A stretch of 64,000 nt of DNA, from positions 32,001 through 96,000 of IMG/VR virus record IMGVR_UViG_3300037418_002743; one strand, given 5' to 3'. Shown here one piece after another: positions 1-64,000 of the stretch. A program made the translations under genes and the position numbers. The notes below the pieces were generated by a model. It saw only the letters and a program-made list of their open reading frames with translations. It had not been told where the DNA came from and made no database searches. Every line of letters begins with the position of its first letter. Positions within the stretch are counted from its first letter, which is position 1. Origin of the DNA: a virus.

Positions 1-278
1 AGATCGACCATGTGCTGATTGCGGGCCTTCGGGTCGGTGAACCAGCGGGCCGGATACACCTCCGCCTCGGCGACGGCGTTCGCGTTCGTCCTGATCGCGC
101 GGCTGCGGAGGCTCCGCCAGTGCGCGTCGGCGATCCGGTCCGCGCCGGGGGCGTCCCCGTGGACGAGCACGGGGAGCCCCACGGAGGCGTACGTAGCGAG
201 CGCGGTGTCGATCGCGTCCATGACGGTGCGGTAGTCCGTCCACCGGCGGGAGCCGGTGATGAGGATCCGGAGGGTCAC
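1..278 (-). CDS. SLOG-superfamily (DUF2493/YspA-like) protein, truncated by the window edge
   Basis: Manual translation from GTG at 278: VTLRILITGSRRWTDY...VLVHGDAPGADRIA...ARNQHMVD. The ITGSR, HGxAxGAD and RNxxM motifs are typical of DUF2493. Not in the ORF track. Confidence 0.75.
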   Translation of the reverse strand, partial: MTLRILITGSRRWTDYRTVMDAIDTALATYASVGLPVLVHGDAPGADRIADAHWRSLRSRAIRTNANAVAEAEVYPARWFTDPKARNQHMVD

Positions 279-514
279 CGCCGACCCCCCTTCCAGCGGG
301 GCGGGGCGGCGTCGAGGAGGCGCAGCCACCGGGTGATCTGCGGGACTCCGACCAGGCGGACCCCGAGGCGCCACCGCACCCGGCAGTCCCGCGGGCAGCG
401 CATGATCGTGCGGGGGCCGGCGGCCCGGTCCCAGTCCCGGACGGCGAGGCCGTGACACCCCGGGCAGAGGTGCGGAGTGTCGGTGTTCCGCTGCACCCAG
501 CGGGCGTCAGGCAC
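275..514 (-). CDS. Small Zn-ribbon-like hypothetical protein
   Basis: CPGC...CPRDC motif; overlaps its neighbours in operon fashion. Confidence 0.5.
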   Translation of the reverse strand: MPDARWVQRNTDTPHLCPGCHGLAVRDWDRAAGPRTIMRCPRDCRVRWRLGVRLVGVPQITRWLRLLDAAPPRWKGGRR

Positions 515-851
515 CGTCCGCCTCCCCTGCCAGGGCAGCCGCCGCCAGCTCGGGGTACCTCTGCACGAGCTCGACGACCCTCTTCCGCTCCCACTCCTCA
601 TGCCGGGCGGCGGCCGCTGCCTCCCGCCTCCGCCGATCCGCCACCTCCTCGTCGGTCGCGGGGCGCGTCCAGCCGACGAGCCCGGAGTGGATCGTCATGT
701 CCCCGAGCCTGTTATCCGGCGCGAGGTCCCGGAGGTGCGCGAGCAGCTGGTCGAGGGTCGGGACGCCGTCCCAGGTCAGCCGCATCGAGATCAGGTCGTT
801 GCCCTTCGACTGCCACGACCGCATGGGGTCGCGCCACTTCAGCTCAGCCAC
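507..851 (-). CDS. Hypothetical phage protein
   Basis: 114-aa ORF with protein-like composition, coupled to its neighbours. Confidence 0.6.
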   Translation of the reverse strand: MAELKWRDPMRSWQSKGNDLISMRLTWDGVPTLDQLLAHLRDLAPDNRLGDMTIHSGLVGWTRPATDEEVADRRRREAAAAARHEEWERKRVVELVQRYPELAAAALAGEADGA

Positions 852-1395
852 TGCAGCGCACCCCTTCCGGCGGGGTGGGCATGACGACGCGGGCGTGCCC
901 GTCGCGGTACCAGGTGCAGCCGTCGTGGCTGCAGAACACGGTGTGGTGGGTCGGGCAGCCCCGCAGGTAGTTGTGCACCGGGACGATCGACGGGCCGGCA
1001 GGGTCGGCGAGGGCGATCGACCCGGAATCGGAGCGCGGCCGCCCGTTCCAGGTCTCGATGACGTCCCGGCCGAGGTCCCGCACGACGTCGGCGATCCGCT
1101 GCAGCTCGCCCTCGGTGTAGCCGTTGGCCAGCTCCCAGCAGCGGTCGTCGAGGGCGGCCGGCCAGCGATAGACCTTGTGCACCACCTCGACGACGATCAC
1201 CGGCAGCCCGGCGGCGGCACCGCCGAGGCCGGACGGGACTAGGGATACCGAGCGGTTGACCGCGTCGCTGTAGACCGTGACCCCGAGGTGGTGCTGCACC
1301 CCGTCCGTGGGCTGCTCGGTCTCGTAGAGCCAGGTGAGCCCGGCAGCGAGAGCCGGGCGGAGCAGGTTGACGTCGATCGGCGGCGCGTCCGGCAC
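844..1395 (-). CDS. Hypothetical phage protein with Cys/His C-terminus (start uncertain)
   Basis: C-terminal part of ORF 844..1575; GCPTHHTVFCSHDGC motif. Confidence 0.55.
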   Translation of the reverse strand: MPDAPPIDVNLLRPALAAGLTWLYETEQPTDGVQHHLGVTVYSDAVNRSVSLVPSGLGGAAAGLPVIVVEVVHKVYRWPAALDDRCWELANGYTEGELQRIADVVRDLGRDVIETWNGRPRSDSGSIALADPAGPSIVPVHNYLRGCPTHHTVFCSHDGCTWYRDGHARVVMPTPPEGVRCSG

Positions 1396-1414
1396 CGGCA
1401 GGGACGTGGGGGCG

Positions 1415-1855
1415 TCAGTCCGCAAGGGGGTTCTCCTCGATGTCGTAGAGCCCGACCGCCTGCGCCTCGTCGACGAGCAGGCAAAGGTGGCAGGTGAGAC
1501 CGTCGATCCCGGGCCGCCGCTCCTTGCCGCACCTCTCGCAGGTGCCGCGGGCGGCGGCGACGGAGGCGCGGACAACCTGGCGAATCACCCGGCGCACGTT
1601 CCCGATCGACCCCGGAGCGACGTGCTGCTCGAGCAGCTCGGCGAGCTCGTCATCGGTCGGCCCGACCTCCCGCGGCACGGGCACGGCGGACGGGGCGTGG
1701 GCCCGCTCCCAGCAGTCGAGGAGCGCGTCGAGGGCGGCCGGGAGGATCAGGGCGGCCCCGGCCGGGATCGGGCGGCCTCCGCCGTTCTGGCGGCCGAGAG
1801 TCGCGGCCTCCCTGAGCACGGGGACGGGCACGCCGGCGGGTGGATCAGGCAGCAC
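1415..1855 (-). CDS. Hypothetical protein with C-terminal Zn finger
   Basis: CERC...CHLC. Confidence 0.55.
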   Translation of the reverse strand: MLPDPPAGVPVPVLREAATLGRQNGGGRPIPAGAALILPAALDALLDCWERAHAPSAVPVPREVGPTDDELAELLEQHVAPGSIGNVRRVIRQVVRASVAAARGTCERCGKERRPGIDGLTCHLCLLVDEAQAVGLYDIEENPLAD

Positions 1856-2186
1856 GGCCGGTCACCGCCTGGTACGTGTCGGCGCAGCACAGCTCGGAAC
1901 AGCAGGCGTGCTTGACCCGGATGAACTGACCGGTGCGGGCCCACAACGCGAACTGGTCCGGATCGGGGTGCGGGAGCCGGTGCTCGCAGATCCGGTAGAA
2001 CGCCTTGACGGTCTGCAGCCAGATGAGCGGCCAGGCACGCATCCCGTGATCGGTCGGGTGGTGGATCACGCACGGCTCGTCCGCGCAGATGTCCGGGGCG
2101 TGGACGTCCTTGAGCAGGAGGTTCCCGCAGAACGCCTCCGACCCCAGCACGACGAAGACGTCGTGCCGGGGGCCGGAGACGCTCAC
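1845..2186 (-). CDS. Cys/His-rich actinophage hypothetical protein
   Basis: CVIHHPTDH and RICEHxxxHPDPD motifs. Confidence 0.6.
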   Translation of the reverse strand: MSVSGPRHDVFVVLGSEAFCGNLLLKDVHAPDICADEPCVIHHPTDHGMRAWPLIWLQTVKAFYRICEHRLPHPDPDQFALWARTGQFIRVKHACCSELCCADTYQAVTGRAA

Positions 2187-2416
2187 CGCGTGCCGCCGGT
2201 GAGCCGGATCGAGCGGGCCTCGCCGGGGGTGCGGGTGATGCGGCCCTTCCGCTGCAGCTCGTCGAGCTGGTAGGCGACCGTGGAGAGCGACGAGAGCCCG
2301 GTGTGGGCGGCGATCTCGCGGACCGACGGGGAGTAGCCGACCTCACCGATCCGGGCCCGGATGTAGTCGAGGATCCGGGTCTGCCGCTCCGTGAGCGCGG
2401 GCGCCGGCGCGGTCAC
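2183..2416 (-). CDS. LexA N-terminal DNA-binding domain protein (no peptidase domain)
   Basis: LTERQTRILDYI...GYSPSVREIAAHTGLSSLSTVAYQLDELQRKGRITRTPGEARSI is a textbook LexA wHTH; the protein ends at 77 aa. Confidence 0.85.
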   Translation of the reverse strand: MTAPAPALTERQTRILDYIRARIGEVGYSPSVREIAAHTGLSSLSTVAYQLDELQRKGRITRTPGEARSIRLTGGTR

Positions 2417-3288
2417 TGCTCGTCCTTCGTGGGCTCCTCGGGGAGCCAGTACATCCCGAAGTCGGGGTGGTCCTTCTCGGTGCGCTTCCCGCCGCCCTGC
2501 AGTACGCCGGCCTTCACCAGCTCCGCGCAGGCGTTCGGGATGCGGGTCGACAGCCGCCCGTCCTCGGTCTCCTTCGGGTAGCCGAGGTTCTTCCGGACGT
2601 TCTCCGGGGACATCCGGATCCCGCGCGGCAGGCTCTCGAAGAACGCCTGGACGTCACGGCGGGTCTGCTCCGCGCGGCTGATCGGCTTCTCCGTGGAGGC
2701 GGCGGGGAGCCCTGCCTCCAGCTCGCTGATCCGCTTCTCCGCGGCGGTGAGGTCCTTGCGGAGGCTCCGGATCTCGCGGACGTCGGCGGCCTGCTTGGTC
2801 TCCAGCGCGGTGACCCTGCTGCGCAGCTCGGAGAGGGTCCCCTCGGCGGGGAGCCGCTTCTCGACCTCCGCGAGGAGGCCGAACAGGGTGTCGAGCTTCT
2901 CCTCGATCTCGTCGTTCGTGGGGACCGTCGGCAGCTTCAGTGGTGGGGGGAGCGAGACTGCTGCGCGCTGCTTCGGCATGACTGCGGGGGTCGACATGGC
3001 AGTGTCGTCCTTCTCGTGGGAGGGATGGGGCGGGGGAGCCGGCCGCTCGGCCTTCGGGGAGGCGGCGTCCGGGTAGAGATCCCAGCCGGAGCGGCGCAGC
3101 TGGGAGATGATGTTCGGTAGCTCGGTGCCGCCGCGGATGCGGCCCGGGACCCTGATCGGGGCGCGGTCCACAGCCTGATCCCGCGGGTAGACCAGGAAGG
3201 ACCCGGAGGACATGTCGCGGGTCTTCGCCCCGAGCCCGTCAAGCCGGGACTTGATCTCCGGGGCTGTCAGCGCCTTCCGGCTGGCCAT
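2413..3288 (-). CDS. Multidomain protein: HicA-like N-terminus, coiled coil, C-terminal wHTH-like domain
   Basis: ATG at 3288 (MASRKALT...); heptad-like LRSRVTALETKQ...LEAGL region; possible internal start at 2997. Confidence 0.6.
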   Translation of the reverse strand: MASRKALTAPEIKSRLDGLGAKTRDMSSGSFLVYPRDQAVDRAPIRVPGRIRGGTELPNIISQLRRSGWDLYPDAASPKAERPAPPPHPSHEKDDTAMSTPAVMPKQRAAVSLPPPLKLPTVPTNDEIEEKLDTLFGLLAEVEKRLPAEGTLSELRSRVTALETKQAADVREIRSLRKDLTAAEKRISELEAGLPAASTEKPISRAEQTRRDVQAFFESLPRGIRMSPENVRKNLGYPKETEDGRLSTRIPNACAELVKAGVLQGGGKRTEKDHPDFGMYWLPEEPTKDEQ

Positions 3289-3353
3289 CCGGGGTCCCTT
3301 CCTGATCGGGGTGATGGGGTGCTCGTTGCCCGGCGATAGATCCCACTGGGGCA

Positions 3354-3860
3354 TCAGCGGTCCGGGTCGTCGCAGCAGCCCGCGCCCTTCACGTGCCGCA
3401 GCACCGCGGCGCGGACGTAGAACAGGCCGTGGTCCCCGCCAGGGCGGGTCCGCTGGGTGTGCTCGGACGGCGGCTCGTAGCCCTCGGGGGTGGTGGCGGC
3501 CGGGCCCTTCCAGTAGCGCCGCACGGGCCGCCCGGGCACCTCGCTGACCGACCACTCCCGGTCGAGCACGATCCCGACGCTCCAGTACCCGCGGATCTGG
3601 TTGAAGTCGACGTCGCGGACGGTCGCGAGGGCGCCGGGGACGAGGCACTCCCGGTAGCGCCACCAGCCGGAATGCTGCTCGATCTGCATCCCCCGCTTGC
3701 GGATCCGCACCCGACAGCCGGGCCCGTAGTCGATCCCGGCCTTGCGGATCGCCCAGGCCCGGATCGCCTCCGCCTTCCGCTGCTCCGAGCGGAGGTTGCC
3801 GAAGTCGATGCGGTCGAGCGCGGCGAGCAGCTCCGCCGGGTCCTTGATCGTGTCGGTCAT
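3354..3860 (-). CDS. Hypothetical phage protein
   Basis: MTDTIKDP..., overlaps the stop of the upstream gene. Confidence 0.6.
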   Translation of the reverse strand: MTDTIKDPAELLAALDRIDFGNLRSEQRKAEAIRAWAIRKAGIDYGPGCRVRIRKRGMQIEQHSGWWRYRECLVPGALATVRDVDFNQIRGYWSVGIVLDREWSVSEVPGRPVRRYWKGPAATTPEGYEPPSEHTQRTRPGGDHGLFYVRAAVLRHVKGAGCCDDPDR

Positions 3861-4225
3861 CCGCTGATCGCCTTCCATCCGACGGCCGGGGTGAGGGTGC
3901 CGCCGTGGTCGAGCGCGGCGAGGATGTTCGCGGAGCGGGAGAAGCGGCGGGAGTAGCCGGTCATCCCGAGCTGCCGCACCTCATCGGCCCGCCGCCGGAG
4001 CCGGGCGACGTACTCGACCCGGAAGGACGGGTCGACGAACGCGCGGATCTCGTCGGTCTCGAGGTAGGCGTGCATCGCGTCCCGCTCCGCGTCCCGGTCG
4101 ATCTCGTCGCAGCGGGCGAGGAGCGCGGCCAGGGCGGCGCGGTGCTGGTTGAGCCGGTGCGCGAGGCGGTCGCACTCCGCGGCGAGCCGGGCCCGCTCCC
4201 CTGCCTGCTCCGCGGTCTCAGGCAT
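3857..4225 (-). CDS. Hypothetical phage protein
   Basis: 122-aa ORF coupled to lsr2. Confidence 0.6.
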   Translation of the reverse strand: MPETAEQAGERARLAAECDRLAHRLNQHRAALAALLARCDEIDRDAERDAMHAYLETDEIRAFVDPSFRVEYVARLRRRADEVRQLGMTGYSRRFSRSANILAALDHGGTLTPAVGWKAISG

Positions 4226-4565
4226 CGAGGCTCGCCGCGTACTTGTCGAGGACGTCCTTCGGGATCCGGCCGCGCTCGGCGACCTTGATCCCGTGCTTCG
4301 ACGCCCACTCCCGGATCGCGGAGTTCGCCTCCCGGGAGGCCTGCACCTGCCGGTAGGTGCGGGCCGGCGGGGCGGCGGTGCGGCGGCGGCCGGAGCGGGT
4401 CCGGGCGGCGAGGATGTAGGGCTGCAGGATGTCCCGCAGCTGCCGGGCCTTCGGGGCGGCGAGGTCGATCTCGTAGGTCTTGCCGTCGACGCCGAACTCG
4501 ACGGTCTCGTCGGCGGCCTTCCCGTCGAGGTCGTCGACGAGGGTGATGCTGGTGACCTTGGCCAT
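4218..4565 (-). CDS. lsr2: Lsr2-family nucleoid-associated/xenogeneic silencing protein
   Basis: MAKVTSITLVDDLDG..ADETVEFGVDGKTYEIDL...IREWA..HGIKVAERGRIPKDVLDKY; RBS GAAAGGA. Confidence 0.95.
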   Translation of the reverse strand: MAKVTSITLVDDLDGKAADETVEFGVDGKTYEIDLAAPKARQLRDILQPYILAARTRSGRRRTAAPPARTYRQVQASREANSAIREWASKHGIKVAERGRIPKDVLDKYAASLDA

Positions 4566-4796
4566 CAGGGCGGTCCTTTCGCTCAGGGGATGGGGTGAAG
4601 GTCGGCGGGGTCCCAGTCGTGCCAGGACTCCCCGGACCGGGAGCGGTGCCCGAGTGAGGGCGGGTGCGATGCCCCGCGACGGCACCGCTCCCGCGGCGCC
4701 CAGGGGCACTCCTGCCGGCACCGCGGGATCGGGGTGATCAGGGCGCGGACGGCCCAGGCGGTGAGCATCACCGCGCCCAGGGCGTAGGCGGCGCGG

Positions 4797-5045
4797 TCAC
4801 GCGGACCGAGGCGGCTCGACGAGCTCTCCGGCGGGGTCACGGGTCACGCAGCCGACGTGGAAGACGGCGACGACGCGGGACTCGCCGATGACGATCCCTC
4901 CGGGGATGTCCCGCTCGAGCTGGAGGGCGAGGGTGAAGTGGTCTTCGTCGAGTCGGGCGGGGTGGCCGCAGTGTCGGCAGTCCGCGACCGGTGGTGGTGC
5001 GTCTGGGTCGTCGGGGTCGAGCCCGACGTGGGGGTGGTGGGGCAC
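4797..5045 (-). CDS. Small hypothetical protein (CxxC...HxxC)
   Basis: RBS AGGAGG before GTG; CRHC and FHVGC motifs. Confidence 0.45.
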   Translation of the reverse strand: MPHHPHVGLDPDDPDAPPPVADCRHCGHPARLDEDHFTLALQLERDIPGGIVIGESRVVAVFHVGCVTRDPAGELVEPPRSA

Positions 5046-5665
5046 GGGTCCTCCTGGCGCCGGTGGCGGCCGCGGTAGCCCTCCTGGGGGGCCCGGTCGG
5101 GGTCCCCTTCGGCGCGGGCGTGCCGCGGGCGGTGCCCGGTCGGCGCGGGTGACGGGGCGGGCTCCGGGGCCGGCGTGGGCTCTGCCGCGGGGGCGGGCTC
5201 GGCCGGGCGGGAGGTGCGCGCCGGGGTGGGTGCCGGCCGGGCGGGCGGCGCCTCAGGGAGCGCGGCGTCGTCCGCCCGGCGGCGTGCGGGAGCGGCGGGT
5301 GCTGCCGCTGTCGTGGTCTCCGGCGTGACCTGGGCGGCGCGGGTGATGAGCAGGACCGTGCCGGGCGCGGGCCGGCGGGTGCCGCCGGAGGTGACGACGC
5401 GGACGACGGCCTCCTGCGCCCGGGCGGTCCCGGTCGACACGGGCGGCGCGTCGGGGAGGGTGATCCCGGGGTAGGCGCCCGACGTGGTGGGCTCCGCGGA
5501 GGTCTGCGCGGCGTCGCGGGGCTGCGTGGTGATGAGGGTCGTGACGGCGATCCCGGCGAGGGCGACGGCGGTGACGACCGGGCCGGCGGTCGGGTGGCTC
5601 TTGGTGTGCCAGGTGTGCCGGCCGCGGGCGGCGCGGGTGTGGCGGAGACGGTGCCGGCCGCTCAC
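4844..5665 (-). CDS. Pro/Ala-rich single-TM hypothetical protein
   Basis: GTG at 5665; hydrophobic VVTAVALAGIAVTTLI segment; 3' end overlaps 4797..5045, so the boundary is uncertain. Confidence 0.4.
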   Translation of the reverse strand: MSGRHRLRHTRAARGRHTWHTKSHPTAGPVVTAVALAGIAVTTLITTQPRDAAQTSAEPTTSGAYPGITLPDAPPVSTGTARAQEAVVRVVTSGGTRRPAPGTVLLITRAAQVTPETTTAAAPAAPARRRADDAALPEAPPARPAPTPARTSRPAEPAPAAEPTPAPEPAPSPAPTGHRPRHARAEGDPDRAPQEGYRGRHRRQEDPCPTTPTSGSTPTTQTHHHRSRTADTAATPPDSTKTTSPSPSSSSGTSPEGSSSASPASSPSSTSAA

Positions 5666-5958
5666 GGGATCTTCACCTCCCGCGCGGAGAGCACGGTGCC
5701 GGCGCGGAGCACGGCCTCGTCCAGGGCGACGCGGGCCTCGACGATCGCGACGAGGGCGTGCGCGGCCTCGGTGTCGTGGCGGCCCGCGAGGACGGCCCAG
5801 TCGCACGTGTCGGCGAGGGCGCGGGTGAGCGGGTCGATCGCGGCGGCGACCTGGCCCTGCACGCCGAGGGCGCGGCGGACGGGGTCGGGGTGGTCGAGGA
5901 GGTAGCGGGCTGCCGGGCGGTCTTCGGCCGGCGGCATGGGGAAGTCGATCAGGCTCAT
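5662..5958 (-). CDS. Hypothetical phage protein
   Basis: MSLIDFPM..., preceded by the CCCTCCC-GAAGG leader. Confidence 0.6.
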   Translation of the reverse strand: MSLIDFPMPPAEDRPAARYLLDHPDPVRRALGVQGQVAAAIDPLTRALADTCDWAVLAGRHDTEAAHALVAIVEARVALDEAVLRAGTVLSAREVKIP

Positions 5959-5993
5959 GGCAGTGGCCTTCGAGGGAGGGATGGGATGGAGGG

Positions 5994-6425
5994 TCATGCG
6001 ATGCGGGTGGACTCCCGCTCCCAGGCGGCCGCGAAGGAGGCGGCCCGGGGGTCGTTGGGGCGTCGCTCGGCGTGGACCGCGATGACGCGGCGGACCCCGT
6101 CGGGGGTGTGCCCGAGGGTGCGGGCGAAGCGCGAGGGGGGGTAGCCGAGGGTGAGCCCGAAGTGCTCCCACTCCTGGAGGATGTGGACCGCGTCCATGCC
6201 GCCGCCGAGCTTCGCGGCGGGACCGTCCTCGGGGTGAGCCTTCTTCTGGCGCGTCTCCTGGGTGGCGCGCTGGCATTGCTTGCACTGGTTACTGCTGCCG
6301 GGGAAGTGCTTGTTCACGCAGCGTCGCGTTTGGGTGCGTGAGCGGTGCATCGGCTTGTGGCACTTCGGGCACGTCGTGAGCGTGGCCTCGATACACGGGG
6401 CAGGGGCCAATTTGGGCGCGGTCAT
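5994..6425 (-). CDS. Zn-finger plus HTH-like putative transcription regulator
   Basis: CPKC...CKQC, then PSRFARTLGHTPDGVRRVI HTH-like; first gene after the palindromic promoter at 6493. Confidence 0.6.
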   Translation of the reverse strand: MTAPKLAPAPCIEATLTTCPKCHKPMHRSRTQTRRCVNKHFPGSSNQCKQCQRATQETRQKKAHPEDGPAAKLGGGMDAVHILQEWEHFGLTLGYPPSRFARTLGHTPDGVRRVIAVHAERRPNDPRAASFAAAWERESTRIA

Positions 6426-6488
6426 GGCAGTGACCAGGCCTTTCCGTAGGGAGGGAAGGGGCGGATGGGGTATCGGACTGACTACTCT

Positions 6489-6516
6489 ATGTTACCGCGA
6501 TGTGCGGCGACGTCAA
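6489..6516 (-). promoter_or_regulatory. Palindromic-spacer promoter copy (TTGACG-16-TAACAT)
   Basis: Operator-like taccgcgatgtgcggcg at 6493-6509. Confidence 0.7.
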
Positions 6517-6692
6517 CGTTCTGTTCGGTGCTATCGACACTATAGGTGGACGCTATGTAATCCAACCTTTACGGTGCGCGGTGTCATGAGAGCCGTATCT
6601 ATTGCGACGCAGCAACCATCACCACGTGTGAGTGACAAGTCGGAGAGGTGACTCCGGGTCACTCCCCCGGCTTTGCGTGCACCCCGTCCGGT

Positions 6693-6729
6693 CATACGGT
6701 TACCCTACCGTGTCGTGCGGTAGCGTCAA
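6693..6729 (-). promoter_or_regulatory. Palindromic-spacer promoter copy with an ATG 6 nt after the -10
   Basis: TTGACG-CTACCGCACGACACGG-TAGGGT-AACCGT-ATG(6695). Confidence 0.65.
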
Positions 6730-6755
6730 GTGATGATAATTCCGACTGATGCGGA

Positions 6756-6771
6756 TCGAACACGTGTTCGA
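6756..6771. promoter_or_regulatory. Actinobacterial LexA (SOS) box
   Basis: Perfect TCGAAC-ACGT-GTTCGA, directly abutting a TACAGT -10 (6772-6777). Confidence 0.85.
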
Positions 6772-6783
6772 TACAGTGCTCGG

Positions 6784-7065
6784 GTGCCGCACCCGTACGA
6801 CGAGCGCGCCGCCGCCCAGCGGATCGCGGAGCGCGACTACCTCAACGAGGCCGCTCACCGGCTCCGCCGGCGGGCGATCGCCGACGGGTACGCAGGCATC
6901 CGCGGCCAGGACACCGCCCTTGCCTTCGCCGCGGCGATGGAGTCCTGCGCCCGCGGCTCCGACCCGCGAGGGGACCTCATGAGCGCAGCCCGCCGGATCC
7001 TCGAGGGACCCGACGGGCCGGGAGACGCACGCAGCGGAGGCGCCGCGCTCACGAAGGGCTGGTGA
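6784..7065 (+). CDS. Putative SOS-inducible leaderless hypothetical protein
   Basis: GTG at 6784 lies 6 nt after the -10 next to the SOS box; in frame with ORF 6730..7065. Confidence 0.6.
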   Translation: MPHPYDERAAAQRIAERDYLNEAAHRLRRRAIADGYAGIRGQDTALAFAAAMESCARGSDPRGDLMSAARRILEGPDGPGDARSGGAALTKGW

Positions 7066-7453
7066 GCCGGTCCGCCCGGAGCCCGGGCAACGCCGGACAC
7101 TCCGTTGAGGTGATCCGCAGCTCCGCCGCCTGCACCCACCACTCCCACGCCGCCCGGTCCGGGATGCAGTAGTCCGTCATGATGTCGCCCTCCCGGTCGA
7201 GGACGTCGAGCACGGCATAGTGGTCGCGGCACCTGGATGCGTACGGGCCCGTCGTGGCCGACGCGGTCGACCAGTTCGAGCACCGCACCCCGGCCGCGCG
7301 GGACGCATCAAGCAGTCTCCCCACTGCGTCCAGCCCGGTCGTCTCCAGAACGGCGCGGTAGGCGATTCCGTGGCGCCGCCCGTGCTCCTGGCAGCCGCGG
7401 AAAGCGCCGAAGGTGTAGGCCGCGCGGCCCTCCTCGTTCAGGTCGCGGCTCAT
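7049..7453 (-). CDS. Hypothetical phage protein
   Basis: MSRDLNEEG..., ATGA overlap with the hicA-like gene. Confidence 0.6.
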   Translation of the reverse strand: MSRDLNEEGRAAYTFGAFRGCQEHGRRHGIAYRAVLETTGLDAVGRLLDASRAAGVRCSNWSTASATTGPYASRCRDHYAVLDVLDREGDIMTDYCIPDRAAWEWWVQAAELRITSTECPALPGLRADRLTSPS

Positions 7454-7710
7454 GACGCCATCCTGCCGGGCTTCTTGCCGACCGGCGGCCAGACGAGGCC
7501 GGCGCGGCGGAGGTCCGCGATCAGGTTCGCGACGCCGCGGTGATCGGAGTTCGTGCACGGGCACACCGCGACGATCCGGCCGCGCGGGTCCCGGATCCGG
7601 GGGTGCCCGCCGCCCTTGCTCGCGTCGACGGAGAAGCCCTTGCTGACGGCCTCTTGCACTACCCGGCGGGCGTCCTTGTCGCGGATGAGGCGGAGTCCGT
7701 GTCTGCTCAT
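7450..7710 (-). CDS. hicA: HicA-like toxin/RNase domain protein
   Basis: DARRVVQEAVSKGFSV..SKGGGHPRIRDPRGRIV..PCTNSDHRGVANLIADLRRAG; HicA fold with the conserved GxH His. Confidence 0.7.
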   Translation of the reverse strand: MSRHGLRLIRDKDARRVVQEAVSKGFSVDASKGGGHPRIRDPRGRIVAVCPCTNSDHRGVANLIADLRRAGLVWPPVGKKPGRMAS

Positions 7711-8069
7711 CGGGCACCGCCGGCGGGGAGCGCGGGCTCCGCGCCGATGACGGAGCCGTCGACGACGGCCGGGTAGCCGTCGAGGCGGAGCCCCTCGACG
7801 AGGCGGGCGACGTCGTCCTCGGACCAGCAGACATGCTCGCGGGCGAACGCGAGGACGTCGGCCATCGTGCGGACCTCGTCGAGGTCGGCGGGGCCGCCGT
7901 ACTCCTCGAACGGGGAGGTGCAGGAGCAGCCGGTCGTCCAGCCGATGAAGTACCGGCCGGCGGCGTCGTCGGCGAAGATCGTGATCTGGTCGTACTCGTA
8001 GCCGCCGATGCGGTCGTGGTTCTTGTGGATCCGCAGGCCGTACTTCTCGGGGTTGAAGTAGAGGTTCAC
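7707..8069 (-). CDS. Conserved actinophage hypothetical protein
   Basis: YEYDQ...GCSCTSPFE motif; strong RBS GAGGAG. Confidence 0.7.
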   Translation of the reverse strand: MNLYFNPEKYGLRIHKNHDRIGGYEYDQITIFADDAAGRYFIGWTTGCSCTSPFEEYGGPADLDEVRTMADVLAFAREHVCWSEDDVARLVEGLRLDGYPAVVDGSVIGAEPALPAGGAR

Positions 8070-8087
8070 GTCTCTCCTCGGGAGGGA

Positions 8088-8109
8088 AGGGCCGCTGGCA
8101 GGCGGCTCT
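8088..8109 (-). promoter_or_regulatory. CUGCCA-loop leader hairpin
   Basis: AGAGCCGC-CTGCCA-GCGGCCCT, then TCCCTCCC and the RBS. Confidence 0.65.
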
Positions 8110-8178
8110 CTGTCTCTTGTCTACCCGGCGGCACCGACGGTTCCTCCGCCGACGCGCCGGGCCTTTCGTGGTATCTCC

Positions 8179-8206
8179 ACCGTACCGTATGACGCGGCAT
8201 CGTCAA
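8179..8206 (-). promoter_or_regulatory. Palindromic-spacer promoter copy
   Basis: TTGACG-ATGCCGCGTCATACGG-TACGGT. Confidence 0.65.
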
Positions 8207-8276
8207 CACTTATTAACAACGGTGCCGCCCCCGGCGGGTGCGGGGGCGGCGGGGAGCGGACGGTCCGGGCGCGGCC

Positions 8277-8468
8277 TCAGTGCCGCGCGAGTCGGGAGGC
8301 GAAGAGGTGGTGGTGCTTGACGGCGTGCACCGCGTGGCGGATGTGCTCGACGGTCTCGAAGTGCTCGGGGATCTCGACCAGCTCGAAGTGCAGGATCTCG
8401 ACGTGCAGGAGGTGGCCGAGGAGGAGGGTGGCCAGGAGGAGCAGGGCGGAGGCGATGCCGTTCGTCAT
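8277..8468 (-). CDS. Leaderless His-rich small membrane/secreted peptide
   Basis: MTNGIASALLLLATLLLG...; 11 His in 63 aa; promoter upstream and hairpin at about 8224-8250 downstream. Confidence 0.55.
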   Translation of the reverse strand: MTNGIASALLLLATLLLGHLLHVEILHFELVEIPEHFETVEHIRHAVHAVKHHHLFASRLARH

Positions 8469-8502
8469 GCCTTAAAGCTACCGCGCGGTGCGGTAGTTAC
8501 AA
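8469..8502 (-). promoter_or_regulatory. Palindromic-spacer leaderless promoter
   Basis: TTGTAA-CTACCGCACCGCGCGG-TAGCTT-TAAGGC-ATG. Confidence 0.75.
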
Positions 8503-8538
8503 GGGAAGGCGACGGCTGAGAACGAAGAAAAAGCCTGG

Positions 8539-8787
8539 TCACAGCCCCCTTGACGGGAGCGGCCCATGCTCGTCCGCGTGCCCCCGCGCCGCCTCCGCGT
8601 CAGCGAAGCCGAAGCAGAACGCCGCCTCGACGTCCGGGCCCCGACTCCCCCGCCGCCGGCGCGGTGACGGAGCCTCGACCATCAGCACCCACATCCAGCG
8701 GGAGCCGTCCGGCTTCACCCCGAGCCAGTCGCCGGACGGGAGGTCCCGCCGCCAGTACCCCGGCCGGACCTCCCGCCAGTCGGTCAC
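8539..8787 (-). CDS. Small Trp-rich hypothetical protein
   Basis: GTG at 8787 overlaps the upstream stop (VTDWREVRPGYW...). Confidence 0.5.
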   Translation of the reverse strand: MTDWREVRPGYWRRDLPSGDWLGVKPDGSRWMWVLMVEAPSPRRRRGSRGPDVEAAFCFGFADAEAARGHADEHGPLPSRGL

Positions 8788-9218
8788 GCGGGGCGGCCGT
8801 TGGCGTGCGACTCCCGCTCGAGCCGCTCCGCCGGCACGAGCTCCGCCTCCGAGTACGGGCGGCGCACAGCGGCGCGGCGGGCCTGCGCGGAGTGGTACTC
8901 GCGGAGGATCCGGGCCCGGTGCTCCCGGACCTCCGTCGGGAGCCAGTGCAGCTCGCAGGCGACGTTGAGCGGGATCCCCCGCGACTTCGCCCAGTTGGAG
9001 CATTCCGAAGGCCTGTGCGGCTCGTTGACGGAGCGGAGAGGGAGTTCCGGGTAGTGGTCACACTCGGGGCAGCACGGGGTGTGGTGCATCCCCGTGAGCC
9101 CCGAGAGGCATGCTGAGGGGAGCGACGCACACCCGGAGCAGGCCCGCAGGGTCGCGGCGGTCTCGGCGATGAGGATCGGGACGGCCGGCGCGGCGGGCGT
9201 CTCCTGGAGGACGGTCAT
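8784..9218 (-). CDS. Cys-rich hypothetical protein
   Basis: CSGC...CCPECDH...C; leader contains the CU box. Confidence 0.6.
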   Translation of the reverse strand: MTVLQETPAAPAVPILIAETAATLRACSGCASLPSACLSGLTGMHHTPCCPECDHYPELPLRSVNEPHRPSECSNWAKSRGIPLNVACELHWLPTEVREHRARILREYHSAQARRAAVRRPYSEAELVPAERLERESHANGRPA

Positions 9219-9300
9219 GGCAGTGGCCTTCTTCGGGAGGGAGTGAGGGGACGAAGAGGGCCCGGCGGCGGTTGGCAGACCGCGCCGGGCCCTTCGTGTG

Positions 9301-9507
9301 TCAGAGGCGGCGGGCGTTCATCCAGTCCGCGCCCCAGCGGGCGGAGCCCTCGGCGCAGAGTCGCAGCCACTGCTCGTTGTTGGTCGTGGCGACGGCGAGG
9401 GCGGCCTCGGAGCCGTCGGCGAAGGCGAGGTCCCGGGTCTCGGCGAGCCCGTCGGCCAGGGCTCCGGCCTCGGCGGCGGTGAGGTTCGCGGTCATCGTGT
9501 TCGTCAT
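9301..9507 (-). CDS. Leaderless small hypothetical protein (MTNTMT...)
   Basis: ATG 6 nt after the TATGGT -10 of the promoter copy at 9518-9534. Confidence 0.6.
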   Translation of the reverse strand: MTNTMTANLTAAEAGALADGLAETRDLAFADGSEAALAVATTNNEQWLRLCAEGSARWGADWMNARRL

Positions 9508-9547
9508 GTGTTCACCATACCGCGCGGTGCGGGAGCTGCAAGACCTT

Positions 9548-9904
9548 CTATCCGAGGATGTTCCGGCCGTCCGCATCCGCCTCGGCGAGGTAGCGCTGCA
9601 CGTCCTGGATCGCGTGCGCGGCGATGTCGAGGTCGAGGAGCCGACGCACCGGCTCCTTCTCCGCGTCGAGCGCGGCATCCGACACGGCCCGCACCGAGAC
9701 GCGCTCCATGCGGAGCAGGCGGGCCAGGGCGGCGTGTCCGCGCGTCGTCAGCTCCGCCTCGATGTCGACACGACGCCGGCGGGCGGACATCCGGCCCTCG
9801 GTGCGCAGGGAGTGAAGCTCGACGTCGTCGGCGGCCGCCTCCGCGGCGATCGCGGCCCGGTACTCGGCGACGGCGGCGGTGAGGGTGCGCACGGGTGCGG
9901 TCAC
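9548..9904 (-). CDS. Hypothetical helical protein
   Basis: RBS GAAGGAG; CUGCCA hairpin at 9934-9955. Confidence 0.65.
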   Translation of the reverse strand: MTAPVRTLTAAVAEYRAAIAAEAAADDVELHSLRTEGRMSARRRRVDIEAELTTRGHAALARLLRMERVSVRAVSDAALDAEKEPVRRLLDLDIAAHAIQDVQRYLAEADADGRNILG

Positions 9905-9992
9905 GGTGTTCTCCTTCGGGAGGGAAGACGGACGGCCGTGCTGGCAGGCGCGGCCCTCCGGGGTGAGCGTGAGCGGAATCGTGGGGAGTCGG

Positions 9993-10766
9993 CTATGACG
10001 CGGAGCGCACGTGAAGCTTCCCGTCCTCCCCGTGGACGAAGTGCCCGGACTCGCAGAGCTGGGCGATCACCGCGTCAATGCCGTCGGTGCGCTCCAGCAG
10101 GGTGGCGATCGCCGTCTTGCTCGTCCCGCCGTGCCACTCCCCCCGCTCGATCCGCTCCCTGATCTTCGCCACGGTCGCGGCGATGGCCCGCCGACGCTGC
10201 CCGCCGACGATCGCCGCGGCCTCCTCGAGCGACCGCGCCGGAGCGGGCCCGGGCTTCGTCTTGCGGTTGATGCGGTAGGTCTCGACCTGGCTGCGGAGCC
10301 AGTAGCCGTCGAGCACCGGGCGCGGGAAGCCGGTGTTGTCCCGGCCCGCCTTCCGGTCGGACTCCAGCTGGTAGACGCGCTGGCGGGTCACGCCCAGCTT
10401 CTCGGCGAACTCCGCGACGCTCACGACGTCCGGCATCGCGACGGCGTGGAGCCGCTGGGCCACTACCTCATCGGAGGTGAGCTCGACCTGATCCCAGCCG
10501 GTCACGCGGTAGCCGTGCCCGGCGAGGACGCCGACCAGGCAGTTCGCGGCGCGGGTGAGCCGACTGGGCAGCGCGGTGGGCGTGACCTCGTCGTCATCGT
10601 CAATGAGGACCTGGCCCTGCACGAGGTACGCGCCGTCCTGATCGTAGGAGCACATTCCGCCGATGAGCTGGGAGTCGGCAGCCCAGGCGCGGGACAGCGT
10701 CATGGCGGCGTCGGGGTGCATGGGGCGATCAAGGCGGACGCCGAGAGTCAGCGCGTGCGATGTCAT
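9993..10766 (-). CDS. AlpA/excisionase-like HTH protein with extra N-terminal domain (HicB-like antitoxin candidate)
   Basis: PDVVSVAEFAEKLGVTRQRVYQL...FPRPV...YWLRSQVETY; ATG at 10766. Confidence 0.65.
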   Translation of the reverse strand: MTSHALTLGVRLDRPMHPDAAMTLSRAWAADSQLIGGMCSYDQDGAYLVQGQVLIDDDDEVTPTALPSRLTRAANCLVGVLAGHGYRVTGWDQVELTSDEVVAQRLHAVAMPDVVSVAEFAEKLGVTRQRVYQLESDRKAGRDNTGFPRPVLDGYWLRSQVETYRINRKTKPGPAPARSLEEAAAIVGGQRRRAIAATVAKIRERIERGEWHGGTSKTAIATLLERTDGIDAVIAQLCESGHFVHGEDGKLHVRSAS

Positions 10767-10873
10767 GTCAGCATCATCCGGTGTCGCTTTCACATCGTCA
10801 AGCCGGGCTAGGTGCCCGGTTAGGCTGGCCGGGCGGCCGGGGGAGGGTCCCACTCCCCCGACCGCCCGTTCCC

Positions 10874-11131
10874 TCAGTTCATCCCCGGGTCGGGATCGCT
10901 CCCGAGCACCGGCCCCAGCCGGAACCACCTCGGCCCTTCCGCCTCCGCGAAGGAGGCGATGGCTGCCGCAAGCAGCAGCTCAAGCGCCTCGTCCTCGAGG
11001 ACGATCCGGGGGAGGTGCCATGCCGTGCCGGGTACCGCCTTGCTCTGGATCACCAGGTCCTCCTCGTTGAGGTGGAAGGTGTATCCGCGAGCGCGGAGCC
11101 CGAGGACGAACTGATCGGCCAGCTCAGTCAC
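10874..11131 (-). CDS. Hypothetical protein
   Basis: RBS AGAGGAG before GTG at 11131. Confidence 0.5.
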   Translation of the reverse strand: MTELADQFVLGLRARGYTFHLNEEDLVIQSKAVPGTAWHLPRIVLEDEALELLLAAAIASFAEAEGPRWFRLGPVLGSDPDPGMN

Positions 11132-11352
11132 TGAGCCGCTCCTCTCTGTTGAGTTATCGCTTACAAGAACTAACGTAAGTCTCGCGGGAGGGTCGCGCAA
11201 GACTTATCTACCGCGCTCTGCGGTAGCGTCCGCACCGTTGGATTGACGGGTAATTAGGACCATGACCTGCGTCAACCAGAGAGAGTCACCGCGTGAGGCC
11301 GGGCGGGTGATCCCGCACCTCCGTCGAGGGGACCGCCCGTCGCCGTCACCGC

Positions 11353-11634
11353 TCACCGGGCACGTTTGATCCCTGCCCGGTCCGCTACCGCCTCCCAGGA
11401 GTCCGCGTGCCCCTCCGCCTGCAGCGCCTGAGCGCGCCGGTAGAGCGCGACCTCGCGGTCCGCGGTCCTGTACTGCCGGGAGGCCGGATCCGCCCCGTCG
11501 CGGCGCGCTGTGGCGTCCCGGAGCCACTCCGCGATCCGCTCCGCCGGGTAGACGTGCGCGATGTTGAGCGCCTGCGCCTCCGCGGTGCGGGCCGCCCGCT
11601 CCGCCATGCGCTCCAGCGCGGTCTTCGCGGGCAT
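11353..11634 (-). CDS. Hypothetical protein
   Basis: MPAKTALERM..., coupled to the upstream gene. Confidence 0.55.
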   Translation of the reverse strand: MPAKTALERMAERAARTAEAQALNIAHVYPAERIAEWLRDATARRDGADPASRQYRTADREVALYRRAQALQAEGHADSWEAVADRAGIKRAR

Positions 11635-11831
11635 CACGCGCCCCAGATCGCGACGGCGGAGGCCTCGACGAGGACGGTGTGCCGCCCGTCGGTCACGTAC
11701 ACGCAGCCCTCGTGGGCGTGCGAGTGCACCTCGACGGGCGTGCCGACCATGATCACGCCGTACTTCTCGCCGGGCCGGGCGATCATGATGTCCCGGGTGG
11801 TCTCCCCCGCGAGCATCACCGGCGCGCTCAT
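11634..11831 (-). CDS. Small hypothetical protein (SH3-like beta composition)
   Basis: 65-aa ORF overlapping both neighbours. Confidence 0.55.
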   Translation of the reverse strand: MSAPVMLAGETTRDIMIARPGEKYGVIMVGTPVEVHSHAHEGCVYVTDGRHTVLVEASAVAIWGA

Positions 11832-12058
11832 CGCGCACCCGCCGCCGGGTAGAGCCGCGCCATCGTCGTGTGCAGCTCTCCGCCGTGGTCGCGGAGGCTC
11901 AGGCGCGCGAGCTCCTGGACGCGGCCGGTGTGCGGGGACCGGATCGAGAAGACCGCCTCGATGACGACGGGGGCGGGCGCGCCGGAGGGCATGGTCCAGC
12001 CGAGCGGGAGCAGCGCCTCCCAGCGGGGGGCGTGCGGGTCGAGGTCGGTGAGCTGCAT
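11828..12058 (-). CDS. Small hypothetical protein
   Basis: RBS GAAGGAG; CUGCCA hairpin at 12078-12103. Confidence 0.6.
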   Translation of the reverse strand: MQLTDLDPHAPRWEALLPLGWTMPSGAPAPVVIEAVFSIRSPHTGRVQELARLSLRDHGGELHTTMARLYPAAGAR

Positions 12059-12125
12059 GACGGTCTCCTTCGGGGAGGGCCGGGCGCTGGCAGGCGCCCG
12101 GCCGGCGGGAGGGATGAGGGGCGTG

Positions 12126-12476
12126 TCAGGCGGGGTCGACGCCGTAGACGACGGCGCCCGGGTACTCGTCCTCGAACGCCTCTCGGGCGGCGAGGGAGTC
12201 GACCGCGGTCACGGTGGCGATGTCGCGGATGGTGCGGCCGCGGGAGGTCTCGGTGCGGTACCAGACGCGGTAGGGCCGGGGGCCGTTCGCGGCGGCGGCT
12301 CGCTCGGCGGCGGTGAGTTCGTCGGCGATGTGGCCGATCGCGAGGGCGCCGACGGTGCCGGAGGCGACGAGGGCGGCGGCGGTGGCGCGGGCGGCGGCGG
12401 TGGCGCGGAGGTCCTCGCGGAGCTGGGCGGCGGTGCGGGAGGGAAGGGCGGAGGTGGCAGCCTCGGGGTTCGTCAT
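12126..12476 (-). CDS. Leaderless hypothetical protein (MTNPEA...)
   Basis: Promoter copy at 12487-12503. Confidence 0.65.
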   Translation of the reverse strand: MTNPEAATSALPSRTAAQLREDLRATAAARATAAALVASGTVGALAIGHIADELTAAERAAAANGPRPYRVWYRTETSRGRTIRDIATVTAVDSLAAREAFEDEYPGAVVYGVDPA

Positions 12477-12816
12477 GCGTTAACCATACCGCATGACGCG
12501 GTGAGCACAAGGGTGGCGACACCATTGCCGTTCCCCTCCGCACGTCCGGCCCCCATCTCGGTCCGCTCGGAGGGGTGCCATGCCTCCGCCCTTAGGCTTC
12601 CTAGTACGGCGATCAGGAGGGCTCGGGACGGCGTCAGGACGGCCGTCCGCTACTGGTGCACACGCGATGAAGGAGGACGTCTCTCATGACCCACAGACGG
12701 GCCCGGGCCCCGGCCCGGACAGTGAGATCGGGACCGCCCTGGTCCGGCGATCCCGATCTCGGCAAGACGCTCATCGGCACGATCAACCAGGCAGTTTCTC
12801 GAACGGAGGTCTCGCG

Positions 12817-13080
12817 ATGGCGAGAGTACGCAAGGAAGTCAAGCGGGTCGTGGCGCGGCTCCGGCCCACGACGGAGGCGGGCCCGATCGGGTGGCCGGAC
12901 GTGGCCCTGGGCGTGATCGCCCTGCTCGGGCCGCTGCTCGCGACCAGCACGACGGACCCGGCGGCGACGGAGCGGCTCGTGCGGATCCTCCGCTGGGTGT
13001 GCGCGCTCGTCTTCCTGGGCGCGGTCGCCGTGCTGGCGTACCGGCTCCCCTTCGGCGAGCTGGTCACGCTCCTGACCTGA
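12817..13080 (+). CDS. Small two-TM membrane protein
   Basis: RBS GGAGG, two hydrophobic segments, hairpin at 13098-13134. Confidence 0.55.
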   Translation: MARVRKEVKRVVARLRPTTEAGPIGWPDVALGVIALLGPLLATSTTDPAATERLVRILRWVCALVFLGAVAVLAYRLPFGELVTLLT

Positions 13081-13175
13081 CCCGCCCCGCTCCGGCGCGA
13101 AGGCCCGTCCCCTCTCCCGTGGGGCGGGCCTTCGTCGTGGGGCCGGCGGCTCCCCGAGGAACTTCGACCCGATCT

Positions 13176-13295
13176 TCAACGACGTCGGGCGGCGGCGCGG
13201 AGGTCCCGCAGCTCCGCAAGCTCGGCGTCGGTGAGCCCGCGCCGGCGCATCAGGGCCTCGAGGTCGTCGAGGCGGTCGAGGTCGTCGAGGTCCAT
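13176..13295 (-). CDS. 39-aa peptide (MDLDDLDRLDDLEAL...)
   Basis: Strong leader CCCTCCCGAAGGAGACCGTCATG; below the ORF-track size cutoff. Confidence 0.5.
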   Translation of the reverse strand: MDLDDLDRLDDLEALMRRRGLTDAELAELRDLRAAARRR

Positions 13296-13325
13296 GACGG
13301 TCTCCTTCGGGAGGGGCCGGAGCGG

Positions 13326-13547
13326 CTAGAAGCCGCGGTAGGCGTCCTTGACCGCCTCGAATCGATCCCGGAACTCGTTCATGACGCGGAGGTCGCGGCG
13401 GAGCAGGCGGCCGCGCTCCGGGGTCACGACGCCGTTGGGGATCTCGCGGAGCAGGGCGCAGAGGCGCTTGTGCTCGGCCCAGAGGTCGGTGATGGAGAGG
13501 GTGGAGGGGCGGCCGGTGGTCTTGCGGGGCTTCGTGGTGTTCGTCAT
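13326..13547 (-). CDS. Leaderless small hypothetical protein (MTNTTK...)
   Basis: Promoter copy at 13558-13574. Confidence 0.65.
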   Translation of the reverse strand: MTNTTKPRKTTGRPSTLSITDLWAEHKRLCALLREIPNGVVTPERGRLLRRDLRVMNEFRDRFEAVKDAYRGF

Positions 13548-13679
13548 GCGTTAACAATACCGCGCTACACGGTAGTTACAAGGGCTGTAGAGCGAGACCG
13601 GTAAAGAAATAACGCGGCCCGGTCCCCCACCAGCCGAGGACCGGGCCGCTCTACCGGCGGGACGCCGCCGGGGCTCACA

Positions 13680-14072
13680 TCACGACAGCTGGAAGACCAG
13701 CTGCGCGGAGTCGATCTCGGAGGAGAAGGAGCGGAGCAGGTGCTTCGCCGCGACCCGGACCGCGGAGCCAGCGGCGTTGGCGAAGGCGGACGACGTCGTC
13801 GCCTCGGAGTCGAGGGCCTGACCGATCCGGCTCGCGAGCGAGTCGCGGCGGCGCTCGGCCGGCGCCTTGAGTGTCGCGGCGAGGATCGCGACCTTCGTCT
13901 CGGCGATCACCGCGTCGCGGAGGTAGTGCTCCGCGGCGTAGACGAGGGACGGGCAGTCGGCGATCATCGCCCGCTGCTTGGTGACGGTCTGCTCGGCGGA
14001 GGCGAGCTGGACCTTGAGCGCGTGCTCGAGCTCGACGTCGGTCAGGGCGGCGGAGGCGGGCTTGGTGCTCAT
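13680..14072 (-). CDS. Hypothetical helical protein
   Basis: Promoter copy at 14138-14154, CUGCCA hairpin at 14100-14119, RBS AAGGAG. Confidence 0.7.
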   Translation of the reverse strand: MSTKPASAALTDVELEHALKVQLASAEQTVTKQRAMIADCPSLVYAAEHYLRDAVIAETKVAILAATLKAPAERRRDSLASRIGQALDSEATTSSAFANAAGSAVRVAAKHLLRSFSSEIDSAQLVFQLS

Positions 14073-14165
14073 CGAGGTCTCCTTGGTTCGGGAGGGAAGG
14101 GGCCGCTGGCAGGCGGTCCGTCTTACGTTGTTGAGCTTACCGCGGTGCGCGGTGAGTACAAGGGC

Positions 14166-14390
14166 TTATGCCCAGGTGGTTCGGGCCGGGATCTCGACGC
14201 CGTACCGGCGGCCGAGGGCGTGCACGGCGGCCTCGTCGGCGACCCGCTTCGTCCAGAGGTGCACGCCGCCGGTGGCGTTGTAGGCGTCGACGATGAAGCG
14301 CTCGTAGTAGGGGTTCCAAGTCACGTAGGCGAAGGGGAGGGCCGGGGTGCCGTCGTCCTCGATGTCCGGGGTGATGGTGTTCGTCGTCAT
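14166..14390 (-). CDS. Leaderless small hypothetical protein (MTTNTI...)
   Basis: Promoter copy at 14401-14417. Confidence 0.65.
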   Translation of the reverse strand: MTTNTITPDIEDDGTPALPFAYVTWNPYYERFIVDAYNATGGVHLWTKRVADEAAVHALGRRYGVEIPARTTWA

Positions 14391-14420
14391 GACTTCACCA
14401 TACCGCAGCATGCGGGAGGA

Positions 14421-14570
14421 TCAAGCCTTTCGGCGGGAGGTGACCCAGCGGTCGACCTCGACGCCGCGCTCGTACTCGCGGACCTCGAAGTAGACGCGCG
14501 GGTCACCGGCCGGGCCGGCGAGCGGCTCCGGGTCCCGGACGGTGCCGGTGAAGTCGGCGGGGATGTTCAT
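14421..14570 (-). CDS. 49-aa peptide (MNIPADF...)
   Basis: RBS GGAG; its TGA stop forms part of the next -35 box. Confidence 0.5.
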   Translation of the reverse strand: MNIPADFTGTVRDPEPLAGPAGDPRVYFEVREYERGVEVDRWVTSRRKA

Positions 14571-14582
14571 GACGGGCTCCGA

Positions 14583-14885
14583 TCAGGCGGCGTGGAAGGG
14601 GATCTCGGCGCGGGTGCGGCCCCACGCCCCGCCTTGCGCGGCGGTGTGGCGGCGGAGCGCGTCGAGGTTGGCGAAGGCGGCGATGGGGCGGGAGCCGATG
14701 AGCACTTGGACGGTCGCGCCGCCGGGAGTGCCGTGGAGCGGGATCTCGGTGCGGGTGTAGCCGAGGAGCGCGGAGCCGCCGCGGGCGGTCATCCAGCGGC
14801 GCATCGCGGTGATGTCGGCGAAGGCGCGGATGGGGCGGCCGGCGTCGAGGAGGAGGGTCGCGGTGGGGGCTTCAGTGTTCGTCAT
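14583..14885 (-). CDS. Leaderless protein with an internal duplication
   Basis: Promoter copy at 14896-14912; two RPIxAFA...TRxEIP units. Confidence 0.65.
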   Translation of the reverse strand: MTNTEAPTATLLLDAGRPIRAFADITAMRRWMTARGGSALLGYTRTEIPLHGTPGGATVQVLIGSRPIAAFANLDALRRHTAAQGGAWGRTRAEIPFHAA

Positions 14886-14959
14886 GTGATTACCATACCG
14901 CGTACCGCGGGAGGTTCAAGCCCTTCGGCCGGGCGGGTTCGCCCGGCCGGGCCGGAGCC

Positions 14960-15262
14960 CTAGTGCCCGAGGCACTTCGCGCAGTCGATCTCGTACCGAG
15001 AGGACACGGCGGAGGCGGCGGAGCGGGCGTTGCGGTAGCGCTCGGCGCCGCAGTAGACGCCCACCGTCTTGCCGACCGACTCCCCGTAGGCGTTGAGGTA
15101 GCGGGTGACCGTGGCGCGGTGCACGGTCTTGGCCTTGCCGACGACCGCGCGGCCGTCGGTGTTCTCCTCGACGGTGACGACCTGCTTGTGCGCCGGCTTG
15201 CCGGCGTCGGCGGCGATCTCGGCGGCGGTGGCGGGGCGGGTGGTGACCGTGGCGTTCGTCAT
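14960..15262 (-). CDS. Leaderless small protein with Zn-binding-like C-terminus
   Basis: Promoter copy at 15273-15289; H...YCG...CAKC. Confidence 0.65.
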   Translation of the reverse strand: MTNATVTTRPATAAEIAADAGKPAHKQVVTVEENTDGRAVVGKAKTVHRATVTRYLNAYGESVGKTVGVYCGAERYRNARSAASAVSSRYEIDCAKCLGH

Positions 15263-15292
15263 GTCTTAAAGATACCGCGTCACGCGGGAGTT

Positions 15293-15478
15293 TCAAGCCG
15301 CTGAGGCAAGCCAGGTCCAGAACGCTCGCACCGGCCGGGCGATCGCGTCGCAGACGGCGGCGAGGAAGTGCACGACGTCCGCGCTGAACGCCACGTACGG
15401 GGCGGTGGCCACCGCCGCGACGAGCGCGAGGGCGGCGAGGACCAGGAGGGCGACGGCGGCGCGCTCGGTGGCGTCCAT
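15293..15478 (-). CDS. Small membrane protein
   Basis: RBS GAAGGAG; hydrophobic N-terminal half. Confidence 0.55.
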   Translation of the reverse strand: MDATERAAVALLVLAALALVAAVATAPYVAFSADVVHFLAAVCDAIARPVRAFWTWLASAA

Positions 15479-15504
15479 GACAGGTCTCCTTCGGATGGGG
15501 TCGT

Positions 15505-15735
15505 TCACCGGATGCCGGCGACGTACAGCAGGCCCTCGATGAGCCGGAGCACGAAGACGCCGGCGTCGATGATCGTGTGGCCGATCAGGGTCCACACGGT
15601 CTCGATCATCCCGACGTAGGCGGCCGGGCCGACGATCAGGACGAGGAGCAGGACCGGGAGCAGGCCGAGGCCGGCGGGGGCGACGGCGTCGATGATCGTG
15701 CGGGCGGCGGAGGCGGTGCGTGCGGTGTTCGTCAT
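15505..15735 (-). CDS. Leaderless small membrane protein (MTNTAR...)
   Basis: Promoter copy at 15747-15763; two hydrophobic segments. Confidence 0.6.
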   Translation of the reverse strand: MTNTARTASAARTIIDAVAPAGLGLLPVLLLVLIVGPAAYVGMIETVWTLIGHTIIDAGVFVLRLIEGLLYVAGIR

Positions 15736-15819
15736 GCCGTTGAGCTTGCCGCGCGGTGCGGTGTGGTTCAAGAGGTAGTTTCCTCTTGAGTCCGCCGCAT
15801 AGAGCGGTATGGTTGTTGC

Positions 15820-16062
15820 ATGACGACGACGGAGCTTGCCGCGGACCACCTCTCCGACGAGGACTTCGCCCTCGCCGAGCGGATCCTCGACCGCCTCTGC
15901 GCCAAGGGCGACCGGAGGGCGTACAGCCCCTCCGAGATCGGCCGGATCGCGAAGGCCGAGACCTCCGCAGTGCGCCGGGTCCTCCCCGTGCTCGTCGAGG
16001 ACGGGAACCTCGCCGTGGCCGGGAACGGCGCCTGGCGCCGCTACACCTTCGTGATGGGCTGA
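15820..16062 (+). CDS. Leaderless winged-helix DNA-binding protein
   Basis: YSPSEIGRIAKAETSAVRRVLPVLVEDGNLAVAGNGAWRRYTF; plus-strand promoter copy TTGAGT-16-TATGGT-6-ATG. Confidence 0.65.
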   Translation: MTTTELAADHLSDEDFALAERILDRLCAKGDRRAYSPSEIGRIAKAETSAVRRVLPVLVEDGNLAVAGNGAWRRYTFVMG

Positions 16063-16063
16063 C

Positions 16064-16741
16064 CTACCCGCGCTGACGGCGGATCTCGGCGTCCCGCGCG
16101 GCGACCCGGGCCCGCCAGGCGGCCCCGCCGTCCGGCGGCTGCAGGTCCGCGATGAGCTGCTCGATCGGCAGCACCGCCGGCCCCTTCCGCCGCTTCCCGC
16201 GCGGCGCAGTGATCGCCGCCCCGCGCTCCGCGGCCGCCGCCTCCACCGCGGACCGCTTGCCGGCCCGCCGCGGACGGACCTCCACCCGCGGGAGCGGAGG
16301 CGGCGCAGTGCGCTCCTTCGGCTTCCGCGGCTTCGGCTTCGCCCGCGGCGGCGGCGCGCCCTCGATCGGCGGGAGCGGCGTCACGAGCAGCCAGCACCGG
16401 CCCGGCTCACCCTTCACCGGGTCGTGCAGCACCGGCATGTGCTTGCTCATCCGGTACCGGTCATCGTCCGCGACGACGCCGGCGTCGACGAGGCCGTCGC
16501 AGATCGCCTTGTACGTCGCGACCGGGTTCTCCTCGTCGTACACACCGCGGCGCGGGACCTGCCAGTGCAGCTCGACCGCGACCCGCTCATGCGCCCCGAC
16601 GGTGTAGTCCTCCGCGAGCTCCTTCGCCAGGGCCCGGATCTGCTTCGTCAGCTTCGCCGCCGCGTGCCGGTCGTGCCGGTCGTTGAGCGACAGCGGCGGA
16701 CGCTCCCACGGCAGCGGGAGCGTCCACGACTCCGCCGTCAC
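16064..16741 (-). CDS. rusA: RusA-like Holliday junction resolvase
   Basis: PLSLN...DEENPVATYKAICDGLVDAGVVADDD; GTG at 16741. Confidence 0.75.
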   Translation of the reverse strand: MTAESWTLPLPWERPPLSLNDRHDRHAAAKLTKQIRALAKELAEDYTVGAHERVAVELHWQVPRRGVYDEENPVATYKAICDGLVDAGVVADDDRYRMSKHMPVLHDPVKGEPGRCWLLVTPLPPIEGAPPPRAKPKPRKPKERTAPPPLPRVEVRPRRAGKRSAVEAAAAERGAAITAPRGKRRKGPAVLPIEQLIADLQPPDGGAAWRARVAARDAEIRRQRG

Positions 16742-17133
16742 GCCGCCCCGTTCTCCCGCCCGGCGGCACGCTTCCGGGCCTGCGTCGACCGGCCGCCGTG
16801 CTTCCCCGACTCCCGGGCGTTCGCCTTCCGGGCGCCCTCGGTGCGCTCCTCGTGCAGCAGCGCCCGGGCGTCGACGATCACCTCGCCGAGCAGGCGGTGC
16901 CGGGTCTCCCGGTCCATCAGCGGTGACCGGCGGAGGGCGTCGCCGAACCGGCGGGCGCGGGCGTCCGCGTCGTCCCGGCGGGCCGTCATGAGCACCTGGG
17001 CGAGGCGGAGCGCGCACTCGGTGTGGTGCTGCCAGCAGTCGAGGGAGTGCTCCGCCCGCCAGGCCTTCTTCGACCCGAGCGGGCGGGCGACGACGAGGCC
17101 GAGCTCGGTGGTGGTCGGGGCGGGGTCGGTCAC
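16738..17133 (-). CDS. Hypothetical protein
   Basis: GTG at 17133 with RBS GGAGG. Confidence 0.55.
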   Translation of the reverse strand: MTDPAPTTTELGLVVARPLGSKKAWRAEHSLDCWQHHTECALRLAQVLMTARRDDADARARRFGDALRRSPLMDRETRHRLLGEVIVDARALLHEERTEGARKANARESGKHGGRSTQARKRAAGRENGAA

Positions 17134-17470
17134 CCGTGTCCTCCGGTGATGATCAGGCTCAGGAGCGCGTACTCGAGCCAGAGAGCGATGGGGCCGACGA
17201 CGGCGAGGATCGTGCCGGCGATGAGCGCGGTCTCGATGCGGTGCCGCCAGGGGCTGGGGCACGGGAGGCGGATCCCGGTCGCTTTGCCGCCCAGATTCGC
17301 CGCTGCGCCGCGATCGGGGGTCGGTCGATACTGGGCGGCCGGGAGGATCATCGGAATCGTCAGATCGTCACTGAGCCCGTCGTTCCATGATCCGTTTCCG
17401 CGGTATGGGGTTTCCGTCGATCCCACCGCACGGTGCGGGGTCCTCATCGGACGGCCGGTGACCTGCGGAT

Positions 17471-17926
17471 TCACCTCCGAACCCCGGGCCCACGCATCCA
17501 GCCGGGGGCCTCGTCGACGGACGTGCGCGGCTGCGGGGGCTCCGGCGGGCGCACCTCGTGAGCGGCCTCCAGGCGCGCCAGCTCGGCCCGCTCCGCCTCG
17601 GTGATGTCTCCGGCCCGGACATTCCCGCGCAGCTCCCGGATCCGGATCAGCGCCTCGGTGCGGCGCAGCTCGGTCTCCGCTCCGGCGGACACGGTCGCCG
17701 GGATGAGCCCGCGGTCGCGGTCGGTGAGCCCGGGCAGCTCGACACCGGCGTCCTTGAGCCGGTGATCGTGCGCGGGGAACCACTCCAGGGGGCGGCCGTG
17801 CGCGTCGACGCAGACGGCCCCGATCGCGGCGCCGCAGTCGCGGCAGACGACGCGCATCGAGTCGCGGCGGGCCTGGGCGAGCAGCTCGGACCGGCGGCGG
17901 GGCGTCTCGGTGGTCACGACGCCCAC
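17471..17926 (-). CDS. Zn-finger hypothetical protein
   Basis: CRDCGAAIGAVC...HDHR. Confidence 0.6.
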   Translation of the reverse strand: MGVVTTETPRRRSELLAQARRDSMRVVCRDCGAAIGAVCVDAHGRPLEWFPAHDHRLKDAGVELPGLTDRDRGLIPATVSAGAETELRRTEALIRIRELRGNVRAGDITEAERAELARLEAAHEVRPPEPPQPRTSVDEAPGWMRGPGVRR

Positions 17927-18228
17927 CGGGCGCGGTCGGAGTTCGGGGTGACGCCGAGGTCGCGGAGCGGGACCTCGCGGCGCTGGAGCGAGCCGGTGAT
18001 CGCGCAGACGACGTGGAAGTACTCGCCGTCAAGCGAGCGGACGACGCCCTGCCCGACGGTGATCCTCGGGACGCGGCAGTGCGGGTTCTCGCATCCGCCG
18101 GCGTAGACGGCGGTGAAGGGCTGGTCCTCGAGGAGGGTCGCGACGACGTAGTCCGGAGGGGGCGGCGGGGCCTGCACCGGGACGGGCCTCTCCGGGACGA
18201 ACGGGCGGCGGGCGTTGCGACCGGGCAT
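17914..18228 (-). CDS. Zn-binding hypothetical protein
   Basis: CENPHC...HVVC; RBS and CUGCCA hairpin at 18262-18277. Confidence 0.6.
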   Translation of the reverse strand: MPGRNARRPFVPERPVPVQAPPPPPDYVVATLLEDQPFTAVYAGGCENPHCRVPRITVGQGVVRSLDGEYFHVVCAITGSLQRREVPLRDLGVTPNSDRARWAS

Positions 18229-18284
18229 GGCGGTCTCCTTCGGTCGGGAGGGAACGGGTGGCGCCCTGGCAGGGGCGGGGAGGG

Positions 18285-19208
18285 TCAGACGGCGCGGAGG
18301 CGGCGGAGTCCGTGATCGCAGCGGACGGCCGGGTCGACGGGTGGTCCGCCGGCGTACTCCAGGACCCACGTGCCGTCGCAGCGGCCGCGCTCGGTGCACG
18401 CGGCGACGGCGGCGTCGTACTCGGCGAGCTCGGCGGCGCGGGAGGCGGCGGCTTCGTGCTCGGAGGTCTCGGCGCCCTCGCGGAGCGCGGCGCACTCTCC
18501 GCACGGCGGGACGTAGGCGCCGGGAGGCAGGGAGGCGTGCTCGGGACAGCGGCCGGGGTTGCGGCGAGGCGAGACGGACGCGGGCCAGATCGACGCCTGG
18601 GCGGGGTCCGTCGCGCGCGACGCGCCCGCGTTACCCAGGTGACGTTCCCTCCCTACTGAACCCTTCTTCTCTCCTCTCCTCTCCTCTGCGATCGGTTTGC
18701 GATCGGTTTGCGATCCCGAGTGCGATCCCATCTGCGATCGCACGTGCGACGGCTCCTGCGATCCCCTCCCGGGGTCGTCCTCGACGCAGAACTTGCAGTC
18801 AGGGGACGTCTTACCTGCGCGAACGTGCCAGCGCATGTGGTTGCCGTAGCCGCCGGCGGCCCTCTTCGTCGACGTAAATTCCGCCGCCTCTTCCGCGGAA
18901 CGCTGCCAGTCCAGGTAGTCGTGCATGACGACGCCATCACGACGAGATTCCGTCGAGATTCCATCGTCAGCACGCGGGAAGACCTCGTCGGCGAGCCCGG
19001 CCTCGATCAGCTCCCGGCGCACCTTCGGCGTCGTCCGCTTGATCCACGCCTGCTCCGTCACGTACCCGTCGGTGAGGTGCCGGGAGCAGTAGCACCACAG
19101 CTCGATCAGCGTGCGGAAGGCGCGATCGGAGAGCCCCTCGATCTTCGGGTGGTCCGGCATCCCGTCGTGGAGGAACATCCACGAGGCGGTGTCGCGGCGC
19201 GTCCCCAT
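18285..19208 (-). CDS. Phage replication initiator (replisome organiser-like)
   Basis: HDGMPDHPKIEGLSDRAFRTLIELWCYCSRHLTDG...MHDYLDWQ is the N-domain typical of actinophage initiators; internal iterons. Confidence 0.75.
   Translation of the reverse strand: MGTRRDTASWMFLHDGMPDHPKIEGLSDRAFRTLIELWCYCSRHLTDGYVTEQAWIKRTTPKVRRELIEAGLADEVFPRADDGISTESRRDGVVMHDYLDWQRSAEEAAEFTSTKRAAGGYGNHMRWHVRAGKTSPDCKFCVEDDPGRGSQEPSHVRSQMGSHSGSQTDRKPIAEERRGEKKGSVGRERHLGNAGASRATDPAQASIWPASVSPRRNPGRCPEHASLPPGAYVPPCGECAALREGAETSEHEAAASRAAELAEYDAAVAACTERGRCDGTWVLEYAGGPPVDPAVRCDHGLRRLRAV
18664..18763. repeat. Putative origin of replication: 7 TGCGATC iterons plus a polypyrimidine tract
   Basis: Copies at 18687, 18698, 18709, 18721, 18733, 18745 (TGCGACG) and 18757; CT tract at 18664-18686. 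Confidence 0.7.
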
Positions 19209-19615
19209 CAGGCGACCGCCCGCCACTCGACGTGGGTCGTGAGGTTCGGCGGCAGGCGGAGGTCCTGGCGGATCCTGGCCGCGGTGTAGAGCGTCATCCG
19301 GAGCCGGTCCGCGACGTCCGCGTCCGTCCAGCCGCGCCGGTGCAGCACGCGGACGATCACCTGCCGCTGGTGCGTCGGGAGAGCCTCCGCCGGCTCCTTC
19401 CCGTGGATCACGTTCTGCATCTCGATCGGCCACCGGTGGATCGGCTCCGCCGCGTAGTCGATCCGCGGCGCTCGCTTCACGTGCTGGTGAGGCATCGCCG
19501 CTTGCTCGCGGCGGATCGCCCGGAGCTCGAGCTCGGCGAGGTGCCGGTCGTGGAGGGCCTCGACCTCGATGAGGCGCGCCGACTCGCGGCGGTACGTCTC
19601 CTGTGAAAGGGACAT
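19208..19615 (-). CDS. HTH DNA-binding protein
   Basis: LHRRGWTDADVADRLRMTLYTAARIRQDLRL; CUGCCA hairpin at 19645-19676. Confidence 0.7.
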   Translation of the reverse strand: MSLSQETYRRESARLIEVEALHDRHLAELELRAIRREQAAMPHQHVKRAPRIDYAAEPIHRWPIEMQNVIHGKEPAEALPTHQRQVIVRVLHRRGWTDADVADRLRMTLYTAARIRQDLRLPPNLTTHVEWRAVA

Positions 19616-19694
19616 GACACGTCCAGGGGTAGGGAGGGACGGGGCGTGCCGCCCGGCTGGCAGGCCGGGCGGCACGATCGTGCTGAGGGGGGTT

Positions 19695-20600
19695 CTACCG
19701 CAGCGCGTCGGGCGCCGCACCCGCCAGGGTGAGCACCTCCGGCCGGAAGAGACCCAGGAGGCGGGCGATCTCGCGCTGCCAGGCGGCCTGCTTCACGAGC
19801 GGGACCTGCTGCAGGCGGATCCCGACCCCGACGCGGCCCTCGGTGTCGACGTCCCACTGCGTGACGGCCTCGACCTCGAACGGCTCCTCGTCCGGCTCCG
19901 CGCCCTGGTAGACGTGGAGCGCGACCTTGAAGCGCGGCGGGAGCTTCGCCGCCCGCGGCACCTTCTGCCCGCGGACCTCCTCGGTGTAGGTGATGTTCAC
20001 CTGCCCGGAGTCGAGGTCGACGTCCTCCTGCGTGGTCTTCACCCGCGACGCGACGAGCTGCATGGCGGCGTCGATCATCCGGGACACGTCCGTGCCGCGG
20101 ATGCTGTGCGCGTGATCGGCGAGGAACTGCCCGAAGGCCTTCTTCGTCATCAGGCGGCCGCCCTGGGAGGCGTCGACCTTCTGCCAGGCGAGCCACTCCT
20201 CGTCGTACTGCGGGAGGAACACCGCGCGGTGGTCCCGCCAGCCGGGCAGCTCCTCCCCGATGCCGGAGTCGACGAGGGTCCGGGTGTGGTCGTTGAAGAC
20301 CGCGGTGATCCGGGTGCGGCCCTGGTCGGCCCACACGGTGGTGCCGAGGTCGGCGAGCCGGTTGACGTACGCGGCGAAGGAGCGGGCGGTGTGCAGCTCC
20401 GCCTCCCCGCGCGCCTCCCGCGGCGACGGGAGCAGCGCCCCGAAGTCGTGGTGCCCGATCCGCTCGTCCTGACGGAGCCGGCGGACGACCAGGCCCTCGG
20501 GGTGGTCGTTGATGTCGATCGGGGAGGCGGCCGCCTCGGCGGCGCGGCGGGCGACGTCCGCGGTGACGGCGGCGTCAGGGGCGTTGTCGAACTCGGACAT
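19695..20600 (-). CDS. DUF2303 (YfdQ-like) family phage protein
   Basis: SFAAYVNR...ITAVFNDH...PGWRDHRAVF...EEWLAW...FGQFLADH. Confidence 0.75.
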   Translation of the reverse strand: MSEFDNAPDAAVTADVARRAAEAAASPIDINDHPEGLVVRRLRQDERIGHHDFGALLPSPREARGEAELHTARSFAAYVNRLADLGTTVWADQGRTRITAVFNDHTRTLVDSGIGEELPGWRDHRAVFLPQYDEEWLAWQKVDASQGGRLMTKKAFGQFLADHAHSIRGTDVSRMIDAAMQLVASRVKTTQEDVDLDSGQVNITYTEEVRGQKVPRAAKLPPRFKVALHVYQGAEPDEEPFEVEAVTQWDVDTEGRVGVGIRLQQVPLVKQAAWQREIARLLGLFRPEVLTLAGAAPDALR

Positions 20601-21013
20601 CACAGCTGACCTCCACCGAACGGAAGGGCGGTCTGGTTCTTCGGGATCGGCGGGTAGTCGAGGAGCTCGCCGCCCTCGCCGAGCCAGTACTTCGCCCGGG
20701 TCTCCCGGTTGACCTTCGGGTGCTTCACGTCGACGTCGTCGTCGACGACCAGGCGGCCGCCGAAGGAGTCGCCGGGCGCCCAGGAGAACTTGAGCTTGAG
20801 GGTGATCGCCCCGGCGTTGGTCGTCTCCTGCACCTCCCCGATGACGGTCGCGAGGGCCTCGGTCAGCTCGTCGCACAGCTCGCCGTAGCGGGCGAGGAAG
20901 GCGAGGAAGTCCTCCTTGGCCTTCTCCGTGGCGGCGGGCTGCTCGTCGGCCCGCTGCTCCGGCACGGCGGCGGAGGCGGCGGTGCCGTCCTCCGGCTGGG
21001 GGTTGTCGCTCAT
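20600..21013 (-). CDS. Small partner protein upstream of DUF2303
   Basis: ELTEALATVIGEVQETTNAGAITLKLK...VKHPK pattern. Confidence 0.65.
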   Translation of the reverse strand: MSDNPQPEDGTAASAAVPEQRADEQPAATEKAKEDFLAFLARYGELCDELTEALATVIGEVQETTNAGAITLKLKFSWAPGDSFGGRLVVDDDVDVKHPKVNRETRAKYWLGEGGELLDYPPIPKNQTALPFGGGQL

Positions 21014-21185
21014 GCGGTGTTGATCTCCATCTTCTTCATCGGGAGGGATGGGGTCTGGGGGGTGTCCTCCGGGACATCCGCGCCGGTGCCGCAGGGGCAC
21101 GACGCGGGGCAGTCGTCCCGGGAGGACGCCAGGAGGGCGGAGGCGGCGCGGTCGAAGACCGCGCGCACCTCCCGCCCGATGAGGC

Positions 21186-21356
21186 TCACTGGGGCTGCAC
21201 CTCGCTGAGGCAGTCGCACGCGGCGTCGTGCTCCGTCGCGCACCCGGTGCGGTGCTCCCCGAAGCCCTGCTCGCGGCAGTGCGGGTCGGCGCAGGCGAGC
21301 GCGGCGGACGGATCGCAGAACGCGCACTCGCGCGGGTACCACTCCGGGAGGCCCAC
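21186..21356 (-). CDS. Cys-rich peptide
   Basis: Manual translation VGLPEWYPRECAFCDP...CDCLSEVQPQ; fills the gap between genes. Confidence 0.4.
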   Translation of the reverse strand: MGLPEWYPRECAFCDPSAALACADPHCREQGFGEHRTGCATEHDAACDCLSEVQPQ

Positions 21357-21359
21357 CGG

Positions 21360-22037
21360 TCAGCCCGCCCGCAGGGGGCAATCGCACTCGCCGTCGGTGC
21401 GGGCGTCGGGGTTGCAGCGCCCGGTGCACGGCACGTCGACGAGGCGGGCGAGGAGGCGGAGGCACTCGGCGCCGGCGCGGACGTCGCCCCCGGCGGTGTG
21501 GTCGCCGATCTCGACGTCGAGGCGCTCGCAGATCTCCCGGAACGACAGCGGCGGGTGGTCGATCGGGAGGCGGAAGGCGCCGCGGGCGATCGAGCCGAGG
21601 TTCTCCATCCGGTAGTGCCACGGCCGCACCTCGAGGCAGAGGTCCGGGTCCAGGTGCCGGGCGAAGGCCTTCGCGATGAAGGCGGCGTCGAAGGCGGGGT
21701 TCACGGCGACCAGGGCGCGGCGCGGGACCGGCGGGGCGTCCTCGTCCGGGACGTGATGGATCGGGCCGCCGAACTGCTCCCAGAGCCGCTGCAGCTCCGG
21801 GCCGTTGTCCATCACGTAGGGCTGCCAGAGGCCGCGCTCGACGTAGCGGTTGACCTGCAGGGCCTCGGGCTCCGCGGCCGCGAGGATCTCCCGCGGGTTG
21901 TGCTTCGGGACGAAGCAGCCCGTCTCCCCGGTGGTGATGTTCTCCCAGCCGATCTCGACGGCGTCGTGCCGCTCCGGGTCGAGCCCGTTGGTCTCGGTGT
22001 CGACGAAGATCAGCTCCGTCGGCTCGTAGTCGCTCAT
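21360..22037 (-). CDS. DEDDh 3'-5' exonuclease (DnaQ-like)
   Basis: FVDTETNGL, NPAFDAAFI and HTAGGDV motifs. Confidence 0.85.
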   Translation of the reverse strand: MSDYEPTELIFVDTETNGLDPERHDAVEIGWENITTGETGCFVPKHNPREILAAAEPEALQVNRYVERGLWQPYVMDNGPELQRLWEQFGGPIHHVPDEDAPPVPRRALVAVNPAFDAAFIAKAFARHLDPDLCLEVRPWHYRMENLGSIARGAFRLPIDHPPLSFREICERLDVEIGDHTAGGDVRAGAECLRLLARLVDVPCTGRCNPDARTDGECDCPLRAG

Positions 22038-23509
22038 CCTTCGAAGCTCTCCTCATCACGCGGGTCCGGCTCCTCGCAGAGCCCGCACTCGCCGTTCATC
22101 AGGACCGGAACGGTGGTGATCCGTCCGTCGTCGCTCTTGGTCGGGTGCCCGGCCTCGTGCCAGGCGGCGGTGCCGGGAGTCGGCAGGTCGCCGGCCGGCG
22201 CCTCCGCGGCCGGGGTGTCGGTCGCGCCGAGCACCTCGGCGACGAACTCCTGCAGGCGGCCGCCGTCCTTCGCCGCGGTGAGCTGGCGGATCACCTCGAG
22301 CCCCTCCGCGCGGGACAGCTCCGACGTCGACCCGACGGGGACCGAGCGCCCGGCGAGGCGGGACGCGATGAGCTTCCGGCCGGCGTCGTCGCCGACCCCG
22401 CCGGCGCCGATGAGCCGCCCGATCTGCGTCGTCATCGCCCGCGAGATCGCCTCGTCCGCCGCCGGGGCGGCCGCGGTCGAGGCGGGCGGCTCCGGCGGAG
22501 GCGGCACGTCGTCCTCCCGCGGGGCCGGCACGGTCGCGGCCGCGTCGACGTCGCGGAGGGCGTTGGTGTCGTCGTCGGTCTCGACGTCGATCACCGCGCC
22601 CTGGATCGCGCCGCGGCCCGGCTCCGGCTCCGGGTGCCGCGCGGTCAGCATCTCGTCGTAGTCGTCCTGCCCAGCGGGCTTGTAGGACAGGCGGACCGCG
22701 CCGTCGACCTCGGTCGCCGCGGTGAGCAGCCGGTCCGTCGACTTCGGAGCCCACCGCTTCGCGCGGAGGAAGCACGTCTTGATCGCCATCTGATCGAAGC
22801 CCGTGCCGCCGTCGGGGCCGTCCATGTCGAACCAGGGGCCGGCACCCTGGGCGTTGCCGTCGTTGTCCCGGACGACCTCGCCCTTGAAGCGCTTGGTCCC
22901 CATCGCGTGGTGATCGCGCCAGGCGATCGCCTCCTCGCGGGTCATCACCCAGAACAGCGGGTCCGCGTCGTGGAAGAACAGGACCGCGTAGTAGGCGACG
23001 ACCGGGCCGCGCTCCTTCCCGATCCCGGCCGGACGGTGCACGAGCTTCTCGTCGAGTCCGAACTCGACGTGGAACTCGTCGTTGGCGTGCACGGCCCGGC
23101 CGACGATCTTCTTGACCGCGCCGGAGCGGTGGACCAGCTCGACGTAGCCCTGGTAGCCGATGACGATCTGCGCCTCGAGGCGGTTCCCCTTCTTCCAGTT
23201 CTTGAAGGGGATCAACCAGCCCTGGCCCATGACGCCCGGGCGGAGCCCGAGCTGGGCGAAGGTCATCAGCCCGCCGAGGACGGTCTCCGGCACGCACTCC
23301 GCGAGGTCCGGGTTCTGCCGGAGCAGCGTCATGGCGTCGCGGATGAGCTGCTGCGCCTCGAAGCCGCGCGGCATCGCCATCGCGAACTGCTCATGCATGT
23401 CCTCGATCTGCTTGCGGAGCGTCGGCCGCTCCCGCTGCTCGACCTCACCTCCGCCGCGGCGCGCGACCTGCGCGCGGGCGTTGACACGCTCCGCGAGTCC
23501 GTTGCCCAT
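22034..23509 (-). CDS. recT: RecT-family single-strand annealing protein with C-terminal extension
   Basis: LGLRPG..GQGWLIPF...AQIVIGYQGYVEL..RSG...FDQMAIKT. Confidence 0.9.
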   Translation of the reverse strand: MGNGLAERVNARAQVARRGGGEVEQRERPTLRKQIEDMHEQFAMAMPRGFEAQQLIRDAMTLLRQNPDLAECVPETVLGGLMTFAQLGLRPGVMGQGWLIPFKNWKKGNRLEAQIVIGYQGYVELVHRSGAVKKIVGRAVHANDEFHVEFGLDEKLVHRPAGIGKERGPVVAYYAVLFFHDADPLFWVMTREEAIAWRDHHAMGTKRFKGEVVRDNDGNAQGAGPWFDMDGPDGGTGFDQMAIKTCFLRAKRWAPKSTDRLLTAATEVDGAVRLSYKPAGQDDYDEMLTARHPEPEPGRGAIQGAVIDVETDDDTNALRDVDAAATVPAPREDDVPPPPEPPASTAAAPAADEAISRAMTTQIGRLIGAGGVGDDAGRKLIASRLAGRSVPVGSTSELSRAEGLEVIRQLTAAKDGGRLQEFVAEVLGATDTPAAEAPAGDLPTPGTAAWHEAGHPTKSDDGRITTVPVLMNGECGLCEEPDPRDEESFEG

Positions 23510-24603
23510 CACTTGCTCCCAGGGGTGTCGTCGATCATCGAGTCGAGGGTCTTGCGGGGGCGGAGCACCCGGCCGCGGTGCGCGGCGTACTGCTCCGGGT
23601 GCTTGGACTTGACCGCGTCGAGGTCGAGGACCTCCGTCGTCTTGCTGCACGCGGCCGCGAGGTCCGGGTACGCGGCGGTGAAGGCGGACTTCGACATCTG
23701 CCCGGTCTGGCCGAAGGTGGCGAGGATGTTCGCCTTCCCGGCCTTGGTGTCGTCGATCGGCGCGGTGAGGTCCCGGACGACGAGCTCGGCGTCGCCGATG
23801 AGGTGCCGGAGCTTGGAGTCCCAGCCGGTGACCTCGGCCTCGGCCATGCGGAGCCGCTCCTTCGCCTCCCGGAGGTGGCGGAAGGCGTCGAGGATGTCCG
23901 CGGTGATCTCGATCGCCTTGCCGGCGTGCGCGGTCGCGTACATCTCGCGGATGACCTCGTTGGTGGCCTCCGTGTCGTCGAGCGGCGGCATCTCGTCCGC
24001 GACGACGTAGGACTCCCACCAGTCCCGCTCGAACGCGACGAGGTCGGCGATCAGCGCCTCGTCCCGCTCGATGCGGCGCCAGACGAGGGTCTGCCCGCCG
24101 ATGAGCCCGGCGATCCAGGCGTGCGGGAGCCCGGTCACCGCCATCCCGTGCTGCACCTGCAGCTCGGCGTGGTCCGGCGCCTGCTCGTTCCCCCACTCGT
24201 CCCGCCGCCACAGCGAGCAGGTCTTCCCCTCGTACAGCCCTCCGTCGTTGGTGACCCCGTCGGGGCTGTAGAGCATGAAGGGGTTCACGAGGGACCGCTG
24301 CATCCCCGCCGCCGCGACGGTGATCCCGGTGCGCCGGGACCACTCGTCCCGGACGACCGGCTCGAGGAGGGTGCCCCAGAGCGCGGGCTCGTTCGGCGGC
24401 TCGTCGGAGTCCTCGTCGACCCGGTCCGTCTTGTCCAGCCACACCCGGACCGGGGAGGAGAACTTGTTGAGCCCGAGGACGGTCGAGGCGTCGGATCCGC
24501 CGATGCCCTCCCGCCGGGCCTCCAGCCACTCGTCCCGGTCCGGGTCCGGCGGGAGCACCTGCTCGGAGCCCGGGAGGGTCATCACGGCGGCCGGCGCGCT
24601 CAT
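23509..24603 (-). CDS. YqaJ/lambda-exonuclease family recombinase nuclease
   Basis: EWLEARREGIGGSDA...WGTLLEP...SPDG...EGKT...QVQHGMAVTG. Confidence 0.9.
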   Translation of the reverse strand: MSAPAAVMTLPGSEQVLPPDPDRDEWLEARREGIGGSDASTVLGLNKFSSPVRVWLDKTDRVDEDSDEPPNEPALWGTLLEPVVRDEWSRRTGITVAAAGMQRSLVNPFMLYSPDGVTNDGGLYEGKTCSLWRRDEWGNEQAPDHAELQVQHGMAVTGLPHAWIAGLIGGQTLVWRRIERDEALIADLVAFERDWWESYVVADEMPPLDDTEATNEVIREMYATAHAGKAIEITADILDAFRHLREAKERLRMAEAEVTGWDSKLRHLIGDAELVVRDLTAPIDDTKAGKANILATFGQTGQMSKSAFTAAYPDLAAACSKTTEVLDLDAVKSKHPEQYAAHRGRVLRPRKTLDSMIDDTPGSK

Positions 24604-24751
24604 GCTCGGGCCCCGCACATCGGCTCGGCGTCCTCGTCGAGGTGCTCCGTGCAGTGGTGGCACGGGGCGGAGACGAAGCACGTGCAGCCGCCGCAGTCGG
24701 CGAACTCGTCGCGGTCGTCCAGGTCGGTCCAGTCGTCCTCGGGCACGTCGA

Positions 24752-25108
24752 TCACCGGGCACCGCCGACGGGGATCTCGACGCGGATCTCGGTCGACCGC
24801 TCGGCCTCGGCGTCGCGCACGGCGTAGGCGAGGCAGCCGGGGCACACCCGCTCCCGGATCGTCCAGCGGGTCGCGGCGAAGCGGCGGGCGACGACGGCGG
24901 CTCCGTCGTGCGCGGGCCCGTCGGCCGGCGGGCAGTACTCGCACCCGTCCAGCTCCTCGGCCGGGGTGACGACGAAGGCGACCCCGAGGTCCTCGAGGGC
25001 CTCGACCAGGTCAGGAAGGGCCGCGGAAATGGCGGCGGGAAGCTCGGAAATGGTCTCCGCCGTCGGGGCGGAGGCGACAGGCGGGCACGCAGCGGCTAGG
25101 ATGCTCAT
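24752..25108 (-). CDS. Zn-finger hypothetical protein
   Basis: CEYC...CPGC; first gene after promoter copy 25215-25231 and hairpin 25142-25197. Confidence 0.6.
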   Translation of the reverse strand: MSILAAACPPVASAPTAETISELPAAISAALPDLVEALEDLGVAFVVTPAEELDGCEYCPPADGPAHDGAAVVARRFAATRWTIRERVCPGCLAYAVRDAEAERSTEIRVEIPVGGAR

Positions 25109-25291
25109 CGTCTTCTTCTCTTAGGGAGGGAAGGGACATTTGACGAAGCCCTGACGTGGACCAACGGGTTGGCAGACCCGCCGCGCGGGGCTTCGTCGCT
25201 TTCTACGATCACTCTACCGCTGTTCGCGGTAGCGTCAACACCTTTCTTTCTCGCCGCTAGCCGGCGGCAGGGTGTTTCTCCTGGTCAGACC

Positions 25292-25789
25292 CTACCCCGG
25301 GGGTACGACAGTTCCGGAGCCGGCCGAGCCCGCCCGGTAGTAGTCGACGCACGCCGGCCAGTCCCGCCGGACGTCCGTGCCGGCCCCGTGCGTCGCCCGC
25401 GGGTACCGCGTCTCCGCGACCAGCCCGTCCGGGCCGATCCGCGTTCCCGCACGCTTCTCCCAGTGCGTCGGAGCGTGGCGCGTGACATATGCGCCGGCGA
25501 GACACTTCGGGAAACTGCGATTCCCTCCGGGCATCCGCTCCCGGTGGTCGCACGAGCCGCACCGGGGCGTCCCGTCCGACGGCGGACCGAACTCCCGGGC
25601 CGCCTCCGGGTGCAGCGGGAGCGGCGTCCCCAGCGCGACGGAGAGCGGGTGCTGCCCGCGCACGATCGCCGCGGCGTGCCGGGCCCGACGCCACTCCCCC
25701 TCGGTCATCCCCTCGGGGCGCCCAGCGGCGTCCGGGACCCCGACCCGCTCCGGCTCGTCGAACAGCCCCAGCGGCTCCGCGATGCTCAT
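25292..25789 (-). CDS. Conserved actinophage hypothetical protein
   Basis: GQHPL...RCGSCDH...FPKC...TDVRRDWPAC. Confidence 0.65.
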   Translation of the reverse strand: MSIAEPLGLFDEPERVGVPDAAGRPEGMTEGEWRRARHAAAIVRGQHPLSVALGTPLPLHPEAAREFGPPSDGTPRCGSCDHRERMPGGNRSFPKCLAGAYVTRHAPTHWEKRAGTRIGPDGLVAETRYPRATHGAGTDVRRDWPACVDYYRAGSAGSGTVVPPG

Positions 25790-25949
25790 GCGGCGGCCCG
25801 CCTCAGGTGCCGGGGGCGGCTCCGGTGCGGCATGCGGAGCACCAGCGCCCGGCCGCGGGCCGCCCGGTGCGCCCCGACCTGCATCCGCAGGCCGATCACG
25901 ACCCCGACGGCGATCCCGACGACGAGGGCCAGGACGACGAGCTCCCCGG

Positions 25950-26189
25950 TCATGCGGCCACCGCCACGATCCCGACCACGGCCGCGGTGAGCGCACCGAT
26001 CACGCCGAGCGCGATCACGCCCCAGGAGGCGGTGCGGATGATCGGGCGGATCCACTCCCGGTGCCCCATCCCGCCGGCGGCCCCGAGGATCACGGCGAAG
26101 ACGACGGCGGCGCCGAGGATCGTCGCGGCCGCACCGATGCCCCGGTTGAACTGGGCGGAGGTGACCTCCGCGAGGACGGTGACGGTCAC
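25950..26189 (-). CDS. Small two-TM membrane protein
   Basis: Hydrophobic 79-aa ORF. Confidence 0.55.
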   Translation of the reverse strand: MTVTVLAEVTSAQFNRGIGAAATILGAAVVFAVILGAAGGMGHREWIRPIIRTASWGVIALGVIGALTAAVVGIVAVAA

Positions 26190-26653
26190 GCCTCAGCCCT
26201 CCGGGGGCGCGGGGAGGGCACGCGCACGGTCTCCGCGTCGGCGCTCGGCGCGGGCTCCGGCTCCGGCTCCGGCTCCGCGACGGGCGCGGGCTGCGTCGGA
26301 GCGGGCTCCCCGTTGTGGATCACCCACTGGACGCCGTCGATCGTCCCCTGCAGCAGGATGTGCGGGGAGTCCTCGTAGACCGTGACCAGCGGGCGCGGGG
26401 AGAACAGGACCGACCAGCCGAGGACCGTCGCGGTGTCCATGACGGCCGTACATCCATGTTCGGTCACATCCACGCTGATCGGGTCACCAAGGTTCTGAAG
26501 AGCCGCCGCCTCCGCTACCCTTGCCGCGGCAACGAGGCGATCACCGAAAGAGGCGGTTTGATCCCTATCCTTACTGCTAGTGTCCGCCTCGGTACGGTCG
26601 GGAGTCTTACGCGACTCACTAGTAGTTCCGCTGGACATTCCGCCGACGTTCAT
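26186..26653 (-). CDS. Hypothetical protein
   Basis: RBS GAGAGGA; CU box and CUGCCA hairpin (26719-26734) upstream. Confidence 0.6.
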   Translation of the reverse strand: MNVGGMSSGTTSESRKTPDRTEADTSSKDRDQTASFGDRLVAAARVAEAAALQNLGDPISVDVTEHGCTAVMDTATVLGWSVLFSPRPLVTVYEDSPHILLQGTIDGVQWVIHNGEPAPTQPAPVAEPEPEPEPAPSADAETVRVPSPRPRRAEA

Positions 26654-26744
26654 AGAGCGTTCCTCTCAACGGGAGGGATGGTGGATGGGACATCCGGCCC
26701 CTGGATGGTTCGGCCGGTGGCGCTGGCAGGCGCCGGGGGTTAGA

Positions 26745-27011
26745 TCAGGAAGCCCGCAGGTAGGGCGTCAACAGCAGCTCGTCACGGGGGGCGAGCATGA
26801 AATGGGTTCCGTGGGGCACGCCGAGGGCATCCTCGATCCGGCGAGCACGTTCGGGAGTCACGCGCTGACACACTCCATGACAGAGGTCCCAGAAGAAGGA
26901 AGTGGAGCAACCAGCAAGAGCCGCGATAGAGCCGTAGCTGCGACCCGATCGAGCAGCTTCGAGCCTCTCTGGATCGCGCGGCACTAAGAAGATCCCCAGC
27001 GCGCTAGGCAT
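26745..27011 (-). CDS. Cro-like XRE HTH protein
   Basis: SYGSIAALAGCSTSFFWDLCHG...VTPERARRIEDALGV; divergent from the repressor. Confidence 0.75.
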   Translation of the reverse strand: MPSALGIFLVPRDPERLEAARSGRSYGSIAALAGCSTSFFWDLCHGVCQRVTPERARRIEDALGVPHGTHFMLAPRDELLLTPYLRAS

Positions 27012-27155
27012 GATCGTTGATTCCCGTCTCTCGTGTTCGGCAGGACCGAACGTTACCCGGAGGTGTTCATGACGTCAAACACACGTGTCGATGGGGCCGG
27101 ACGCTCTGAGGCGGACGCCCGTGTCACTTCGGACAATGGGGACAATGGGGGAAAG

Positions 27156-27578
27156 ATGGTTGCGGCGGAGCCGGACCAGACCAATTCCGCGAAGCGCCCG
27201 GCGCCGGGCGGACTACAGGATCTAATCGCCCGGCGCAAGAAGGAATTGGGCCTTTCCTACTCGCAGCTGGTGGAAAGAACCGAAGCCGCCGGCTACCCCA
27301 TTCGCCGCACGATGTGGCATCACTGGGCGTCGGATCGCTGGTCGGACATCCCGGCGACGGAGGTGATCCACGGGATCGCCGCTGGCCTGGGCGTCGACCC
27401 CGACGAGGTCCTCGACGCCGCCGCGAAGAGCGTCGGGATCACTCCGCGCGAGCTACACCTCGGCCGCGGCACGCGGGCGATCCTCGCGCTCATGGAGTCC
27501 CGGACGCCGGAGGAGATCGAGGCCCTGGAGGCGGTCGTGCGCTCCGTCACCAAGGCGATGGACGCGACGCGGGATTGA
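27156..27578 (+). CDS. Immunity repressor-like XRE HTH protein (start uncertain)
   Basis: LQDLIARRKKELGLSYSQLVER...PATEVIHGIAAGLGVDPDEVLDAAA. Confidence 0.75.
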   Translation: MVAAEPDQTNSAKRPAPGGLQDLIARRKKELGLSYSQLVERTEAAGYPIRRTMWHHWASDRWSDIPATEVIHGIAAGLGVDPDEVLDAAAKSVGITPRELHLGRGTRAILALMESRTPEEIEALEAVVRSVTKAMDATRD

Positions 27579-27756
27579 TCATCGGTGACCTGGGAAATCG
27601 GCTCTACCTTTGCCTTAGGGTTACTAATGTGTCTCCCGTTGACACATTGACTCCCAGCGTCACGGGGTAATCTCCGGTTAACAGATTCCGTCCCTCAAGC
27701 AACTGGGGACGGAATTAGTTCGCTTACGGCAACTAATTCGAGAGGCGAGGCACTAA

Positions 27757-28077
27757 ATGAGCCGGAGAGTCCGCGTGCGCGTCATGCGCGCCTGCCTCGG
27801 AGCCGCTGTTGCGGCTGCGATCGCCGACCCGGCGGGTGTCACGCTCCTCGCAGACCCGTCCGTCGACGACGAGCAGATCCAGCGGTTCATGCAGTACCTC
27901 GAGGTGAAGGCGTCCCTCATCCCCGCCCCGGCCGCCCCCAGCCTCGACGAGCTCCCCGCCACGATCTCGGTCCCCGCCCAGCGCGGCGACGACGACCGCG
28001 CCCACATCCTCGTGCTCCCCTCCGCCCCCCAGGACCTGGCAGCCGACGCGGACCAGCCCCGCTCCCCGGTCTTCTAG
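27757..28077 (+). CDS. Hypothetical protein downstream of the repressor
   Basis: 106-aa ORF with RBS GAGG; converges with 28074..28373. Confidence 0.5.
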   Translation: MSRRVRVRVMRACLGAAVAAAIADPAGVTLLADPSVDDEQIQRFMQYLEVKASLIPAPAAPSLDELPATISVPAQRGDDDRAHILVLPSAPQDLAADADQPRSPVF

Positions 28078-28373
28078 CCCTCCCCGCGGCGGAGCGCGAT
28101 CTCGTCCGGGTGCGCCCGGGAAATCAGCTCCGCCAGCGTCGCGGCGTTGCTCGACACGTCGAGCAGGACGTCGTACAGCCCCGTGAGCGTCCCGCCGGTC
28201 TGGTCGTTGCGATTGCCGACCAGCTCACGGAGGTAGGCCATGCAGCCGGCCATCTGCTCCGCCTCGTCGGTCCAGCCCGCCGCGCTCATCCGACGCGCGG
28301 TCTCCATGACCGTGCGGTCGAGCGCCGAGGCGTCGTCGCCGGTCGCGAACAGGTCGTATCCGGGCGTGTCCAT
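28074..28373 (-). CDS. Hypothetical protein
   Basis: RBS GAGAGGA. Confidence 0.6.
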   Translation of the reverse strand: MDTPGYDLFATGDDASALDRTVMETARRMSAAGWTDEAEQMAGCMAYLRELVGNRNDQTGGTLTGLYDVLLDVSSNAATLAELISRAHPDEIALRRGEG

Positions 28374-28442
28374 GTCGGGATCCTCTCGTGCGTCGAGCGG
28401 AGAGGGCCCGGGGGCGGCTCCCCCGGGCCCTGTGGGCGGCGA

Positions 28443-29324
28443 TCAGGCCTCCGCGGTCTCCTCGTCCGCGGCGTCGTCGTCGGCGGCGGGAGCGACCGCC
28501 TGGGCGGCCTTGCGGGCAGCCTCGACCTCGAGCTTGGCCTCCTCGACCCGCTGGGCGGCGCGCTCCGCGGCCCGCTCCGCCCGGAAGAGCCGGTCCTCGG
28601 CGGCCCGGAGCGCCTTGGTCGCGGTGCGGGCCTCGGCGCGGGCGGCCTTCTCCTCGTCGGTGAGCCGCGGACGCTCCCGGCGCTCGGCGGCGTTGGCGTG
28701 CCGCTCCGCCTGGCGCTTGGTCCAGGCGACGTACCAGGCGATCCCGGTCTCGACCTCGACGATCACCTTGTAGCCCTCGTGGTCGTACAGGCCCGGGAAG
28801 GGCACGCCGGCCTTCTCGCTCGCGGCGATCGGGTTGTAGATCCCGCCCAGCTCACCCTCACCCGGGTACAGGCCGCGCTCGTTGATGACCTTGGTCAGTC
28901 CGACCGGGGTGACCCAGCCCGCCGGCATGAAGCCCTTCTTGGTGCTCTTGCGGGCGGCCGGGGCGTCGTTGGCGACCGGGGCGGCCGGGAGGTGCTCGGC
29001 GGTGCAGCCGTCCAGGTCCTCGCACTCGTCCTTGGTGTGCGGGCCCTGGGCCTCGACCGGCTCGGCGTCGGTGGCCGGCTCGGTGACGTCGTCGTTGACG
29101 TCGACGACCGGGGTCTCGTCGGCCGGGGCGGGCTGGTCCTCGACCTCGACCGGTCGGACGTCGACGGCCTTGAAGTCGGCGGTCTTCTCGCCGGCGGCGT
29201 TGCTGTAGCGGACGGTGATCTTGCCGGCGTCGGTGGTGCCGACGTAGACGCCCTCGCGGGTGCGGCCGCCGGGGATGCGGACGATGACGGCCTGGTCGGT
29301 GGCGAAGGTGGCGGTGGCGTTCAT
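28443..29324 (-). CDS. Hypothetical protein with acidic linker and C-terminal coiled coil
   Basis: Strong RBS GAGGAGG, promoter copy at 29386-29402, hairpin at 28403-28431. Confidence 0.75.
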   Translation of the reverse strand: MNATATFATDQAVIVRIPGGRTREGVYVGTTDAGKITVRYSNAAGEKTADFKAVDVRPVEVEDQPAPADETPVVDVNDDVTEPATDAEPVEAQGPHTKDECEDLDGCTAEHLPAAPVANDAPAARKSTKKGFMPAGWVTPVGLTKVINERGLYPGEGELGGIYNPIAASEKAGVPFPGLYDHEGYKVIVEVETGIAWYVAWTKRQAERHANAAERRERPRLTDEEKAARAEARTATKALRAAEDRLFRAERAAERAAQRVEEAKLEVEAARKAAQAVAPAADDDAADEETAEA

Positions 29325-29507
29325 CGGGGTTCCTCCTCGATCCGGGGGCTTCGCTCTGTGCGGTGCCCTTGCGATGACTCAAAGATACCGCGCTACACGG
29401 TAGGTACAAGGGCTGACGGGCAGAAAAACGAGCGGCCCGGGTGGTTCGCCCTGCTGGACGAGCCCACCCGGGCCGCTCTCCCCTTCCTCCGCTCCCCAGC
29501 GGAAGCC

Positions 29508-29855
29508 CTATGACGTGCGCCGATACCTCTCCGCCCGCGTCCCGTCGATGTCCACCAGCACCTCGCCGGACCGGATCATCGGGTCGTGGAACTCCCCGGT
29601 CACGAGGCCCGCGAGCCCCGCGCCGCGGGCGATGTCCGACGCCACGACCAGGTGCGGCCGGACGATCACCTCCCCGATCGCGAGCTGGTGCGTCCGCCGG
29701 GAGCCGTACCGGAGCGGGTGCGGCCCGTCGCTCACCCGGGACGACCCGACGAACGACACCGTGCGCTCGTCCGGGCCCTCCTGGACGTAGAGCCAGCCCG
29801 GCACGTGCCGCGCGTACTGCCCGAAGATCAGGCGGGCGTAGGCGTCCCCTTCCAT
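29508..29855 (-). CDS. Hypothetical protein
   Basis: MEGDAYARL..., RBS GGAGG. Confidence 0.55.
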   Translation of the reverse strand: MEGDAYARLIFGQYARHVPGWLYVQEGPDERTVSFVGSSRVSDGPHPLRYGSRRTHQLAIGEVIVRPHLVVASDIARGAGLAGLVTGEFHDPMIRSGEVLVDIDGTRAERYRRTS

Positions 29856-31450
29856 CACTCGCCTCCGTCCACGGTCGTCATCCAGTAGCCCTCGAAGCAC
29901 TCCCCGCACGTCGCGCGGTCGTCGTCCTCGTTCTGCCAGCTCTGGTTCGTCGTCGCCCCGCACTTCGGGCACGGGCCCGGGTCCCCGTCGCCGGAGCCCT
30001 TCGCGATCTCGCGGATCCGCTCCGCGGTCAGCTCCTCGCCGTTGACCTCCACGACCCAGTAGCTCGCAGCCTCCCCGTCCGGGGTGTCCGCGGGCACGAT
30101 CCGGAGCAGCGGGACGCCATCGACCGCGGCCCCGATCGCCTGCGCGGCCTCGTCATCGGACTCGAACCGGCGGCACTCCTCGCACCGCTGGATCTCGTTG
30201 CGGTTGTTGAAGCCCGGCCAGGCGCCCGGAACGACCTCCGCGTAGCACTCGCAGTCAGCCTCCGCCTCGGCCGCAGCCTCCGCGCCGGCGTCGATGATGA
30301 ACTGCCCCGCGGCGGAGTCGGAGAGCACACCGAGCACCCCGACCTGGACGTCCGGCACCGCGCCGGCGTACTGGTCCCGCCGCTCCTCGGTCCCGAAGCC
30401 GACCAGGTCGTCGACCCCGTCACGCCAGGCGAGCCAGACCGTCGGCGGCTCCCCCGGCTCCGGCCGGGCCGCGAGCGCCCGGATCCGGTCCTTGATCTCC
30501 GCGGTGAGCCGGTCCGTGCCCTCCGCGCCGAGGTAGAGCCTCGCCGGATCGCGCGGCACCCCGACGCGGCCGTCCGCGGCCCGGGCGAACAGGTCGATCC
30601 CGACCGCCTCCGCCAGCTCCCGGAGGTGCCGGCGGTGCGCCATGCTCTCGTCCCGCCAGCGGTCCCGGAAGTCGTCGGCCGGGTGCTCCAGGACGACGTT
30701 CCGGAGGAAGCTCGCAGCCTCCCCGTACACCTCGGACATGGTGTCGTTCTCGACGTCGTCGGAGTCCTCGACCTCGTCGACGTGCGTGTCGGCCGATGCC
30801 TGGGCCCAGATCGCCGCCTGCGCGGCCAGCGCGCCGCGCAGGGAGTCAGCGGGCGGGGCGTCGGTCAGGTCCGCCACCGCGGCCGCCAGGCGCGGCAGGA
30901 GGTCCCGCCGCACGGTCACCCGCACCTCCGCCGTAGCGGTCCGGGCGCCCTCGTAGGTCAGCTGCTCGTCGACCTCGACCCGCGCCAAGACCGGCCGGTT
31001 GGAGTCGCCCGCGTAGATGTTGCCCTTGTCGGTCGTCGTGACCTCCCCGAGCGGGGCGAGCAGCCGGGCGGCCGCGTCGACGTAGGTCTGCCGCTCGGCC
31101 GCCCGCGCGTCGGCGGCAGCCTTCTTCGCCCGGACCTCAGCGAGGGATCCGCGGTAGCGCGCGAGCAGCCGGTTCTTGATGTCCTTCGCCATGACCGCCG
31201 GGGGCTTCTCCGCGGAGAACCCGATCTCGGTCCAGAGCCGCGAGAACCCGCGCAGCTCCGCCGGGGTCACCCCGGTGGCGGTCACCCGGCCCCTGTCCCA
31301 CTGCAGCCGGATCCGCTCCCCGTCCGGGCCGACGAGCGCGGCCTCCCGCTCCCAGCCGGTCTCGCCTTCCTCAGCGGACCACTCCGCCGGGTCGAGCTGC
31401 TCCGCGATCGCCTTCGCGACCTCGTACGGGGTCGCCGTCTCCGTGCTCAC
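29855..31450 (-). CDS. Large multidomain hypothetical protein with Zn ribbons
   Basis: GTG at 31450; CEC...RCEEC and CPKC...CGEC motifs. Confidence 0.65.
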   Translation of the reverse strand: MSTETATPYEVAKAIAEQLDPAEWSAEEGETGWEREAALVGPDGERIRLQWDRGRVTATGVTPAELRGFSRLWTEIGFSAEKPPAVMAKDIKNRLLARYRGSLAEVRAKKAAADARAAERQTYVDAAARLLAPLGEVTTTDKGNIYAGDSNRPVLARVEVDEQLTYEGARTATAEVRVTVRRDLLPRLAAAVADLTDAPPADSLRGALAAQAAIWAQASADTHVDEVEDSDDVENDTMSEVYGEAASFLRNVVLEHPADDFRDRWRDESMAHRRHLRELAEAVGIDLFARAADGRVGVPRDPARLYLGAEGTDRLTAEIKDRIRALAARPEPGEPPTVWLAWRDGVDDLVGFGTEERRDQYAGAVPDVQVGVLGVLSDSAAGQFIIDAGAEAAAEAEADCECYAEVVPGAWPGFNNRNEIQRCEECRRFESDDEAAQAIGAAVDGVPLLRIVPADTPDGEAASYWVVEVNGEELTAERIREIAKGSGDGDPGPCPKCGATTNQSWQNEDDDRATCGECFEGYWMTTVDGGE

Positions 31451-31812
31451 TGCTGGGTCGCCCCCTCGTCGATCGTCAGCCGGTCCCACGGGTCGGGCTC
31501 GACCACCCGCACCTCCGGCTCCGGCTCCTGGTCGCGGATCTCCTCGAGCACCGTGCGGACGTCGGTCAGCACGCCGTAGACGTCCATGACGGACGTCGTG
31601 ATCGCCTCGACGTCGCGCTCCTGCCACTCCCGGTTGATCCCGAGCCAGTCCACGTGCTCCTTCACGACCCGACGCACGAGCCGGCCCTCCGCGCGGCGGT
31701 AGAGCGCACGGCGGGCGAGGAGGTCACCGGCGACGACCGCGGCCGCCCAGCCGGCCGGCGGGACGGCCCGGACCGCCCGGGCGGCCACCTGGGCGATCAG
31801 CCGGGCGTTCAC
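31447..31812 (-). CDS. Hypothetical protein
   Basis: GTG at 31812, coupled to its neighbours. Confidence 0.55.
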   Translation of the reverse strand: MNARLIAQVAARAVRAVPPAGWAAAVVAGDLLARRALYRRAEGRLVRRVVKEHVDWLGINREWQERDVEAITTSVMDVYGVLTDVRTVLEEIRDQEPEPEVRVVEPDPWDRLTIDEGATQQ

Positions 31813-32564
31813 TGCGCACCGCCCGCGGGCGCGGCCGGCGTGGTGGCGAGCCGGTAGACCTGCCACTCCCAGATCCGCCCGCGGGCGGACACGGTCAGCC
31901 CGTGGCCCGGGATGCCGTGCTCGACGTAGAGCCGCCACCCGCGGGGCGTGAGCCACTCCCCGAGGATCCGGATCCCCTCCGCGCGCTCGTGCGCGATGTC
32001 GCGGGCGTCCTTGCCGAGGTACTTCGGGCCCTCGAACTCCAGGTCGTCGATCTGGACGTGGCCGGCGCGGCGGTCCCAGATCACGTCGTGCAGCACGGGC
32101 GGCCGGACGACGTCGCCCGCCGGGTACTGCCGGAAGGCCTCCGCCCACGGCGTTCCGAGCTGGCGCCCGAGCTCGCGCACCCGCGCGGCGTCGGTGTCGT
32201 ACTTGGCGAAGATCTTCTTGATCTGGCTGCTCGTCAGGGTCGGGTCGCCGGCGTCGTCGCAGCTCGCCTCCCAGGTCCCCAGCTCGGGGGTGTGCCGGAA
32301 GATCCGGCCGGGGTCCCCATCGCGGGTGACGCCCTGCCACACCTCCCATGCGCACGTCGACAGCGTGGGCGCCAGCGCGGCGCAGATGTCGAACGCGGCG
32401 CCGGTGGTCGTCGAGCCGTCCTCGGCCCGGTACTCCTCGCCGAGGCGGATCCCGTCCTCGTCCGGGCCGGCGAGCCCGTACTCCTCGATCGCGTCGAGGA
32501 AGGTCTGCGCGTACCAGGGCGGGCACTGGTAGACGGTGAGCCCGCAGTTGATCGAATCGGCCAT
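31809..32564 (-). CDS. DUF3145-like protein
   Basis: RHTPELGTW...DDAGDPTL...LGRQLGTPWAEAF resembles the actinobacterial DUF3145 C-terminal half. Confidence 0.55.
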   Translation of the reverse strand: MADSINCGLTVYQCPPWYAQTFLDAIEEYGLAGPDEDGIRLGEEYRAEDGSTTTGAAFDICAALAPTLSTCAWEVWQGVTRDGDPGRIFRHTPELGTWEASCDDAGDPTLTSSQIKKIFAKYDTDAARVRELGRQLGTPWAEAFRQYPAGDVVRPPVLHDVIWDRRAGHVQIDDLEFEGPKYLGKDARDIAHERAEGIRILGEWLTPRGWRLYVEHGIPGHGLTVSARGRIWEWQVYRLATTPAAPAGGAQ

Positions 32565-32721
32565 GAGGGGCCGCTCTCCTTCGGGTGGGAGGGATGGGGA
32601 TGGTGGCCCCTGGCAGGGGGCCGTCGTGCACTCACTACGTTACCGCGTTATGCGGCGGAGTCAATCGGCATAAGGGTGATGCGCCCCGGCCGGGCCTTTC
32701 GCGGCCCGGCCGGGGGGTCGA

Positions 32722-33774
32722 TCAGACCAGCGACTTCGCCCGCGGGCGGAAGGCGGCGAAGGCGTCAGCCTTGAGCTGGAAGCCCTTGCCGTCGACCGCG
32801 GAGAGCGACCGGGCCGTCATCTTCGCCGTCGCGCCCTTGCCGGTCGCGGCCGCGAAGTGGTCGATGTACTCGGTGACCGCGTTGTAGCCAGCCCAGCGGG
32901 TCCCGGCGACCTTCGCCTGCGTGTCCGCCTCGGTAAAGAGCTGGATGAGGGTGCGGTCCCGGACCTTCTTCGTGCTCTGGGTCGTCGGGGAGTCCGAGTC
33001 CCGGACCGGCTCGAAGACCGTGTTGACGATCTTGGTGAACTCGTCGACGGAGAGCGCGGCGTCGAGCATCCGCTCCGCCTCCGCCTGGAAGGCCTCGTTG
33101 AACTTGAAGGTCATGGAGAGGGCCTGGCGCGCCTCCTCGACCGCCTTGCTGGCCTTCTTGGTGTGGCGGGTCGCCCACTTCTGGCGGGCGGAGGCGATCG
33201 CCGCGGCCTCCGTGTTCGCGCAGACGACCCGGACCGGAGAGGCGACCGCCATCAGCGCGCGGGTGCCGTCGTGCCCGTTCATCGTCGTGACGAAGGTGTC
33301 GATCGCGTCGACCCCGCCGATCAGCATCTGCTCCGGCAGCTTCGCGCAGTAGAAGACGTGGCGGCCGTTGCGGAGCGCGCCGGCGGTCTCGATGAAGCGG
33401 GCGCCGGACATGTCCAGCAGCGCCTCGAGGAACTCGCCGTGCTCCTCGTTCTGCACGTGGTGATAGCCCGCGCCGACGACGCCGAGCCGCTCGGTCTTGC
33501 CGCTGACCGGGTTCGTCCGGACGACGCCCTTCCACTCCGGGAAGTCGACGTCCTCGGAGGTGACGCCATCCTCGGAGATCAGAGTGTCCGTCCCGGCGAG
33601 GTCGATCTTGCGGACGTTCCAGCCGGCGAGGTGGGCCTTCTCCATCGCCTCGACGACGGTCATCGGGCGGTCGAAGACGGTGCCGAGCCGGTGCCAGGCG
33701 GGGACCCGGGCGGAGACGAAGTGGTCGACCGTCGTGCCGTCGGAGGCGGTGCTGCGGGCGATCTCGTGGCTCAT
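32722..33774 (-). CDS. DUF932 (TIGR03299 phage/plasmid-like) protein
   Basis: PAWHRLG...LGVVGAGY..VQNEE...ETAGALRNGR...NGHDG...PVRVVCANT...GTRWAGYNAVTEY. Confidence 0.9.
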   Translation of the reverse strand: MSHEIARSTASDGTTVDHFVSARVPAWHRLGTVFDRPMTVVEAMEKAHLAGWNVRKIDLAGTDTLISEDGVTSEDVDFPEWKGVVRTNPVSGKTERLGVVGAGYHHVQNEEHGEFLEALLDMSGARFIETAGALRNGRHVFYCAKLPEQMLIGGVDAIDTFVTTMNGHDGTRALMAVASPVRVVCANTEAAAIASARQKWATRHTKKASKAVEEARQALSMTFKFNEAFQAEAERMLDAALSVDEFTKIVNTVFEPVRDSDSPTTQSTKKVRDRTLIQLFTEADTQAKVAGTRWAGYNAVTEYIDHFAAATGKGATAKMTARSLSAVDGKGFQLKADAFAAFRPRAKSLV

Positions 33775-33999
33775 CTTGTACTCCAGGGAGGGAAGGGGGG
33801 TGGCCCCGCCGGGGAGGCGGTGCCGTCGTGCAACACAGAGATTACCGCGCCGCGCGGTGTTGTCAACGGATGACGAGAAGATTTTTCTGCGGGGGCTCCG
33901 CGCCGGCGCCGGAGCCGCACGTCAGGGCACGAAAAAGGGGGAGGGCCCGCCGGCACGGATGCCGGGGGCCCTCCCCCTGAGACGCTCTCTGCGCGGCGC

Positions 34000-34593
34000 C
34001 TACGCGGTCTTCTTCTGGTCCTCCGCCTGCTCGGCGTTCCACTTCTCGAGGAGCGCCTTGCCCTCCTCGGTCGGGACGACCTTCCCGCCGACCGGCGGGA
34101 CCTCGATCATCTTCGCCCGCTGCAGGTCGGTGAACTGCCGGGTGTTCGCCCGGTTCTGCGCGGTCCCGGTGAACGGCTCCCCGTCGCGAAGCACCCGGAC
34201 CTGCATGTCCTGGATCTCGACGGTGAAGCGGCCCGCGGCGATCTCGGAGAGCACCTGGTGCCGCATCGGGGTCCGGTGCGTGATGTCGCGGTGCCAGGCG
34301 CCCGGGCCCTTGCGGTCCGCGTTGAACTTCTCGACCGCGTCCATGTCGTACTCCTTCTCCCCCGTCTGCGGGTTGAAGCCGGGGAGAGGCTTGGGCGCGC
34401 CGAGCTGGGAGACCATGCGCCGGTACGTCGAGGCGCTGACGCCCTTGGGGCTCTTGTCGGTCACGCACGCGGCACCGGCGTCCGCGGCGTTGCCGCGACG
34501 CACGCCGTTCTCGTCGGTCCAGATGGTCACGGTGCTACCGCCCTTCGGTGATGCGTCGATCGCGGTCGATGGTACCGCGTGAGGACGGCTCAT
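34000..34593 (-). CDS. Putative DNA-binding protein (MerR-like HTH plus wHTH)
   Basis: GVSASTYRRMVSQLGAPKP...YDMDAVEKF; C-terminal LQRAKMIEV...PTEEGKALL. Confidence 0.6.
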   Translation of the reverse strand: MSRPHAVPSTAIDASPKGGSTVTIWTDENGVRRGNAADAGAACVTDKSPKGVSASTYRRMVSQLGAPKPLPGFNPQTGEKEYDMDAVEKFNADRKGPGAWHRDITHRTPMRHQVLSEIAAGRFTVEIQDMQVRVLRDGEPFTGTAQNRANTRQFTDLQRAKMIEVPPVGGKVVPTEEGKALLEKWNAEQAEDQKKTA

Positions 34594-34805
34594 CGTTGTA
34601 CGTCTTCGTTGACACGCTCGAGGGAGAACAGTCCGGGCAGACCGACCTCCGCCGCTCCGGTCGCGAGGACCTGCTGGGCGCGGCGCCAGCGGAACCGCTC
34701 CGTCGCCGGAGCGTCCGCGGCAAGCTCCCCGATCTCGCGGGCGACGCGGAGCAGGACGGAGGCGATCCGGTCCGCCTCCGCCTGCACCTCCGGCGCGGTC
34801 ACCAC
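34590..34805 (-). CDS. Small hypothetical protein
   Basis: 71-aa ORF coupled to its neighbours. Confidence 0.5.
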   Translation of the reverse strand: MVTAPEVQAEADRIASVLLRVAREIGELAADAPATERFRWRRAQQVLATGAAEVGLPGLFSLERVNEDVQR

Positions 34806-34950
34806 CGCTCCGTGACGTCCCAGTCCAGCTCGGCGCCGTGCTCGGTCATGACGTCGGCGACCGCCGCGCGGACCGCGTCGAGCACGGCCGGCGGGAGCGG
34901 CTCGGAGGTGGACACGGTCAGGTCGTACTCGTAGCCGAAGGACAGGCCGC

Positions 34951-35205
34951 TCATGCCTGCGCCTCCTCGTCCTCGTCGTGCGGGCCGTAGGTCATGCGGG
35001 CGTCGGAGGCGATGCCCCAGGCGACGGCGAACAGCGTCGCAGGCCAGAGGAGCATCACGACCAGGCCGACGATGACGTGCAGCGGGTGGACGCGGTCGAG
35101 GCGACCGGTGTCGGGGTCGCGGAGCAGCCAGCGGTAGCAGGCGGCGACGAAGACGGATCCGGTCATGCCGGCGCCGAGCAGGTACGTGGCGAGTGCCGGG
35201 GTCAT
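34951..35205 (-). CDS. Small two-TM membrane protein
   Basis: MTPALATYLL...; RBS GGAGG; promoter copy at 35255-35271. Confidence 0.6.
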   Translation of the reverse strand: MTPALATYLLGAGMTGSVFVAACYRWLLRDPDTGRLDRVHPLHVIVGLVVMLLWPATLFAVAWGIASDARMTYGPHDEDEEAQA

Positions 35206-35254
35206 GGTGTCCTCCGGGAGGGAAGCGGTCGTACGTGGCAGATGCGGACGACCA

Positions 35255-35331
35255 TACCGCGCTGCGCGGTATCTGTCACCTCCGACTAGTTCGGCGGGAG
35301 CGCTTGACCTTACCGCGTCACGCGGTAAGGT
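35255..35331. promoter_or_regulatory. Back-to-back pair of palindromic-spacer promoters
   Basis: taccgcgctgcgcggta (35255-35271, minus) and TTGACC-ttaccgcgtcacgcgg-TAAGGT (35304-35331, plus). Confidence 0.75.
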
Positions 35332-35361
35332 AGTCACATCACCCCGACCGAGGAGGACGAC

Positions 35362-35628
35362 ATGGCCCGCACCGCCAAGATCACCACCCACTTCGTCCTC
35401 ATCTCCGCGGTCGACTCCCGTGGGCGCGCCCGCAAGGACCAGCCCCGCGAGTACGCCGTCGAGGAGCGGCAGGGACAGGTCCGCCGCACCCTCGGCCGCG
35501 TCTACGGCGGCGACGGCCACTGGATGGCACTCCCCGTCGGCGCCGGCGCCTGGACCCGCTACCACCCCACCCGCGGGGCGGCGCTCGATGCGCTCCGCCT
35601 CCGGGAGGACTGCCGCGACTTCTGGTGA
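35362..35628 (+). CDS. Small hypothetical protein
   Basis: RBS GAGGAGG, own promoter copy. Confidence 0.65.
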   Translation: MARTAKITTHFVLISAVDSRGRARKDQPREYAVEERQGQVRRTLGRVYGGDGHWMALPVGAGAWTRYHPTRGAALDALRLREDCRDFW

Positions 35629-36664
35629 CCCCGGTCGGGCGGTTCGTCGTGCTGTTAGAGGTCGGCAGAACTTAGTAGTAGTACGTAGTGCCATAGACCC
35701 TGCCGAGAACTGCGCGTAGGCTCATCGCCCTCTCGCGACCGGCAGGGATGAAATGACCATCCAGGTCTGCCGGCTCAGTAACTGACGAGGTACCCGTTTG
35801 CCCCGATGCCGGGTAGACGAACTAAGCCCGACGTCGACGGGCATGCCCATTATTCGACGGTCCCGGAATAGCGCCAGCGACGCGAAGGCGCAGTTGATGA
35901 CGGAGCCGGGAGCTATCCATCTGACTCAAAGATCCAGAGTGTTAGGAGATCGTTATGGCACCCCCAGCGCAAGATATTGCAGTGGCACTGATGCAGCAAT
36001 GGGTCTTTCTTTCCGATGACCCCCAAGTCACAAATTTGATGCCGAAGGCATCGTTCCAGGAGGTTGCGGACCGCAACTATCAGCTCAAGAACAAGAAAGT
36101 CAGAAGGTTCTTGCAATGGGAGGATCAAATTGGCATGAATATTGGCTGGACCGATGATGCTTCGGCTGCGACGGCAACGAAGGTCCAGCGGTGGTTCTTC
36201 ACAAGGGAAGACACCGCTAAGGCGGGGCCAATAACCTATGGAGAGCCGATTGCGCTGGCCAACGGAGAGAAGCCTTCCTTCATCCATTACGAGAGCCAGA
36301 CGATCGGCGTAAATCTTCAGTGGCATGACAAACCTTCGTACGAATGGATATTACTTGGAGGCTCGAGGAACCAACCAGTCGGCGTTGGCGAGAGCATCGC
36401 GATCTATAACCAAGTCGATCTCGAGTGCTTGATATACGTCGACCGCACAATGGGGGGAGACGTGGGCTGGCCCAGCAGCTCAACTTGGTTTGATCAGATT
36501 GGGGATCTATTTAAGGGCCTCACTAAGGCGGTGATAGAGAAGGCGATTAAGGATGGCCTCGTAGAATTGTTTAAGAAACTCGCGAAATAGCCTTTCGCTG
36601 GCACGGCATTCGCGCTGCGGCGCTGCACGCCGTGCGCCGGGCGGGAGGACTGCCGCGACTTCTG
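35602..36664. mobile_element. Low-GC insertion (moron) bounded by a 23-bp direct repeat
   Basis: CGGGAGGACTGCCGCGACTTCTG at 35602-35624 and 36642-36664; the interior is visibly more AT-rich. Confidence 0.65.
35955..36590 (+). CDS. Low-GC protein with threefold internal repeat (beta-trefoil/lectin-like) and C-terminal amphipathic helix
   Basis: FLQWEDQIGMNIGW / FIHYESQTIGVNLQW / LIYVDRTMGGDVGW; RBS AGGAG. Confidence 0.7.
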   Translation: MAPPAQDIAVALMQQWVFLSDDPQVTNLMPKASFQEVADRNYQLKNKKVRRFLQWEDQIGMNIGWTDDASAATATKVQRWFFTREDTAKAGPITYGEPIALANGEKPSFIHYESQTIGVNLQWHDKPSYEWILLGGSRNQPVGVGESIAIYNQVDLECLIYVDRTMGGDVGWPSSSTWFDQIGDLFKGLTKAVIEKAIKDGLVELFKKLAK

Positions 36665-36745
36665 TGGCTCGGGAGGGGGCCGCCCGACCCATCCACGGAC
36701 GGCCGCCTCCCCCCGACTTCCCTTCCCGACCGAAGGGGAACCGCG

Positions 36746-36997
36746 TCAGGCGGCGGCGTAGCGGCGCGGGCCACGGCTCCGACGCCGCACCTCCCGCTCC
36801 GCGGCCTCCGCGATCAGGTACGTCGAGCACGGATCCGTGGAGTAGGGCCGGCACTGGTCGACGAGCGGGTCGTGGGTCACGAGCAGGGCGTCGACGAGGT
36901 TCGGGGTGTTCGCCAGCACCTGCACGAACTCCGCCGTGAGCGCGGCGGATGAGCGGATGCGGCGGGGCGAGCGACGGGAGGGAAGGGGGACGGTCAC
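36746..36997 (-). CDS. Small hypothetical protein
   Basis: 83-aa ORF. Confidence 0.4.
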   Translation of the reverse strand: MTVPLPSRRSPRRIRSSAALTAEFVQVLANTPNLVDALLVTHDPLVDQCRPYSTDPCSTYLIAEAAEREVRRRSRGPRRYAAA

Positions 36998-37083
36998 GGC
37001 AGAGTTCTCCAGCTACTTCCGGTGCCCCTCACCGCGCCGTTGATCCTCCGCCGCGGCGGGCCGGCGGACGAGACGCTGTCCGG

Positions 37084-37224
37084 GTGGCACGGAACGGCAC
37101 GGCGGCACGGACACGGACTCCAGGAGGGTGCCGGCACTGCTCTGCACGGCCCTGACCACCGGAAACGGGTGTGTTCCATCCGTTCCGTGCCACTGTTCCG
37201 TGCCGGCACAGTGGCCACCGTGCA
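37084..37224. repeat. GGCACGG(A) direct/inverted repeat cluster; candidate clt (TraB recognition locus)
   Basis: Direct copies at 37086, 37096, 37104, 37112 and 37144; inverted at 37184, 37197 and 37217; 14-bp perfect IR at 37084-37097/37180-37193. Confidence 0.5.
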
Positions 37225-37267
37225 AGTTTCCCCTTGTACTTACCGCGTGACGCGGTATCTTTAAGTC

Positions 37268-37570
37268 ATGAGCAACGACACCGCCACCGCCGCCCCGATC
37301 GCCACCGCCTCCGGCTTCTACACCGTCGCCGTCAAGGGCCTCCGCGGCCGCAAGTGGTTCGACGCCGGCTGCGGCCGCTGCGGCGACCAGGCCTTCGTCC
37401 AGTCGCTCTGCGACTCCGTCGCCGCCGACCACCCCGAGCTGCGATTCCAGGTCATGGACCCCAAGGGCCTCACCTACGCCCCCGACAAGTACCGCCCCTG
37501 GGCCGCCGCCTACGGCACCGAGAAGGACGACGACGTCAACGTCGACGAGCTCTCCGACGCCGAGCTCTGA
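37268..37570 (+). CDS. Leaderless stand-alone cassette gene
   Basis: TTGTAC-TTACCGCGTGACGCGG-TATCTT-TAAGTC-ATG; terminator hairpin at 37578-37608. Confidence 0.7.
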   Translation: MSNDTATAAPIATASGFYTVAVKGLRGRKWFDAGCGRCGDQAFVQSLCDSVAADHPELRFQVMDPKGLTYAPDKYRPWAAAYGTEKDDDVNVDELSDAEL

Positions 37571-37577
37571 CAGCAAA

Positions 37578-37608
37578 GGGCCCCGCCCGGCAGCGCCGGA
37601 CGGGGCCC
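37578..37608. terminator. Bidirectional hairpin terminator between the cassette gene and traB
   Basis: GGGCCCCGCCCGGC...GCCGGACGGGGCCC inverted repeat. Confidence 0.55.
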
Positions 37609-37621
37609 GCGGGCGTCAGGG

Positions 37622-39967
37622 TCAGGCGGCCCCGCGGGAGAGCCGAGCCGCCGCCGCCCGGAGGTCCGCGACCAGGAACCCGCGGAGGCGCTGCCCGCCG
37701 GCCCGGCGCGGCTCCGTCGGTCGGAGGTTCGCGTCGAGCGCGGAGAGGTCCCGGCCGAGCTGCTCGGCCGCCCGCCGCTTCGCCTCCGGCTCCGCGTCCC
37801 GGTCCACCCGCCCGATCACCTCCGCCAGCCGCTGCGTCGCCACCCACTCCGCCGGCGCGCCCGGGCGGCCGAGGGCCAGCATCACGATGTCGAGCGGCTC
37901 CGGCAGGGGCGGGTGACCCGGGCGGCCGGCGTGCTGCCGCATCGCCTCGACGAGCCGCCGCCCGGCCGCCTCGATCCCCGACGTGTCGGGAGCCGGGAGC
38001 ATCCCACCCGGCGCGGGTGCGTCGGATCCGCCCTGGTCACCCGGTGCGCCCGGGTCCTCGCCCAGCAGCTCCGCCCACAGGCGGGCGTCGTCGTCCCACC
38101 CGGGTGGAAGGTCCGCGGGCGGGAGGTCCGGGTGCGGGTCACCCGCCTCCGCGGCCGGGTGGGCACCCGCCGGCTCCACCCGCTCCGGGGCGGGCGGGTC
38201 ACCCGCCGGCGGGCGGGTGGGCTCCGGCGTGGGCTCCGGGCGGCCGCCCGGGTGGTCGTTGCTCATCGGCCACTCCAGTCCGTGGAGACGCGCCGCCTCG
38301 ACGAGCTCGCGGTGGCGCCGGGGGTTCCAACGGTCAGCGTAGGTCCGGAGGTCCTTGGTGACATCCGGGTCAAGCCCGAAGCGCCACTGGGCGTTCCGGG
38401 CGGCGACGAGGGGGATCTCGTCGTCGAGGAGGCTCAGGGCCTTGCCGCGCATGCCGCGCTCGTCCGGCTCCCCGGTCGTCACATAGAACTGCTTGTTCCG
38501 CAGCTTGCTGGCGTCCGGGCGGCCGGGGAGCCCGGCGAGGACCTTGTCCGCGTCGTCCCGGCGCTTCGTGTAGAGCGCGATCCCGATATCGGTGTTGCGC
38601 TGCATCCCGGAGCCCGCGGCCCCGAAGGAGGAGAAGAGCTGGTCCTGGTTGGCGATCACGACGTTGACCAGCGCGGTGCGGCCGAGCGCCTTGATCTCCG
38701 CGACCATCTCCGAGGCGGTGAGCATCCGCCCGTCAACGGGCCACTTCTTCGTGGTGCCCAGGACCTTCGACGCCTCGTCCACGATCACCGTGAGCATGCC
38801 GCGGCCCGGCTCGGCCTTCCGGGCGCCCGACGTCGGGGTCCGCTGGTTGCACAGCTTCGCGTAGAGCAGCGCGTCCGCGAGCGCGGCGAGCGCCTCGTCG
38901 AGGGACTCCCCGCCGACCCGGTCGACGGCCGGGCGGTCCACCTCTCCGCGGAGCCACGGGAGCACCCAACCCCAGGCGAGCTTGACCAGCTTCTCCGTGC
39001 CGACCAGCCACACCTCCCCGGCCTTGGACGCGGTGAGGCGGGCGATCAGGACCGCGAGGAGCACACCCTTGCCGGAGCCGGTCTTGCCGACGATGTCCAG
39101 GTGCCGGGCGCCCTCGTCGGGGTGGCACAGCTGCAGCTCGATCGGCCGGTCGTCCTCGTAGCGGCCGATGAGCATCCGGGCGTCAGCGTCGGTCGGCTCG
39201 TGATCCCAGACGAACGGGATCGGGCCCTCGTGCACCCGCTTCACGGTGAAGTGCAGGAGGAACTCCCCCATGTTGCGGCCGCGCTCCGGCACCACGTCCT
39301 GGTCCTCGAGGTCGATCCCGCGCGTCTCCTCGAACTGCATCGCCGCCTCCGTGGCGATCGCCGGGACGTCGCCGAGGAAGCCGCCGTAGGTGAGCAGCTT
39401 CTTCCCCTCGTGCCGGACCGGGCGGAGGTGCACGGTCTCGACGCCGCCCGAGGGCGAGGTGCTCACCCGGGAGACGCGGACATCGGTGACCTGCGCGGCC
39501 GTGAGGATCCCCGGGTACGGGCCGACGTCGCCGATCGGCTGCTCCGCCCCCGCCGGCGCAGGCCCGCCCGCCGTCGTCTCCGCGGCGGCCGCGACGCGCG
39601 GCGCGGCGAGCCCGAGGAGGTAGTACCAGGACCCGAACACGCCGAACCAGACGAGCAGCCACGGCGCGAGCGGGAGCGGCGTCGGGGAGGCGATGAGCAT
39701 CCAGAACCCGGCCGTGATGCCGGCGAGGCCGGCGCACCAGGAGGCGCCGCCGGTGAAGGCCCGCCCGTAGTCCCGGGCGGGGAAGAGCAGCCGGGCGCCG
39801 AGCGCGCCGAACCCGCCGACCGCGAGCCCGATCACGACGAAGGCCCACCCCTGCAGGGTGGGCACCGAGGCGGCGATGTAGGCGGCGACGGGATAGATCA
39901 GCGGGTAGGCCCACCAGCCCTCCGGCCGTCGGAACGGCCGGAGGGCTGCGGGCTGGCTGGTGCTCAC
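37622..39967 (-). CDS. traB: TraB-like FtsK/SpoIIIE conjugative DNA translocase
   Basis: N-terminal TM helices, Walker A HLDIVGKTGSGKG, Walker B LTVIVDEA, Pro-rich linker, C-terminal wHTH (...GQRLRGFLVADL). Confidence 0.8.
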   Translation of the reverse strand: MSTSQPAALRPFRRPEGWWAYPLIYPVAAYIAASVPTLQGWAFVVIGLAVGGFGALGARLLFPARDYGRAFTGGASWCAGLAGITAGFWMLIASPTPLPLAPWLLVWFGVFGSWYYLLGLAAPRVAAAAETTAGGPAPAGAEQPIGDVGPYPGILTAAQVTDVRVSRVSTSPSGGVETVHLRPVRHEGKKLLTYGGFLGDVPAIATEAAMQFEETRGIDLEDQDVVPERGRNMGEFLLHFTVKRVHEGPIPFVWDHEPTDADARMLIGRYEDDRPIELQLCHPDEGARHLDIVGKTGSGKGVLLAVLIARLTASKAGEVWLVGTEKLVKLAWGWVLPWLRGEVDRPAVDRVGGESLDEALAALADALLYAKLCNQRTPTSGARKAEPGRGMLTVIVDEASKVLGTTKKWPVDGRMLTASEMVAEIKALGRTALVNVVIANQDQLFSSFGAAGSGMQRNTDIGIALYTKRRDDADKVLAGLPGRPDASKLRNKQFYVTTGEPDERGMRGKALSLLDDEIPLVAARNAQWRFGLDPDVTKDLRTYADRWNPRRHRELVEAARLHGLEWPMSNDHPGGRPEPTPEPTRPPAGDPPAPERVEPAGAHPAAEAGDPHPDLPPADLPPGWDDDARLWAELLGEDPGAPGDQGGSDAPAPGGMLPAPDTSGIEAAGRRLVEAMRQHAGRPGHPPLPEPLDIVMLALGRPGAPAEWVATQRLAEVIGRVDRDAEPEAKRRAAEQLGRDLSALDANLRPTEPRRAGGQRLRGFLVADLRAAAARLSRGAA

Positions 39968-40010
39968 GGGCGGCTCTCCCAGGGGAAGTGGGCGGGCGAA
40001 GGCAGAGACG

Positions 40011-41936
40011 TCAGGCGACGTCCTGGTTGGCGCCCCAGTCGAGGGAGCGGGCGCGCGGGTCGGTCTCCTGCATGCGGGCCAGGTCGTCGTTGTGGATCGC
40101 GTCGATCCCCGCGGAGACCTCCTCGAGCGACTCGACGGGCGCCTTCACGAAGTTGGCGATCTCGCGGAGCAGGTCCTCCGCGCCGGCCTTGAAGAGCACG
40201 GACTCCACGGACTTGTCGGCGATGGTGGCGAACCCCTCCGCGAGGGCCTCGAAGAGCGCGGGCGCCTCGCCGATGAGCAGCTTCACCTTCATAAACGACG
40301 GGTCGTCGTCGTTGTTGGTCGGCTGCCAGTTCGCGACGGCGTTGCGCCACTCCTCGATCACGGAGTCGAAGGTGCCCATGGTCGTGTTCCTTCCTGCGGG
40401 GAGAGCCCCGGCCGGTCGGCCGGGCGCGGTGGTCGGGATGAGGGACGGGAGGGCCGGGAGCTTCGGCAGCGCCTTCGGCGGCACGGGCTCCGGGCGGGGA
40501 CGGCGGTGCCGGACCCACCAGCGGCGGCCGTGGGCCCGCCGGATCCGCTGCCAGCGCCACAGGGCCCGGGCGGTGCGGATCGGCCGCGAGCGGAGCGCAC
40601 GGCGCCCGAGAGCGGTGCCGGCGACCCGGCGGGCGGCTCCGCGGGCGACCCGGCCAACCGCTCGGGCGGCGGGGCCGGCGAGCCGGCGGGCGGCGACCGC
40701 GGCGCGGGTGCGATTCGCGGCGTGCGCGATCCGGGCGGCCCGGGCCCCGAAGACGGCGCCCTGCCGGGCGGCCGCCCGGGCGGCCTTCCCGACCGCCCGC
40801 CCGGCCGCGGAGCCGCGGAGCGCGCGGGTGCGGACGAGGCCCCGCCGGTAGGCACGGCGGGCCCGGGCGACGAGCCCGGCGCGGCGGGCGCCCTGCCGCC
40901 CACCCGGGCGGACACCCGGGCGGGTGGAGGCCTTCGGGCCCGGGCGCCCACCCGGGCGGGCGGACGGGTGACCAGGGCGAACTCCGGCACCCGGGCGGCC
41001 GCCCGCCCGGCCGGAGAAGAGCCCGCGGACCTTCCGCGCACCCGCCTTCACCCGGGAGCCGGCCGAGCGGCCGGAGCGGGTGCCGGGACGGGTAGAGCCG
41101 CCCCCGGTGCCGCCGGTGGAGCGGGTGCCGCCCGCCTTGCCGCCCGGGCGGTGCGTGCCGCCGGCGCCGCGGGAGCGGCCGCCGAAGAGCCCGCGCCGCC
41201 CGCCGCCGGCGGTCCCGCCCGAGCGGCCGGCGCCGCCGAAGAGGCTCCGCCGGCCGCCCGCGGTTCCGCCCTTCCCATGCCCGCCGGCGGTCGCGGACCG
41301 GCGGGACCGAGAGGACTTCGAGGAGCCCCGAGACGGGGCCGAGATGCCGCCGGAGCGCGCCGCTGCGGCTCGGGGCCGGGCAGCAGCGGGCGAGGGCCGG
41401 CGGAGGCGGGAGAGGCCGGGCAGACCGCTCGCGCGGCGACCCCCTCCGCTCACACCGCCGGCCCTCGACCCGGCCGCCCGGCCCTTGGCACCCAGACCGT
41501 CCGACCGGCCGCTCGATCGCGGCCGGGTCGGACGGCCCGCCCGGGTGCCCCCACCGGCCGCGCGGGATCCGGCGCGAGACGGCCGCAGCCGCCCCAGCAG
41601 GCCGGAAAGTCCCGCGGACCCCGGACGGACGCGAGGAGAGGCAGGACGGGAGGGAATACCCCGCCCCCTCGCGCGTCCGCCATCTTCTCCCCCACCCCGA
41701 AACCGGTGCAGGGCGTAGCCACCCCCTGCGATCGCGGTCGGGACCGTGTAGCCGAGCCACCCGAAGGCCTGACCTGCGGTCACGACCCCGGCGACGGAGA
41801 TCAGCGCGCCGAGCGCGAGGACGGGGCTGGGCATCCGTCGGGGCTCGTCGGCCGTCCGACGGGAGAGGTCCCGGGCGGGACGCTCCGGCTCCGTCGCCTC
41901 CGCCTCCGGCGGGGCCGGGGTCTCGGGGGTCGTCAC
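40011..41936 (-). CDS. TraB-associated protein: TM pair, long Arg/Gly-rich region, acidic helical C-domain
   Basis: GTG at 41936; in-frame internal start MGTFDS at 40379 with RBS GGAAGGA. Confidence 0.6.
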   Translation of the reverse strand: MTTPETPAPPEAEATEPERPARDLSRRTADEPRRMPSPVLALGALISVAGVVTAGQAFGWLGYTVPTAIAGGGYALHRFRGGGEDGGRARGRGIPSRPASPRVRPGSAGLSGLLGRLRPSRAGSRAAGGGTRAGRPTRPRSSGRSDGLGAKGRAAGSRAGGVSGGGRRASGLPGLSRLRRPSPAAARPRAAAARSGGISAPSRGSSKSSRSRRSATAGGHGKGGTAGGRRSLFGGAGRSGGTAGGGRRGLFGGRSRGAGGTHRPGGKAGGTRSTGGTGGGSTRPGTRSGRSAGSRVKAGARKVRGLFSGRAGGRPGAGVRPGHPSARPGGRPGPKASTRPGVRPGGRQGARRAGLVARARRAYRRGLVRTRALRGSAAGRAVGKAARAAARQGAVFGARAARIAHAANRTRAAVAARRLAGPAARAVGRVARGAARRVAGTALGRRALRSRPIRTARALWRWQRIRRAHGRRWWVRHRRPRPEPVPPKALPKLPALPSLIPTTAPGRPAGALPAGRNTTMGTFDSVIEEWRNAVANWQPTNNDDDPSFMKVKLLIGEAPALFEALAEGFATIADKSVESVLFKAGAEDLLREIANFVKAPVESLEEVSAGIDAIHNDDLARMQETDPRARSLDWGANQDVA

Positions 41937-42154
41937 CGGAAGGTCCCGGCCACGCCGCCCATCGCGCCGCGGACGCCGGCCTCGAGACCGGAGGCTCCGG
42001 AGGCGGCGATGGTGTGCACCACCGCGGCCGCGGAGCCGCCGAGGAAGACCCCGAAGAGGATCCCCCACATCAGGACGAGCCCGTGCCGGTGACCGCGCCG
42101 CCACGAGAACCAGGCCAGGAGGCCGAAGATCAACACGAGGGGGATGCCGAACAT
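41933..42154 (-). CDS. Small membrane protein (Spd-like) of the transfer operon
   Basis: MFGIPLVLIFGLLAWFSW...LVLMWGILFGVFLG. Confidence 0.6.
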   Translation of the reverse strand: MFGIPLVLIFGLLAWFSWRRGHRHGLVLMWGILFGVFLGGSAAAVVHTIAASGASGLEAGVRGAMGGVAGTFR

Positions 42155-42522
42155 CAGACGCTTGCCTTCCGGTTGGGCCGTCCGCGCCGCGTGCCAGGGA
42201 TGGCCTCCGCGGAGTACGGCGGGGGGAAGAGCGGCAGGAGGTACGCCTGCCGGAGCACGGCGCAGAGGGCGAGGATCGGCTCCGCGGGCTCGAACCACTC
42301 CGAGTCGAGGCGGTACGCGGCGAACTGCATGTGGCGGGCCTGCTCGAGCTCGCGGCCGCCGGGCTCGACGGCGTGCCAGACCTCGGCGCGAACCCCGCTC
42401 ATCCGCGGGCGGAACAGCTTGGTCGTGCCGATCTTGATGCGGTCCCCGACGCCGACGTAGTAGACGACGGGTTGATGGTTGGACTGGCTCTCAATGCCGA
42501 GACCCACAGCCAGGTCGGACAA
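42154..42522 (-). CDS. GIY-YIG (T5orf172/MUG113-like) domain protein
   Basis: VVYYV...IKIGTT...R...EPGGRELEQARHMQFAAYRL.SEWF. Confidence 0.75.
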   Translation of the reverse strand: MSDLAVGLGIESQSNHQPVVYYVGVGDRIKIGTTKLFRPRMSGVRAEVWHAVEPGGRELEQARHMQFAAYRLDSEWFEPAEPILALCAVLRQAYLLPLFPPPYSAEAIPGTRRGRPNRKASV

Positions 42523-42752
42523 GCCGCTGACCTCCTGCTCGCTCTAGCTCCTGGGAGGGATGGACGGCCCCAGCATGCGCGCTCCGGTGCTTATATGCAA
42601 CTCTACGATGCATGCGCTAAGGTCCAGAACGTCGGGCCCGGCCCTCACCTTCCCCGGGGGCCGAGCCCGCCGTATGCACGCGGGACTGCCTATATGCACG
42701 CCTCGGTGGGACACTGCGGGAGCCCTGCAGGCCCACCGGGAGGGGAAGCCCG

Positions 42753-43010
42753 ATGATCAGGAAGATCGAGATCGAGACGATGAGCACGCTCGCCGGCACG
42801 GCCGACTGCTCCGACCGCTACGAGTGCCCCGCGGTGCTCGCGCTGTCGGACCGGCCGGACGTCTACCACCTGGTGGTGAAGGCGGACTCGATCGTCACCG
42901 ACGCCGAGGAGCTCGCCGCGCTCCGTGCGCAGCGCAAGCTCGCCGACGACGAGATCGTGGTGACCCAGGACCGGCGCGTGATCGACGCACTGCGAGGAGG
43001 TGGAAGCTGA
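42753..43010 (+). CDS. Small CxxxxxCP protein (DUF397-like partner)
   Basis: DCSDRYECPAVL...YHLVVK; first gene of the DUF6879/XRE operon. Confidence 0.6.
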   Translation: MIRKIEIETMSTLAGTADCSDRYECPAVLALSDRPDVYHLVVKADSIVTDAEELAALRAQRKLADDEIVVTQDRRVIDALRGGGS

Positions 43011-43576
43011 TGCCGCAGCTGACCGGCCGCGAGATGGCCGAGTTCATCGAGGCGCACTACACCTCCCCCGGGGACAACCTCTTCCGGATGGAGCGTCTCC
43101 CCATCTACGCGGGGAACGCCGCCCAGACGGCGCGCTGGCTCACCGGAGCCGCGGAGCCGGACTGGGAGGTCAAGCAGGGCTGGCTCGACGCTCTCCGGGA
43201 GGACCGAGAGCGCGGGCTGCGGGCGCAGCGCGTGCGTGTCTTCACTCCGGGGATGACGGACGACGAGAGGGCCGCATGCGCCTTCGGGTACGCCTACAAC
43301 GGCCGGTACGAGGAGATCAGGGTGATCCACCGCGGCGAGCACCCGCCGGTGGACATCCTGGATCACGACTACTGGCTCATCACGCCTGCCCGCGGGCAGG
43401 TCGAGGTCCTGCGGATGCACTACGCGGACGACGGGGCCTTCCTCGGCGCGGACGTGGTGCCGCGTGACGGACACGAGCCGTACCTGCGGGAGAGCCGGCT
43501 GGCCTGGGCGATTGCGGAGGACTTCGCGCCGTGGTGGGAGCGGCACACCGAGCTGCACGAGCGGCTGGCGGCCTGA
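43010..43576 (+). CDS. DUF6879 family protein
   Basis: FRMERLPIY...RVRVF...GEHPP...DYWLI...MHYADDGAFLG. Confidence 0.8.
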   Translation: MPQLTGREMAEFIEAHYTSPGDNLFRMERLPIYAGNAAQTARWLTGAAEPDWEVKQGWLDALREDRERGLRAQRVRVFTPGMTDDERAACAFGYAYNGRYEEIRVIHRGEHPPVDILDHDYWLITPARGQVEVLRMHYADDGAFLGADVVPRDGHEPYLRESRLAWAIAEDFAPWWERHTELHERLAA

Positions 43577-43580
43577 CCAC

Positions 43581-44393
43581 ATGCCTGCAAGGACGCGCCG
43601 GGTGCCGGGCGGCCGGGACGAACTGTCCCGGCTGCTCGTCACCCTCCGCGGCACCAAGACCCAGGGCGAGGCCGGCGCGCTGATCGGGGTCAACCAGTCC
43701 AGGATCTCCCGCGCGGAGTCCGGACGCGGCGGGCTCACCGCGGAGCAGGCCGACGCCTACGCCCAGGCGCTCGGCGCATCCCGGCGGGACCGCAACCGCC
43801 TTGTCCAGCTCGTAAAGACCTTCGAGGCCGGCAGCATCACGACCCGGACGACGCTGGTCCGCAAGGCTCCCGAGATCCAGGCCCGGATCGAGAAGCTCTA
43901 CCGCGAGTCGACCGCGATCCGCAGCTGGCAGCCCGAGATCATCCCGGGCGCCGCTCAGACGCGCGCCTACACGCTGGCCGTGGTCGCCCCGATGACTCCC
44001 GGGCCGGCGTGGTGGACGCCGCGCCAGGCCCGGATCGACATGCTCGGCGCGCCCGGGCGCACCTTCCACCTCCTCGTCTCCGAGGCCGCTCTCCGCTGGG
44101 GCATCGGCTCCCGGGAGGTTATGGCGGAGCAGATGCAGCATCTGGACGCCGTGAGCCGCCTCCGCGGCGTCCGGCTCGGTGTCGTGCCGCTCGACGTCGT
44201 GCACCCGGTCGCGCCGCCCTCGGCGTTTGAGCTGTACGGCTCCCGGACCGCCTCCGTGGCGACGCTCTCCGGCACGGCCTTCGTTGAGGACCGGCCCGAC
44301 ATCGAGCGCTACGAGGAGGACTTCAACGCCCTCGCCGACCTCGCGCGGTACGACGACGACGCCCGCGCGCTCTTCGGATCGGTCTGGTCGTGA
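43581..44393 (+). CDS. XRE HTH plus DUF5753 transcription regulator
   Basis: TQGEAGALIGVNQSRISRAESG; IPGAAQTRAY, LVSEAALRW, VMAEQMQHL. Confidence 0.85.
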   Translation: MPARTRRVPGGRDELSRLLVTLRGTKTQGEAGALIGVNQSRISRAESGRGGLTAEQADAYAQALGASRRDRNRLVQLVKTFEAGSITTRTTLVRKAPEIQARIEKLYRESTAIRSWQPEIIPGAAQTRAYTLAVVAPMTPGPAWWTPRQARIDMLGAPGRTFHLLVSEAALRWGIGSREVMAEQMQHLDAVSRLRGVRLGVVPLDVVHPVAPPSAFELYGSRTASVATLSGTAFVEDRPDIERYEEDFNALADLARYDDDARALFGSVWS

Positions 44394-44401
44394 ACGACGA
44401 A

Positions 44402-44435
44402 AGCGCCCCCTCCCGCGGGTGCGGGAGGGGGCGCT
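44402..44435. terminator. Bidirectional hairpin terminator
   Basis: AGCGCCCCCTCCCGC-GGGT-GCGGGAGGGGGCGCT perfect inverted repeat. Confidence 0.7.
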
Positions 44436-44445
44436 GGGCGGGCGG

Positions 44446-44766
44446 TCAGCGGAAGCTCTCGATCCACTCGAGGAAGGCGACCGCCAGCAGGCGGGCCTTG
44501 AGCTGGGTCTCGATCTCGCGCCGGTCGCCGCCGGTGAGGGCCCGGTCGATCTCGCAGAGCGCGTCCTCGCGGCGGCCGGCCTTGTAGTCGGCCGTCATGC
44601 GGCGGACGGCGGTCGTGAAGTCGTCGAGGGAGAGGACGCCGTAGGTGACGCCGTTCCAGGTGAAGATCTCGCCCGCGTGGCGGAGCGCGCCTCGGGCCCG
44701 GATGACCGCGTAGATCAGGGCGGTGGAGGAGAGGACGGGGGCGGCGGGGGCTGCGGTGTTCGTCAT
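44446..44766 (-). CDS. Leaderless stand-alone cassette gene (MTNTAA...)
   Basis: Promoter copy at 44778-44794; sits between the XRE operon and the DUF2637 gene. Confidence 0.65.
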   Translation of the reverse strand: MTNTAAPAAPVLSSTALIYAVIRARGALRHAGEIFTWNGVTYGVLSLDDFTTAVRRMTADYKAGRREDALCEIDRALTGGDRREIETQLKARLLAVAFLEWIESFR

Positions 44767-44824
44767 GTCAGTTAAGCTACCGCGTGTTACGGTAAGCACA
44801 AGGCCAGTTGACGAGGGAGTTCGA

Positions 44825-45685
44825 ATGAAGATCCGCGACCGCGTCCGCGCCGCCGTGGACTGGTGCGACGACTGGCGGCAGTCCGCCGGGATCGGTGCCG
44901 CGCTCTTCGTGATCCTCGCCGCGGTCAGCGCCTACTACCTCGTGCGCTGGGGCCACGCCAACGGCATGCCCGGCCTGATCGCCTGGGCCCTCCCCGCCGC
45001 CCTCGACTTCTCCGGCTACCGCGCCGTCCTTGTCGCCCGCCGCGCCCGCGACGACGTCGCCCAGTCCTCCGCGATGACGCTCGTCTGGTGCTCCGTCGGG
45101 CTGTCGATGCTCGGGAACATCGGCTCGCACGCGGTCGACGCCGGGCTGCTCCGCCCGAACTTCTGGACGATGGCGGCGACCGTCTCCGTCATCCCGCTCA
45201 TGGCGATCTGGGGTCACATCGTCGGCGGCGGGATCAGCGCCCGCCCGGAGGTCCGCCGGGCCGCCGATGAGCTGGACGAGACCCGCGCCGCGCTCGCCGC
45301 CGCGACCGCCCGCGCGGAGGCGGCGGAGCGGGAGCGCGACGAGCTCCGCGCCCGGAAGCGCCCGCCGCGCACGCCGGCCCCGCCCGCGGAGCCGAAGGCG
45401 ACCGGGCCCGTCCCGGTGCCCTCCCCCGAGGCGCGGCACGCGAAGCCGGACCCGGCACCGAAGCCTCCGCCGTACACCCCGGCACAGCTGGAGAAGGCGA
45501 TCGAGTACCTCGTCCTGAACCCCGGCAAGGGGCGGCGCGCGGTGGTGTCCGGCATCGGCGGCGGCATCGGGGACAACCCGTCGAAGACGCTGCACAAGGA
45601 CGCTCTCGCGGCGATCGAGGCGCTCCCCGAGCACGCTGTGATGGCGATCCGGGAGCGCGCCGAGGGCGCCACAGTCGCTGCCTGA
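44825..45685 (+). CDS. DUF2637 (SpdA-like) plasmid-spreading membrane protein
   Basis: Four TM segments with AWALPAALD and LSMLGNIGSH, coiled coil, C-terminal HTH-like (GRRAVVSGIG). Confidence 0.65.
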   Translation: MKIRDRVRAAVDWCDDWRQSAGIGAALFVILAAVSAYYLVRWGHANGMPGLIAWALPAALDFSGYRAVLVARRARDDVAQSSAMTLVWCSVGLSMLGNIGSHAVDAGLLRPNFWTMAATVSVIPLMAIWGHIVGGGISARPEVRRAADELDETRAALAAATARAEAAERERDELRARKRPPRTPAPPAEPKATGPVPVPSPEARHAKPDPAPKPPPYTPAQLEKAIEYLVLNPGKGRRAVVSGIGGGIGDNPSKTLHKDALAAIEALPEHAVMAIRERAEGATVAA

Positions 45686-45694
45686 GCGCGCCCC

Positions 45695-46010
45695 GCGGGT
45701 GGGCGGGTGACACCCGGGTGCACCTCCGGGCGCGGCCGGAGTGCGTTCGCTCCGCACCCGCTCTGTGCCCGGGTGGCGCTCGGATCACGATCCGGGTGTG
45801 TGCCGCCCGCGCCCGGGTGTCGCCTGGGTGCCGCCCGGATGGCAGGTGCAGTGTCGTCGCAGGTAGCGCCCGGGTGCACCCGGGTGGCGTTCAGAGCATG
45901 CAGCGGGTGACACCCAGGTGCGCTCGGGGTGCACCCGCGACGTACCTGGGCCGCGCTCGGAGCGTCATAAGAAACCGCTCGGGTGACGCCCGGGCGACAC
46001 GCCGAGGGTG
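45695..46010. repeat. CCCGGGTG-like repeat array upstream of parA; candidate parS centromere (or clt)
   Basis: About 14 exact or near copies, e.g. 45713, 45768, 45791, 45812, 45823, 45834, 45869, 45879, 45913, 45978, 45989. Confidence 0.6.
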
Positions 46011-46079
46011 GCCCAAGGTCACCTTGAGCCTCACCCCGGTACCGTTCGGCAGCACCGAAGCCACCCTCCGGGAGTCACC

Positions 46080-46940
46080 TTGCTGCCACAAGCCCTCGCG
46101 ATCATCAACGGGAAGGGCGGGACCGGGAAGACCTCGCTCACCGCGAACCTGGCCGCGATCTTCGCCGCCGACGGGTATCGCGTCCTCGCCGTCGACTGGG
46201 ACCCACAGGGGAACCTCTCCCGCGACCTGGGCTATCACGACGCTGAGGCGAACGACCAGGGCGAGGGCCTCGCCGCGGCGCTCGCCGGGGACGGAGAGGT
46301 CGAGCCGATCCGCGCCGTGCGGGAGCGGCTCGACGTCGTCGCCGGGGGAGCGGGCCTCGAAGACGTCTCCGTGGAGCCCGACGCCCTGGACAAGGTCCTC
46401 GCCCCGCTCGCCGGCGAGTACGACCTGATCGTCTTCGACTGCCCGCCGGGGAACCGGCACCTGCAGATCGCCGCGCTCACCGCGGCGCACTTCGTCGTCA
46501 TCCCGACCCGCTCCGACGCCGCCTCGATCGACGGGCTCGCGACGATCGCGCGGCTCTTCGCGGAGATCCGCTCCGACGACAACCCCGACCTCGAGCTCCT
46601 CGGGGTGACGCTCTTCGACATCGGCACCCAGTCCCGGCGGATCCTCCGCGACACCCGCGACAAGATCGCGAACCTCTTCGGCCGCGACGACGCCGCGTTC
46701 CTGTCGACGATCCGGCACCTCGAGGGAGCCCCGAACGACTGCCGGGAGTTGGGCCTCGTGGTGCACGAGCTCGACCGGGAGCTGTACGCGCAACTCATGC
46801 AGACCGGGCCGCAGCTCGCCGCGAAGGGCGGGCCGCGCCGGTTCTCCCAGGCGACACCCGGGCTCGCGGGGGACTACCAGCGCCTCGCCTCGGAGGTGGC
46901 AGAGCGGATGACGGCGGCGGCGGAGCGCGTCGATGCCTGA
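46080..46940 (+). CDS. parA: ParA partition ATPase
   Basis: NGKGGTGKTS, VDWDPQGN and YDLIVFDCPPG motifs; TTG start after GGGAG. Confidence 0.92.
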   Translation: MLPQALAIINGKGGTGKTSLTANLAAIFAADGYRVLAVDWDPQGNLSRDLGYHDAEANDQGEGLAAALAGDGEVEPIRAVRERLDVVAGGAGLEDVSVEPDALDKVLAPLAGEYDLIVFDCPPGNRHLQIAALTAAHFVVIPTRSDAASIDGLATIARLFAEIRSDDNPDLELLGVTLFDIGTQSRRILRDTRDKIANLFGRDDAAFLSTIRHLEGAPNDCRELGLVVHELDRELYAQLMQTGPQLAAKGGPRRFSQATPGLAGDYQRLASEVAERMTAAAERVDA

Positions 46941-47508
46941 CGAGCTGCTCGCCGCGATGGCGACCCCGCCGAAGCGACGCCTCCCGACCCTTCGCCCGGC
47001 CGCCGTGCCGGAGCCCGCTGCGGAGCCGGAGCCCGAGCCGGCGCCAGCCCAGACAGCTCAGCCGACGCCCGAGCCGCCGCCAGAGCCGGCGCCGCGAAAG
47101 CAGCCGCGGGTGAAGCACACGAAGCCGGAGCCCGAGCCGGCACCGGTCGGGCGACCCCCGACCGGGCGGGACACCCGCGGGATCGGCCTCCCCGGACCCC
47201 TCGCGGACCGCCTCCGCGATCACTGCGAGGCGGAGGGCATCCCGTACGGGGAATTCCTCATGGAGGCCCTGGACCGCCAGTGGGACGCCCTGGAGAAGGT
47301 CTACCCGCCGCTGGAGCGGCGCCGACCCGAGCTGCCGGCGCCCCGGCGGATCCCGCGGCGCACCGTCCCGGGCGGCCGCCGCCCGGTGAACTTCCGGCTC
47401 ACGCCCGAGCAGCTCTCCGCGGTCGACGACCGCAAGGACGCGCTCGGCGTGGCGTCCCGCTCGGAGTTCGTCACGAAGGTGATCGAGCTGGACCTCGGGG
47501 AGAGCTGA
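46933..47508 (+). CDS. Type Ib centromere-binding protein with two ribbon-helix-helix domains
   Basis: Pro-rich N-tail; IGLPGPLADRLRDHC..EGIPYGEFLMEAL and VNFRLTPEQLSAVD...GVASRSEFVTKVIE. Confidence 0.7.
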   Translation: MPDELLAAMATPPKRRLPTLRPAAVPEPAAEPEPEPAPAQTAQPTPEPPPEPAPRKQPRVKHTKPEPEPAPVGRPPTGRDTRGIGLPGPLADRLRDHCEAEGIPYGEFLMEALDRQWDALEKVYPPLERRRPELPAPRRIPRRTVPGGRRPVNFRLTPEQLSAVDDRKDALGVASRSEFVTKVIELDLGES

Positions 47509-47509
47509 C

Positions 47510-47767
47510 CTACTCGTCGTCGCGGACGAGCCGCAGCCGGGGCGGCTCGTCGGGCGGCATCGCGCGGAGCTGCTCGAGCAGATCCTCGACCTGCCGGCGC
47601 TGCTCCCCGCTGAGCCCGTCACGGGTCTGCTCGAGGTCCGCGATCATCTCGTCATACCCCTGCCGTGGGGTGAGCCCGCGGGCGGACGGGGCCGCGGACG
47701 AGGGCCAGCGCAGGTCGTGCCCCCGGAGCTGCTCGGGGAGTTCGTCATCGCTCACCCGCACAGACAT
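47510..47767 (-). CDS. Small hypothetical protein
   Basis: 85-aa ORF, convergent with the par operon. Confidence 0.35.
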   Translation of the reverse strand: MSVRVSDDELPEQLRGHDLRWPSSAAPSARGLTPRQGYDEMIADLEQTRDGLSGEQRRQVEDLLEQLRAMPPDEPPRLRLVRDDE

Positions 47768-47778
47768 ACCCCGGAAAC

Positions 47779-47826
47779 GACGAAATGCCCCCGCACCGGC
47801 CGAAGCCAGGTGCGGGGGCGTTCGTC
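47779..47826 (-). terminator. Terminator at the end of the late (structural) operon
   Basis: GACGAA-TGCCCCCGCACC...GGTGCGGGGGCG-TTCGTC inverted repeat. Confidence 0.6.
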
Positions 47827-47838
47827 ATGCGGGGATCA

Positions 47839-48252
47839 TCAGCCGAGCGAGTCGGTGAGCTGGCCGGAGGGGACCGTGACGGTGTCGCCGGCGTTCACCG
47901 TCTTGCTCGAGGCGAGGGCCGCCCAGAACAGCTTCTTCGGGGTGCCCGAGGAGTCGACCTCGACGCAGCCGGCCCAGGTGACGGCCGGGGCGTTGGTGAT
48001 CGTCGCGGCGACGTTGCTCGCCTGCGTCGAGGGGGCGCCCGCGGAGGCGGCCGCGAAGGTCAGGCCGGAGTAGCCGGTGCCGGCGGTGTAGCCGCCCGAC
48101 GTCGACCACTCCGTGTCGGAGCCGGTGTCCGAGCTGCGGACCGCCGAGAGGAACAGCAGCTTGATCGGGGTCGCGAAGGTGACCGCCGTGCCGCCGTGCA
48201 TCGCGGTGAGGATCGCGGCCGTCGTGGTGGAGTCGATGCCCGAGGTAGCCAT
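47839..48252 (-). CDS. Small beta-rich virion structural/fibre subunit (paralog 2)
   Basis: ...GCVEVDSSGTPKKLFWAALASSKTVNAGDTVTVPSGQLTDSLG; paralog of 51823..52221. Confidence 0.7.
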   Translation of the reverse strand: MATSGIDSTTTAAILTAMHGGTAVTFATPIKLLFLSAVRSSDTGSDTEWSTSGGYTAGTGYSGLTFAAASAGAPSTQASNVAATITNAPAVTWAGCVEVDSSGTPKKLFWAALASSKTVNAGDTVTVPSGQLTDSLG

Positions 48253-48257
48253 CTAGA

Positions 48258-48596
48258 TCAGCCCTCCGAAGGAGCGACGGGAGCGGCCGGAGCCGCGGGG
48301 ACGTCCGCCACCGGAGCGGCGGGGGCGGGAGCCGGCGCGGGGACCGGGGTGGCGGCCGGGGCCGGCTCGTCGGCGTGCAGGGCCTCGATGTGCGCCCGCA
48401 GGTCGTCGCCGTGCACGCCGGCCTTGGCGGCGTCGACGATCGACTTGACGATGTGGCCGACCTTGGGGTCGGAGACCGCGTCGAGGTGGGCCCGGTGCGG
48501 GAGGCAGTCGTGGTGGTAGGTCTCGACGCCGTAGTGGAGCTTCGGGTGGTCGTCGGTCTGCCCGCACTGGTCGCAGGCGGTGAGGGCGTGTGCCAT
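48258..48596 (-). CDS. CxxCxxxDDHPK Zn-binding protein (paralog 2)
   Basis: ACDQCGQTDDHPK...HHDC...GDDLRAHI; RBS GAGGAG. Confidence 0.7.
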   Translation of the reverse strand: MAHALTACDQCGQTDDHPKLHYGVETYHHDCLPHRAHLDAVSDPKVGHIVKSIVDAAKAGVHGDDLRAHIEALHADEPAPAATPVPAPAPAPAAPVADVPAAPAAPVAPSEG

Positions 48597-48634
48597 CGGT
48601 GTTCTCCTCATGCGTCGGGAGGGAAGGTGGGTGG

Positions 48635-51600
48635 TCAGCCGGGCAGGGTTGTGGTGGCCCGGGCGCCGGCGGCGCTGCTGGCGGACGTGGCCCGCGTGCT
48701 GGGCGTCGTCGTCGAGGTGGTCGCCCGGGTGCCGGGTGCGGTGGTCACGCGGGCGGCGGAGAGCGGGTAGGACCGCGGGGAGGCGACGAGGAGCCCCTCG
48801 CCGGAGAGCGGGTACTTCGGGGCGAAGGTGTGCGCTGTCCCGGAGAGTGATCCCTCGCCGGCGAGCGTGGCGGTGCCGCCGTCGATCTGGCGGACTGCGG
48901 TCAGGTCGACGAGGCCGACCGCGATGCCCGTCAGGAACGCCGAGGTGAGGCCGAAGCCGTCGACGGTCGCCGAGCCCGCGGCGGCGGCGACGAGGATCCC
49001 GACAACCGACTGAGCGGTCGCGGCGATGCTCGCCGACCCGGAGGCGGCCGCGGCCACGGCCGAGACGATGACCGGGATCGGTGCGAGGTCCGCCGATCCG
49101 ACGCCGGCGGCGGTGAGACCGGACGATGCCGAGGTCGCGCCGATGAGAGCGGCGGCCGCTCCGACGGCCGAGACCGCGGAGAGGACCCCGACCGGGCCGT
49201 TGAGCGTCGCCGAGCCGGCGGCGGCCGCGGTGACGCTCGAGGAGGTGGAGTCGAAGCCGGTGAAGGCCGCGGTTCCGGCTCCGGCGGCCGAGACCGTCCC
49301 CGGGATCGTGGACCGGGTGCTCGCGATGTTCGCCGAGCCCGTACCCGCCGCGAAGATCGCGGAGACCGGCGTAACCGCCGCGGTGAACGTCGACGTCCCG
49401 GTCGCGGCCGCGGAGACCGTGCTCGCCGTGCTGGCGTAGCCGGTGATCACCGAGGAGCCGGTACCGGCCGCGGAGACCGCCGACTCGGCGCCCGGGACGA
49501 GGTCCTGGGCGCCGACGCCGGCCGCCGTGATCGTCGGCGGGATCGTGTCGAACCCGCCGACGGAGGCCGCGCCGGAGCCGGCCGCAGTGAGCGTTCCGGT
49601 CACCGACAGGGCCGGCGTGATGCTCGACGATCCGGTGCCCGCGGCAGACACGGCGGACGACGCGGACGTCGCCGTGATCGCCGACGTGCCGATGCCGGCG
49701 GCGGCGACGGGCGAGGAGGCGTAGAAGGCGGTGATCGCCGACGAGCTCGACCCGGCCGCGGTGAGCGTGCCGCGGGTGGTGTCGATCGGCGTCAGGGCGA
49801 GCGAGCCCACGCCGGCCGCGGAGATCAGACCGACGTCGGTCTGTGCCGTGGCGGCGATCGTCGCGGAGCCGATGCCGGCCGGGGTGAGCGTCGGCAGCTC
49901 GGTGACGTACCCGCCGATCGCCGCCGTGCCGGCCGCCGCCGCGGCCAGGGCCGAGGTGATCTGGTCCGGCCCGGGGACGAGCGTGACCGAGCCGATGCCG
50001 GTCGCGGTGAGCGCTCCCGGGAGGGTCTGGGCCGTCGCGCCGAGGGTCGACGCGGCGAGCCCGGCCGCGGAGACCGCGGAGGACGCCGAGGTCGCGGTGA
50101 TCGCCGACGAGCCGACGCCGGCGGCCGCGACAGGCGAGGACGCGGACGTCGCCGTGATCGCCGACGTGCCCGCCCCGGTCGGGGCGAGGATGACCGGGAT
50201 CGTGTCGACGCCGGCGACACTCGAGGTGCCGGTGGCGGTGGCGGTGATCGCTCCGGGCAGGGTGTCGAGGCCCGTGAGGGTCGACGAGCCCACGCCGGTC
50301 GGGATCAGCGCGGTCGGGACCGTGATGACCCCGAGCAGCGAAGCCGACGCGCCGGCCGCGGCGATCGCACCCGACGAGGTCGAGTCGTATCCGCTCAGCG
50401 TGGCCGAGCCGAGCCCAGCCGGGGTGAGGGTCGTCGGGATCGTGTCCGCGCCGGCGGTGACCGTCGCGGAGCCGGTGCCCGTCGCGGTGACGGTGCTCGC
50501 GACCGCGGCGTGGATGACCATCGTGCTGGTCGCGGCCGCGGAGAGCGTCTGGCTGATCTCCACGACGGCCGTCAGCGACACGGACCCCGCGGCGTCCGCC
50601 GTGAGCGTCCCTGTCGTGCTGTCGTAGCCGGAGAGGGACGAGGACCCGGAGCCCGCGGCGGCCACCGCGGACGGGATCGTGGACGCCCCTGCGGTGATGC
50701 TCGCGGAGCCGGTGCCCGTCGCCGTGACCCCGGACGAGGCCGAGGTCGCGGTGATCGCCGACGAACCGGTCCCGGTGGCGGTGACCGTCGGGAGGATCGT
50801 GTGGGAATCGGTGACGCTCGACGACCCGGAGCCCGCGGCGGAGACCGCGGACGACGCGGAAGTCGCGGTGATCGCCGAGGTGCCGGCGGCCGCCGCGGAG
50901 AGCGTCGAGGAGGTGCTGTCGTACCCGCTCAGGCTCGACGAGCCGGAGCCCGCCGCCGCGACCGCGGACGGGATCGACGAGGCCCCGGCGGTGAGCGAGG
51001 AGGACCCGGTTCCGGCCGGGGTGAGGGTGTCCGAGCTGATCGTGTCCGTGCCGGACAGCGACGAGGAGCCGGTGCCGGTCGCGGAGACCGCGGACGACCA
51101 GGTGGTCGTGTTCGTGCCCTCGATGAAGAGGGCGGTCATCGAGATCGACTTGCCGGACGAGCTCTGCGACGACGAGTTCGGGGTGACCGACCCGGAGCCG
51201 ACGCTCAGGTTGTACGTCGAGGTGTCGCCGTAGGGGTCGACGGTGTACCAGGTCCAGCCGCCGGTGGTGGAGCCGTTGCTGCCGGAGTTCTGCGGCGCGG
51301 CGATCGCGATCGCCAGCCGGCCGGAGCCGGTCGCGGTGACCGACGGGAACGCCATCGTGGTGCTGGCGGCGTTGACCTGCGTGTTGGACCCGTCGACGGT
51401 CCACTTCGTGTTCGACCCGTTGGTCGAGCGGTAGGCGGCGGCGTTGTAGTCCGGGAAGTGTGTCGCCATCGACCCGGAGTAGGTGATGGTGATCGTCGTC
51501 CCGGTGTTGGCGGTGCCGATCGTGCACCACCACAGCTGCAGCCAGTCGCCGACCGTGGAGTCCTTGACCCCGGTCCCGACCTGCTGCCAGCCAGTCGCGT

Positions 51601-51769
51601 CCGCGCCGCCGCCGGTGATCCCGGTGACGTTGATCGTCTGCGACGGGGTGACCGTCCAGCAGACCGCGAGGTCGCCGACCGCGACGGCTCCCGTGAAGGA
51701 GAACGTCTGGGTCGTGGTGATCCCGGAAGCGGCCTCGCCGCTCTTGTTCGTTACCGCGGAGATGGTCAC
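48635..51769 (-). CDS. Large Ala/Ser/Thr-rich repeat virion protein with N-terminal beta domain
   Basis: About 40 imperfect 19-22-aa repeats (SAVSAAGxGSSxITA). Confidence 0.75.
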   Translation of the reverse strand: MTISAVTNKSGEAASGITTTQTFSFTGAVAVGDLAVCWTVTPSQTINVTGITGGGADATGWQQVGTGVKDSTVGDWLQLWWCTIGTANTGTTITITYSGSMATHFPDYNAAAYRSTNGSNTKWTVDGSNTQVNAASTTMAFPSVTATGSGRLAIAIAAPQNSGSNGSTTGGWTWYTVDPYGDTSTYNLSVGSGSVTPNSSSQSSSGKSISMTALFIEGTNTTTWSSAVSATGTGSSSLSGTDTISSDTLTPAGTGSSSLTAGASSIPSAVAAAGSGSSSLSGYDSTSSTLSAAAAGTSAITATSASSAVSAAGSGSSSVTDSHTILPTVTATGTGSSAITATSASSGVTATGTGSASITAGASTIPSAVAAAGSGSSSLSGYDSTTGTLTADAAGSVSLTAVVEISQTLSAAATSTMVIHAAVASTVTATGTGSATVTAGADTIPTTLTPAGLGSATLSGYDSTSSGAIAAAGASASLLGVITVPTALIPTGVGSSTLTGLDTLPGAITATATGTSSVAGVDTIPVILAPTGAGTSAITATSASSPVAAAGVGSSAITATSASSAVSAAGLAASTLGATAQTLPGALTATGIGSVTLVPGPDQITSALAAAAAGTAAIGGYVTELPTLTPAGIGSATIAATAQTDVGLISAAGVGSLALTPIDTTRGTLTAAGSSSSAITAFYASSPVAAAGIGTSAITATSASSAVSAAGTGSSSITPALSVTGTLTAAGSGAASVGGFDTIPPTITAAGVGAQDLVPGAESAVSAAGTGSSVITGYASTASTVSAAATGTSTFTAAVTPVSAIFAAGTGSANIASTRSTIPGTVSAAGAGTAAFTGFDSTSSSVTAAAAGSATLNGPVGVLSAVSAVGAAAALIGATSASSGLTAAGVGSADLAPIPVIVSAVAAAASGSASIAATAQSVVGILVAAAAGSATVDGFGLTSAFLTGIAVGLVDLTAVRQIDGGTATLAGEGSLSGTAHTFAPKYPLSGEGLLVASPRSYPLSAARVTTAPGTRATTSTTTPSTRATSASSAAGARATTTLPG

Positions 51770-51822
51770 CGCTCACCTCCAGGTGGCGGTCGGAGGTGAG
51801 CGGTGGCCGGACTCGCGAGCAC

Positions 51823-52221
51823 TCAGCTCAGCGAGATGGTGATGCTCGAGGTCGAGAAGGAGAGCGTGTCGCCGGCGTTCGTCGTCTTGGAGGCGATCGA
51901 GCCGAACCAGTGCCGGACCGGGGTGCCGGCGGAGTCCCAGACCTCGACGGCGTTGACCGTCACGGCGGGCATGTTCGTGTAGTTGATCGCCGCGGCGGAG
52001 TTGGTGACGGAGCCGCCGGTGGCGGTGCCGAGCGCGGTCGTCAGGTTCTGGTCCGCGTAGGAGCCGCCGGTGACGGCGGTCCCGTTGACGGTCGCGGTCG
52101 GGGCGGTGCCGCCGGCGTTGATGAGACGGAGCTTCATCGGGGTCGTCGGGGTCGCGTAGGCCGCGATCCCGAGGGACACCTTGAGCAGGTTGTTGGCGTC
52201 CGTCTGGTCCATGTTCGCCAT
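51823..52221 (-). CDS. Small beta-rich virion structural/fibre subunit (paralog 1)
   Basis: ...AVEVWDSAGTPVRHWFGSIASKTTNAGDTLSFSTSSITISLS. Confidence 0.7.
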   Translation of the reverse strand: MANMDQTDANNLLKVSLGIAAYATPTTPMKLRLINAGGTAPTATVNGTAVTGGSYADQNLTTALGTATGGSVTNSAAAINYTNMPAVTVNAVEVWDSAGTPVRHWFGSIASKTTNAGDTLSFSTSSITISLS

Positions 52222-52517
52222 CAGGCGACACCTCCATCAGCCGGCGCGGCCGGCGGGGTCTGCACGGTCGTGGGGAGCTCGGGGGTCACGGAGACCGCGG
52301 CCTGCGGGCCCTGCATGAGGTGCTGGCGCAGCTCGTGACCCTTGGCGCCGTTGGAGCCGATGAGGGCCTGGGCGCACGGGGTGCAGCCGACGGACGCGCA
52401 GCAGTCCATGTGCCGCCGCGCCTCCTCGCCGGTGGTCACGTCGAGCACGAAGACGTGCTTCGGGTGGTCGTCGTGCTGCTCGCACATGTGGCAGGGGTGC
52501 GCGTGAAGGTCAGCCAC
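52221..52517 (-). CDS. CxxCxxxDDHPK Zn-binding protein (paralog 1)
   Basis: PCHMCEQHDDHPKH...HMDCC...GHELRQHL; RBS GAAAGGAG. Confidence 0.7.
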   Translation of the reverse strand: MADLHAHPCHMCEQHDDHPKHVFVLDVTTGEEARRHMDCCASVGCTPCAQALIGSNGAKGHELRQHLMQGPQAAVSVTPELPTTVQTPPAAPADGGVA

Positions 52518-52590
52518 GGACGGGCTCCTTTCTCAGGGCATGCCGAAGACCCCCGCGGCCGGAGGCGGCGGGGGTCTGGGAGGGAAGGGG

Positions 52591-52956
52591 TCAGATCTTG
52601 CGGGAGAGGTAGACCGTGCCCTGGCCGACGCGGATGGTCTGGTCAGCGACGGGGGCGGCCGGGTCGTACAGGTAGAGCTGGTAGCGGGCGGTCCGGAAGG
52701 TCCAGGGGAGCGTGAGGTCGGCGGTGATCGTCGGGATGTAGAGGTTCCCGGTGAACACGATCTGCGCCTGCCCGGCGGTTGGAGAGTTCGACCAGGTCAG
52801 CAGGGTGACGCCGCTGATCGGGTCGACGATCGAGCCGGTGGCGATCATCGGCGGGGCGAGGATCTTCGCGTTCCCGACCGCGTCGACGATGTAGAACTGC
52901 TCGCCCGGCCAGTCCGCGCCCTGCTCGATGTGGAAGTCCCGCTCGAGCGCGGTCAC
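52591..52956 (-). CDS. Phage tail-associated Ig-like/adaptor protein
   Basis: DFHIEQGADW...ARYQLYL...GQGTVYL pattern common in actinophage tail modules. Confidence 0.55.
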   Translation of the reverse strand: MTALERDFHIEQGADWPGEQFYIVDAVGNAKILAPPMIATGSIVDPISGVTLLTWSNSPTAGQAQIVFTGNLYIPTITADLTLPWTFRTARYQLYLYDPAAPVADQTIRVGQGTVYLSRKI

Positions 52957-52959
52957 CGG

Positions 52960-53544
52960 TCAGCCCGCCGCGGGCGGTGCCGGCGGCTCCGCGGGCACGG
53001 CGGCGCCGGTGACGGCGGGCTGCTCGATCGTCGCCTCGACGTCCGGCACCGGTGCCGGCGCGGGAGCCGGAGCCGCCGCAGCGGCCGCCTCCGGGGCGAA
53101 GCCGGTCGACGTGGTGAAGGTGCCGAGCGGGATCGACGCCGGGGGCGCGGAGGTAACGACCGGGAGCGCCTGGGTCGCCTCGACCGGGGCCGGAGTGACG
53201 GCCTCGGCGACCGCGGCACCGGCGGCGGTGTAGCTACCGGCCGGGGCGATCGCGAGGAGCCGGTCGATCTCGGCGTAGAGCGCGGACTCGATCTGCTGCC
53301 GCACGCCGTCCCAGGTGATCCGGCCGGTCGGGGAGACCCGGGAGCGGGCGAGGAAGGCGCCGGCGGTCGCGATGACCACGCCGGCGACGGAGGCGATCGT
53401 GTCGATCGTGTGGTCCGGGATGGTGACCCAGCCGTAGCCGACGAGGGCCGTGAGGACGACGGTGACCAGGTGCGAGATCAGCACCGGCTCGTTGCCCAGC
53501 GGGCCGCTGGTCGACAGGTCGGAGTCGGAGTTCGAGGAGGTCAT
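52960..53544 (-). CDS. Holin with Pro/Ala-rich tail
   Basis: NEPVLISHLVTVVLTALVGYG...AFLARSRVSP, two TM segments, directly after the endolysin. Confidence 0.7.
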   Translation of the reverse strand: MTSSNSDSDLSTSGPLGNEPVLISHLVTVVLTALVGYGWVTIPDHTIDTIASVAGVVIATAGAFLARSRVSPTGRITWDGVRQQIESALYAEIDRLLAIAPAGSYTAAGAAVAEAVTPAPVEATQALPVVTSAPPASIPLGTFTTSTGFAPEAAAAAAPAPAPAPVPDVEATIEQPAVTGAAVPAEPPAPPAAG

Positions 53545-53557
53545 GCCAGGGTGCCTC

Positions 53558-54598
53558 TCAGCGCTCGTAGACGGTGAAGATGTGGAGCCCGCCGGGGGCT
53601 GCGACGACGAGGTCGAGCTCGTCCGCGCCGGACGGCGGAGCGATCTCCCAGCCGAGGCCGACGTACCGCTCCTGCAGGCCGGCGACGTTGATCCCCACCG
53701 GGTTGTGCGGGACGTTCGGGGTGCCGACGCCGCCGCCGGGCCGCACCCACCAGATGGCCTGCGAGATGAACCCGCCGGGCTGCGACCAGTGCAGCTTGAC
53801 GACGCACCGGCCGCCCCAGCCGTTGATCGGGTCGAAGCCGAAGGAGAGCCGCTGGGTGGGCCAGGCGCTCTTGGGCGCCTTCGGGTCGGCCGGGGCCGGG
53901 GTCTGAACGAAGATCGAGGGCATCGAGTCCTCCTCCCCGCGGGCGGGGTCGGACGGTGCCGGCCCGGGAAGCGGGGCGGCGGAGTGGAAGAGCGCGAGGA
54001 GCTGCTCACGGGTGCCGCGGAACGCGGAGGCGTCGCAGGTGTGACCGGCGACGTGCGCGGAGGCGGAGAACTGCAGCAGCCCGACGTCCGCGCCGCCGTA
54101 GCCGTCCCAGTCGCGGAGGATCACCGCGCCGTACTGGGCCGCCGCGGTGGTCTGCCGGGTCGACGGGTACCGCGACGACCAGAGCGGGAGCCCGGTCGGC
54201 GCGATGTCCGGGGATCCCTCGGTCGCCCAGTACCAGTGCGGGAGGTATCCGAGGACGACGCGGATCCCGGCCGCGCGGAAGGCGGCGAGGACCCGGATGT
54301 AGTTCGCCCAGTCCCCTCCGCCGTTCTCCCAGTCGAGGGCAACGGGGAGCGTCGGGTCCCCGAGCGCGGCGAGGCAGTTCGCGGCCTGCGCGGCGGCCGG
54401 GGACGTGTCGACGAAGTGATACCCGGCGACGATCATGCCGGCGTTCCGCGCTCCGTCGCGCTGCGCCGCCCAGCACGGGGACCGGTAGGTCGAGCCCTGG
54501 GAGACCTTCCCGATCACGAAGTCGAAGCCCTCGGCGGCGACCCGGGCCATGTTGATCCCGGCCTGGTAGTGGGAGACGTCGATACCGAAGATCGTCAC
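53558..54598 (-). CDS. Endolysin, GH25 muramidase
   Basis: FGIDVSHYQ, KVSQG, GYHF, ALDWE and LLQFS motifs. Confidence 0.9.
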   Translation of the reverse strand: MTIFGIDVSHYQAGINMARVAAEGFDFVIGKVSQGSTYRSPCWAAQRDGARNAGMIVAGYHFVDTSPAAAQAANCLAALGDPTLPVALDWENGGGDWANYIRVLAAFRAAGIRVVLGYLPHWYWATEGSPDIAPTGLPLWSSRYPSTRQTTAAAQYGAVILRDWDGYGGADVGLLQFSASAHVAGHTCDASAFRGTREQLLALFHSAAPLPGPAPSDPARGEEDSMPSIFVQTPAPADPKAPKSAWPTQRLSFGFDPINGWGGRCVVKLHWSQPGGFISQAIWWVRPGGGVGTPNVPHNPVGINVAGLQERYVGLGWEIAPPSGADELDLVVAAPGGLHIFTVYER

Positions 54599-54611
54599 GG
54601 GGGACCTCCGA

Positions 54612-55787
54612 TCACCGGCACTGCTCGACGTTGAAGCGGCAGCGCACGTCGTCCTGGTCCACCGGGGTGCTGTGGTCGGAGTCGGCGTCGTGGTAGCCCT
54701 GCACCTGGATCACGTCGCCCGCCTGCAGCTGCACGGTGACCGGGATCGAGGACACGCAGTTCCAGCCACCGACGATCGCGCCCTGGTAGCAGACGGAGCC
54801 GACGATCGGGGAGCCGTTGAGCAGGAGCCGCACCCCGACGCCCTGGACGCACCCGGACAGGCCGGGGAGCGCGAGCCCACCGGTGATCCGGTAGTTCCCG
54901 GTGCGGCGACAGCGGAAGATCGACCGGTCGAAGCGGTCACGGCCGGAGTCCGTGTCGATCGAGACGGTGTCGAAGGTCAGCGTGACCCACGTGCCGCGGA
55001 CGATGATCTGCGTGACCGACTGGAATGCCGTGAACTGGGAGAGCTTGATCAGTCCGGACCAGGTGCCGGGCGTGCCGCCCTGCACACACACCCAGATGCC
55101 GCCGGTCTGGTCGATCACGAAGTCGCCGACGTAGTAGGTGCCCTGGGTGGGCGGGCCCGACGTCGTGCCGCCGACGAACCGCGACGGCGCCGAGGCGCCG
55201 ATCAGGAGCATCGGCTGCCCGATCGCGGGGGCGTGCGCGGAGCGCCAGTAGCCGGGCGACCCGGACTGGAAGCACACCCAGATCTCGCCGGTCTGGTCGA
55301 TCACGAAGTCGCCGGCCTGGAAGGTGCCGGAGGCCGGGGAGCCGGCGACCGTGCCGCCGACGAAGCGGGCGCCCGCGGTCGCCCCGGGCAGCGCTGCCGG
55401 GGTGCCGGCGACGTTCGCCCACTGCACGCCGTTGGGGGTGCCGGAGAGGGCCTGCAGGACCTGCCCGTCGGAGCCGACCGGGAGCCGCGCGAGCTGCCCG
55501 GCGCCGGAGCCGATGAGCAGGTCTCCCTTGGCCTGCGCGATCGAGGCAGGGGTGACGTTGAGCTGGATCCACCCGGAGCCGTAGTCGTAGTAGACCGCGC
55601 CGGAGTCGGTCGAGTAGTAGATCCGGCCGTGCTGCCCGGCCGCGGGCCGCGCGCCCGCGGTGCCCTCCGAGTACGTCATCGCGATCCCGTCGAGGGCGTT
55701 CGCGAGGCGCTGGATGTCCGCCGGGACGTTCGTCGGGTCGGATCCGACCGGGTAGGGGAGCGCCAGGCGGCTCGTGCTGCTACCCAC
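54612..55787 (-). CDS. Tail fibre/receptor-binding protein with C1q-like C-terminus
   Basis: LALPYP N-terminus, AKGDLLIG...RLPVGSDGQVL, two RFVGGT repeats, C-terminal LQAGDVIQVQGY. Confidence 0.75.
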   Translation of the reverse strand: MGSSTSRLALPYPVGSDPTNVPADIQRLANALDGIAMTYSEGTAGARPAAGQHGRIYYSTDSGAVYYDYGSGWIQLNVTPASIAQAKGDLLIGSGAGQLARLPVGSDGQVLQALSGTPNGVQWANVAGTPAALPGATAGARFVGGTVAGSPASGTFQAGDFVIDQTGEIWVCFQSGSPGYWRSAHAPAIGQPMLLIGASAPSRFVGGTTSGPPTQGTYYVGDFVIDQTGGIWVCVQGGTPGTWSGLIKLSQFTAFQSVTQIIVRGTWVTLTFDTVSIDTDSGRDRFDRSIFRCRRTGNYRITGGLALPGLSGCVQGVGVRLLLNGSPIVGSVCYQGAIVGGWNCVSSIPVTVQLQAGDVIQVQGYHDADSDHSTPVDQDDVRCRFNVEQCR

Positions 55788-55871
55788 GTGTGCTTCCTCC
55801 TCAGGGGTGCCCGCACGGCAGCGCGCCCCCGTGACGGATCACGAGGGCGCGCTGGCGGGAAGGGGTTGGGG

Positions 55872-58289
55872 TCAGCCGGAGAGCGACTGGATCTCGATGC
55901 CGATCATCGAGGCCTTCTGCCCGGTCGGGGACGACAGGCCGAAGGTGTAGGTGCCGGGCGTCGACGCGGGCTGGTAGGCGTACCAGCCGGTGTAGCCGGA
56001 CACGTACTGGTGGCCCGCCTCGACGGTGCCGGTGCCGCGGTAGTTCGGCGTGCCCTGCTTGGTATTCCAGTCCGAGGCGCACCAGGCGATGACGGACGCG
56101 CCGCCCTCGGTCGTGATCGACTGCGAGACGCTGGTGTTGCTCTGGCTGTACCCGAGGGCCGGGGTGGCGTCGAGCTGGGCGTTCGCCCAGCGCATCACTC
56201 CGATGCCGTGGGAGGCGCCGGAGCCGCCGAAGGTCACCGAGACCGTCATCGAGGCGGGCGGGGTGTTCGGCACGACGGCCGTCCACATCCGGACCGGGTC
56301 GTTGAACGAGGCGGTGAGGCTCACCCGCGAGTTCCAGGTGAGCCCGCCGCCGGAGACGCCGGTGACCTGGCAGGGCGAGTCTCCGGAGGTGCCCCACACG
56401 ACGAGGACCTCCCCGGCGGCCGGGGAGAACGAGGTCGTGGTGATCGTCGAGAGGTCGGAGTTGTTGGTGAAGGGGTCGTAGAAGCCGACGAGCTGCGGCA
56501 GCGAGTGCACCACCGCGGTCCCGCCCAGAGAGCCGGCCCCGGCGAGGGTCGCGACCTCGTACATGGAGTTGTCCGGGGAGCCGGAGAGCGCGCCGGCCCC
56601 GGCGAGCTGCGCGGAGTGCACCACCGCCGAGTAGCTGAGCGCGCCCTGCAGGGAGCCCGCGCCGAGCATCGCCGTGGGCCCGTACTTCGTGAGCGTGCCG
56701 GCGAGGGCGCCGGCACCGGAGAGCAGCGCCGAGGACCAGGACGCGAAGGCGCCGGAGAGCGCGCCGGCGCCGCGGAGGAGAGCCGAGCTCCAGGAGGCGA
56801 AGGCCCCGGAGAGCGCGCCGGAACCGATGAGGGTCGCGTTGCCCTGCAGGATGACGTTCGCGATCAGCCCGGCGGGCTTCGCGGCGAGCACCGCGGCCTT
56901 GACCTGTGCGAGCGACACCGACAGCGCCTGATAGGTGCCGTACTGGCTGGCGAAGCTCGAGTAGCTCGGGAACGAGACCGCGACATCCGCGTAGGTCCGC
57001 GCGCTCACCTGGTTGTCGAAGACCCGGACGGTGATCGTGTAGGCGTCGCCGTCCCGCTCGGTGATCGTCGCGGTCTGGCCCACCTTGAGGTACTTGTTCG
57101 CGGCCGCCTGGATCGCGGCGAGGGTGCCGCGGGCGAACCCGCCTTCCCCGGTGAGCTGGGCACGCTGCTGGGCGTCGGGGAGCCCGGGGTCGACGGGGAC
57201 ACCGACGAACTGCCCGAGCCAGGGCAGGACGTACGTCGGGGCGCGCGTCGGGTCGAGGACCTGGGACCAGCCGGGGTCACCGGCCGGGGAGTCCCGACAC
57301 AGGTCATCGAGGGTCTGGAGCATCTGCCCGGCCGCGGCGTCGACGTACGTGCGGAGCGGGTAGCCCGCCGCGTCGTCGCCGGCGTTGATCGGCCACAGCT
57401 CGTTGTAGAGCGTGAGCCCGGCCTTCGTCGGCGGCTGGGGCTGGAACGGAGGCGGCGGGGGCGGCGCCTCCGTGGCAGGCGCGGGCGGGGTCCCGGCGCC
57501 CGGGTAGCCGAGCATCGTGCCGGAGCCCTGCAGGGAGATCGAGGGCGGGGCGGCCGACTTGAGCACCGCGGACCCGGACAGGGAGCCGGAGCCCTGCAGG
57601 GTCGCGGCGGCGAGGGTCGTGACGGTCTTCGAGCCGCCGGTGTCGTCGGTGGTCGTGGTGACCACGGCGACGAGGACCGCGATCGCGTACGAGGTCGACG
57701 GGAAGTTGAGCCGCGCGGTGGGCTGCAGAGTGTCCGACGTGTTCGTGTCGAACAGCGTCATGTCGTACGCGGCGTTGGTCACGTACGTGACGCCGGGGGT
57801 CGGGTTGCTCGGCGCGGAGGCGTCGCCGGTGCCGAGGCCATGCCCGAAGTACAGCTCGCCGTCGATCTGCGGAGAGAGCGACGGGAAGGTCAGCGTCGAG
57901 CTGAACGACGTGGTCGTGATGCCGGCCCAGTCGTCGAGCTGCCAGGCCGTCGCGGAGCCGAGGCCGGCGGTGAACTCCTGGGCGTCGAGCTCGACGTAGG
58001 TGCCGGAGACGGAGGAGTCGAAGGTGACGACGATCGTGTCGGAGCCGATGCTCGACACCGCGGCGCCCCAGATCTCCAGGTTGTCGTGATGCCCGACCGG
58101 GTTGAACGGTCCGGCGAGGCGGAGCCAGCCGCCCGCGGCACGGTTGGAGGTCACGGCGGTGACCTGGGCCCCGTTGGTCGCCTGCACGGACAGCAGCACG
58201 AGGTTCCCGACCGCGTGCGTGGTGATCGAGCGGCGGGTGACCCCGTAGGCCGCGACGCTCTGCAGAGATCCGACCGCGCTGATACCCAC
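55872..58289 (-). CDS. Baseplate wedge/tail protein (P2 gpI-like core) with appended beta domains
   Basis: LDPTRAP..VLPWLGQFVGV...RGTLAAI...AAKPAG; follows baseplate J. Confidence 0.75.
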   Translation of the reverse strand: MGISAVGSLQSVAAYGVTRRSITTHAVGNLVLLSVQATNGAQVTAVTSNRAAGGWLRLAGPFNPVGHHDNLEIWGAAVSSIGSDTIVVTFDSSVSGTYVELDAQEFTAGLGSATAWQLDDWAGITTTSFSSTLTFPSLSPQIDGELYFGHGLGTGDASAPSNPTPGVTYVTNAAYDMTLFDTNTSDTLQPTARLNFPSTSYAIAVLVAVVTTTTDDTGGSKTVTTLAAATLQGSGSLSGSAVLKSAAPPSISLQGSGTMLGYPGAGTPPAPATEAPPPPPPFQPQPPTKAGLTLYNELWPINAGDDAAGYPLRTYVDAAAGQMLQTLDDLCRDSPAGDPGWSQVLDPTRAPTYVLPWLGQFVGVPVDPGLPDAQQRAQLTGEGGFARGTLAAIQAAANKYLKVGQTATITERDGDAYTITVRVFDNQVSARTYADVAVSFPSYSSFASQYGTYQALSVSLAQVKAAVLAAKPAGLIANVILQGNATLIGSGALSGAFASWSSALLRGAGALSGAFASWSSALLSGAGALAGTLTKYGPTAMLGAGSLQGALSYSAVVHSAQLAGAGALSGSPDNSMYEVATLAGAGSLGGTAVVHSLPQLVGFYDPFTNNSDLSTITTTSFSPAAGEVLVVWGTSGDSPCQVTGVSGGGLTWNSRVSLTASFNDPVRMWTAVVPNTPPASMTVSVTFGGSGASHGIGVMRWANAQLDATPALGYSQSNTSVSQSITTEGGASVIAWCASDWNTKQGTPNYRGTGTVEAGHQYVSGYTGWYAYQPASTPGTYTFGLSSPTGQKASMIGIEIQSLSG

Positions 58290-58345
58290 GCGCGCCCCAC
58301 CTCGCCCTCAGGTTGCTGGTGTGGAGGGGCGCGCGCCCCGCGTAC

Positions 58346-59521
58346 TCAGGTGACGGTGATCGTGATCGAGCCGGGCTGGGTGAGCGGGAAGGCCCCGGTG
58401 AGGTTGCCGTCCGCGGCCGCCATCGCGCCCGCATTCACCCCGATCTGGAGGTTCGACACGTACGAGACGTTCGGGATGTTGTCGAGGATCCCGGCGATCG
58501 TCAGGTACCGGACGACGGTCTGGTTCGTCCAGGCCGGAGCGGGGCCGCCCCAGTTCGCCGGGGAGAGGTAGGACTGCAGCGCGGTCGTCGCGGCCGATGA
58601 CACGGTCGCGGTGTTCGCCCCGCTCACCGCCTTGAGCGTCGCGGTGATGTTGACCGTGTTGTAGTTCGGCGCCGCGACCCCGACAACGAAGTTCGCCTCC
58701 CGCAGCGCCTGCAGGGAGGTGGCGATCGCGGACATCTGTCCGGAAGAGAGCGCCGCCCCGTTGGCGTCGACGACGGACACCCCGACGGTCCGGGAGTTCC
58801 CCGACGTGCCGTTGCTGGTGTTGTAGCCGTCGATCGCCGTCGCCCGGGCCACGCCGGACTGGTTGCGGGCGAGGACCGCGAAGTCGTTCGGGAGGATCGG
58901 GCGCGGGCTCATCAGCTGGAGCTCGGCCGCGAGCCGGTCGAGGTACGCGCTCTGGCTCTCCGCGTCCGTGCCGCCGGCGGAGGTCGTGGTGGACACGACG
59001 GAGGCGACGAAGGACAGGTTGCTCACCAGGGACAGCGCGCGCGGGGCGAGCCCGTTCGCGTCCGCCCCGGCGGTGATCGCGGTCAGGACGACCGCGCCGG
59101 TGCCCGTCGCGTTCGACCCGGCCGGGACGGTGATGTCCGCGGTGGTCTGGAACAGGACGTTCGTCGTCGACGCGGCCGGGTAGGACACGACCGTGCCCGC
59201 CGGGATGAGGTGCCCCTGCGTGTCGGTGAGCGTGAAGGTCGCGTTCATCGAGGCCGCGGATCCGGTGAGCGGCGGCAGGTTCATCAGCTGTGAGCCGTAG
59301 TACTGGAAGATCGAGAGCGGGACCTGCGCGGCCACCTGCGCGGTCTCCGCGCACATCCGGGCGAAGGCCCGGATCATCCACACCTCGAGGTGGCCCTCTC
59401 GGGCGACCCAGCCGGGCTGCTGCTGCGCGAGGTAGGTGAGCGCGTTGGTCGCCAGAGTGTCGGCGTCCGTCGTGACCGGCAGGGCGATGTAGCCGGCGGA
59501 CCCGGAAACGGGGCTGGTCAC
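58346..59521 (-). CDS. Baseplate J/gp47 protein
   Basis: IPAGTVV...AITAGADANG...GGTDAESQSAYLDRL. Confidence 0.88.
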   Translation of the reverse strand: MTSPVSGSAGYIALPVTTDADTLATNALTYLAQQQPGWVAREGHLEVWMIRAFARMCAETAQVAAQVPLSIFQYYGSQLMNLPPLTGSAASMNATFTLTDTQGHLIPAGTVVSYPAASTTNVLFQTTADITVPAGSNATGTGAVVLTAITAGADANGLAPRALSLVSNLSFVASVVSTTTSAGGTDAESQSAYLDRLAAELQLMSPRPILPNDFAVLARNQSGVARATAIDGYNTSNGTSGNSRTVGVSVVDANGAALSSGQMSAIATSLQALREANFVVGVAAPNYNTVNITATLKAVSGANTATVSSAATTALQSYLSPANWGGPAPAWTNQTVVRYLTIAGILDNIPNVSYVSNLQIGVNAGAMAAADGNLTGAFPLTQPGSITITVT

Positions 59522-59832
59522 GGGCGCACCTCGTCAGGGATCTTGGCGATGATCTGGGCGGAGCCGTCCGGGTTGACGGTCACCGTGAGCCGGGTCCCGT
59601 TCGCCCGCGTCTCCCACTTGGCGAGGGCCTGGGTGATGTCGGCGACCGCCCGGGACTCGCTGGAGAAGGTCGGGTCGGGGATCCCGTAGTCCATCTGCTC
59701 GATCCGCGTCCCGGTCGGCGTGGAGAGCAGGACCTGCACGCACTGCGAGATCTCCGCGACGGAGTCCTGCGGGACGGTGGCGGCCGACCCGGTCGGGTCA
59801 TAGCGGAACGGGATCGCGAAGTGCTCGGGCAT
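59518..59832 (-). CDS. GPW/gp25 baseplate wedge protein
   Basis: QCVQVLLSTPTGTRIEQMDYGI...ALAKWETR. Confidence 0.85.
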   Translation of the reverse strand: MPEHFAIPFRYDPTGSAATVPQDSVAEISQCVQVLLSTPTGTRIEQMDYGIPDPTFSSESRAVADITQALAKWETRANGTRLTVTVNPDGSAQIIAKIPDEVRP

Positions 59833-59844
59833 GAGTCCCTCCGG

Positions 59845-60225
59845 TCAGTGGCCGTGGCCGTGGCCGAAACCGACCGGGGTCGTGCCGTCAACCGGAGCCG
59901 GGAACGGGATCTCGATGCCCAGCCGCGGCTGCGGCTTGAGCTCGTCCGGGGTGGTGCCGAGGCGGCTGGCGAGCTGGGCGTGTGCGTCGTCGTATCCGTA
60001 CCCGGGGGTGTCGAGGACGATCCACACGCTCCCGCAGCGACCACAGAGGATGTGCGGCATCTGCGAGGTGTCCCGAGCGCGGAGGACGTTGGTGTGCCGC
60101 CCGTCCGCGGGGTTCATCTGGTTCGTCCCGCTGACGACGTTCGACATGTCGAACATGTGCCCCTGCTGCTCGCACGCCTCCCCGAGGACAGCACGACGCA
60201 TCTCGTCGGTGATCTCGATCGGCAT
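59845..60225 (-). CDS. Hypothetical Cys/His protein in the baseplate cluster
   Basis: CEQQGH...CGRC. Confidence 0.6.
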   Translation of the reverse strand: MPIEITDEMRRAVLGEACEQQGHMFDMSNVVSGTNQMNPADGRHTNVLRARDTSQMPHILCGRCGSVWIVLDTPGYGYDDAHAQLASRLGTTPDELKPQPRLGIEIPFPAPVDGTTPVGFGHGHGH

Positions 60226-60233
60226 GAGTCCCC

Positions 60234-61592
60234 CTATGTCCAGATCAAGTAGTTGACCCCGATCGAGGCCTGGCGGTTGTCAAAGCCGGACCCGGAGCCC
60301 ACGGAGTTCTCGTGGATGCCGTGGTTGTGCCCGCCGTTCCAGTTCATGTTGTGGTTGTGGTCGCCGGCTGCGTCCTGGCCGTACGGCAGCCCGGAGCCGG
60401 TCGGGATCGTGCCCGAGAAGTTGTGACCACCGTGAGAGCCGCCGAAGGCGATGAAGTGGTCGTGGTCGCCGACCCCGTCGATCGTCACGCCGTGGCTGTG
60501 TGCCGGCATGTTCGCCGTCGTCAGGATCCGGGTGTCCGCGCCGACGAGCGCACCGACCGCCTCACCGGTGGCGGCGACACCGCGCGGGACGCGGCCGCGG
60601 AAGTCCGGGAGCCCGAAGGTCGTCGTGCCGTCCCCGTTGGTGAACAGTCCGGTGACGACGAGGCTGTTGGACTGGACCCACGCCCAGAGGCCGGCGTAGG
60701 TGGTGCGGGAGACCGTAGCCCCGTTCAGGAGCAGGGTGTTCGGCTTCGCGGTCGTCCGGATCGTCATCTCGAGGTCGCCGGTGGGCTTGCGGTTCGGCGG
60801 CGTCCACGTCCCGGGGGAGCCGGCGACGGTGCAGATCCACAGCACCCCGGACTGGTCGACGACGTAGTCGCCGACGACGAACGCGCCCGTGGTCGGCGGC
60901 CCGGCCGTGGTCGCCCCCACGTACCGCGACGCGGCGGTGGCGCCGGTGAGACCGGCCCCCATGTAGTTGGCCCGCCAGGTGCCCGGGGAGCCGCCGACGG
61001 TGCACACCCAGGTCGCGCCGGTGCGGTCGACGACGAAGTCCCCGACGGCAAAGGTTCCCGCCGTTGGAGCGCCGGAGGTGGTGCCGCCGACGTAGCGGGT
61101 CGCCCCGGTCGCCCCCGTGAGCCCCGCGCCCCAGTAGTTCGCCTCCCAGGTACCCGGGGAGCCGGCGACGGAGCACACCCAGGTGGCGCCCGTGCTGGAG
61201 TCGACGCAGAAGTCTCCGGCGGCGTAGGTGCCCGACGTGGGCGCACCCCCGGTGGTGCCGCCGACGAACCGGGCCGGCGTCGTCGTCCCGGTCGTGCCGG
61301 TCGCCCCGAAGAGCGTGCCCGGCTGGTCCTGCCAGGCGACAATCCACGGCTGGGTGAGGTCCGTGCCGACGAACTCGACCAGGCACGGCGTCCCGGGCGG
61401 CGGGTAGCCGGTGCCAGGCCAGGAGTACTTCGCCGGGCCAAAGGCCCAGTCCGGGTGGAAGTCCGGGATCTTCACCCGCACCCCGGAGGAGTCCGCCGAG
61501 ATCACGATCGCGGCCTGTGCACCGGGCATCGCGTCGGTGGCGTCCTGCTGCTTGTTGATCGCGTAGCCGAGATCCTTGGACACGTCACCCAC
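60234..61592 (-). CDS. Baseplate spike (gpV-like OB fold) fused to fibre repeats and a tail-collar domain
   Basis: VRVKIPD...PPPGTPCLVEF...PWIV; three RF/YVGG repeats; LNGATVSRTTYAGL...GDGTTTFGLPDFRGR; HxH motifs. Confidence 0.75.
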   Translation of the reverse strand: MGDVSKDLGYAINKQQDATDAMPGAQAAIVISADSSGVRVKIPDFHPDWAFGPAKYSWPGTGYPPPGTPCLVEFVGTDLTQPWIVAWQDQPGTLFGATGTTGTTTPARFVGGTTGGAPTSGTYAAGDFCVDSSTGATWVCSVAGSPGTWEANYWGAGLTGATGATRYVGGTTSGAPTAGTFAVGDFVVDRTGATWVCTVGGSPGTWRANYMGAGLTGATAASRYVGATTAGPPTTGAFVVGDYVVDQSGVLWICTVAGSPGTWTPPNRKPTGDLEMTIRTTAKPNTLLLNGATVSRTTYAGLWAWVQSNSLVVTGLFTNGDGTTTFGLPDFRGRVPRGVAATGEAVGALVGADTRILTTANMPAHSHGVTIDGVGDHDHFIAFGGSHGGHNFSGTIPTGSGLPYGQDAAGDHNHNMNWNGGHNHGIHENSVGSGSGFDNRQASIGVNYLIWT

Positions 61593-62514
61593 CGCTGCCT
61601 CCCGTCCCGCTCGAGGTGGACGAAGACGACCCGGAGGTGCTGGTGGTGTCCTGCTGCACCGGCTCCGGGAGCTCGGGCTGCGCCTGGATGAGCGTGACGC
61701 CGGTCGACTTGAGGAAGAGGCTGCGGCTGATCGCGGAGACCAGCCAGTCGCCCGTGGCGGCCGCGAGGTGCTGCACCGCGACGTGAGCGCCGATCCCGGC
61801 GAGCCAGGTGTCGGAGTAGGTCGTGACCTTCGCCGTCGCGACCGGCTTGCCGACGTCGAAGTCGAAGTCGATCGTGTCGACCGCGTCGGTGTACTCCGCG
61901 ATCTGCATCGCCGGGGCCTGCTTGAGCAGCCAGGAGTCCGGTCCGAACCACACGTTCACCCCGTCGGAGAAGCACCGGTACTGCACGTCTCCGGCGATGC
62001 GGGTCAGGCAGGCCCAGGTGTCTTCGTCGGGGGTCTGGGAGGTGCCGCGGGTGAGCGGCACGGTCGCGGTGGGCTCCCCGGTCGCGACCTTCGCGGGCAC
62101 CCCGGCGGCGCGGAGCAGCTGCGCGGCGAACTGCTCCCGGGTGATGACCCCGGCCGCGGCCGCGAGCTGCCCCTTCTGCTTGCGGAGCTTCGCGATCACG
62201 GAGTCCTCGTAGGTGACCGCGAGCATGTCGCCGCTCTTGGACACCTTCACCATCGTGAAGCGCCGCGGCGGGTTCGCGCCCGTGTCGATCGTCATCGCCT
62301 GGTTGAGCAGCGGCGACGAGAGCAGCTTGCGCTCCGGGTCGACGAAGGTCAGCTTGAGCGTGGACGCCTGGTCGATCGCGAGGCTGATCTCGGCGTTGGA
62401 GAGCAGGTCGCCGGCGTACGAGGAGATCAGCTTCCCGTTGTCGGCGACGGTCATCATCTCGGCCCGGATGCCGTCGAGGGCCGGCGTGGTGGTCGCACCG
62501 AGCGGGGCGGTCAC
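61585..62514 (-). CDS. Baseplate hub (gpD/XkdQ-like)
   Basis: Lies between the LysM and spike genes; ASTLKLTF, EDTWACLTRIA and GDWLVSAISRS motifs. Confidence 0.7.
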   Translation of the reverse strand: MTAPLGATTTPALDGIRAEMMTVADNGKLISSYAGDLLSNAEISLAIDQASTLKLTFVDPERKLLSSPLLNQAMTIDTGANPPRRFTMVKVSKSGDMLAVTYEDSVIAKLRKQKGQLAAAAGVITREQFAAQLLRAAGVPAKVATGEPTATVPLTRGTSQTPDEDTWACLTRIAGDVQYRCFSDGVNVWFGPDSWLLKQAPAMQIAEYTDAVDTIDFDFDVGKPVATAKVTTYSDTWLAGIGAHVAVQHLAAATGDWLVSAISRSLFLKSTGVTLIQAQPELPEPVQQDTTSTSGSSSSTSSGTGGSGG

Positions 62515-63380
62515 GGCAGGAGGATCCGATCGTTCGGGTTCAGGCTGTTCGGGTCACGGAGCCCGTTGAGCGTCGCGATCAAGGACCACTTCCGGTAGTC
62601 GCCGAGCTCGCGGGCCGCGATGCGGGCGAGGGTGTCCCCGTCCCGCACGACGTAGGTCCGGGCCCCGACGAGCGTCGGGAGGATCTGGGCGAGCTGCGGG
62701 AGCGCGGAGTCGACCACGACCTGCGCGCCCGCGGCGTTGTTCGGGATGCTCGCGACGAAGGACGCCAGCTCCGAGGTGATCGACGAGGTGACGTCCGGAG
62801 AGGCGGAGGAGAGCAGGTTCGGCAGCTGCTCGAGGAGCGCGGCGAGCTGCGCGGGGATCTGCACGCCGGAGGCCCGGAGGATCCCGAGGATCGCCGCGGT
62901 CTGCGCGGCCAGCGTCGGGGAGCCCGGCACGGCCGTGGAGCCGGTGTACTCGATGAGCGTCAGGTCGAGGGCCTGCTGGATGAGCGCGCCGTCCCGCCGC
63001 CGGGTCTGGTCGTCCGACCAGTCGATCTGCTGCACCACCCAGCCGGTCACCCCGAACTGCGTGACGGGGCCGACGATCGAGAGGATCGGCGGCTGGTGCG
63101 TCGCGGTCGTCGGGTGCCGCCAGGTCTCCACGAGGGTGACGGAGTAGTCGATCGACTGGTCCCCGTCGGCGCCGTCGAGGATGAGCGGGAGCTTCATCTG
63201 CACGAGCTGGTCCTGCGTGAACTCCAGGAACGGCTTGCGCTTCGGGCGCGTGACGGGCGACCAGGCGTAGCCGCCGGAGGCGTACTGGGAGACCTGCGCC
63301 GCCCCAGCCATCCCGAACCCCACGGAGGGGCCGGGCGGCTGGGACGGGGTGATCCACAGGTCGGGAGTGGGCACGTGCAT
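62511..63380 (-). CDS. Tail tube initiator with C-terminal LysM domain
   Basis: RTYVVRDGDTLARIAARELGDYRKWSLIATLNGLRDPNSL. Confidence 0.85.
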   Translation of the reverse strand: MHVPTPDLWITPSQPPGPSVGFGMAGAAQVSQYASGGYAWSPVTRPKRKPFLEFTQDQLVQMKLPLILDGADGDQSIDYSVTLVETWRHPTTATHQPPILSIVGPVTQFGVTGWVVQQIDWSDDQTRRRDGALIQQALDLTLIEYTGSTAVPGSPTLAAQTAAILGILRASGVQIPAQLAALLEQLPNLLSSASPDVTSSITSELASFVASIPNNAAGAQVVVDSALPQLAQILPTLVGARTYVVRDGDTLARIAARELGDYRKWSLIATLNGLRDPNSLNPNDRILLP

Positions 63381-63393
63381 CACCTCTCGTGCG

Positions 63394-64000
63394 TCAGCGG
63401 CGGGCGATGGCGTCCGAGAGCCCCTGCATGGTGGCCTCGTAGACCGCATGCGGGTCCGACGCCTGGTGGATCACGACGGCGCCGGGCTGCACGATGACCT
63501 GCGTTCCGCCGAGGCTGCGACTGATCGTCGTGGTGTCCGAGGAGTTGATGACCGTCCCGTCGGAGGCGGGGACGAACAGCTCCGGACCGCGCTCCCCGAC
63601 GAGGTAGGGGAACCCGGTGGAGACGGGGCCGCCGTTCGCCCGCGCTCCCGCGATCGGGAGCGCGACGCCGCCGCCCGAGTACCAGCCATAGGTCTGCTCG
63701 TGCGCGAGCGCGCCCTCCGGGGACCCGTAGCGGGAGGCGATGTAGTTGAGACCGGCGGCGGTCTGCGCGGACGGGTCAGACGTCTTGCTCGCCCCGTACG
63801 CGCCCCAGGTGCCGTCGAGGAACTGGAACATGCCGTAGGCGGTCGACGTCGGGTTCTGGGCGTTGTTGTTGAAGCCCGACTCCCGCATGATCACGGCGTA
63901 GAGCGCATCCCACTGCGCTCCGGTCCAGCCGCGGGCGGCGGCCATCGCCTGGACGAGCCCGACGTTCCCTCCGGCCGCCGCCGGAGCGCCGGGGACGGCC
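63394..64000 (-). CDS. Tape measure protein C-terminus with lytic transglycosylase (SLT) domain; partial
   Basis: IMRESGFNNNAQNPTSTAYGMFQFL...YIASRYG; RANGGPV...VGERGPELFVP; frame is open to the window edge. Confidence 0.85.
   Translation of the reverse strand, partial: AVPGAPAAAGGNVGLVQAMAAARGWTGAQWDALYAVIMRESGFNNNAQNPTSTAYGMFQFLDGTWGAYGASKTSDPSAQTAAGLNYIASRYGSPEGALAHEQTYGWYSGGGVALPIAGARANGGPVSTGFPYLVGERGPELFVPASDGTVINSSDTTTISRSLGGTQVIVQPGAVVIHQASDPHAVYEATMQGLSDAIARR

Follow-up and report, generated by a model that had tools for sequence, protein, structure and literature searches.

A candidate FtsK-fold DNA pump and ParA-type partition genes in a putative contractile-tailed phage-plasmid

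The cis-acting transfer locus of a plasmid is known as clt. In Streptomyces plasmids, one TraB machinery serves both transfer and intramycelial spread, and in the 772-aa TraB of pSVH1 an N-terminal part of 130 aa and a translocase domain are joined to a C-terminal domain that recognizes clt (PMC4447253). The clt loci consist of 8-bp direct repeats, GACCCGGA in pSVH1 (PMC4447253, PMC5133688). The idea of a phage-plasmid with conjugation is not new. The precedent, from 2010, is pZL12/phiZL12 (Zhong et al. [quoted passage not shown] The phage-plasmids reviewed more generally travel between cells as virions, and a conjugation-type pump for double-stranded DNA lies outside that picture, actinomycetes excepted (PMC12282955).

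Here we describe a 64,000-nt window inside a single IMG/VR virus contig of 105,275 bp (CheckV completeness 92%). From the sequence of the window, an earlier note had proposed a contractile-tailed phage carrying a TraB/Spd conjugation module and ParA partitioning; its observations are partly confirmed and its interpretation is partly supported. The contractile baseplate, tail and lysis genes it placed beside parA are recovered by Pfam (Baseplate_J PF04865, 1.5e-23; gp25 PF04965; Tail_P2_I), together with a GH25 lysin and ParA, and PHROG matches for sheath, tube and tape measure lie just past the window edge. The contig as a whole encodes TerL, portal, major capsid, adaptor, neck, sheath, tube and tape measure, along with Baseplate J, gp25, P2-I and the GH25 lysin. 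Its structural operon continues across the contig ends, the junction is spanned by a strong hairpin (-46.8 kcal/mol), and host flanks are absent; we infer that the contig is circular. Location of capsid and terminase genes on one replicon with the module is borne out by the full virion set, the junction-spanning operon and an independent contig discussed below. The repetitive 1044-aa protein is probably a fibre or surface protein, and the plus-strand ORFs overlying its gene are shadow frames rather than genes. Regarding the immunity and replication genes of the earlier note, RecT, YqaJ and exonuclease genes are present on the contig; among the genes scanned, no repressor could be named and no plasmid-type replication initiator (Rep family) was found. 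The element is best read as a single replicon, the near-complete genome of a temperate phage that has a contractile tail and infects a high-GC mycelial actinomycete of soil or rhizosphere.

Table 1. Features of the partition and pump region and of the adjoining phage genes, in window coordinates.
Feature	Position	Strand	Comment
Early promoter-operator palindrome TACCGCG-N3-CGCGGTA	37241..37257	+	Drives leaderless g117
g117, 100-aa protein	37268..37570	+	Convergent with ATPase gene
14-bp GC-rich hairpin, terminator	37578..37608	-	Closes ATPase operon
781-aa FtsK-fold ATPase	37622..39967	-	Candidate dsDNA translocase
8x heptamer CACCCGC/GCGGGTG	37805..38219		Within 3' third of ATPase gene
ORF641	40011..41936	-	GTGA start overlapping g120 stop
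5x co-oriented CACCCGGG	40901..41056		Inside ORF641; shuffle mean 0.075
g120, 73-aa membrane protein	41933..42154	-	Translational coupling on both sides
g121, 117 aa	42154..42507	-	First gene of the operon
Variable accessory cassette	42753..44393	+	85-aa protein, DUF6879, XRE HTH_31+DUF5753 (WhiJ/Scr1-like) regulator
g125 (106 aa) with leaderless promoter-operator cassette	44446..44794	-	Cassette at 44778-44794
g126, 286-aa membrane protein	44825..45685	+	
Centromere-like array	45700..45925		Upstream of parA
ParA-type partition ATPase	46080..46940	+	
Candidate centromere-binding partner	46933..47508	+	PEP repeats, weak C-terminal RHH
Repetitive Ala/Thr/Ser/Gly-rich protein, 1044 aa	48635..51769	-	
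GH25 endolysin	53558..54598	-	
Tail-fibre and baseplate block	54612..63383	-	
Fibre-like gene	54612-55787	-	In tail-fibre/baseplate block
Tail_P2_I gene	55872-58289	-	In tail-fibre/baseplate block
Baseplate J gene	58346-59521	-	In tail-fibre/baseplate block
gp25/W gene	59518-59832	-	In tail-fibre/baseplate block
Fibre/collar gene	60234-61583	-	In tail-fibre/baseplate block
LysM protein gene	62511-63383	-	In tail-fibre/baseplate block
Tape-measure gene (1359 aa), 3' part	63394..64000	-	Continues beyond window; then tube, sheath

The pump gene is the last of four, in the order g121-g120-ORF641-ATPase, with overlapping stop and start codons and translational coupling. From N to C terminus, the ATPase comprises a TM region, a beta-rich domain, a RecA-like ATPase with Walker A (GKTGSGKG, residue 294) and Walker B (VIVDE, residue 394), a linker rich in Pro and a winged helix (residues 685-781). 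Its N-terminal hydrophobic helices (residues ~20-130; AF2 model and hydropathy scan) are conserved across its family. Coupling, motifs and fold model thus agree with the earlier description of an operon ending in an ATPase with TM region, Walker motifs and C-terminal wHTH. In the model, the C-terminal domain (pLDDT 95, topology H-b-H-H-b-b-H) looks like a winged-helix fold and is a candidate DNA-recognition domain; its best VIA matches are all winged helix, with middling scores (Z ≤5.9, Foldseek E 0.15 or worse). For the ATPase, the best Foldseek matches are the dsDNA-bound FtsK motor (E 7e-8) and the conjugative coupling protein TcpA. Most of the listed variant sites in the gene among metagenome variants (10 of 13) are third codon positions, lending support to the gene being under selection. 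Two other metagenome variants have a 344-nt segment instead of positions 37571-37618.

The label 'TraB-like' is supported for the architecture but not for clade membership. PF01580 (FtsK_SpoIIIE), which above its Pfam threshold serves as an operational marker of AICEs and plasmids, matches the ATPase below that threshold (16.7 vs 24 bits), and there is no NCBIfam match. In an hhalign comparison with pSLE1-type Tra and E. coli FtsK, the ATPase family aligned with the former, the mainstream Streptomyces plasmid Tra, at 97.2% (E 3.7e-11) and with the E. coli FtsK motor at 96.8% (E 2.3e-10). The alignment with Tra covers the ATPase core alone, and HMMER gave no cross-matches between the family and mainstream plasmid Tra. 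The pump lies outside the mainstream Streptomyces Tra/TraB clade and belongs to a separate clade, equidistant from plasmid Tra and FtsK, with 803 cluster representatives; among its members are the phages PIS 136 and Mwe-JY05 as well as phage-like plasmids, pAmyja1 being one. At full length, the family HMM matches homologues in four further genomes of phages or phage-like plasmids: PIS 136 gp41 (2e-215), Mwe-JY05 (5e-205), pAmyja1 (4e-108) and an S. albidoflavus plasmid that carries a terminase gene (5e-88). Because the records of PIS 136 and Mwe-JY05 class them as phages, the pump could have a role in the phage life alone.

Upstream of the pump, ORF641 (~640 aa) combines an N-terminal TM hairpin, an Arg/Gly/Ala-rich stretch of ~400 aa with a net charge of ~+97, and a conserved C-terminal domain of ~130 aa. 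The GC content, which reaches 80% at 40-42 kb, is high because of this gene. The relative L021 and Mwe-JY05 encode a protein of the same architecture ahead of their pump genes, and a predicted membrane-anchored polycationic protein in this position appears to be a new and conserved feature. The first gene product, g121, matches phrog_8604 and has weak T5orf172/GIY-YIG-like matches.

Short repeats adjoin the pump gene both here and in relatives. In L021, seven to eight tandem CCACCCGCT units, which carry the CACCCGC word, lie immediately downstream of the homologous pump gene, and 8-mer arrays are found near the pump genes of pAmyja1, PIS 136 and the S. albidoflavus plasmid. A second word, CACCCGGG, has 17 copies in the module vs 1.4 expected, and its clusters are significant. 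We consider the CACCCGC repeats candidate clt-like recognition repeats, and arrays resembling clt beside this pump gene, in the element and its relatives, would be new. Since the repeat words lie within coding DNA, in Pro- or Arg/Gly-rich regions, they may simply mirror peptide repeats.

Partition functions are encoded to the right of the pump operon. ParA is well matched (AAA_31 8e-29, phrog_164 7e-41), and the parA gene of the earlier note stands; the RHH assignment of its partner is weak (PF01402, E 0.007, sub-threshold). The array upstream of parA contains seven CCCGGGTG/CACCCGGG words within 45711-45886 (shuffle mean 0.21, maximum 3). The neighbouring g126 had been called a DUF2637 Spd-like gene, a claim that is not confirmed: neither its protein sequence nor a six-frame scan gave a PF10935 match at E up to 5 or 10, and BLASTP found nothing significant against the true DUF2637 proteins of pAmyja1 and PIS 136, which, unlike this element, have such a gene beside the pump. 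The g126 protein has N-terminal TM helices (two segments over the hydropathy threshold, with up to four hydrophobic stretches readable in the sequence), followed by a coiled coil and a Pro-rich linker; an HTH-like domain at its C terminus is a lead from an Atlas structure. Its Atlas scores toward DUF2637/SpdB2 (0.85 and 0.80) are sub-0.9 and count as leads, and the likeness to SpdB2/DUF2637 is one of architecture only.

The phage promoter motif reported inside the module, at 37241 and 44778, is indeed there. These are two of 18 copies, all intergenic, against 2.9 expected; each serves a small gene, g117 and g125 respectively, and neither drives parA or the ATPase operon. At 37241..37257 the palindrome is flanked by a TTGTAC -35 and a TAtcTT -10. 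A single predicted promoter-operator unit, present about 18 times, runs many early genes. Next to the pump operon is the variable accessory cassette; one metagenome variant, contig X3, has different DNA in place of 42160-44390.

No integrase was found in the window, as the earlier note stated, but the contig does carry a tyrosine recombinase (PF00589, 1e-31) adjoining a full tRNA-Gln, 48 kb to the left. This recombinase is Xer-type (XerA/XerD, 1e-21), and with the adjacent tRNA-Gln outside the window it suggests that the phage might integrate. Observations in favor of a plasmid lifestyle are ParA with its centromere-like repeats and relatives that are circular plasmids; the Xer-like recombinase with tRNA-Gln beyond the window speaks against it. 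Plasmid relatives pAmyja1 and pSLE1 also bear tyrosine recombinases, and P1 retains one as well, Cre. We lean toward lysogenic DNA being kept as a low-copy plasmid.

We propose that a type Ib-like ParA and its small RHH-like partner would act on the CCCGGGTG repeats upstream of parA, with the Xer-like recombinase resolving multimers or, alternatively, integrating at tRNA-Gln. The products of the four-gene operon would form a membrane complex, in which the hexameric FtsK-fold ATPase would recognize CACCCGC or CACCCGGG words through its C-terminal winged helix and then drive phage-plasmid DNA, in double-stranded form, through septal cross-walls or into an adjacent hypha. At the pore, the DNA may be held by the polycationic ORF641 with its membrane anchor, and perhaps also by g126. 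We give a probability of about 0.4-0.5 to the reading that the operon builds a membrane pump complex moving phage-plasmid DNA via short repeats, and from it we infer that the element may conjugate. It could thus be maintained in plasmid form and spread independently of virions. We put the odds on this explanation as a whole at about even.

Alternatively, this could be an ordinary temperate phage with an FtsK-like pump for segregation and not transfer, which we consider unlikely. The pump would then clear prophage-plasmid or replicating phage DNA across sporulation or vegetative septa as they close, leaving a copy in each compartment and spore, and would work like chromosomal FtsK/SffA with ParA, possibly with the Xer-like recombinase. 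FtsK works with XerCD, and the presence of ParA and a Xer-type recombinase on one replicon fits this model, as do the equal nearness of the ATPase family to FtsK and plasmid Tra, the FtsK_gamma domain on 10-26% of members in some related Atlas clusters, and the pump homologues in isolated phages. Against it, the recombinase lies ~55 kb away, and the pump gene is linked to one for a membrane polycation and to arrays of short repeats in a clt-like position. The segregation and transfer readings overlap, because TraB machinery does both jobs in Streptomyces plasmids (PMC4447253). A role of the ATPase in secretion, defence or exclusion (EccC-like export, HerA-like defence, or superinfection exclusion of incoming DNA) is improbable. 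The sole PDB profile match of the family is EccC of Thermomonospora (7.7e-9), Foldseek also returns EssC and HerA-Sir2, the nearest PHROG family is filed under 'moron/host takeover', and the variable accessory cassette adjoins. On the other hand, there is one ATPase domain here vs three in EccC, structure comparison ranks the FtsK motor and TcpA highest, the predicted winged helix and polycationic neighbour suggest a DNA substrate, and Pfam scans found no Sir2, NurA or T7SS partner genes.

The rise in GC, the changes of gene orientation in the region and the exchangeable cassette might also suggest that the module came into an unrelated phage contig by separate integration of an AICE or plasmid, or through chimeric assembly. 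This is very improbable. An independent soil-metagenome contig, X3 (12.9 kb, ~98% identity), bridges 36766-49509 with the ATPase, ParA and tail-fibre genes, so the module is neither a chimera nor an inserted AICE; a 73-kb contig, X1, covers ATPase, ParA and fibre genes unbroken and extends 59 kb further left. Pfam scans and a repeat search found no integrase, replication gene or att sites of its own within 36-49 kb, nor is the module bordered by att-type direct repeats, an integrase or a rep gene. It contains phage promoter-operator cassettes, the same pump family recurs in four other genomes, and ORF641, which accounts for the high GC, is conserved in relatives. The earlier view of the module as a long-term part of the phage is upheld: the partition and pump region between the early and tail genes is an old, lineage-typical region for putative maintenance and transfer functions.

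Returning to the proposed transfer pump, close relatives are Saccharomonospora phage PIS 136, whose gp41 is annotated 'FtsK/SpoIIIE protein', Mwe-JY05 (809 aa) and pAmyja1 (737 aa), all with a pump of the same full-length family and with actinomycete hosts or actinomycete-like GC content. Mwe-JY05 shares the ORF641 partner, and pAmyja1, a circular plasmid, shares head genes with this element (capsid, 57%; portal; TerL) as well as the tape measure. All three are without a sheath homologue, unlike this contractile-tailed element. The element resembles the syntenic pZL12 and pSLE1 in being the genome of a tailed phage, ~90-105 kb in size and at home in a mycelial actinomycete, and in encoding ParA-type partition, tyrosine recombinase(s) and a membrane FtsK-like protein of ~775 aa (Tra in the plasmids); Tra of pSLE1 is likewise under the PF01580 threshold (16.4 bits), with a C-terminal winged-helix match. 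In contrast, a contractile tail and P2-like baseplate set this element apart from pSLE1, which lacks a sheath homologue, and the pSLE1 Tra is a member of the mainstream family of Streptomyces plasmids (on 167 PLSDB plasmids). A GntR regulator lies beside the pSLE1 Tra, and the S. albidoflavus plasmid also has one, but no GntR-type TraR/KorA kil-kor regulator was found among the module proteins here (Pfam, NCBIfam). The polycationic ORF641 partner is this element's and not that of pZL12/pSLE1.

Like TraB of pSVH1 and pIJ101 (PMC4447253, PMC5133688), the pump is one FtsK-like ATPase, ~775 aa long and anchored in the membrane; its C-terminal domain is a candidate for the DNA-recognition domain that TraB has there. 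Membrane-protein genes are translationally coupled as in spd operons (PMC4447253), and the repeats share an ACCCG core with the pSVH1 clt, both being short GC-rich arrays near the pump gene. Unlike in TraB/clt/Spd systems, the pump showed no specific sequence kinship outside the FtsK/HerA ATPase core, the element is without TraR/KorA and a recognizable SpdB2/DUF2637, and the repeats are mostly in coding DNA. The phage-plasmids P1 and N15 (Pfeifer and Rocha, reviewed in PMC12282955) likewise join a tailed-phage genome to plasmid partition. Overall, the function proposed here would mirror that of TraB/clt/Spd in Streptomyces plasmids and of the pZL12 tra locus, with a pump from a separate clade.

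The window (bases 32001-96000) comes from a single 105,275-bp IMG/VR virus contig with a CheckV completeness of 92%, classed as linear for lack of end repeats. GC content is ~72% across the whole window, a value usual for actinomycetes. At least four rhizosphere or soil metagenomes, sampled in different studies, contain near-identical sequence, and the element is therefore an uncultured one. Megablast of 24 kb against phage and plasmid collections gave no match, and ATPase, pump-family profile, ParA and tail protein queries yielded no usable relatives among viral and genome contigs; one related metagenome locus, L021, was recovered.

The contractile-tailed phage proposed in the earlier note, with tail, baseplate and lysis genes, is borne out by a full structural set on the contig, and the capsid and terminase genes, proposed there as a check, were found on the same contig. 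Judged by sequence, the element is a complete phage with a contractile tail, carried on a single molecule. The structural genes form one minus-strand operon that continues from one contig end to the other. Joined, these ends (L003:10216-10275 with L001:1-60, stretches in contig coordinates) fold into a strong 15-bp GC-rich hairpin (-46.8 kcal/mol), which suggests that they adjoin each other in a molecule that is circular or concatemeric. An GGGGGTGGGGTG word lies beside the hairpin at each contig end; the hairpin region may terminate transcription behind the capsid gene or have a role in packaging.

Coordinates of features on the contig (window coordinates unless stated; L001, contig stretch left of the window)
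Feature	Position	Strand	Remarks
Major capsid, portal, large terminase genes	opposite contig end
Tube, sheath, neck, adaptor genes	just outside window
Tape-measure gene	partly within window, at window edge		1359 aa
GH25 endolysin, fibre-like proteins, P2 gpI-like protein, Baseplate J, gp25/W, LysM protein	within window
tRNA	L001:12318-12402		85 nt, anticodon CTA
Tyrosine recombinase	contig 14687-15679, outside window		PF00589 1e-31; SAM-like N-domain
Transglycosylase-like/LysM protein	L001:17065-17832		255 aa
Divergent promoter-operator pair	35255/35311
Direct repeat CGGGAGGACTGCCGCGACTTCTG	35602-35624, 36642-36664		exact, 23 nt, 1040 nt apart
Promoter-operator copy, g117	37241
g117	37268-37570	+
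Exchangeable segment at pump terminator	37571-37618
Pump ATPase	37622-39967	-	781 aa
CACCCGC cluster	37805-38213		3' third of pump gene
Exchangeable stretch with accessory cassette	42160-44390		DUF6879/HTH_31-DUF5753
TATGCA repeats	42590-42705		three
g125	44446-44794 (promoter-operator included)	-
Promoter-operator copy, g125	44778	-
g126	44825-45685	+	286 aa
parA	46080-46940
Repetitive gene	48635-51769		1044 aa
Assembly break	49688-50141
Rejected ORFs	49026-51842	+

Several other features of the contig were recorded. The CTA-anticodon tRNA, labelled tRNA-Pyl by ARAGORN, may represent a phage-encoded, amber-suppressor-like tRNA. The 255-aa protein combines an Rpf-type 'Transglycosylase-like' domain (PF06737) with LysM, and the C-terminal end of the tape measure is also transglycosylase-like. 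The 1044-aa protein has a 230-aa N-terminal domain followed by Ala/Thr/Ser/Gly-rich repeats, with no family match; within its gene, the Logan assembly of X1, the likely source run, is interrupted. Plus-strand ORFs over this gene were rejected as shadow frames because they have no matches, a GC skew like that of the minus-strand tail genes and an antisense-type composition.

The module that carries the pump operon, accessory cassette, g125, g126 and parA with its partner could have been a separately integrated AICE with its own att sites, or an assembly chimera. A 73-kb Logan contig from the likely source run spans 36000-49688 and extends 59 kb further left. A 12.9-kb Logan contig from an independent soil sample links 36766-42159 to 44391-49509 at ~98% identity and carries the ATPase, ORF641, g125, g126, parA, the parA partner and fibre genes. 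Together these contigs rule out a chimera. Neither att-like direct repeats flanking the module nor an integrase or Rep gene within it were found, and the missing att repeats, with the bridging contigs, contradict an AICE. In sibling soil-metagenome variants the accessory cassette is replaced by 1.68 kb of other DNA, and in variants from two other samples 46 nt at the pump terminator are replaced by 344 nt; because of these replacements, we read both places as exchange hot spots.

The palindrome TACCGCG-N3-CGCGGTA occurs in 18 copies at ≤4 mismatches, all intergenic, compared to 2.9 expected. Toward the downstream gene, the unit runs TTGTAC/TTGACn, palindrome, a TAtcTT-like element, ~7 nt and ATGACGAAC, and is read here as a -35 element, an operator filling the spacer, a -10 element and a leaderless start. 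The phage promoter motif reported in the module is therefore real, but its copies serve g117 and g125 and thus bracket the module rather than drive the ATPase operon or parA. This arrangement still shows phage regulatory cassettes interleaved with the module, in which no sigma-70 consensus promoter was found. The 23-nt repeat CGGGAGGACTGCCGCGACTTCTG lies near a divergent promoter-operator pair. The TATGCA-containing repeats, in the divergent intergenic region between pump operon and accessory cassette, may be an operator.

The pump ATPase was described as TraB-like. Its hydrophobic helices lie within the first 130 residues, Walker A and Walker B are at residues 294 and 394, and the best PDB matches to its AlphaFold core are, in order, a dsDNA-bound FtsK motor, the conjugative coupling protein TcpA and EccC. 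The C-terminal domain (residues 685-781, model pLDDT 95, topology H-b-H-H-b-b-H) has winged helices (Rex, MarR, Scc1) as its best matches, at intermediate scores. The 772-aa TraB of pSVH1 has the same domain order (PMC4447253). Among the 13 listed sites that differ between metagenome variants of the gene, ten are third codon positions, an excess that indicates purifying selection. The membrane region, Walker motifs and C-terminal winged helix stand, whereas membership of the TraB family is questionable, with a PF01580 score of 16.7 bits against a cut-off of 24.

Tblastn with the ATPase gave one weak plasmid match and two phages, and a profile search of 1.8 billion representatives returned 803 proteins at E ≤1e-3 (139 at E ≤1e-30), mostly metagenomic and 650-900 aa long; all named ones are 'hypothetical'. 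An HMM built from 85 members of the family matched PIS 136 gp41, an 809-aa Mwe-JY05 protein, a 737-aa protein of the Amycolatopsis plasmid pAmyja1 and a 712-aa protein of an S. albidoflavus plasmid over their full length; the last plasmid bears a terminase. As to whether the pump groups with plasmid Tra or with non-transfer FtsK, the comparisons favoured neither. The HMM matched neither the Tra of pSLE1, a pZL12-type plasmid, nor E. coli FtsK, and profile-profile scores, which concern the ATPase core only, were 97.2% for mainstream Streptomyces plasmid Tra (the pSLE1-type family of 167 plasmids, canonical pSVH1- and pIJ101-type TraB being left out) and 96.8% for the FtsK motor. The ATPase is built like TraB and by analogy would work like it, yet we cannot file it as TraB.

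Upstream of the pump, g121, g120 and the next gene are coupled through TGATG and GTGA overlaps. GC content reaches 80-85% at 40.5-41.9 kb, and a frame is open from 41936. Because of this open frame and of the same design directly upstream of the pumps of L021 (pump 39% identical) and Mwe-JY05 (37%), we call ORF641 as a putative 641-aa membrane-anchored polycation; a non-coding region and a 157-aa gene call (g119) were both rejected, the two relatives sharing the long architecture. The shared design comprises a TM hairpin, a stretch of ~400 Arg/Gly/Ala residues whose net charge is +90 to +97, and a C-terminal domain that is conserved. ORF641 would hold DNA at the pump. The Mwe-JY05 record annotates only the last 203 aa of its long polycationic ORF (L005:7067-8725), plus an antisense ORF. 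This record (PP395638.1) is filed as a Microcystis phage; the 19-kb stretch fetched has 74% GC and actinophage-like genes. The 'DUF2637 Spd-like' gene of the earlier note, g126, encodes TM helices and an HTH-like tail, and no similarity to DUF2637 was detected; true DUF2637 genes lie beside the pump in pAmyja1 and PIS 136.

ParA is a clear match, but its proposed RHH partner, encoded by the gene overlapping parA downstream, shows PEP repeats and an RHH match that stays below threshold. Seven CCCGGGTG/CACCCGGG words lie within the 391 bp preceding parA, compared to 0.21 in shuffles; in type Ib systems, the centromere lies upstream of a small ParA/RHH pair. The reported lack of an integrase holds only for the window, since the contig encodes a tyrosine recombinase outside it, with a full tRNA-Gln 94 nt upstream. 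Among solved structures, the recombinase is closest to XerA and XerD (1e-21), with phage integrases ranking lower, and it may resolve multimers or integrate the element. The plasmids pAmyja1 and pSLE1 also carry tyrosine recombinase genes.

Short repeats accompany the pump family. Between 37.6 and 46.1 kb, CACCCGGG occurs 17 times (1.4 expected), and eight of the contig's 99 CACCCGC copies cluster in the pump gene. In L021, 7-8 tandem CCACCCGCT units begin right after the pump stop codon; an CGGGGACG array lies directly downstream of the pump gene in pAmyja1, 8-mer arrays lie 2.5-3 kb from it in PIS 136 and the S. albidoflavus plasmid, and Mwe-JY05 has an array inside its ORF641-like gene. Known clt loci consist of arrayed 8-bp direct repeats, the pSVH1 word being GACCCGGA (PMC4447253, PMC5133688). 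The case for clt-like recognition sites is suggestive only, because in this element the words lie in coding DNA.

Overall, the observation was partly confirmed and its interpretation partly supported. We tentatively propose, at a probability of about 0.3, that the PIS 136-gp41-type pump acts together with ORF641 as a DNA-spreading apparatus that is specific to phages, independent of the capsid and unlike plasmid TraB/Spd. The apparatus would be widespread among uncultured actinophages (803 cluster representatives) and would move phage or prophage-plasmid genomes through septa and between hyphae, reading the short-repeat arrays of these genomes. If so, a class of phages of filamentous bacteria would have a second infection route. 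Should the element's DNA be moved by the pump, there would be three inheritance routes for a tailed phage: virions, plasmid partition and direct pumping of DNA from hypha to hypha or from compartment to compartment. Host range, spread and gene flow would then have to be modelled differently for soil actinomycetes, the chief producers of antibiotics.

The principle of a conjugal plasmid-phage is reported to have been shown once, for pZL12 (PMC3583192), and a 2015 paper pointed out actinophages with SpdB2 homologues (PMC4447253); the kind is therefore already known. Features that set this variant apart are its contractile tail, with no sheath homologue in five relatives, a separate, uncharacterised pump clade, the ORF641 partner and the absence of a GntR regulator. 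What is new over pZL12 is a contractile-tailed phage, a different, large and wholly uncharacterised pump family, a conserved polycationic membrane partner and candidate recognition repeats.
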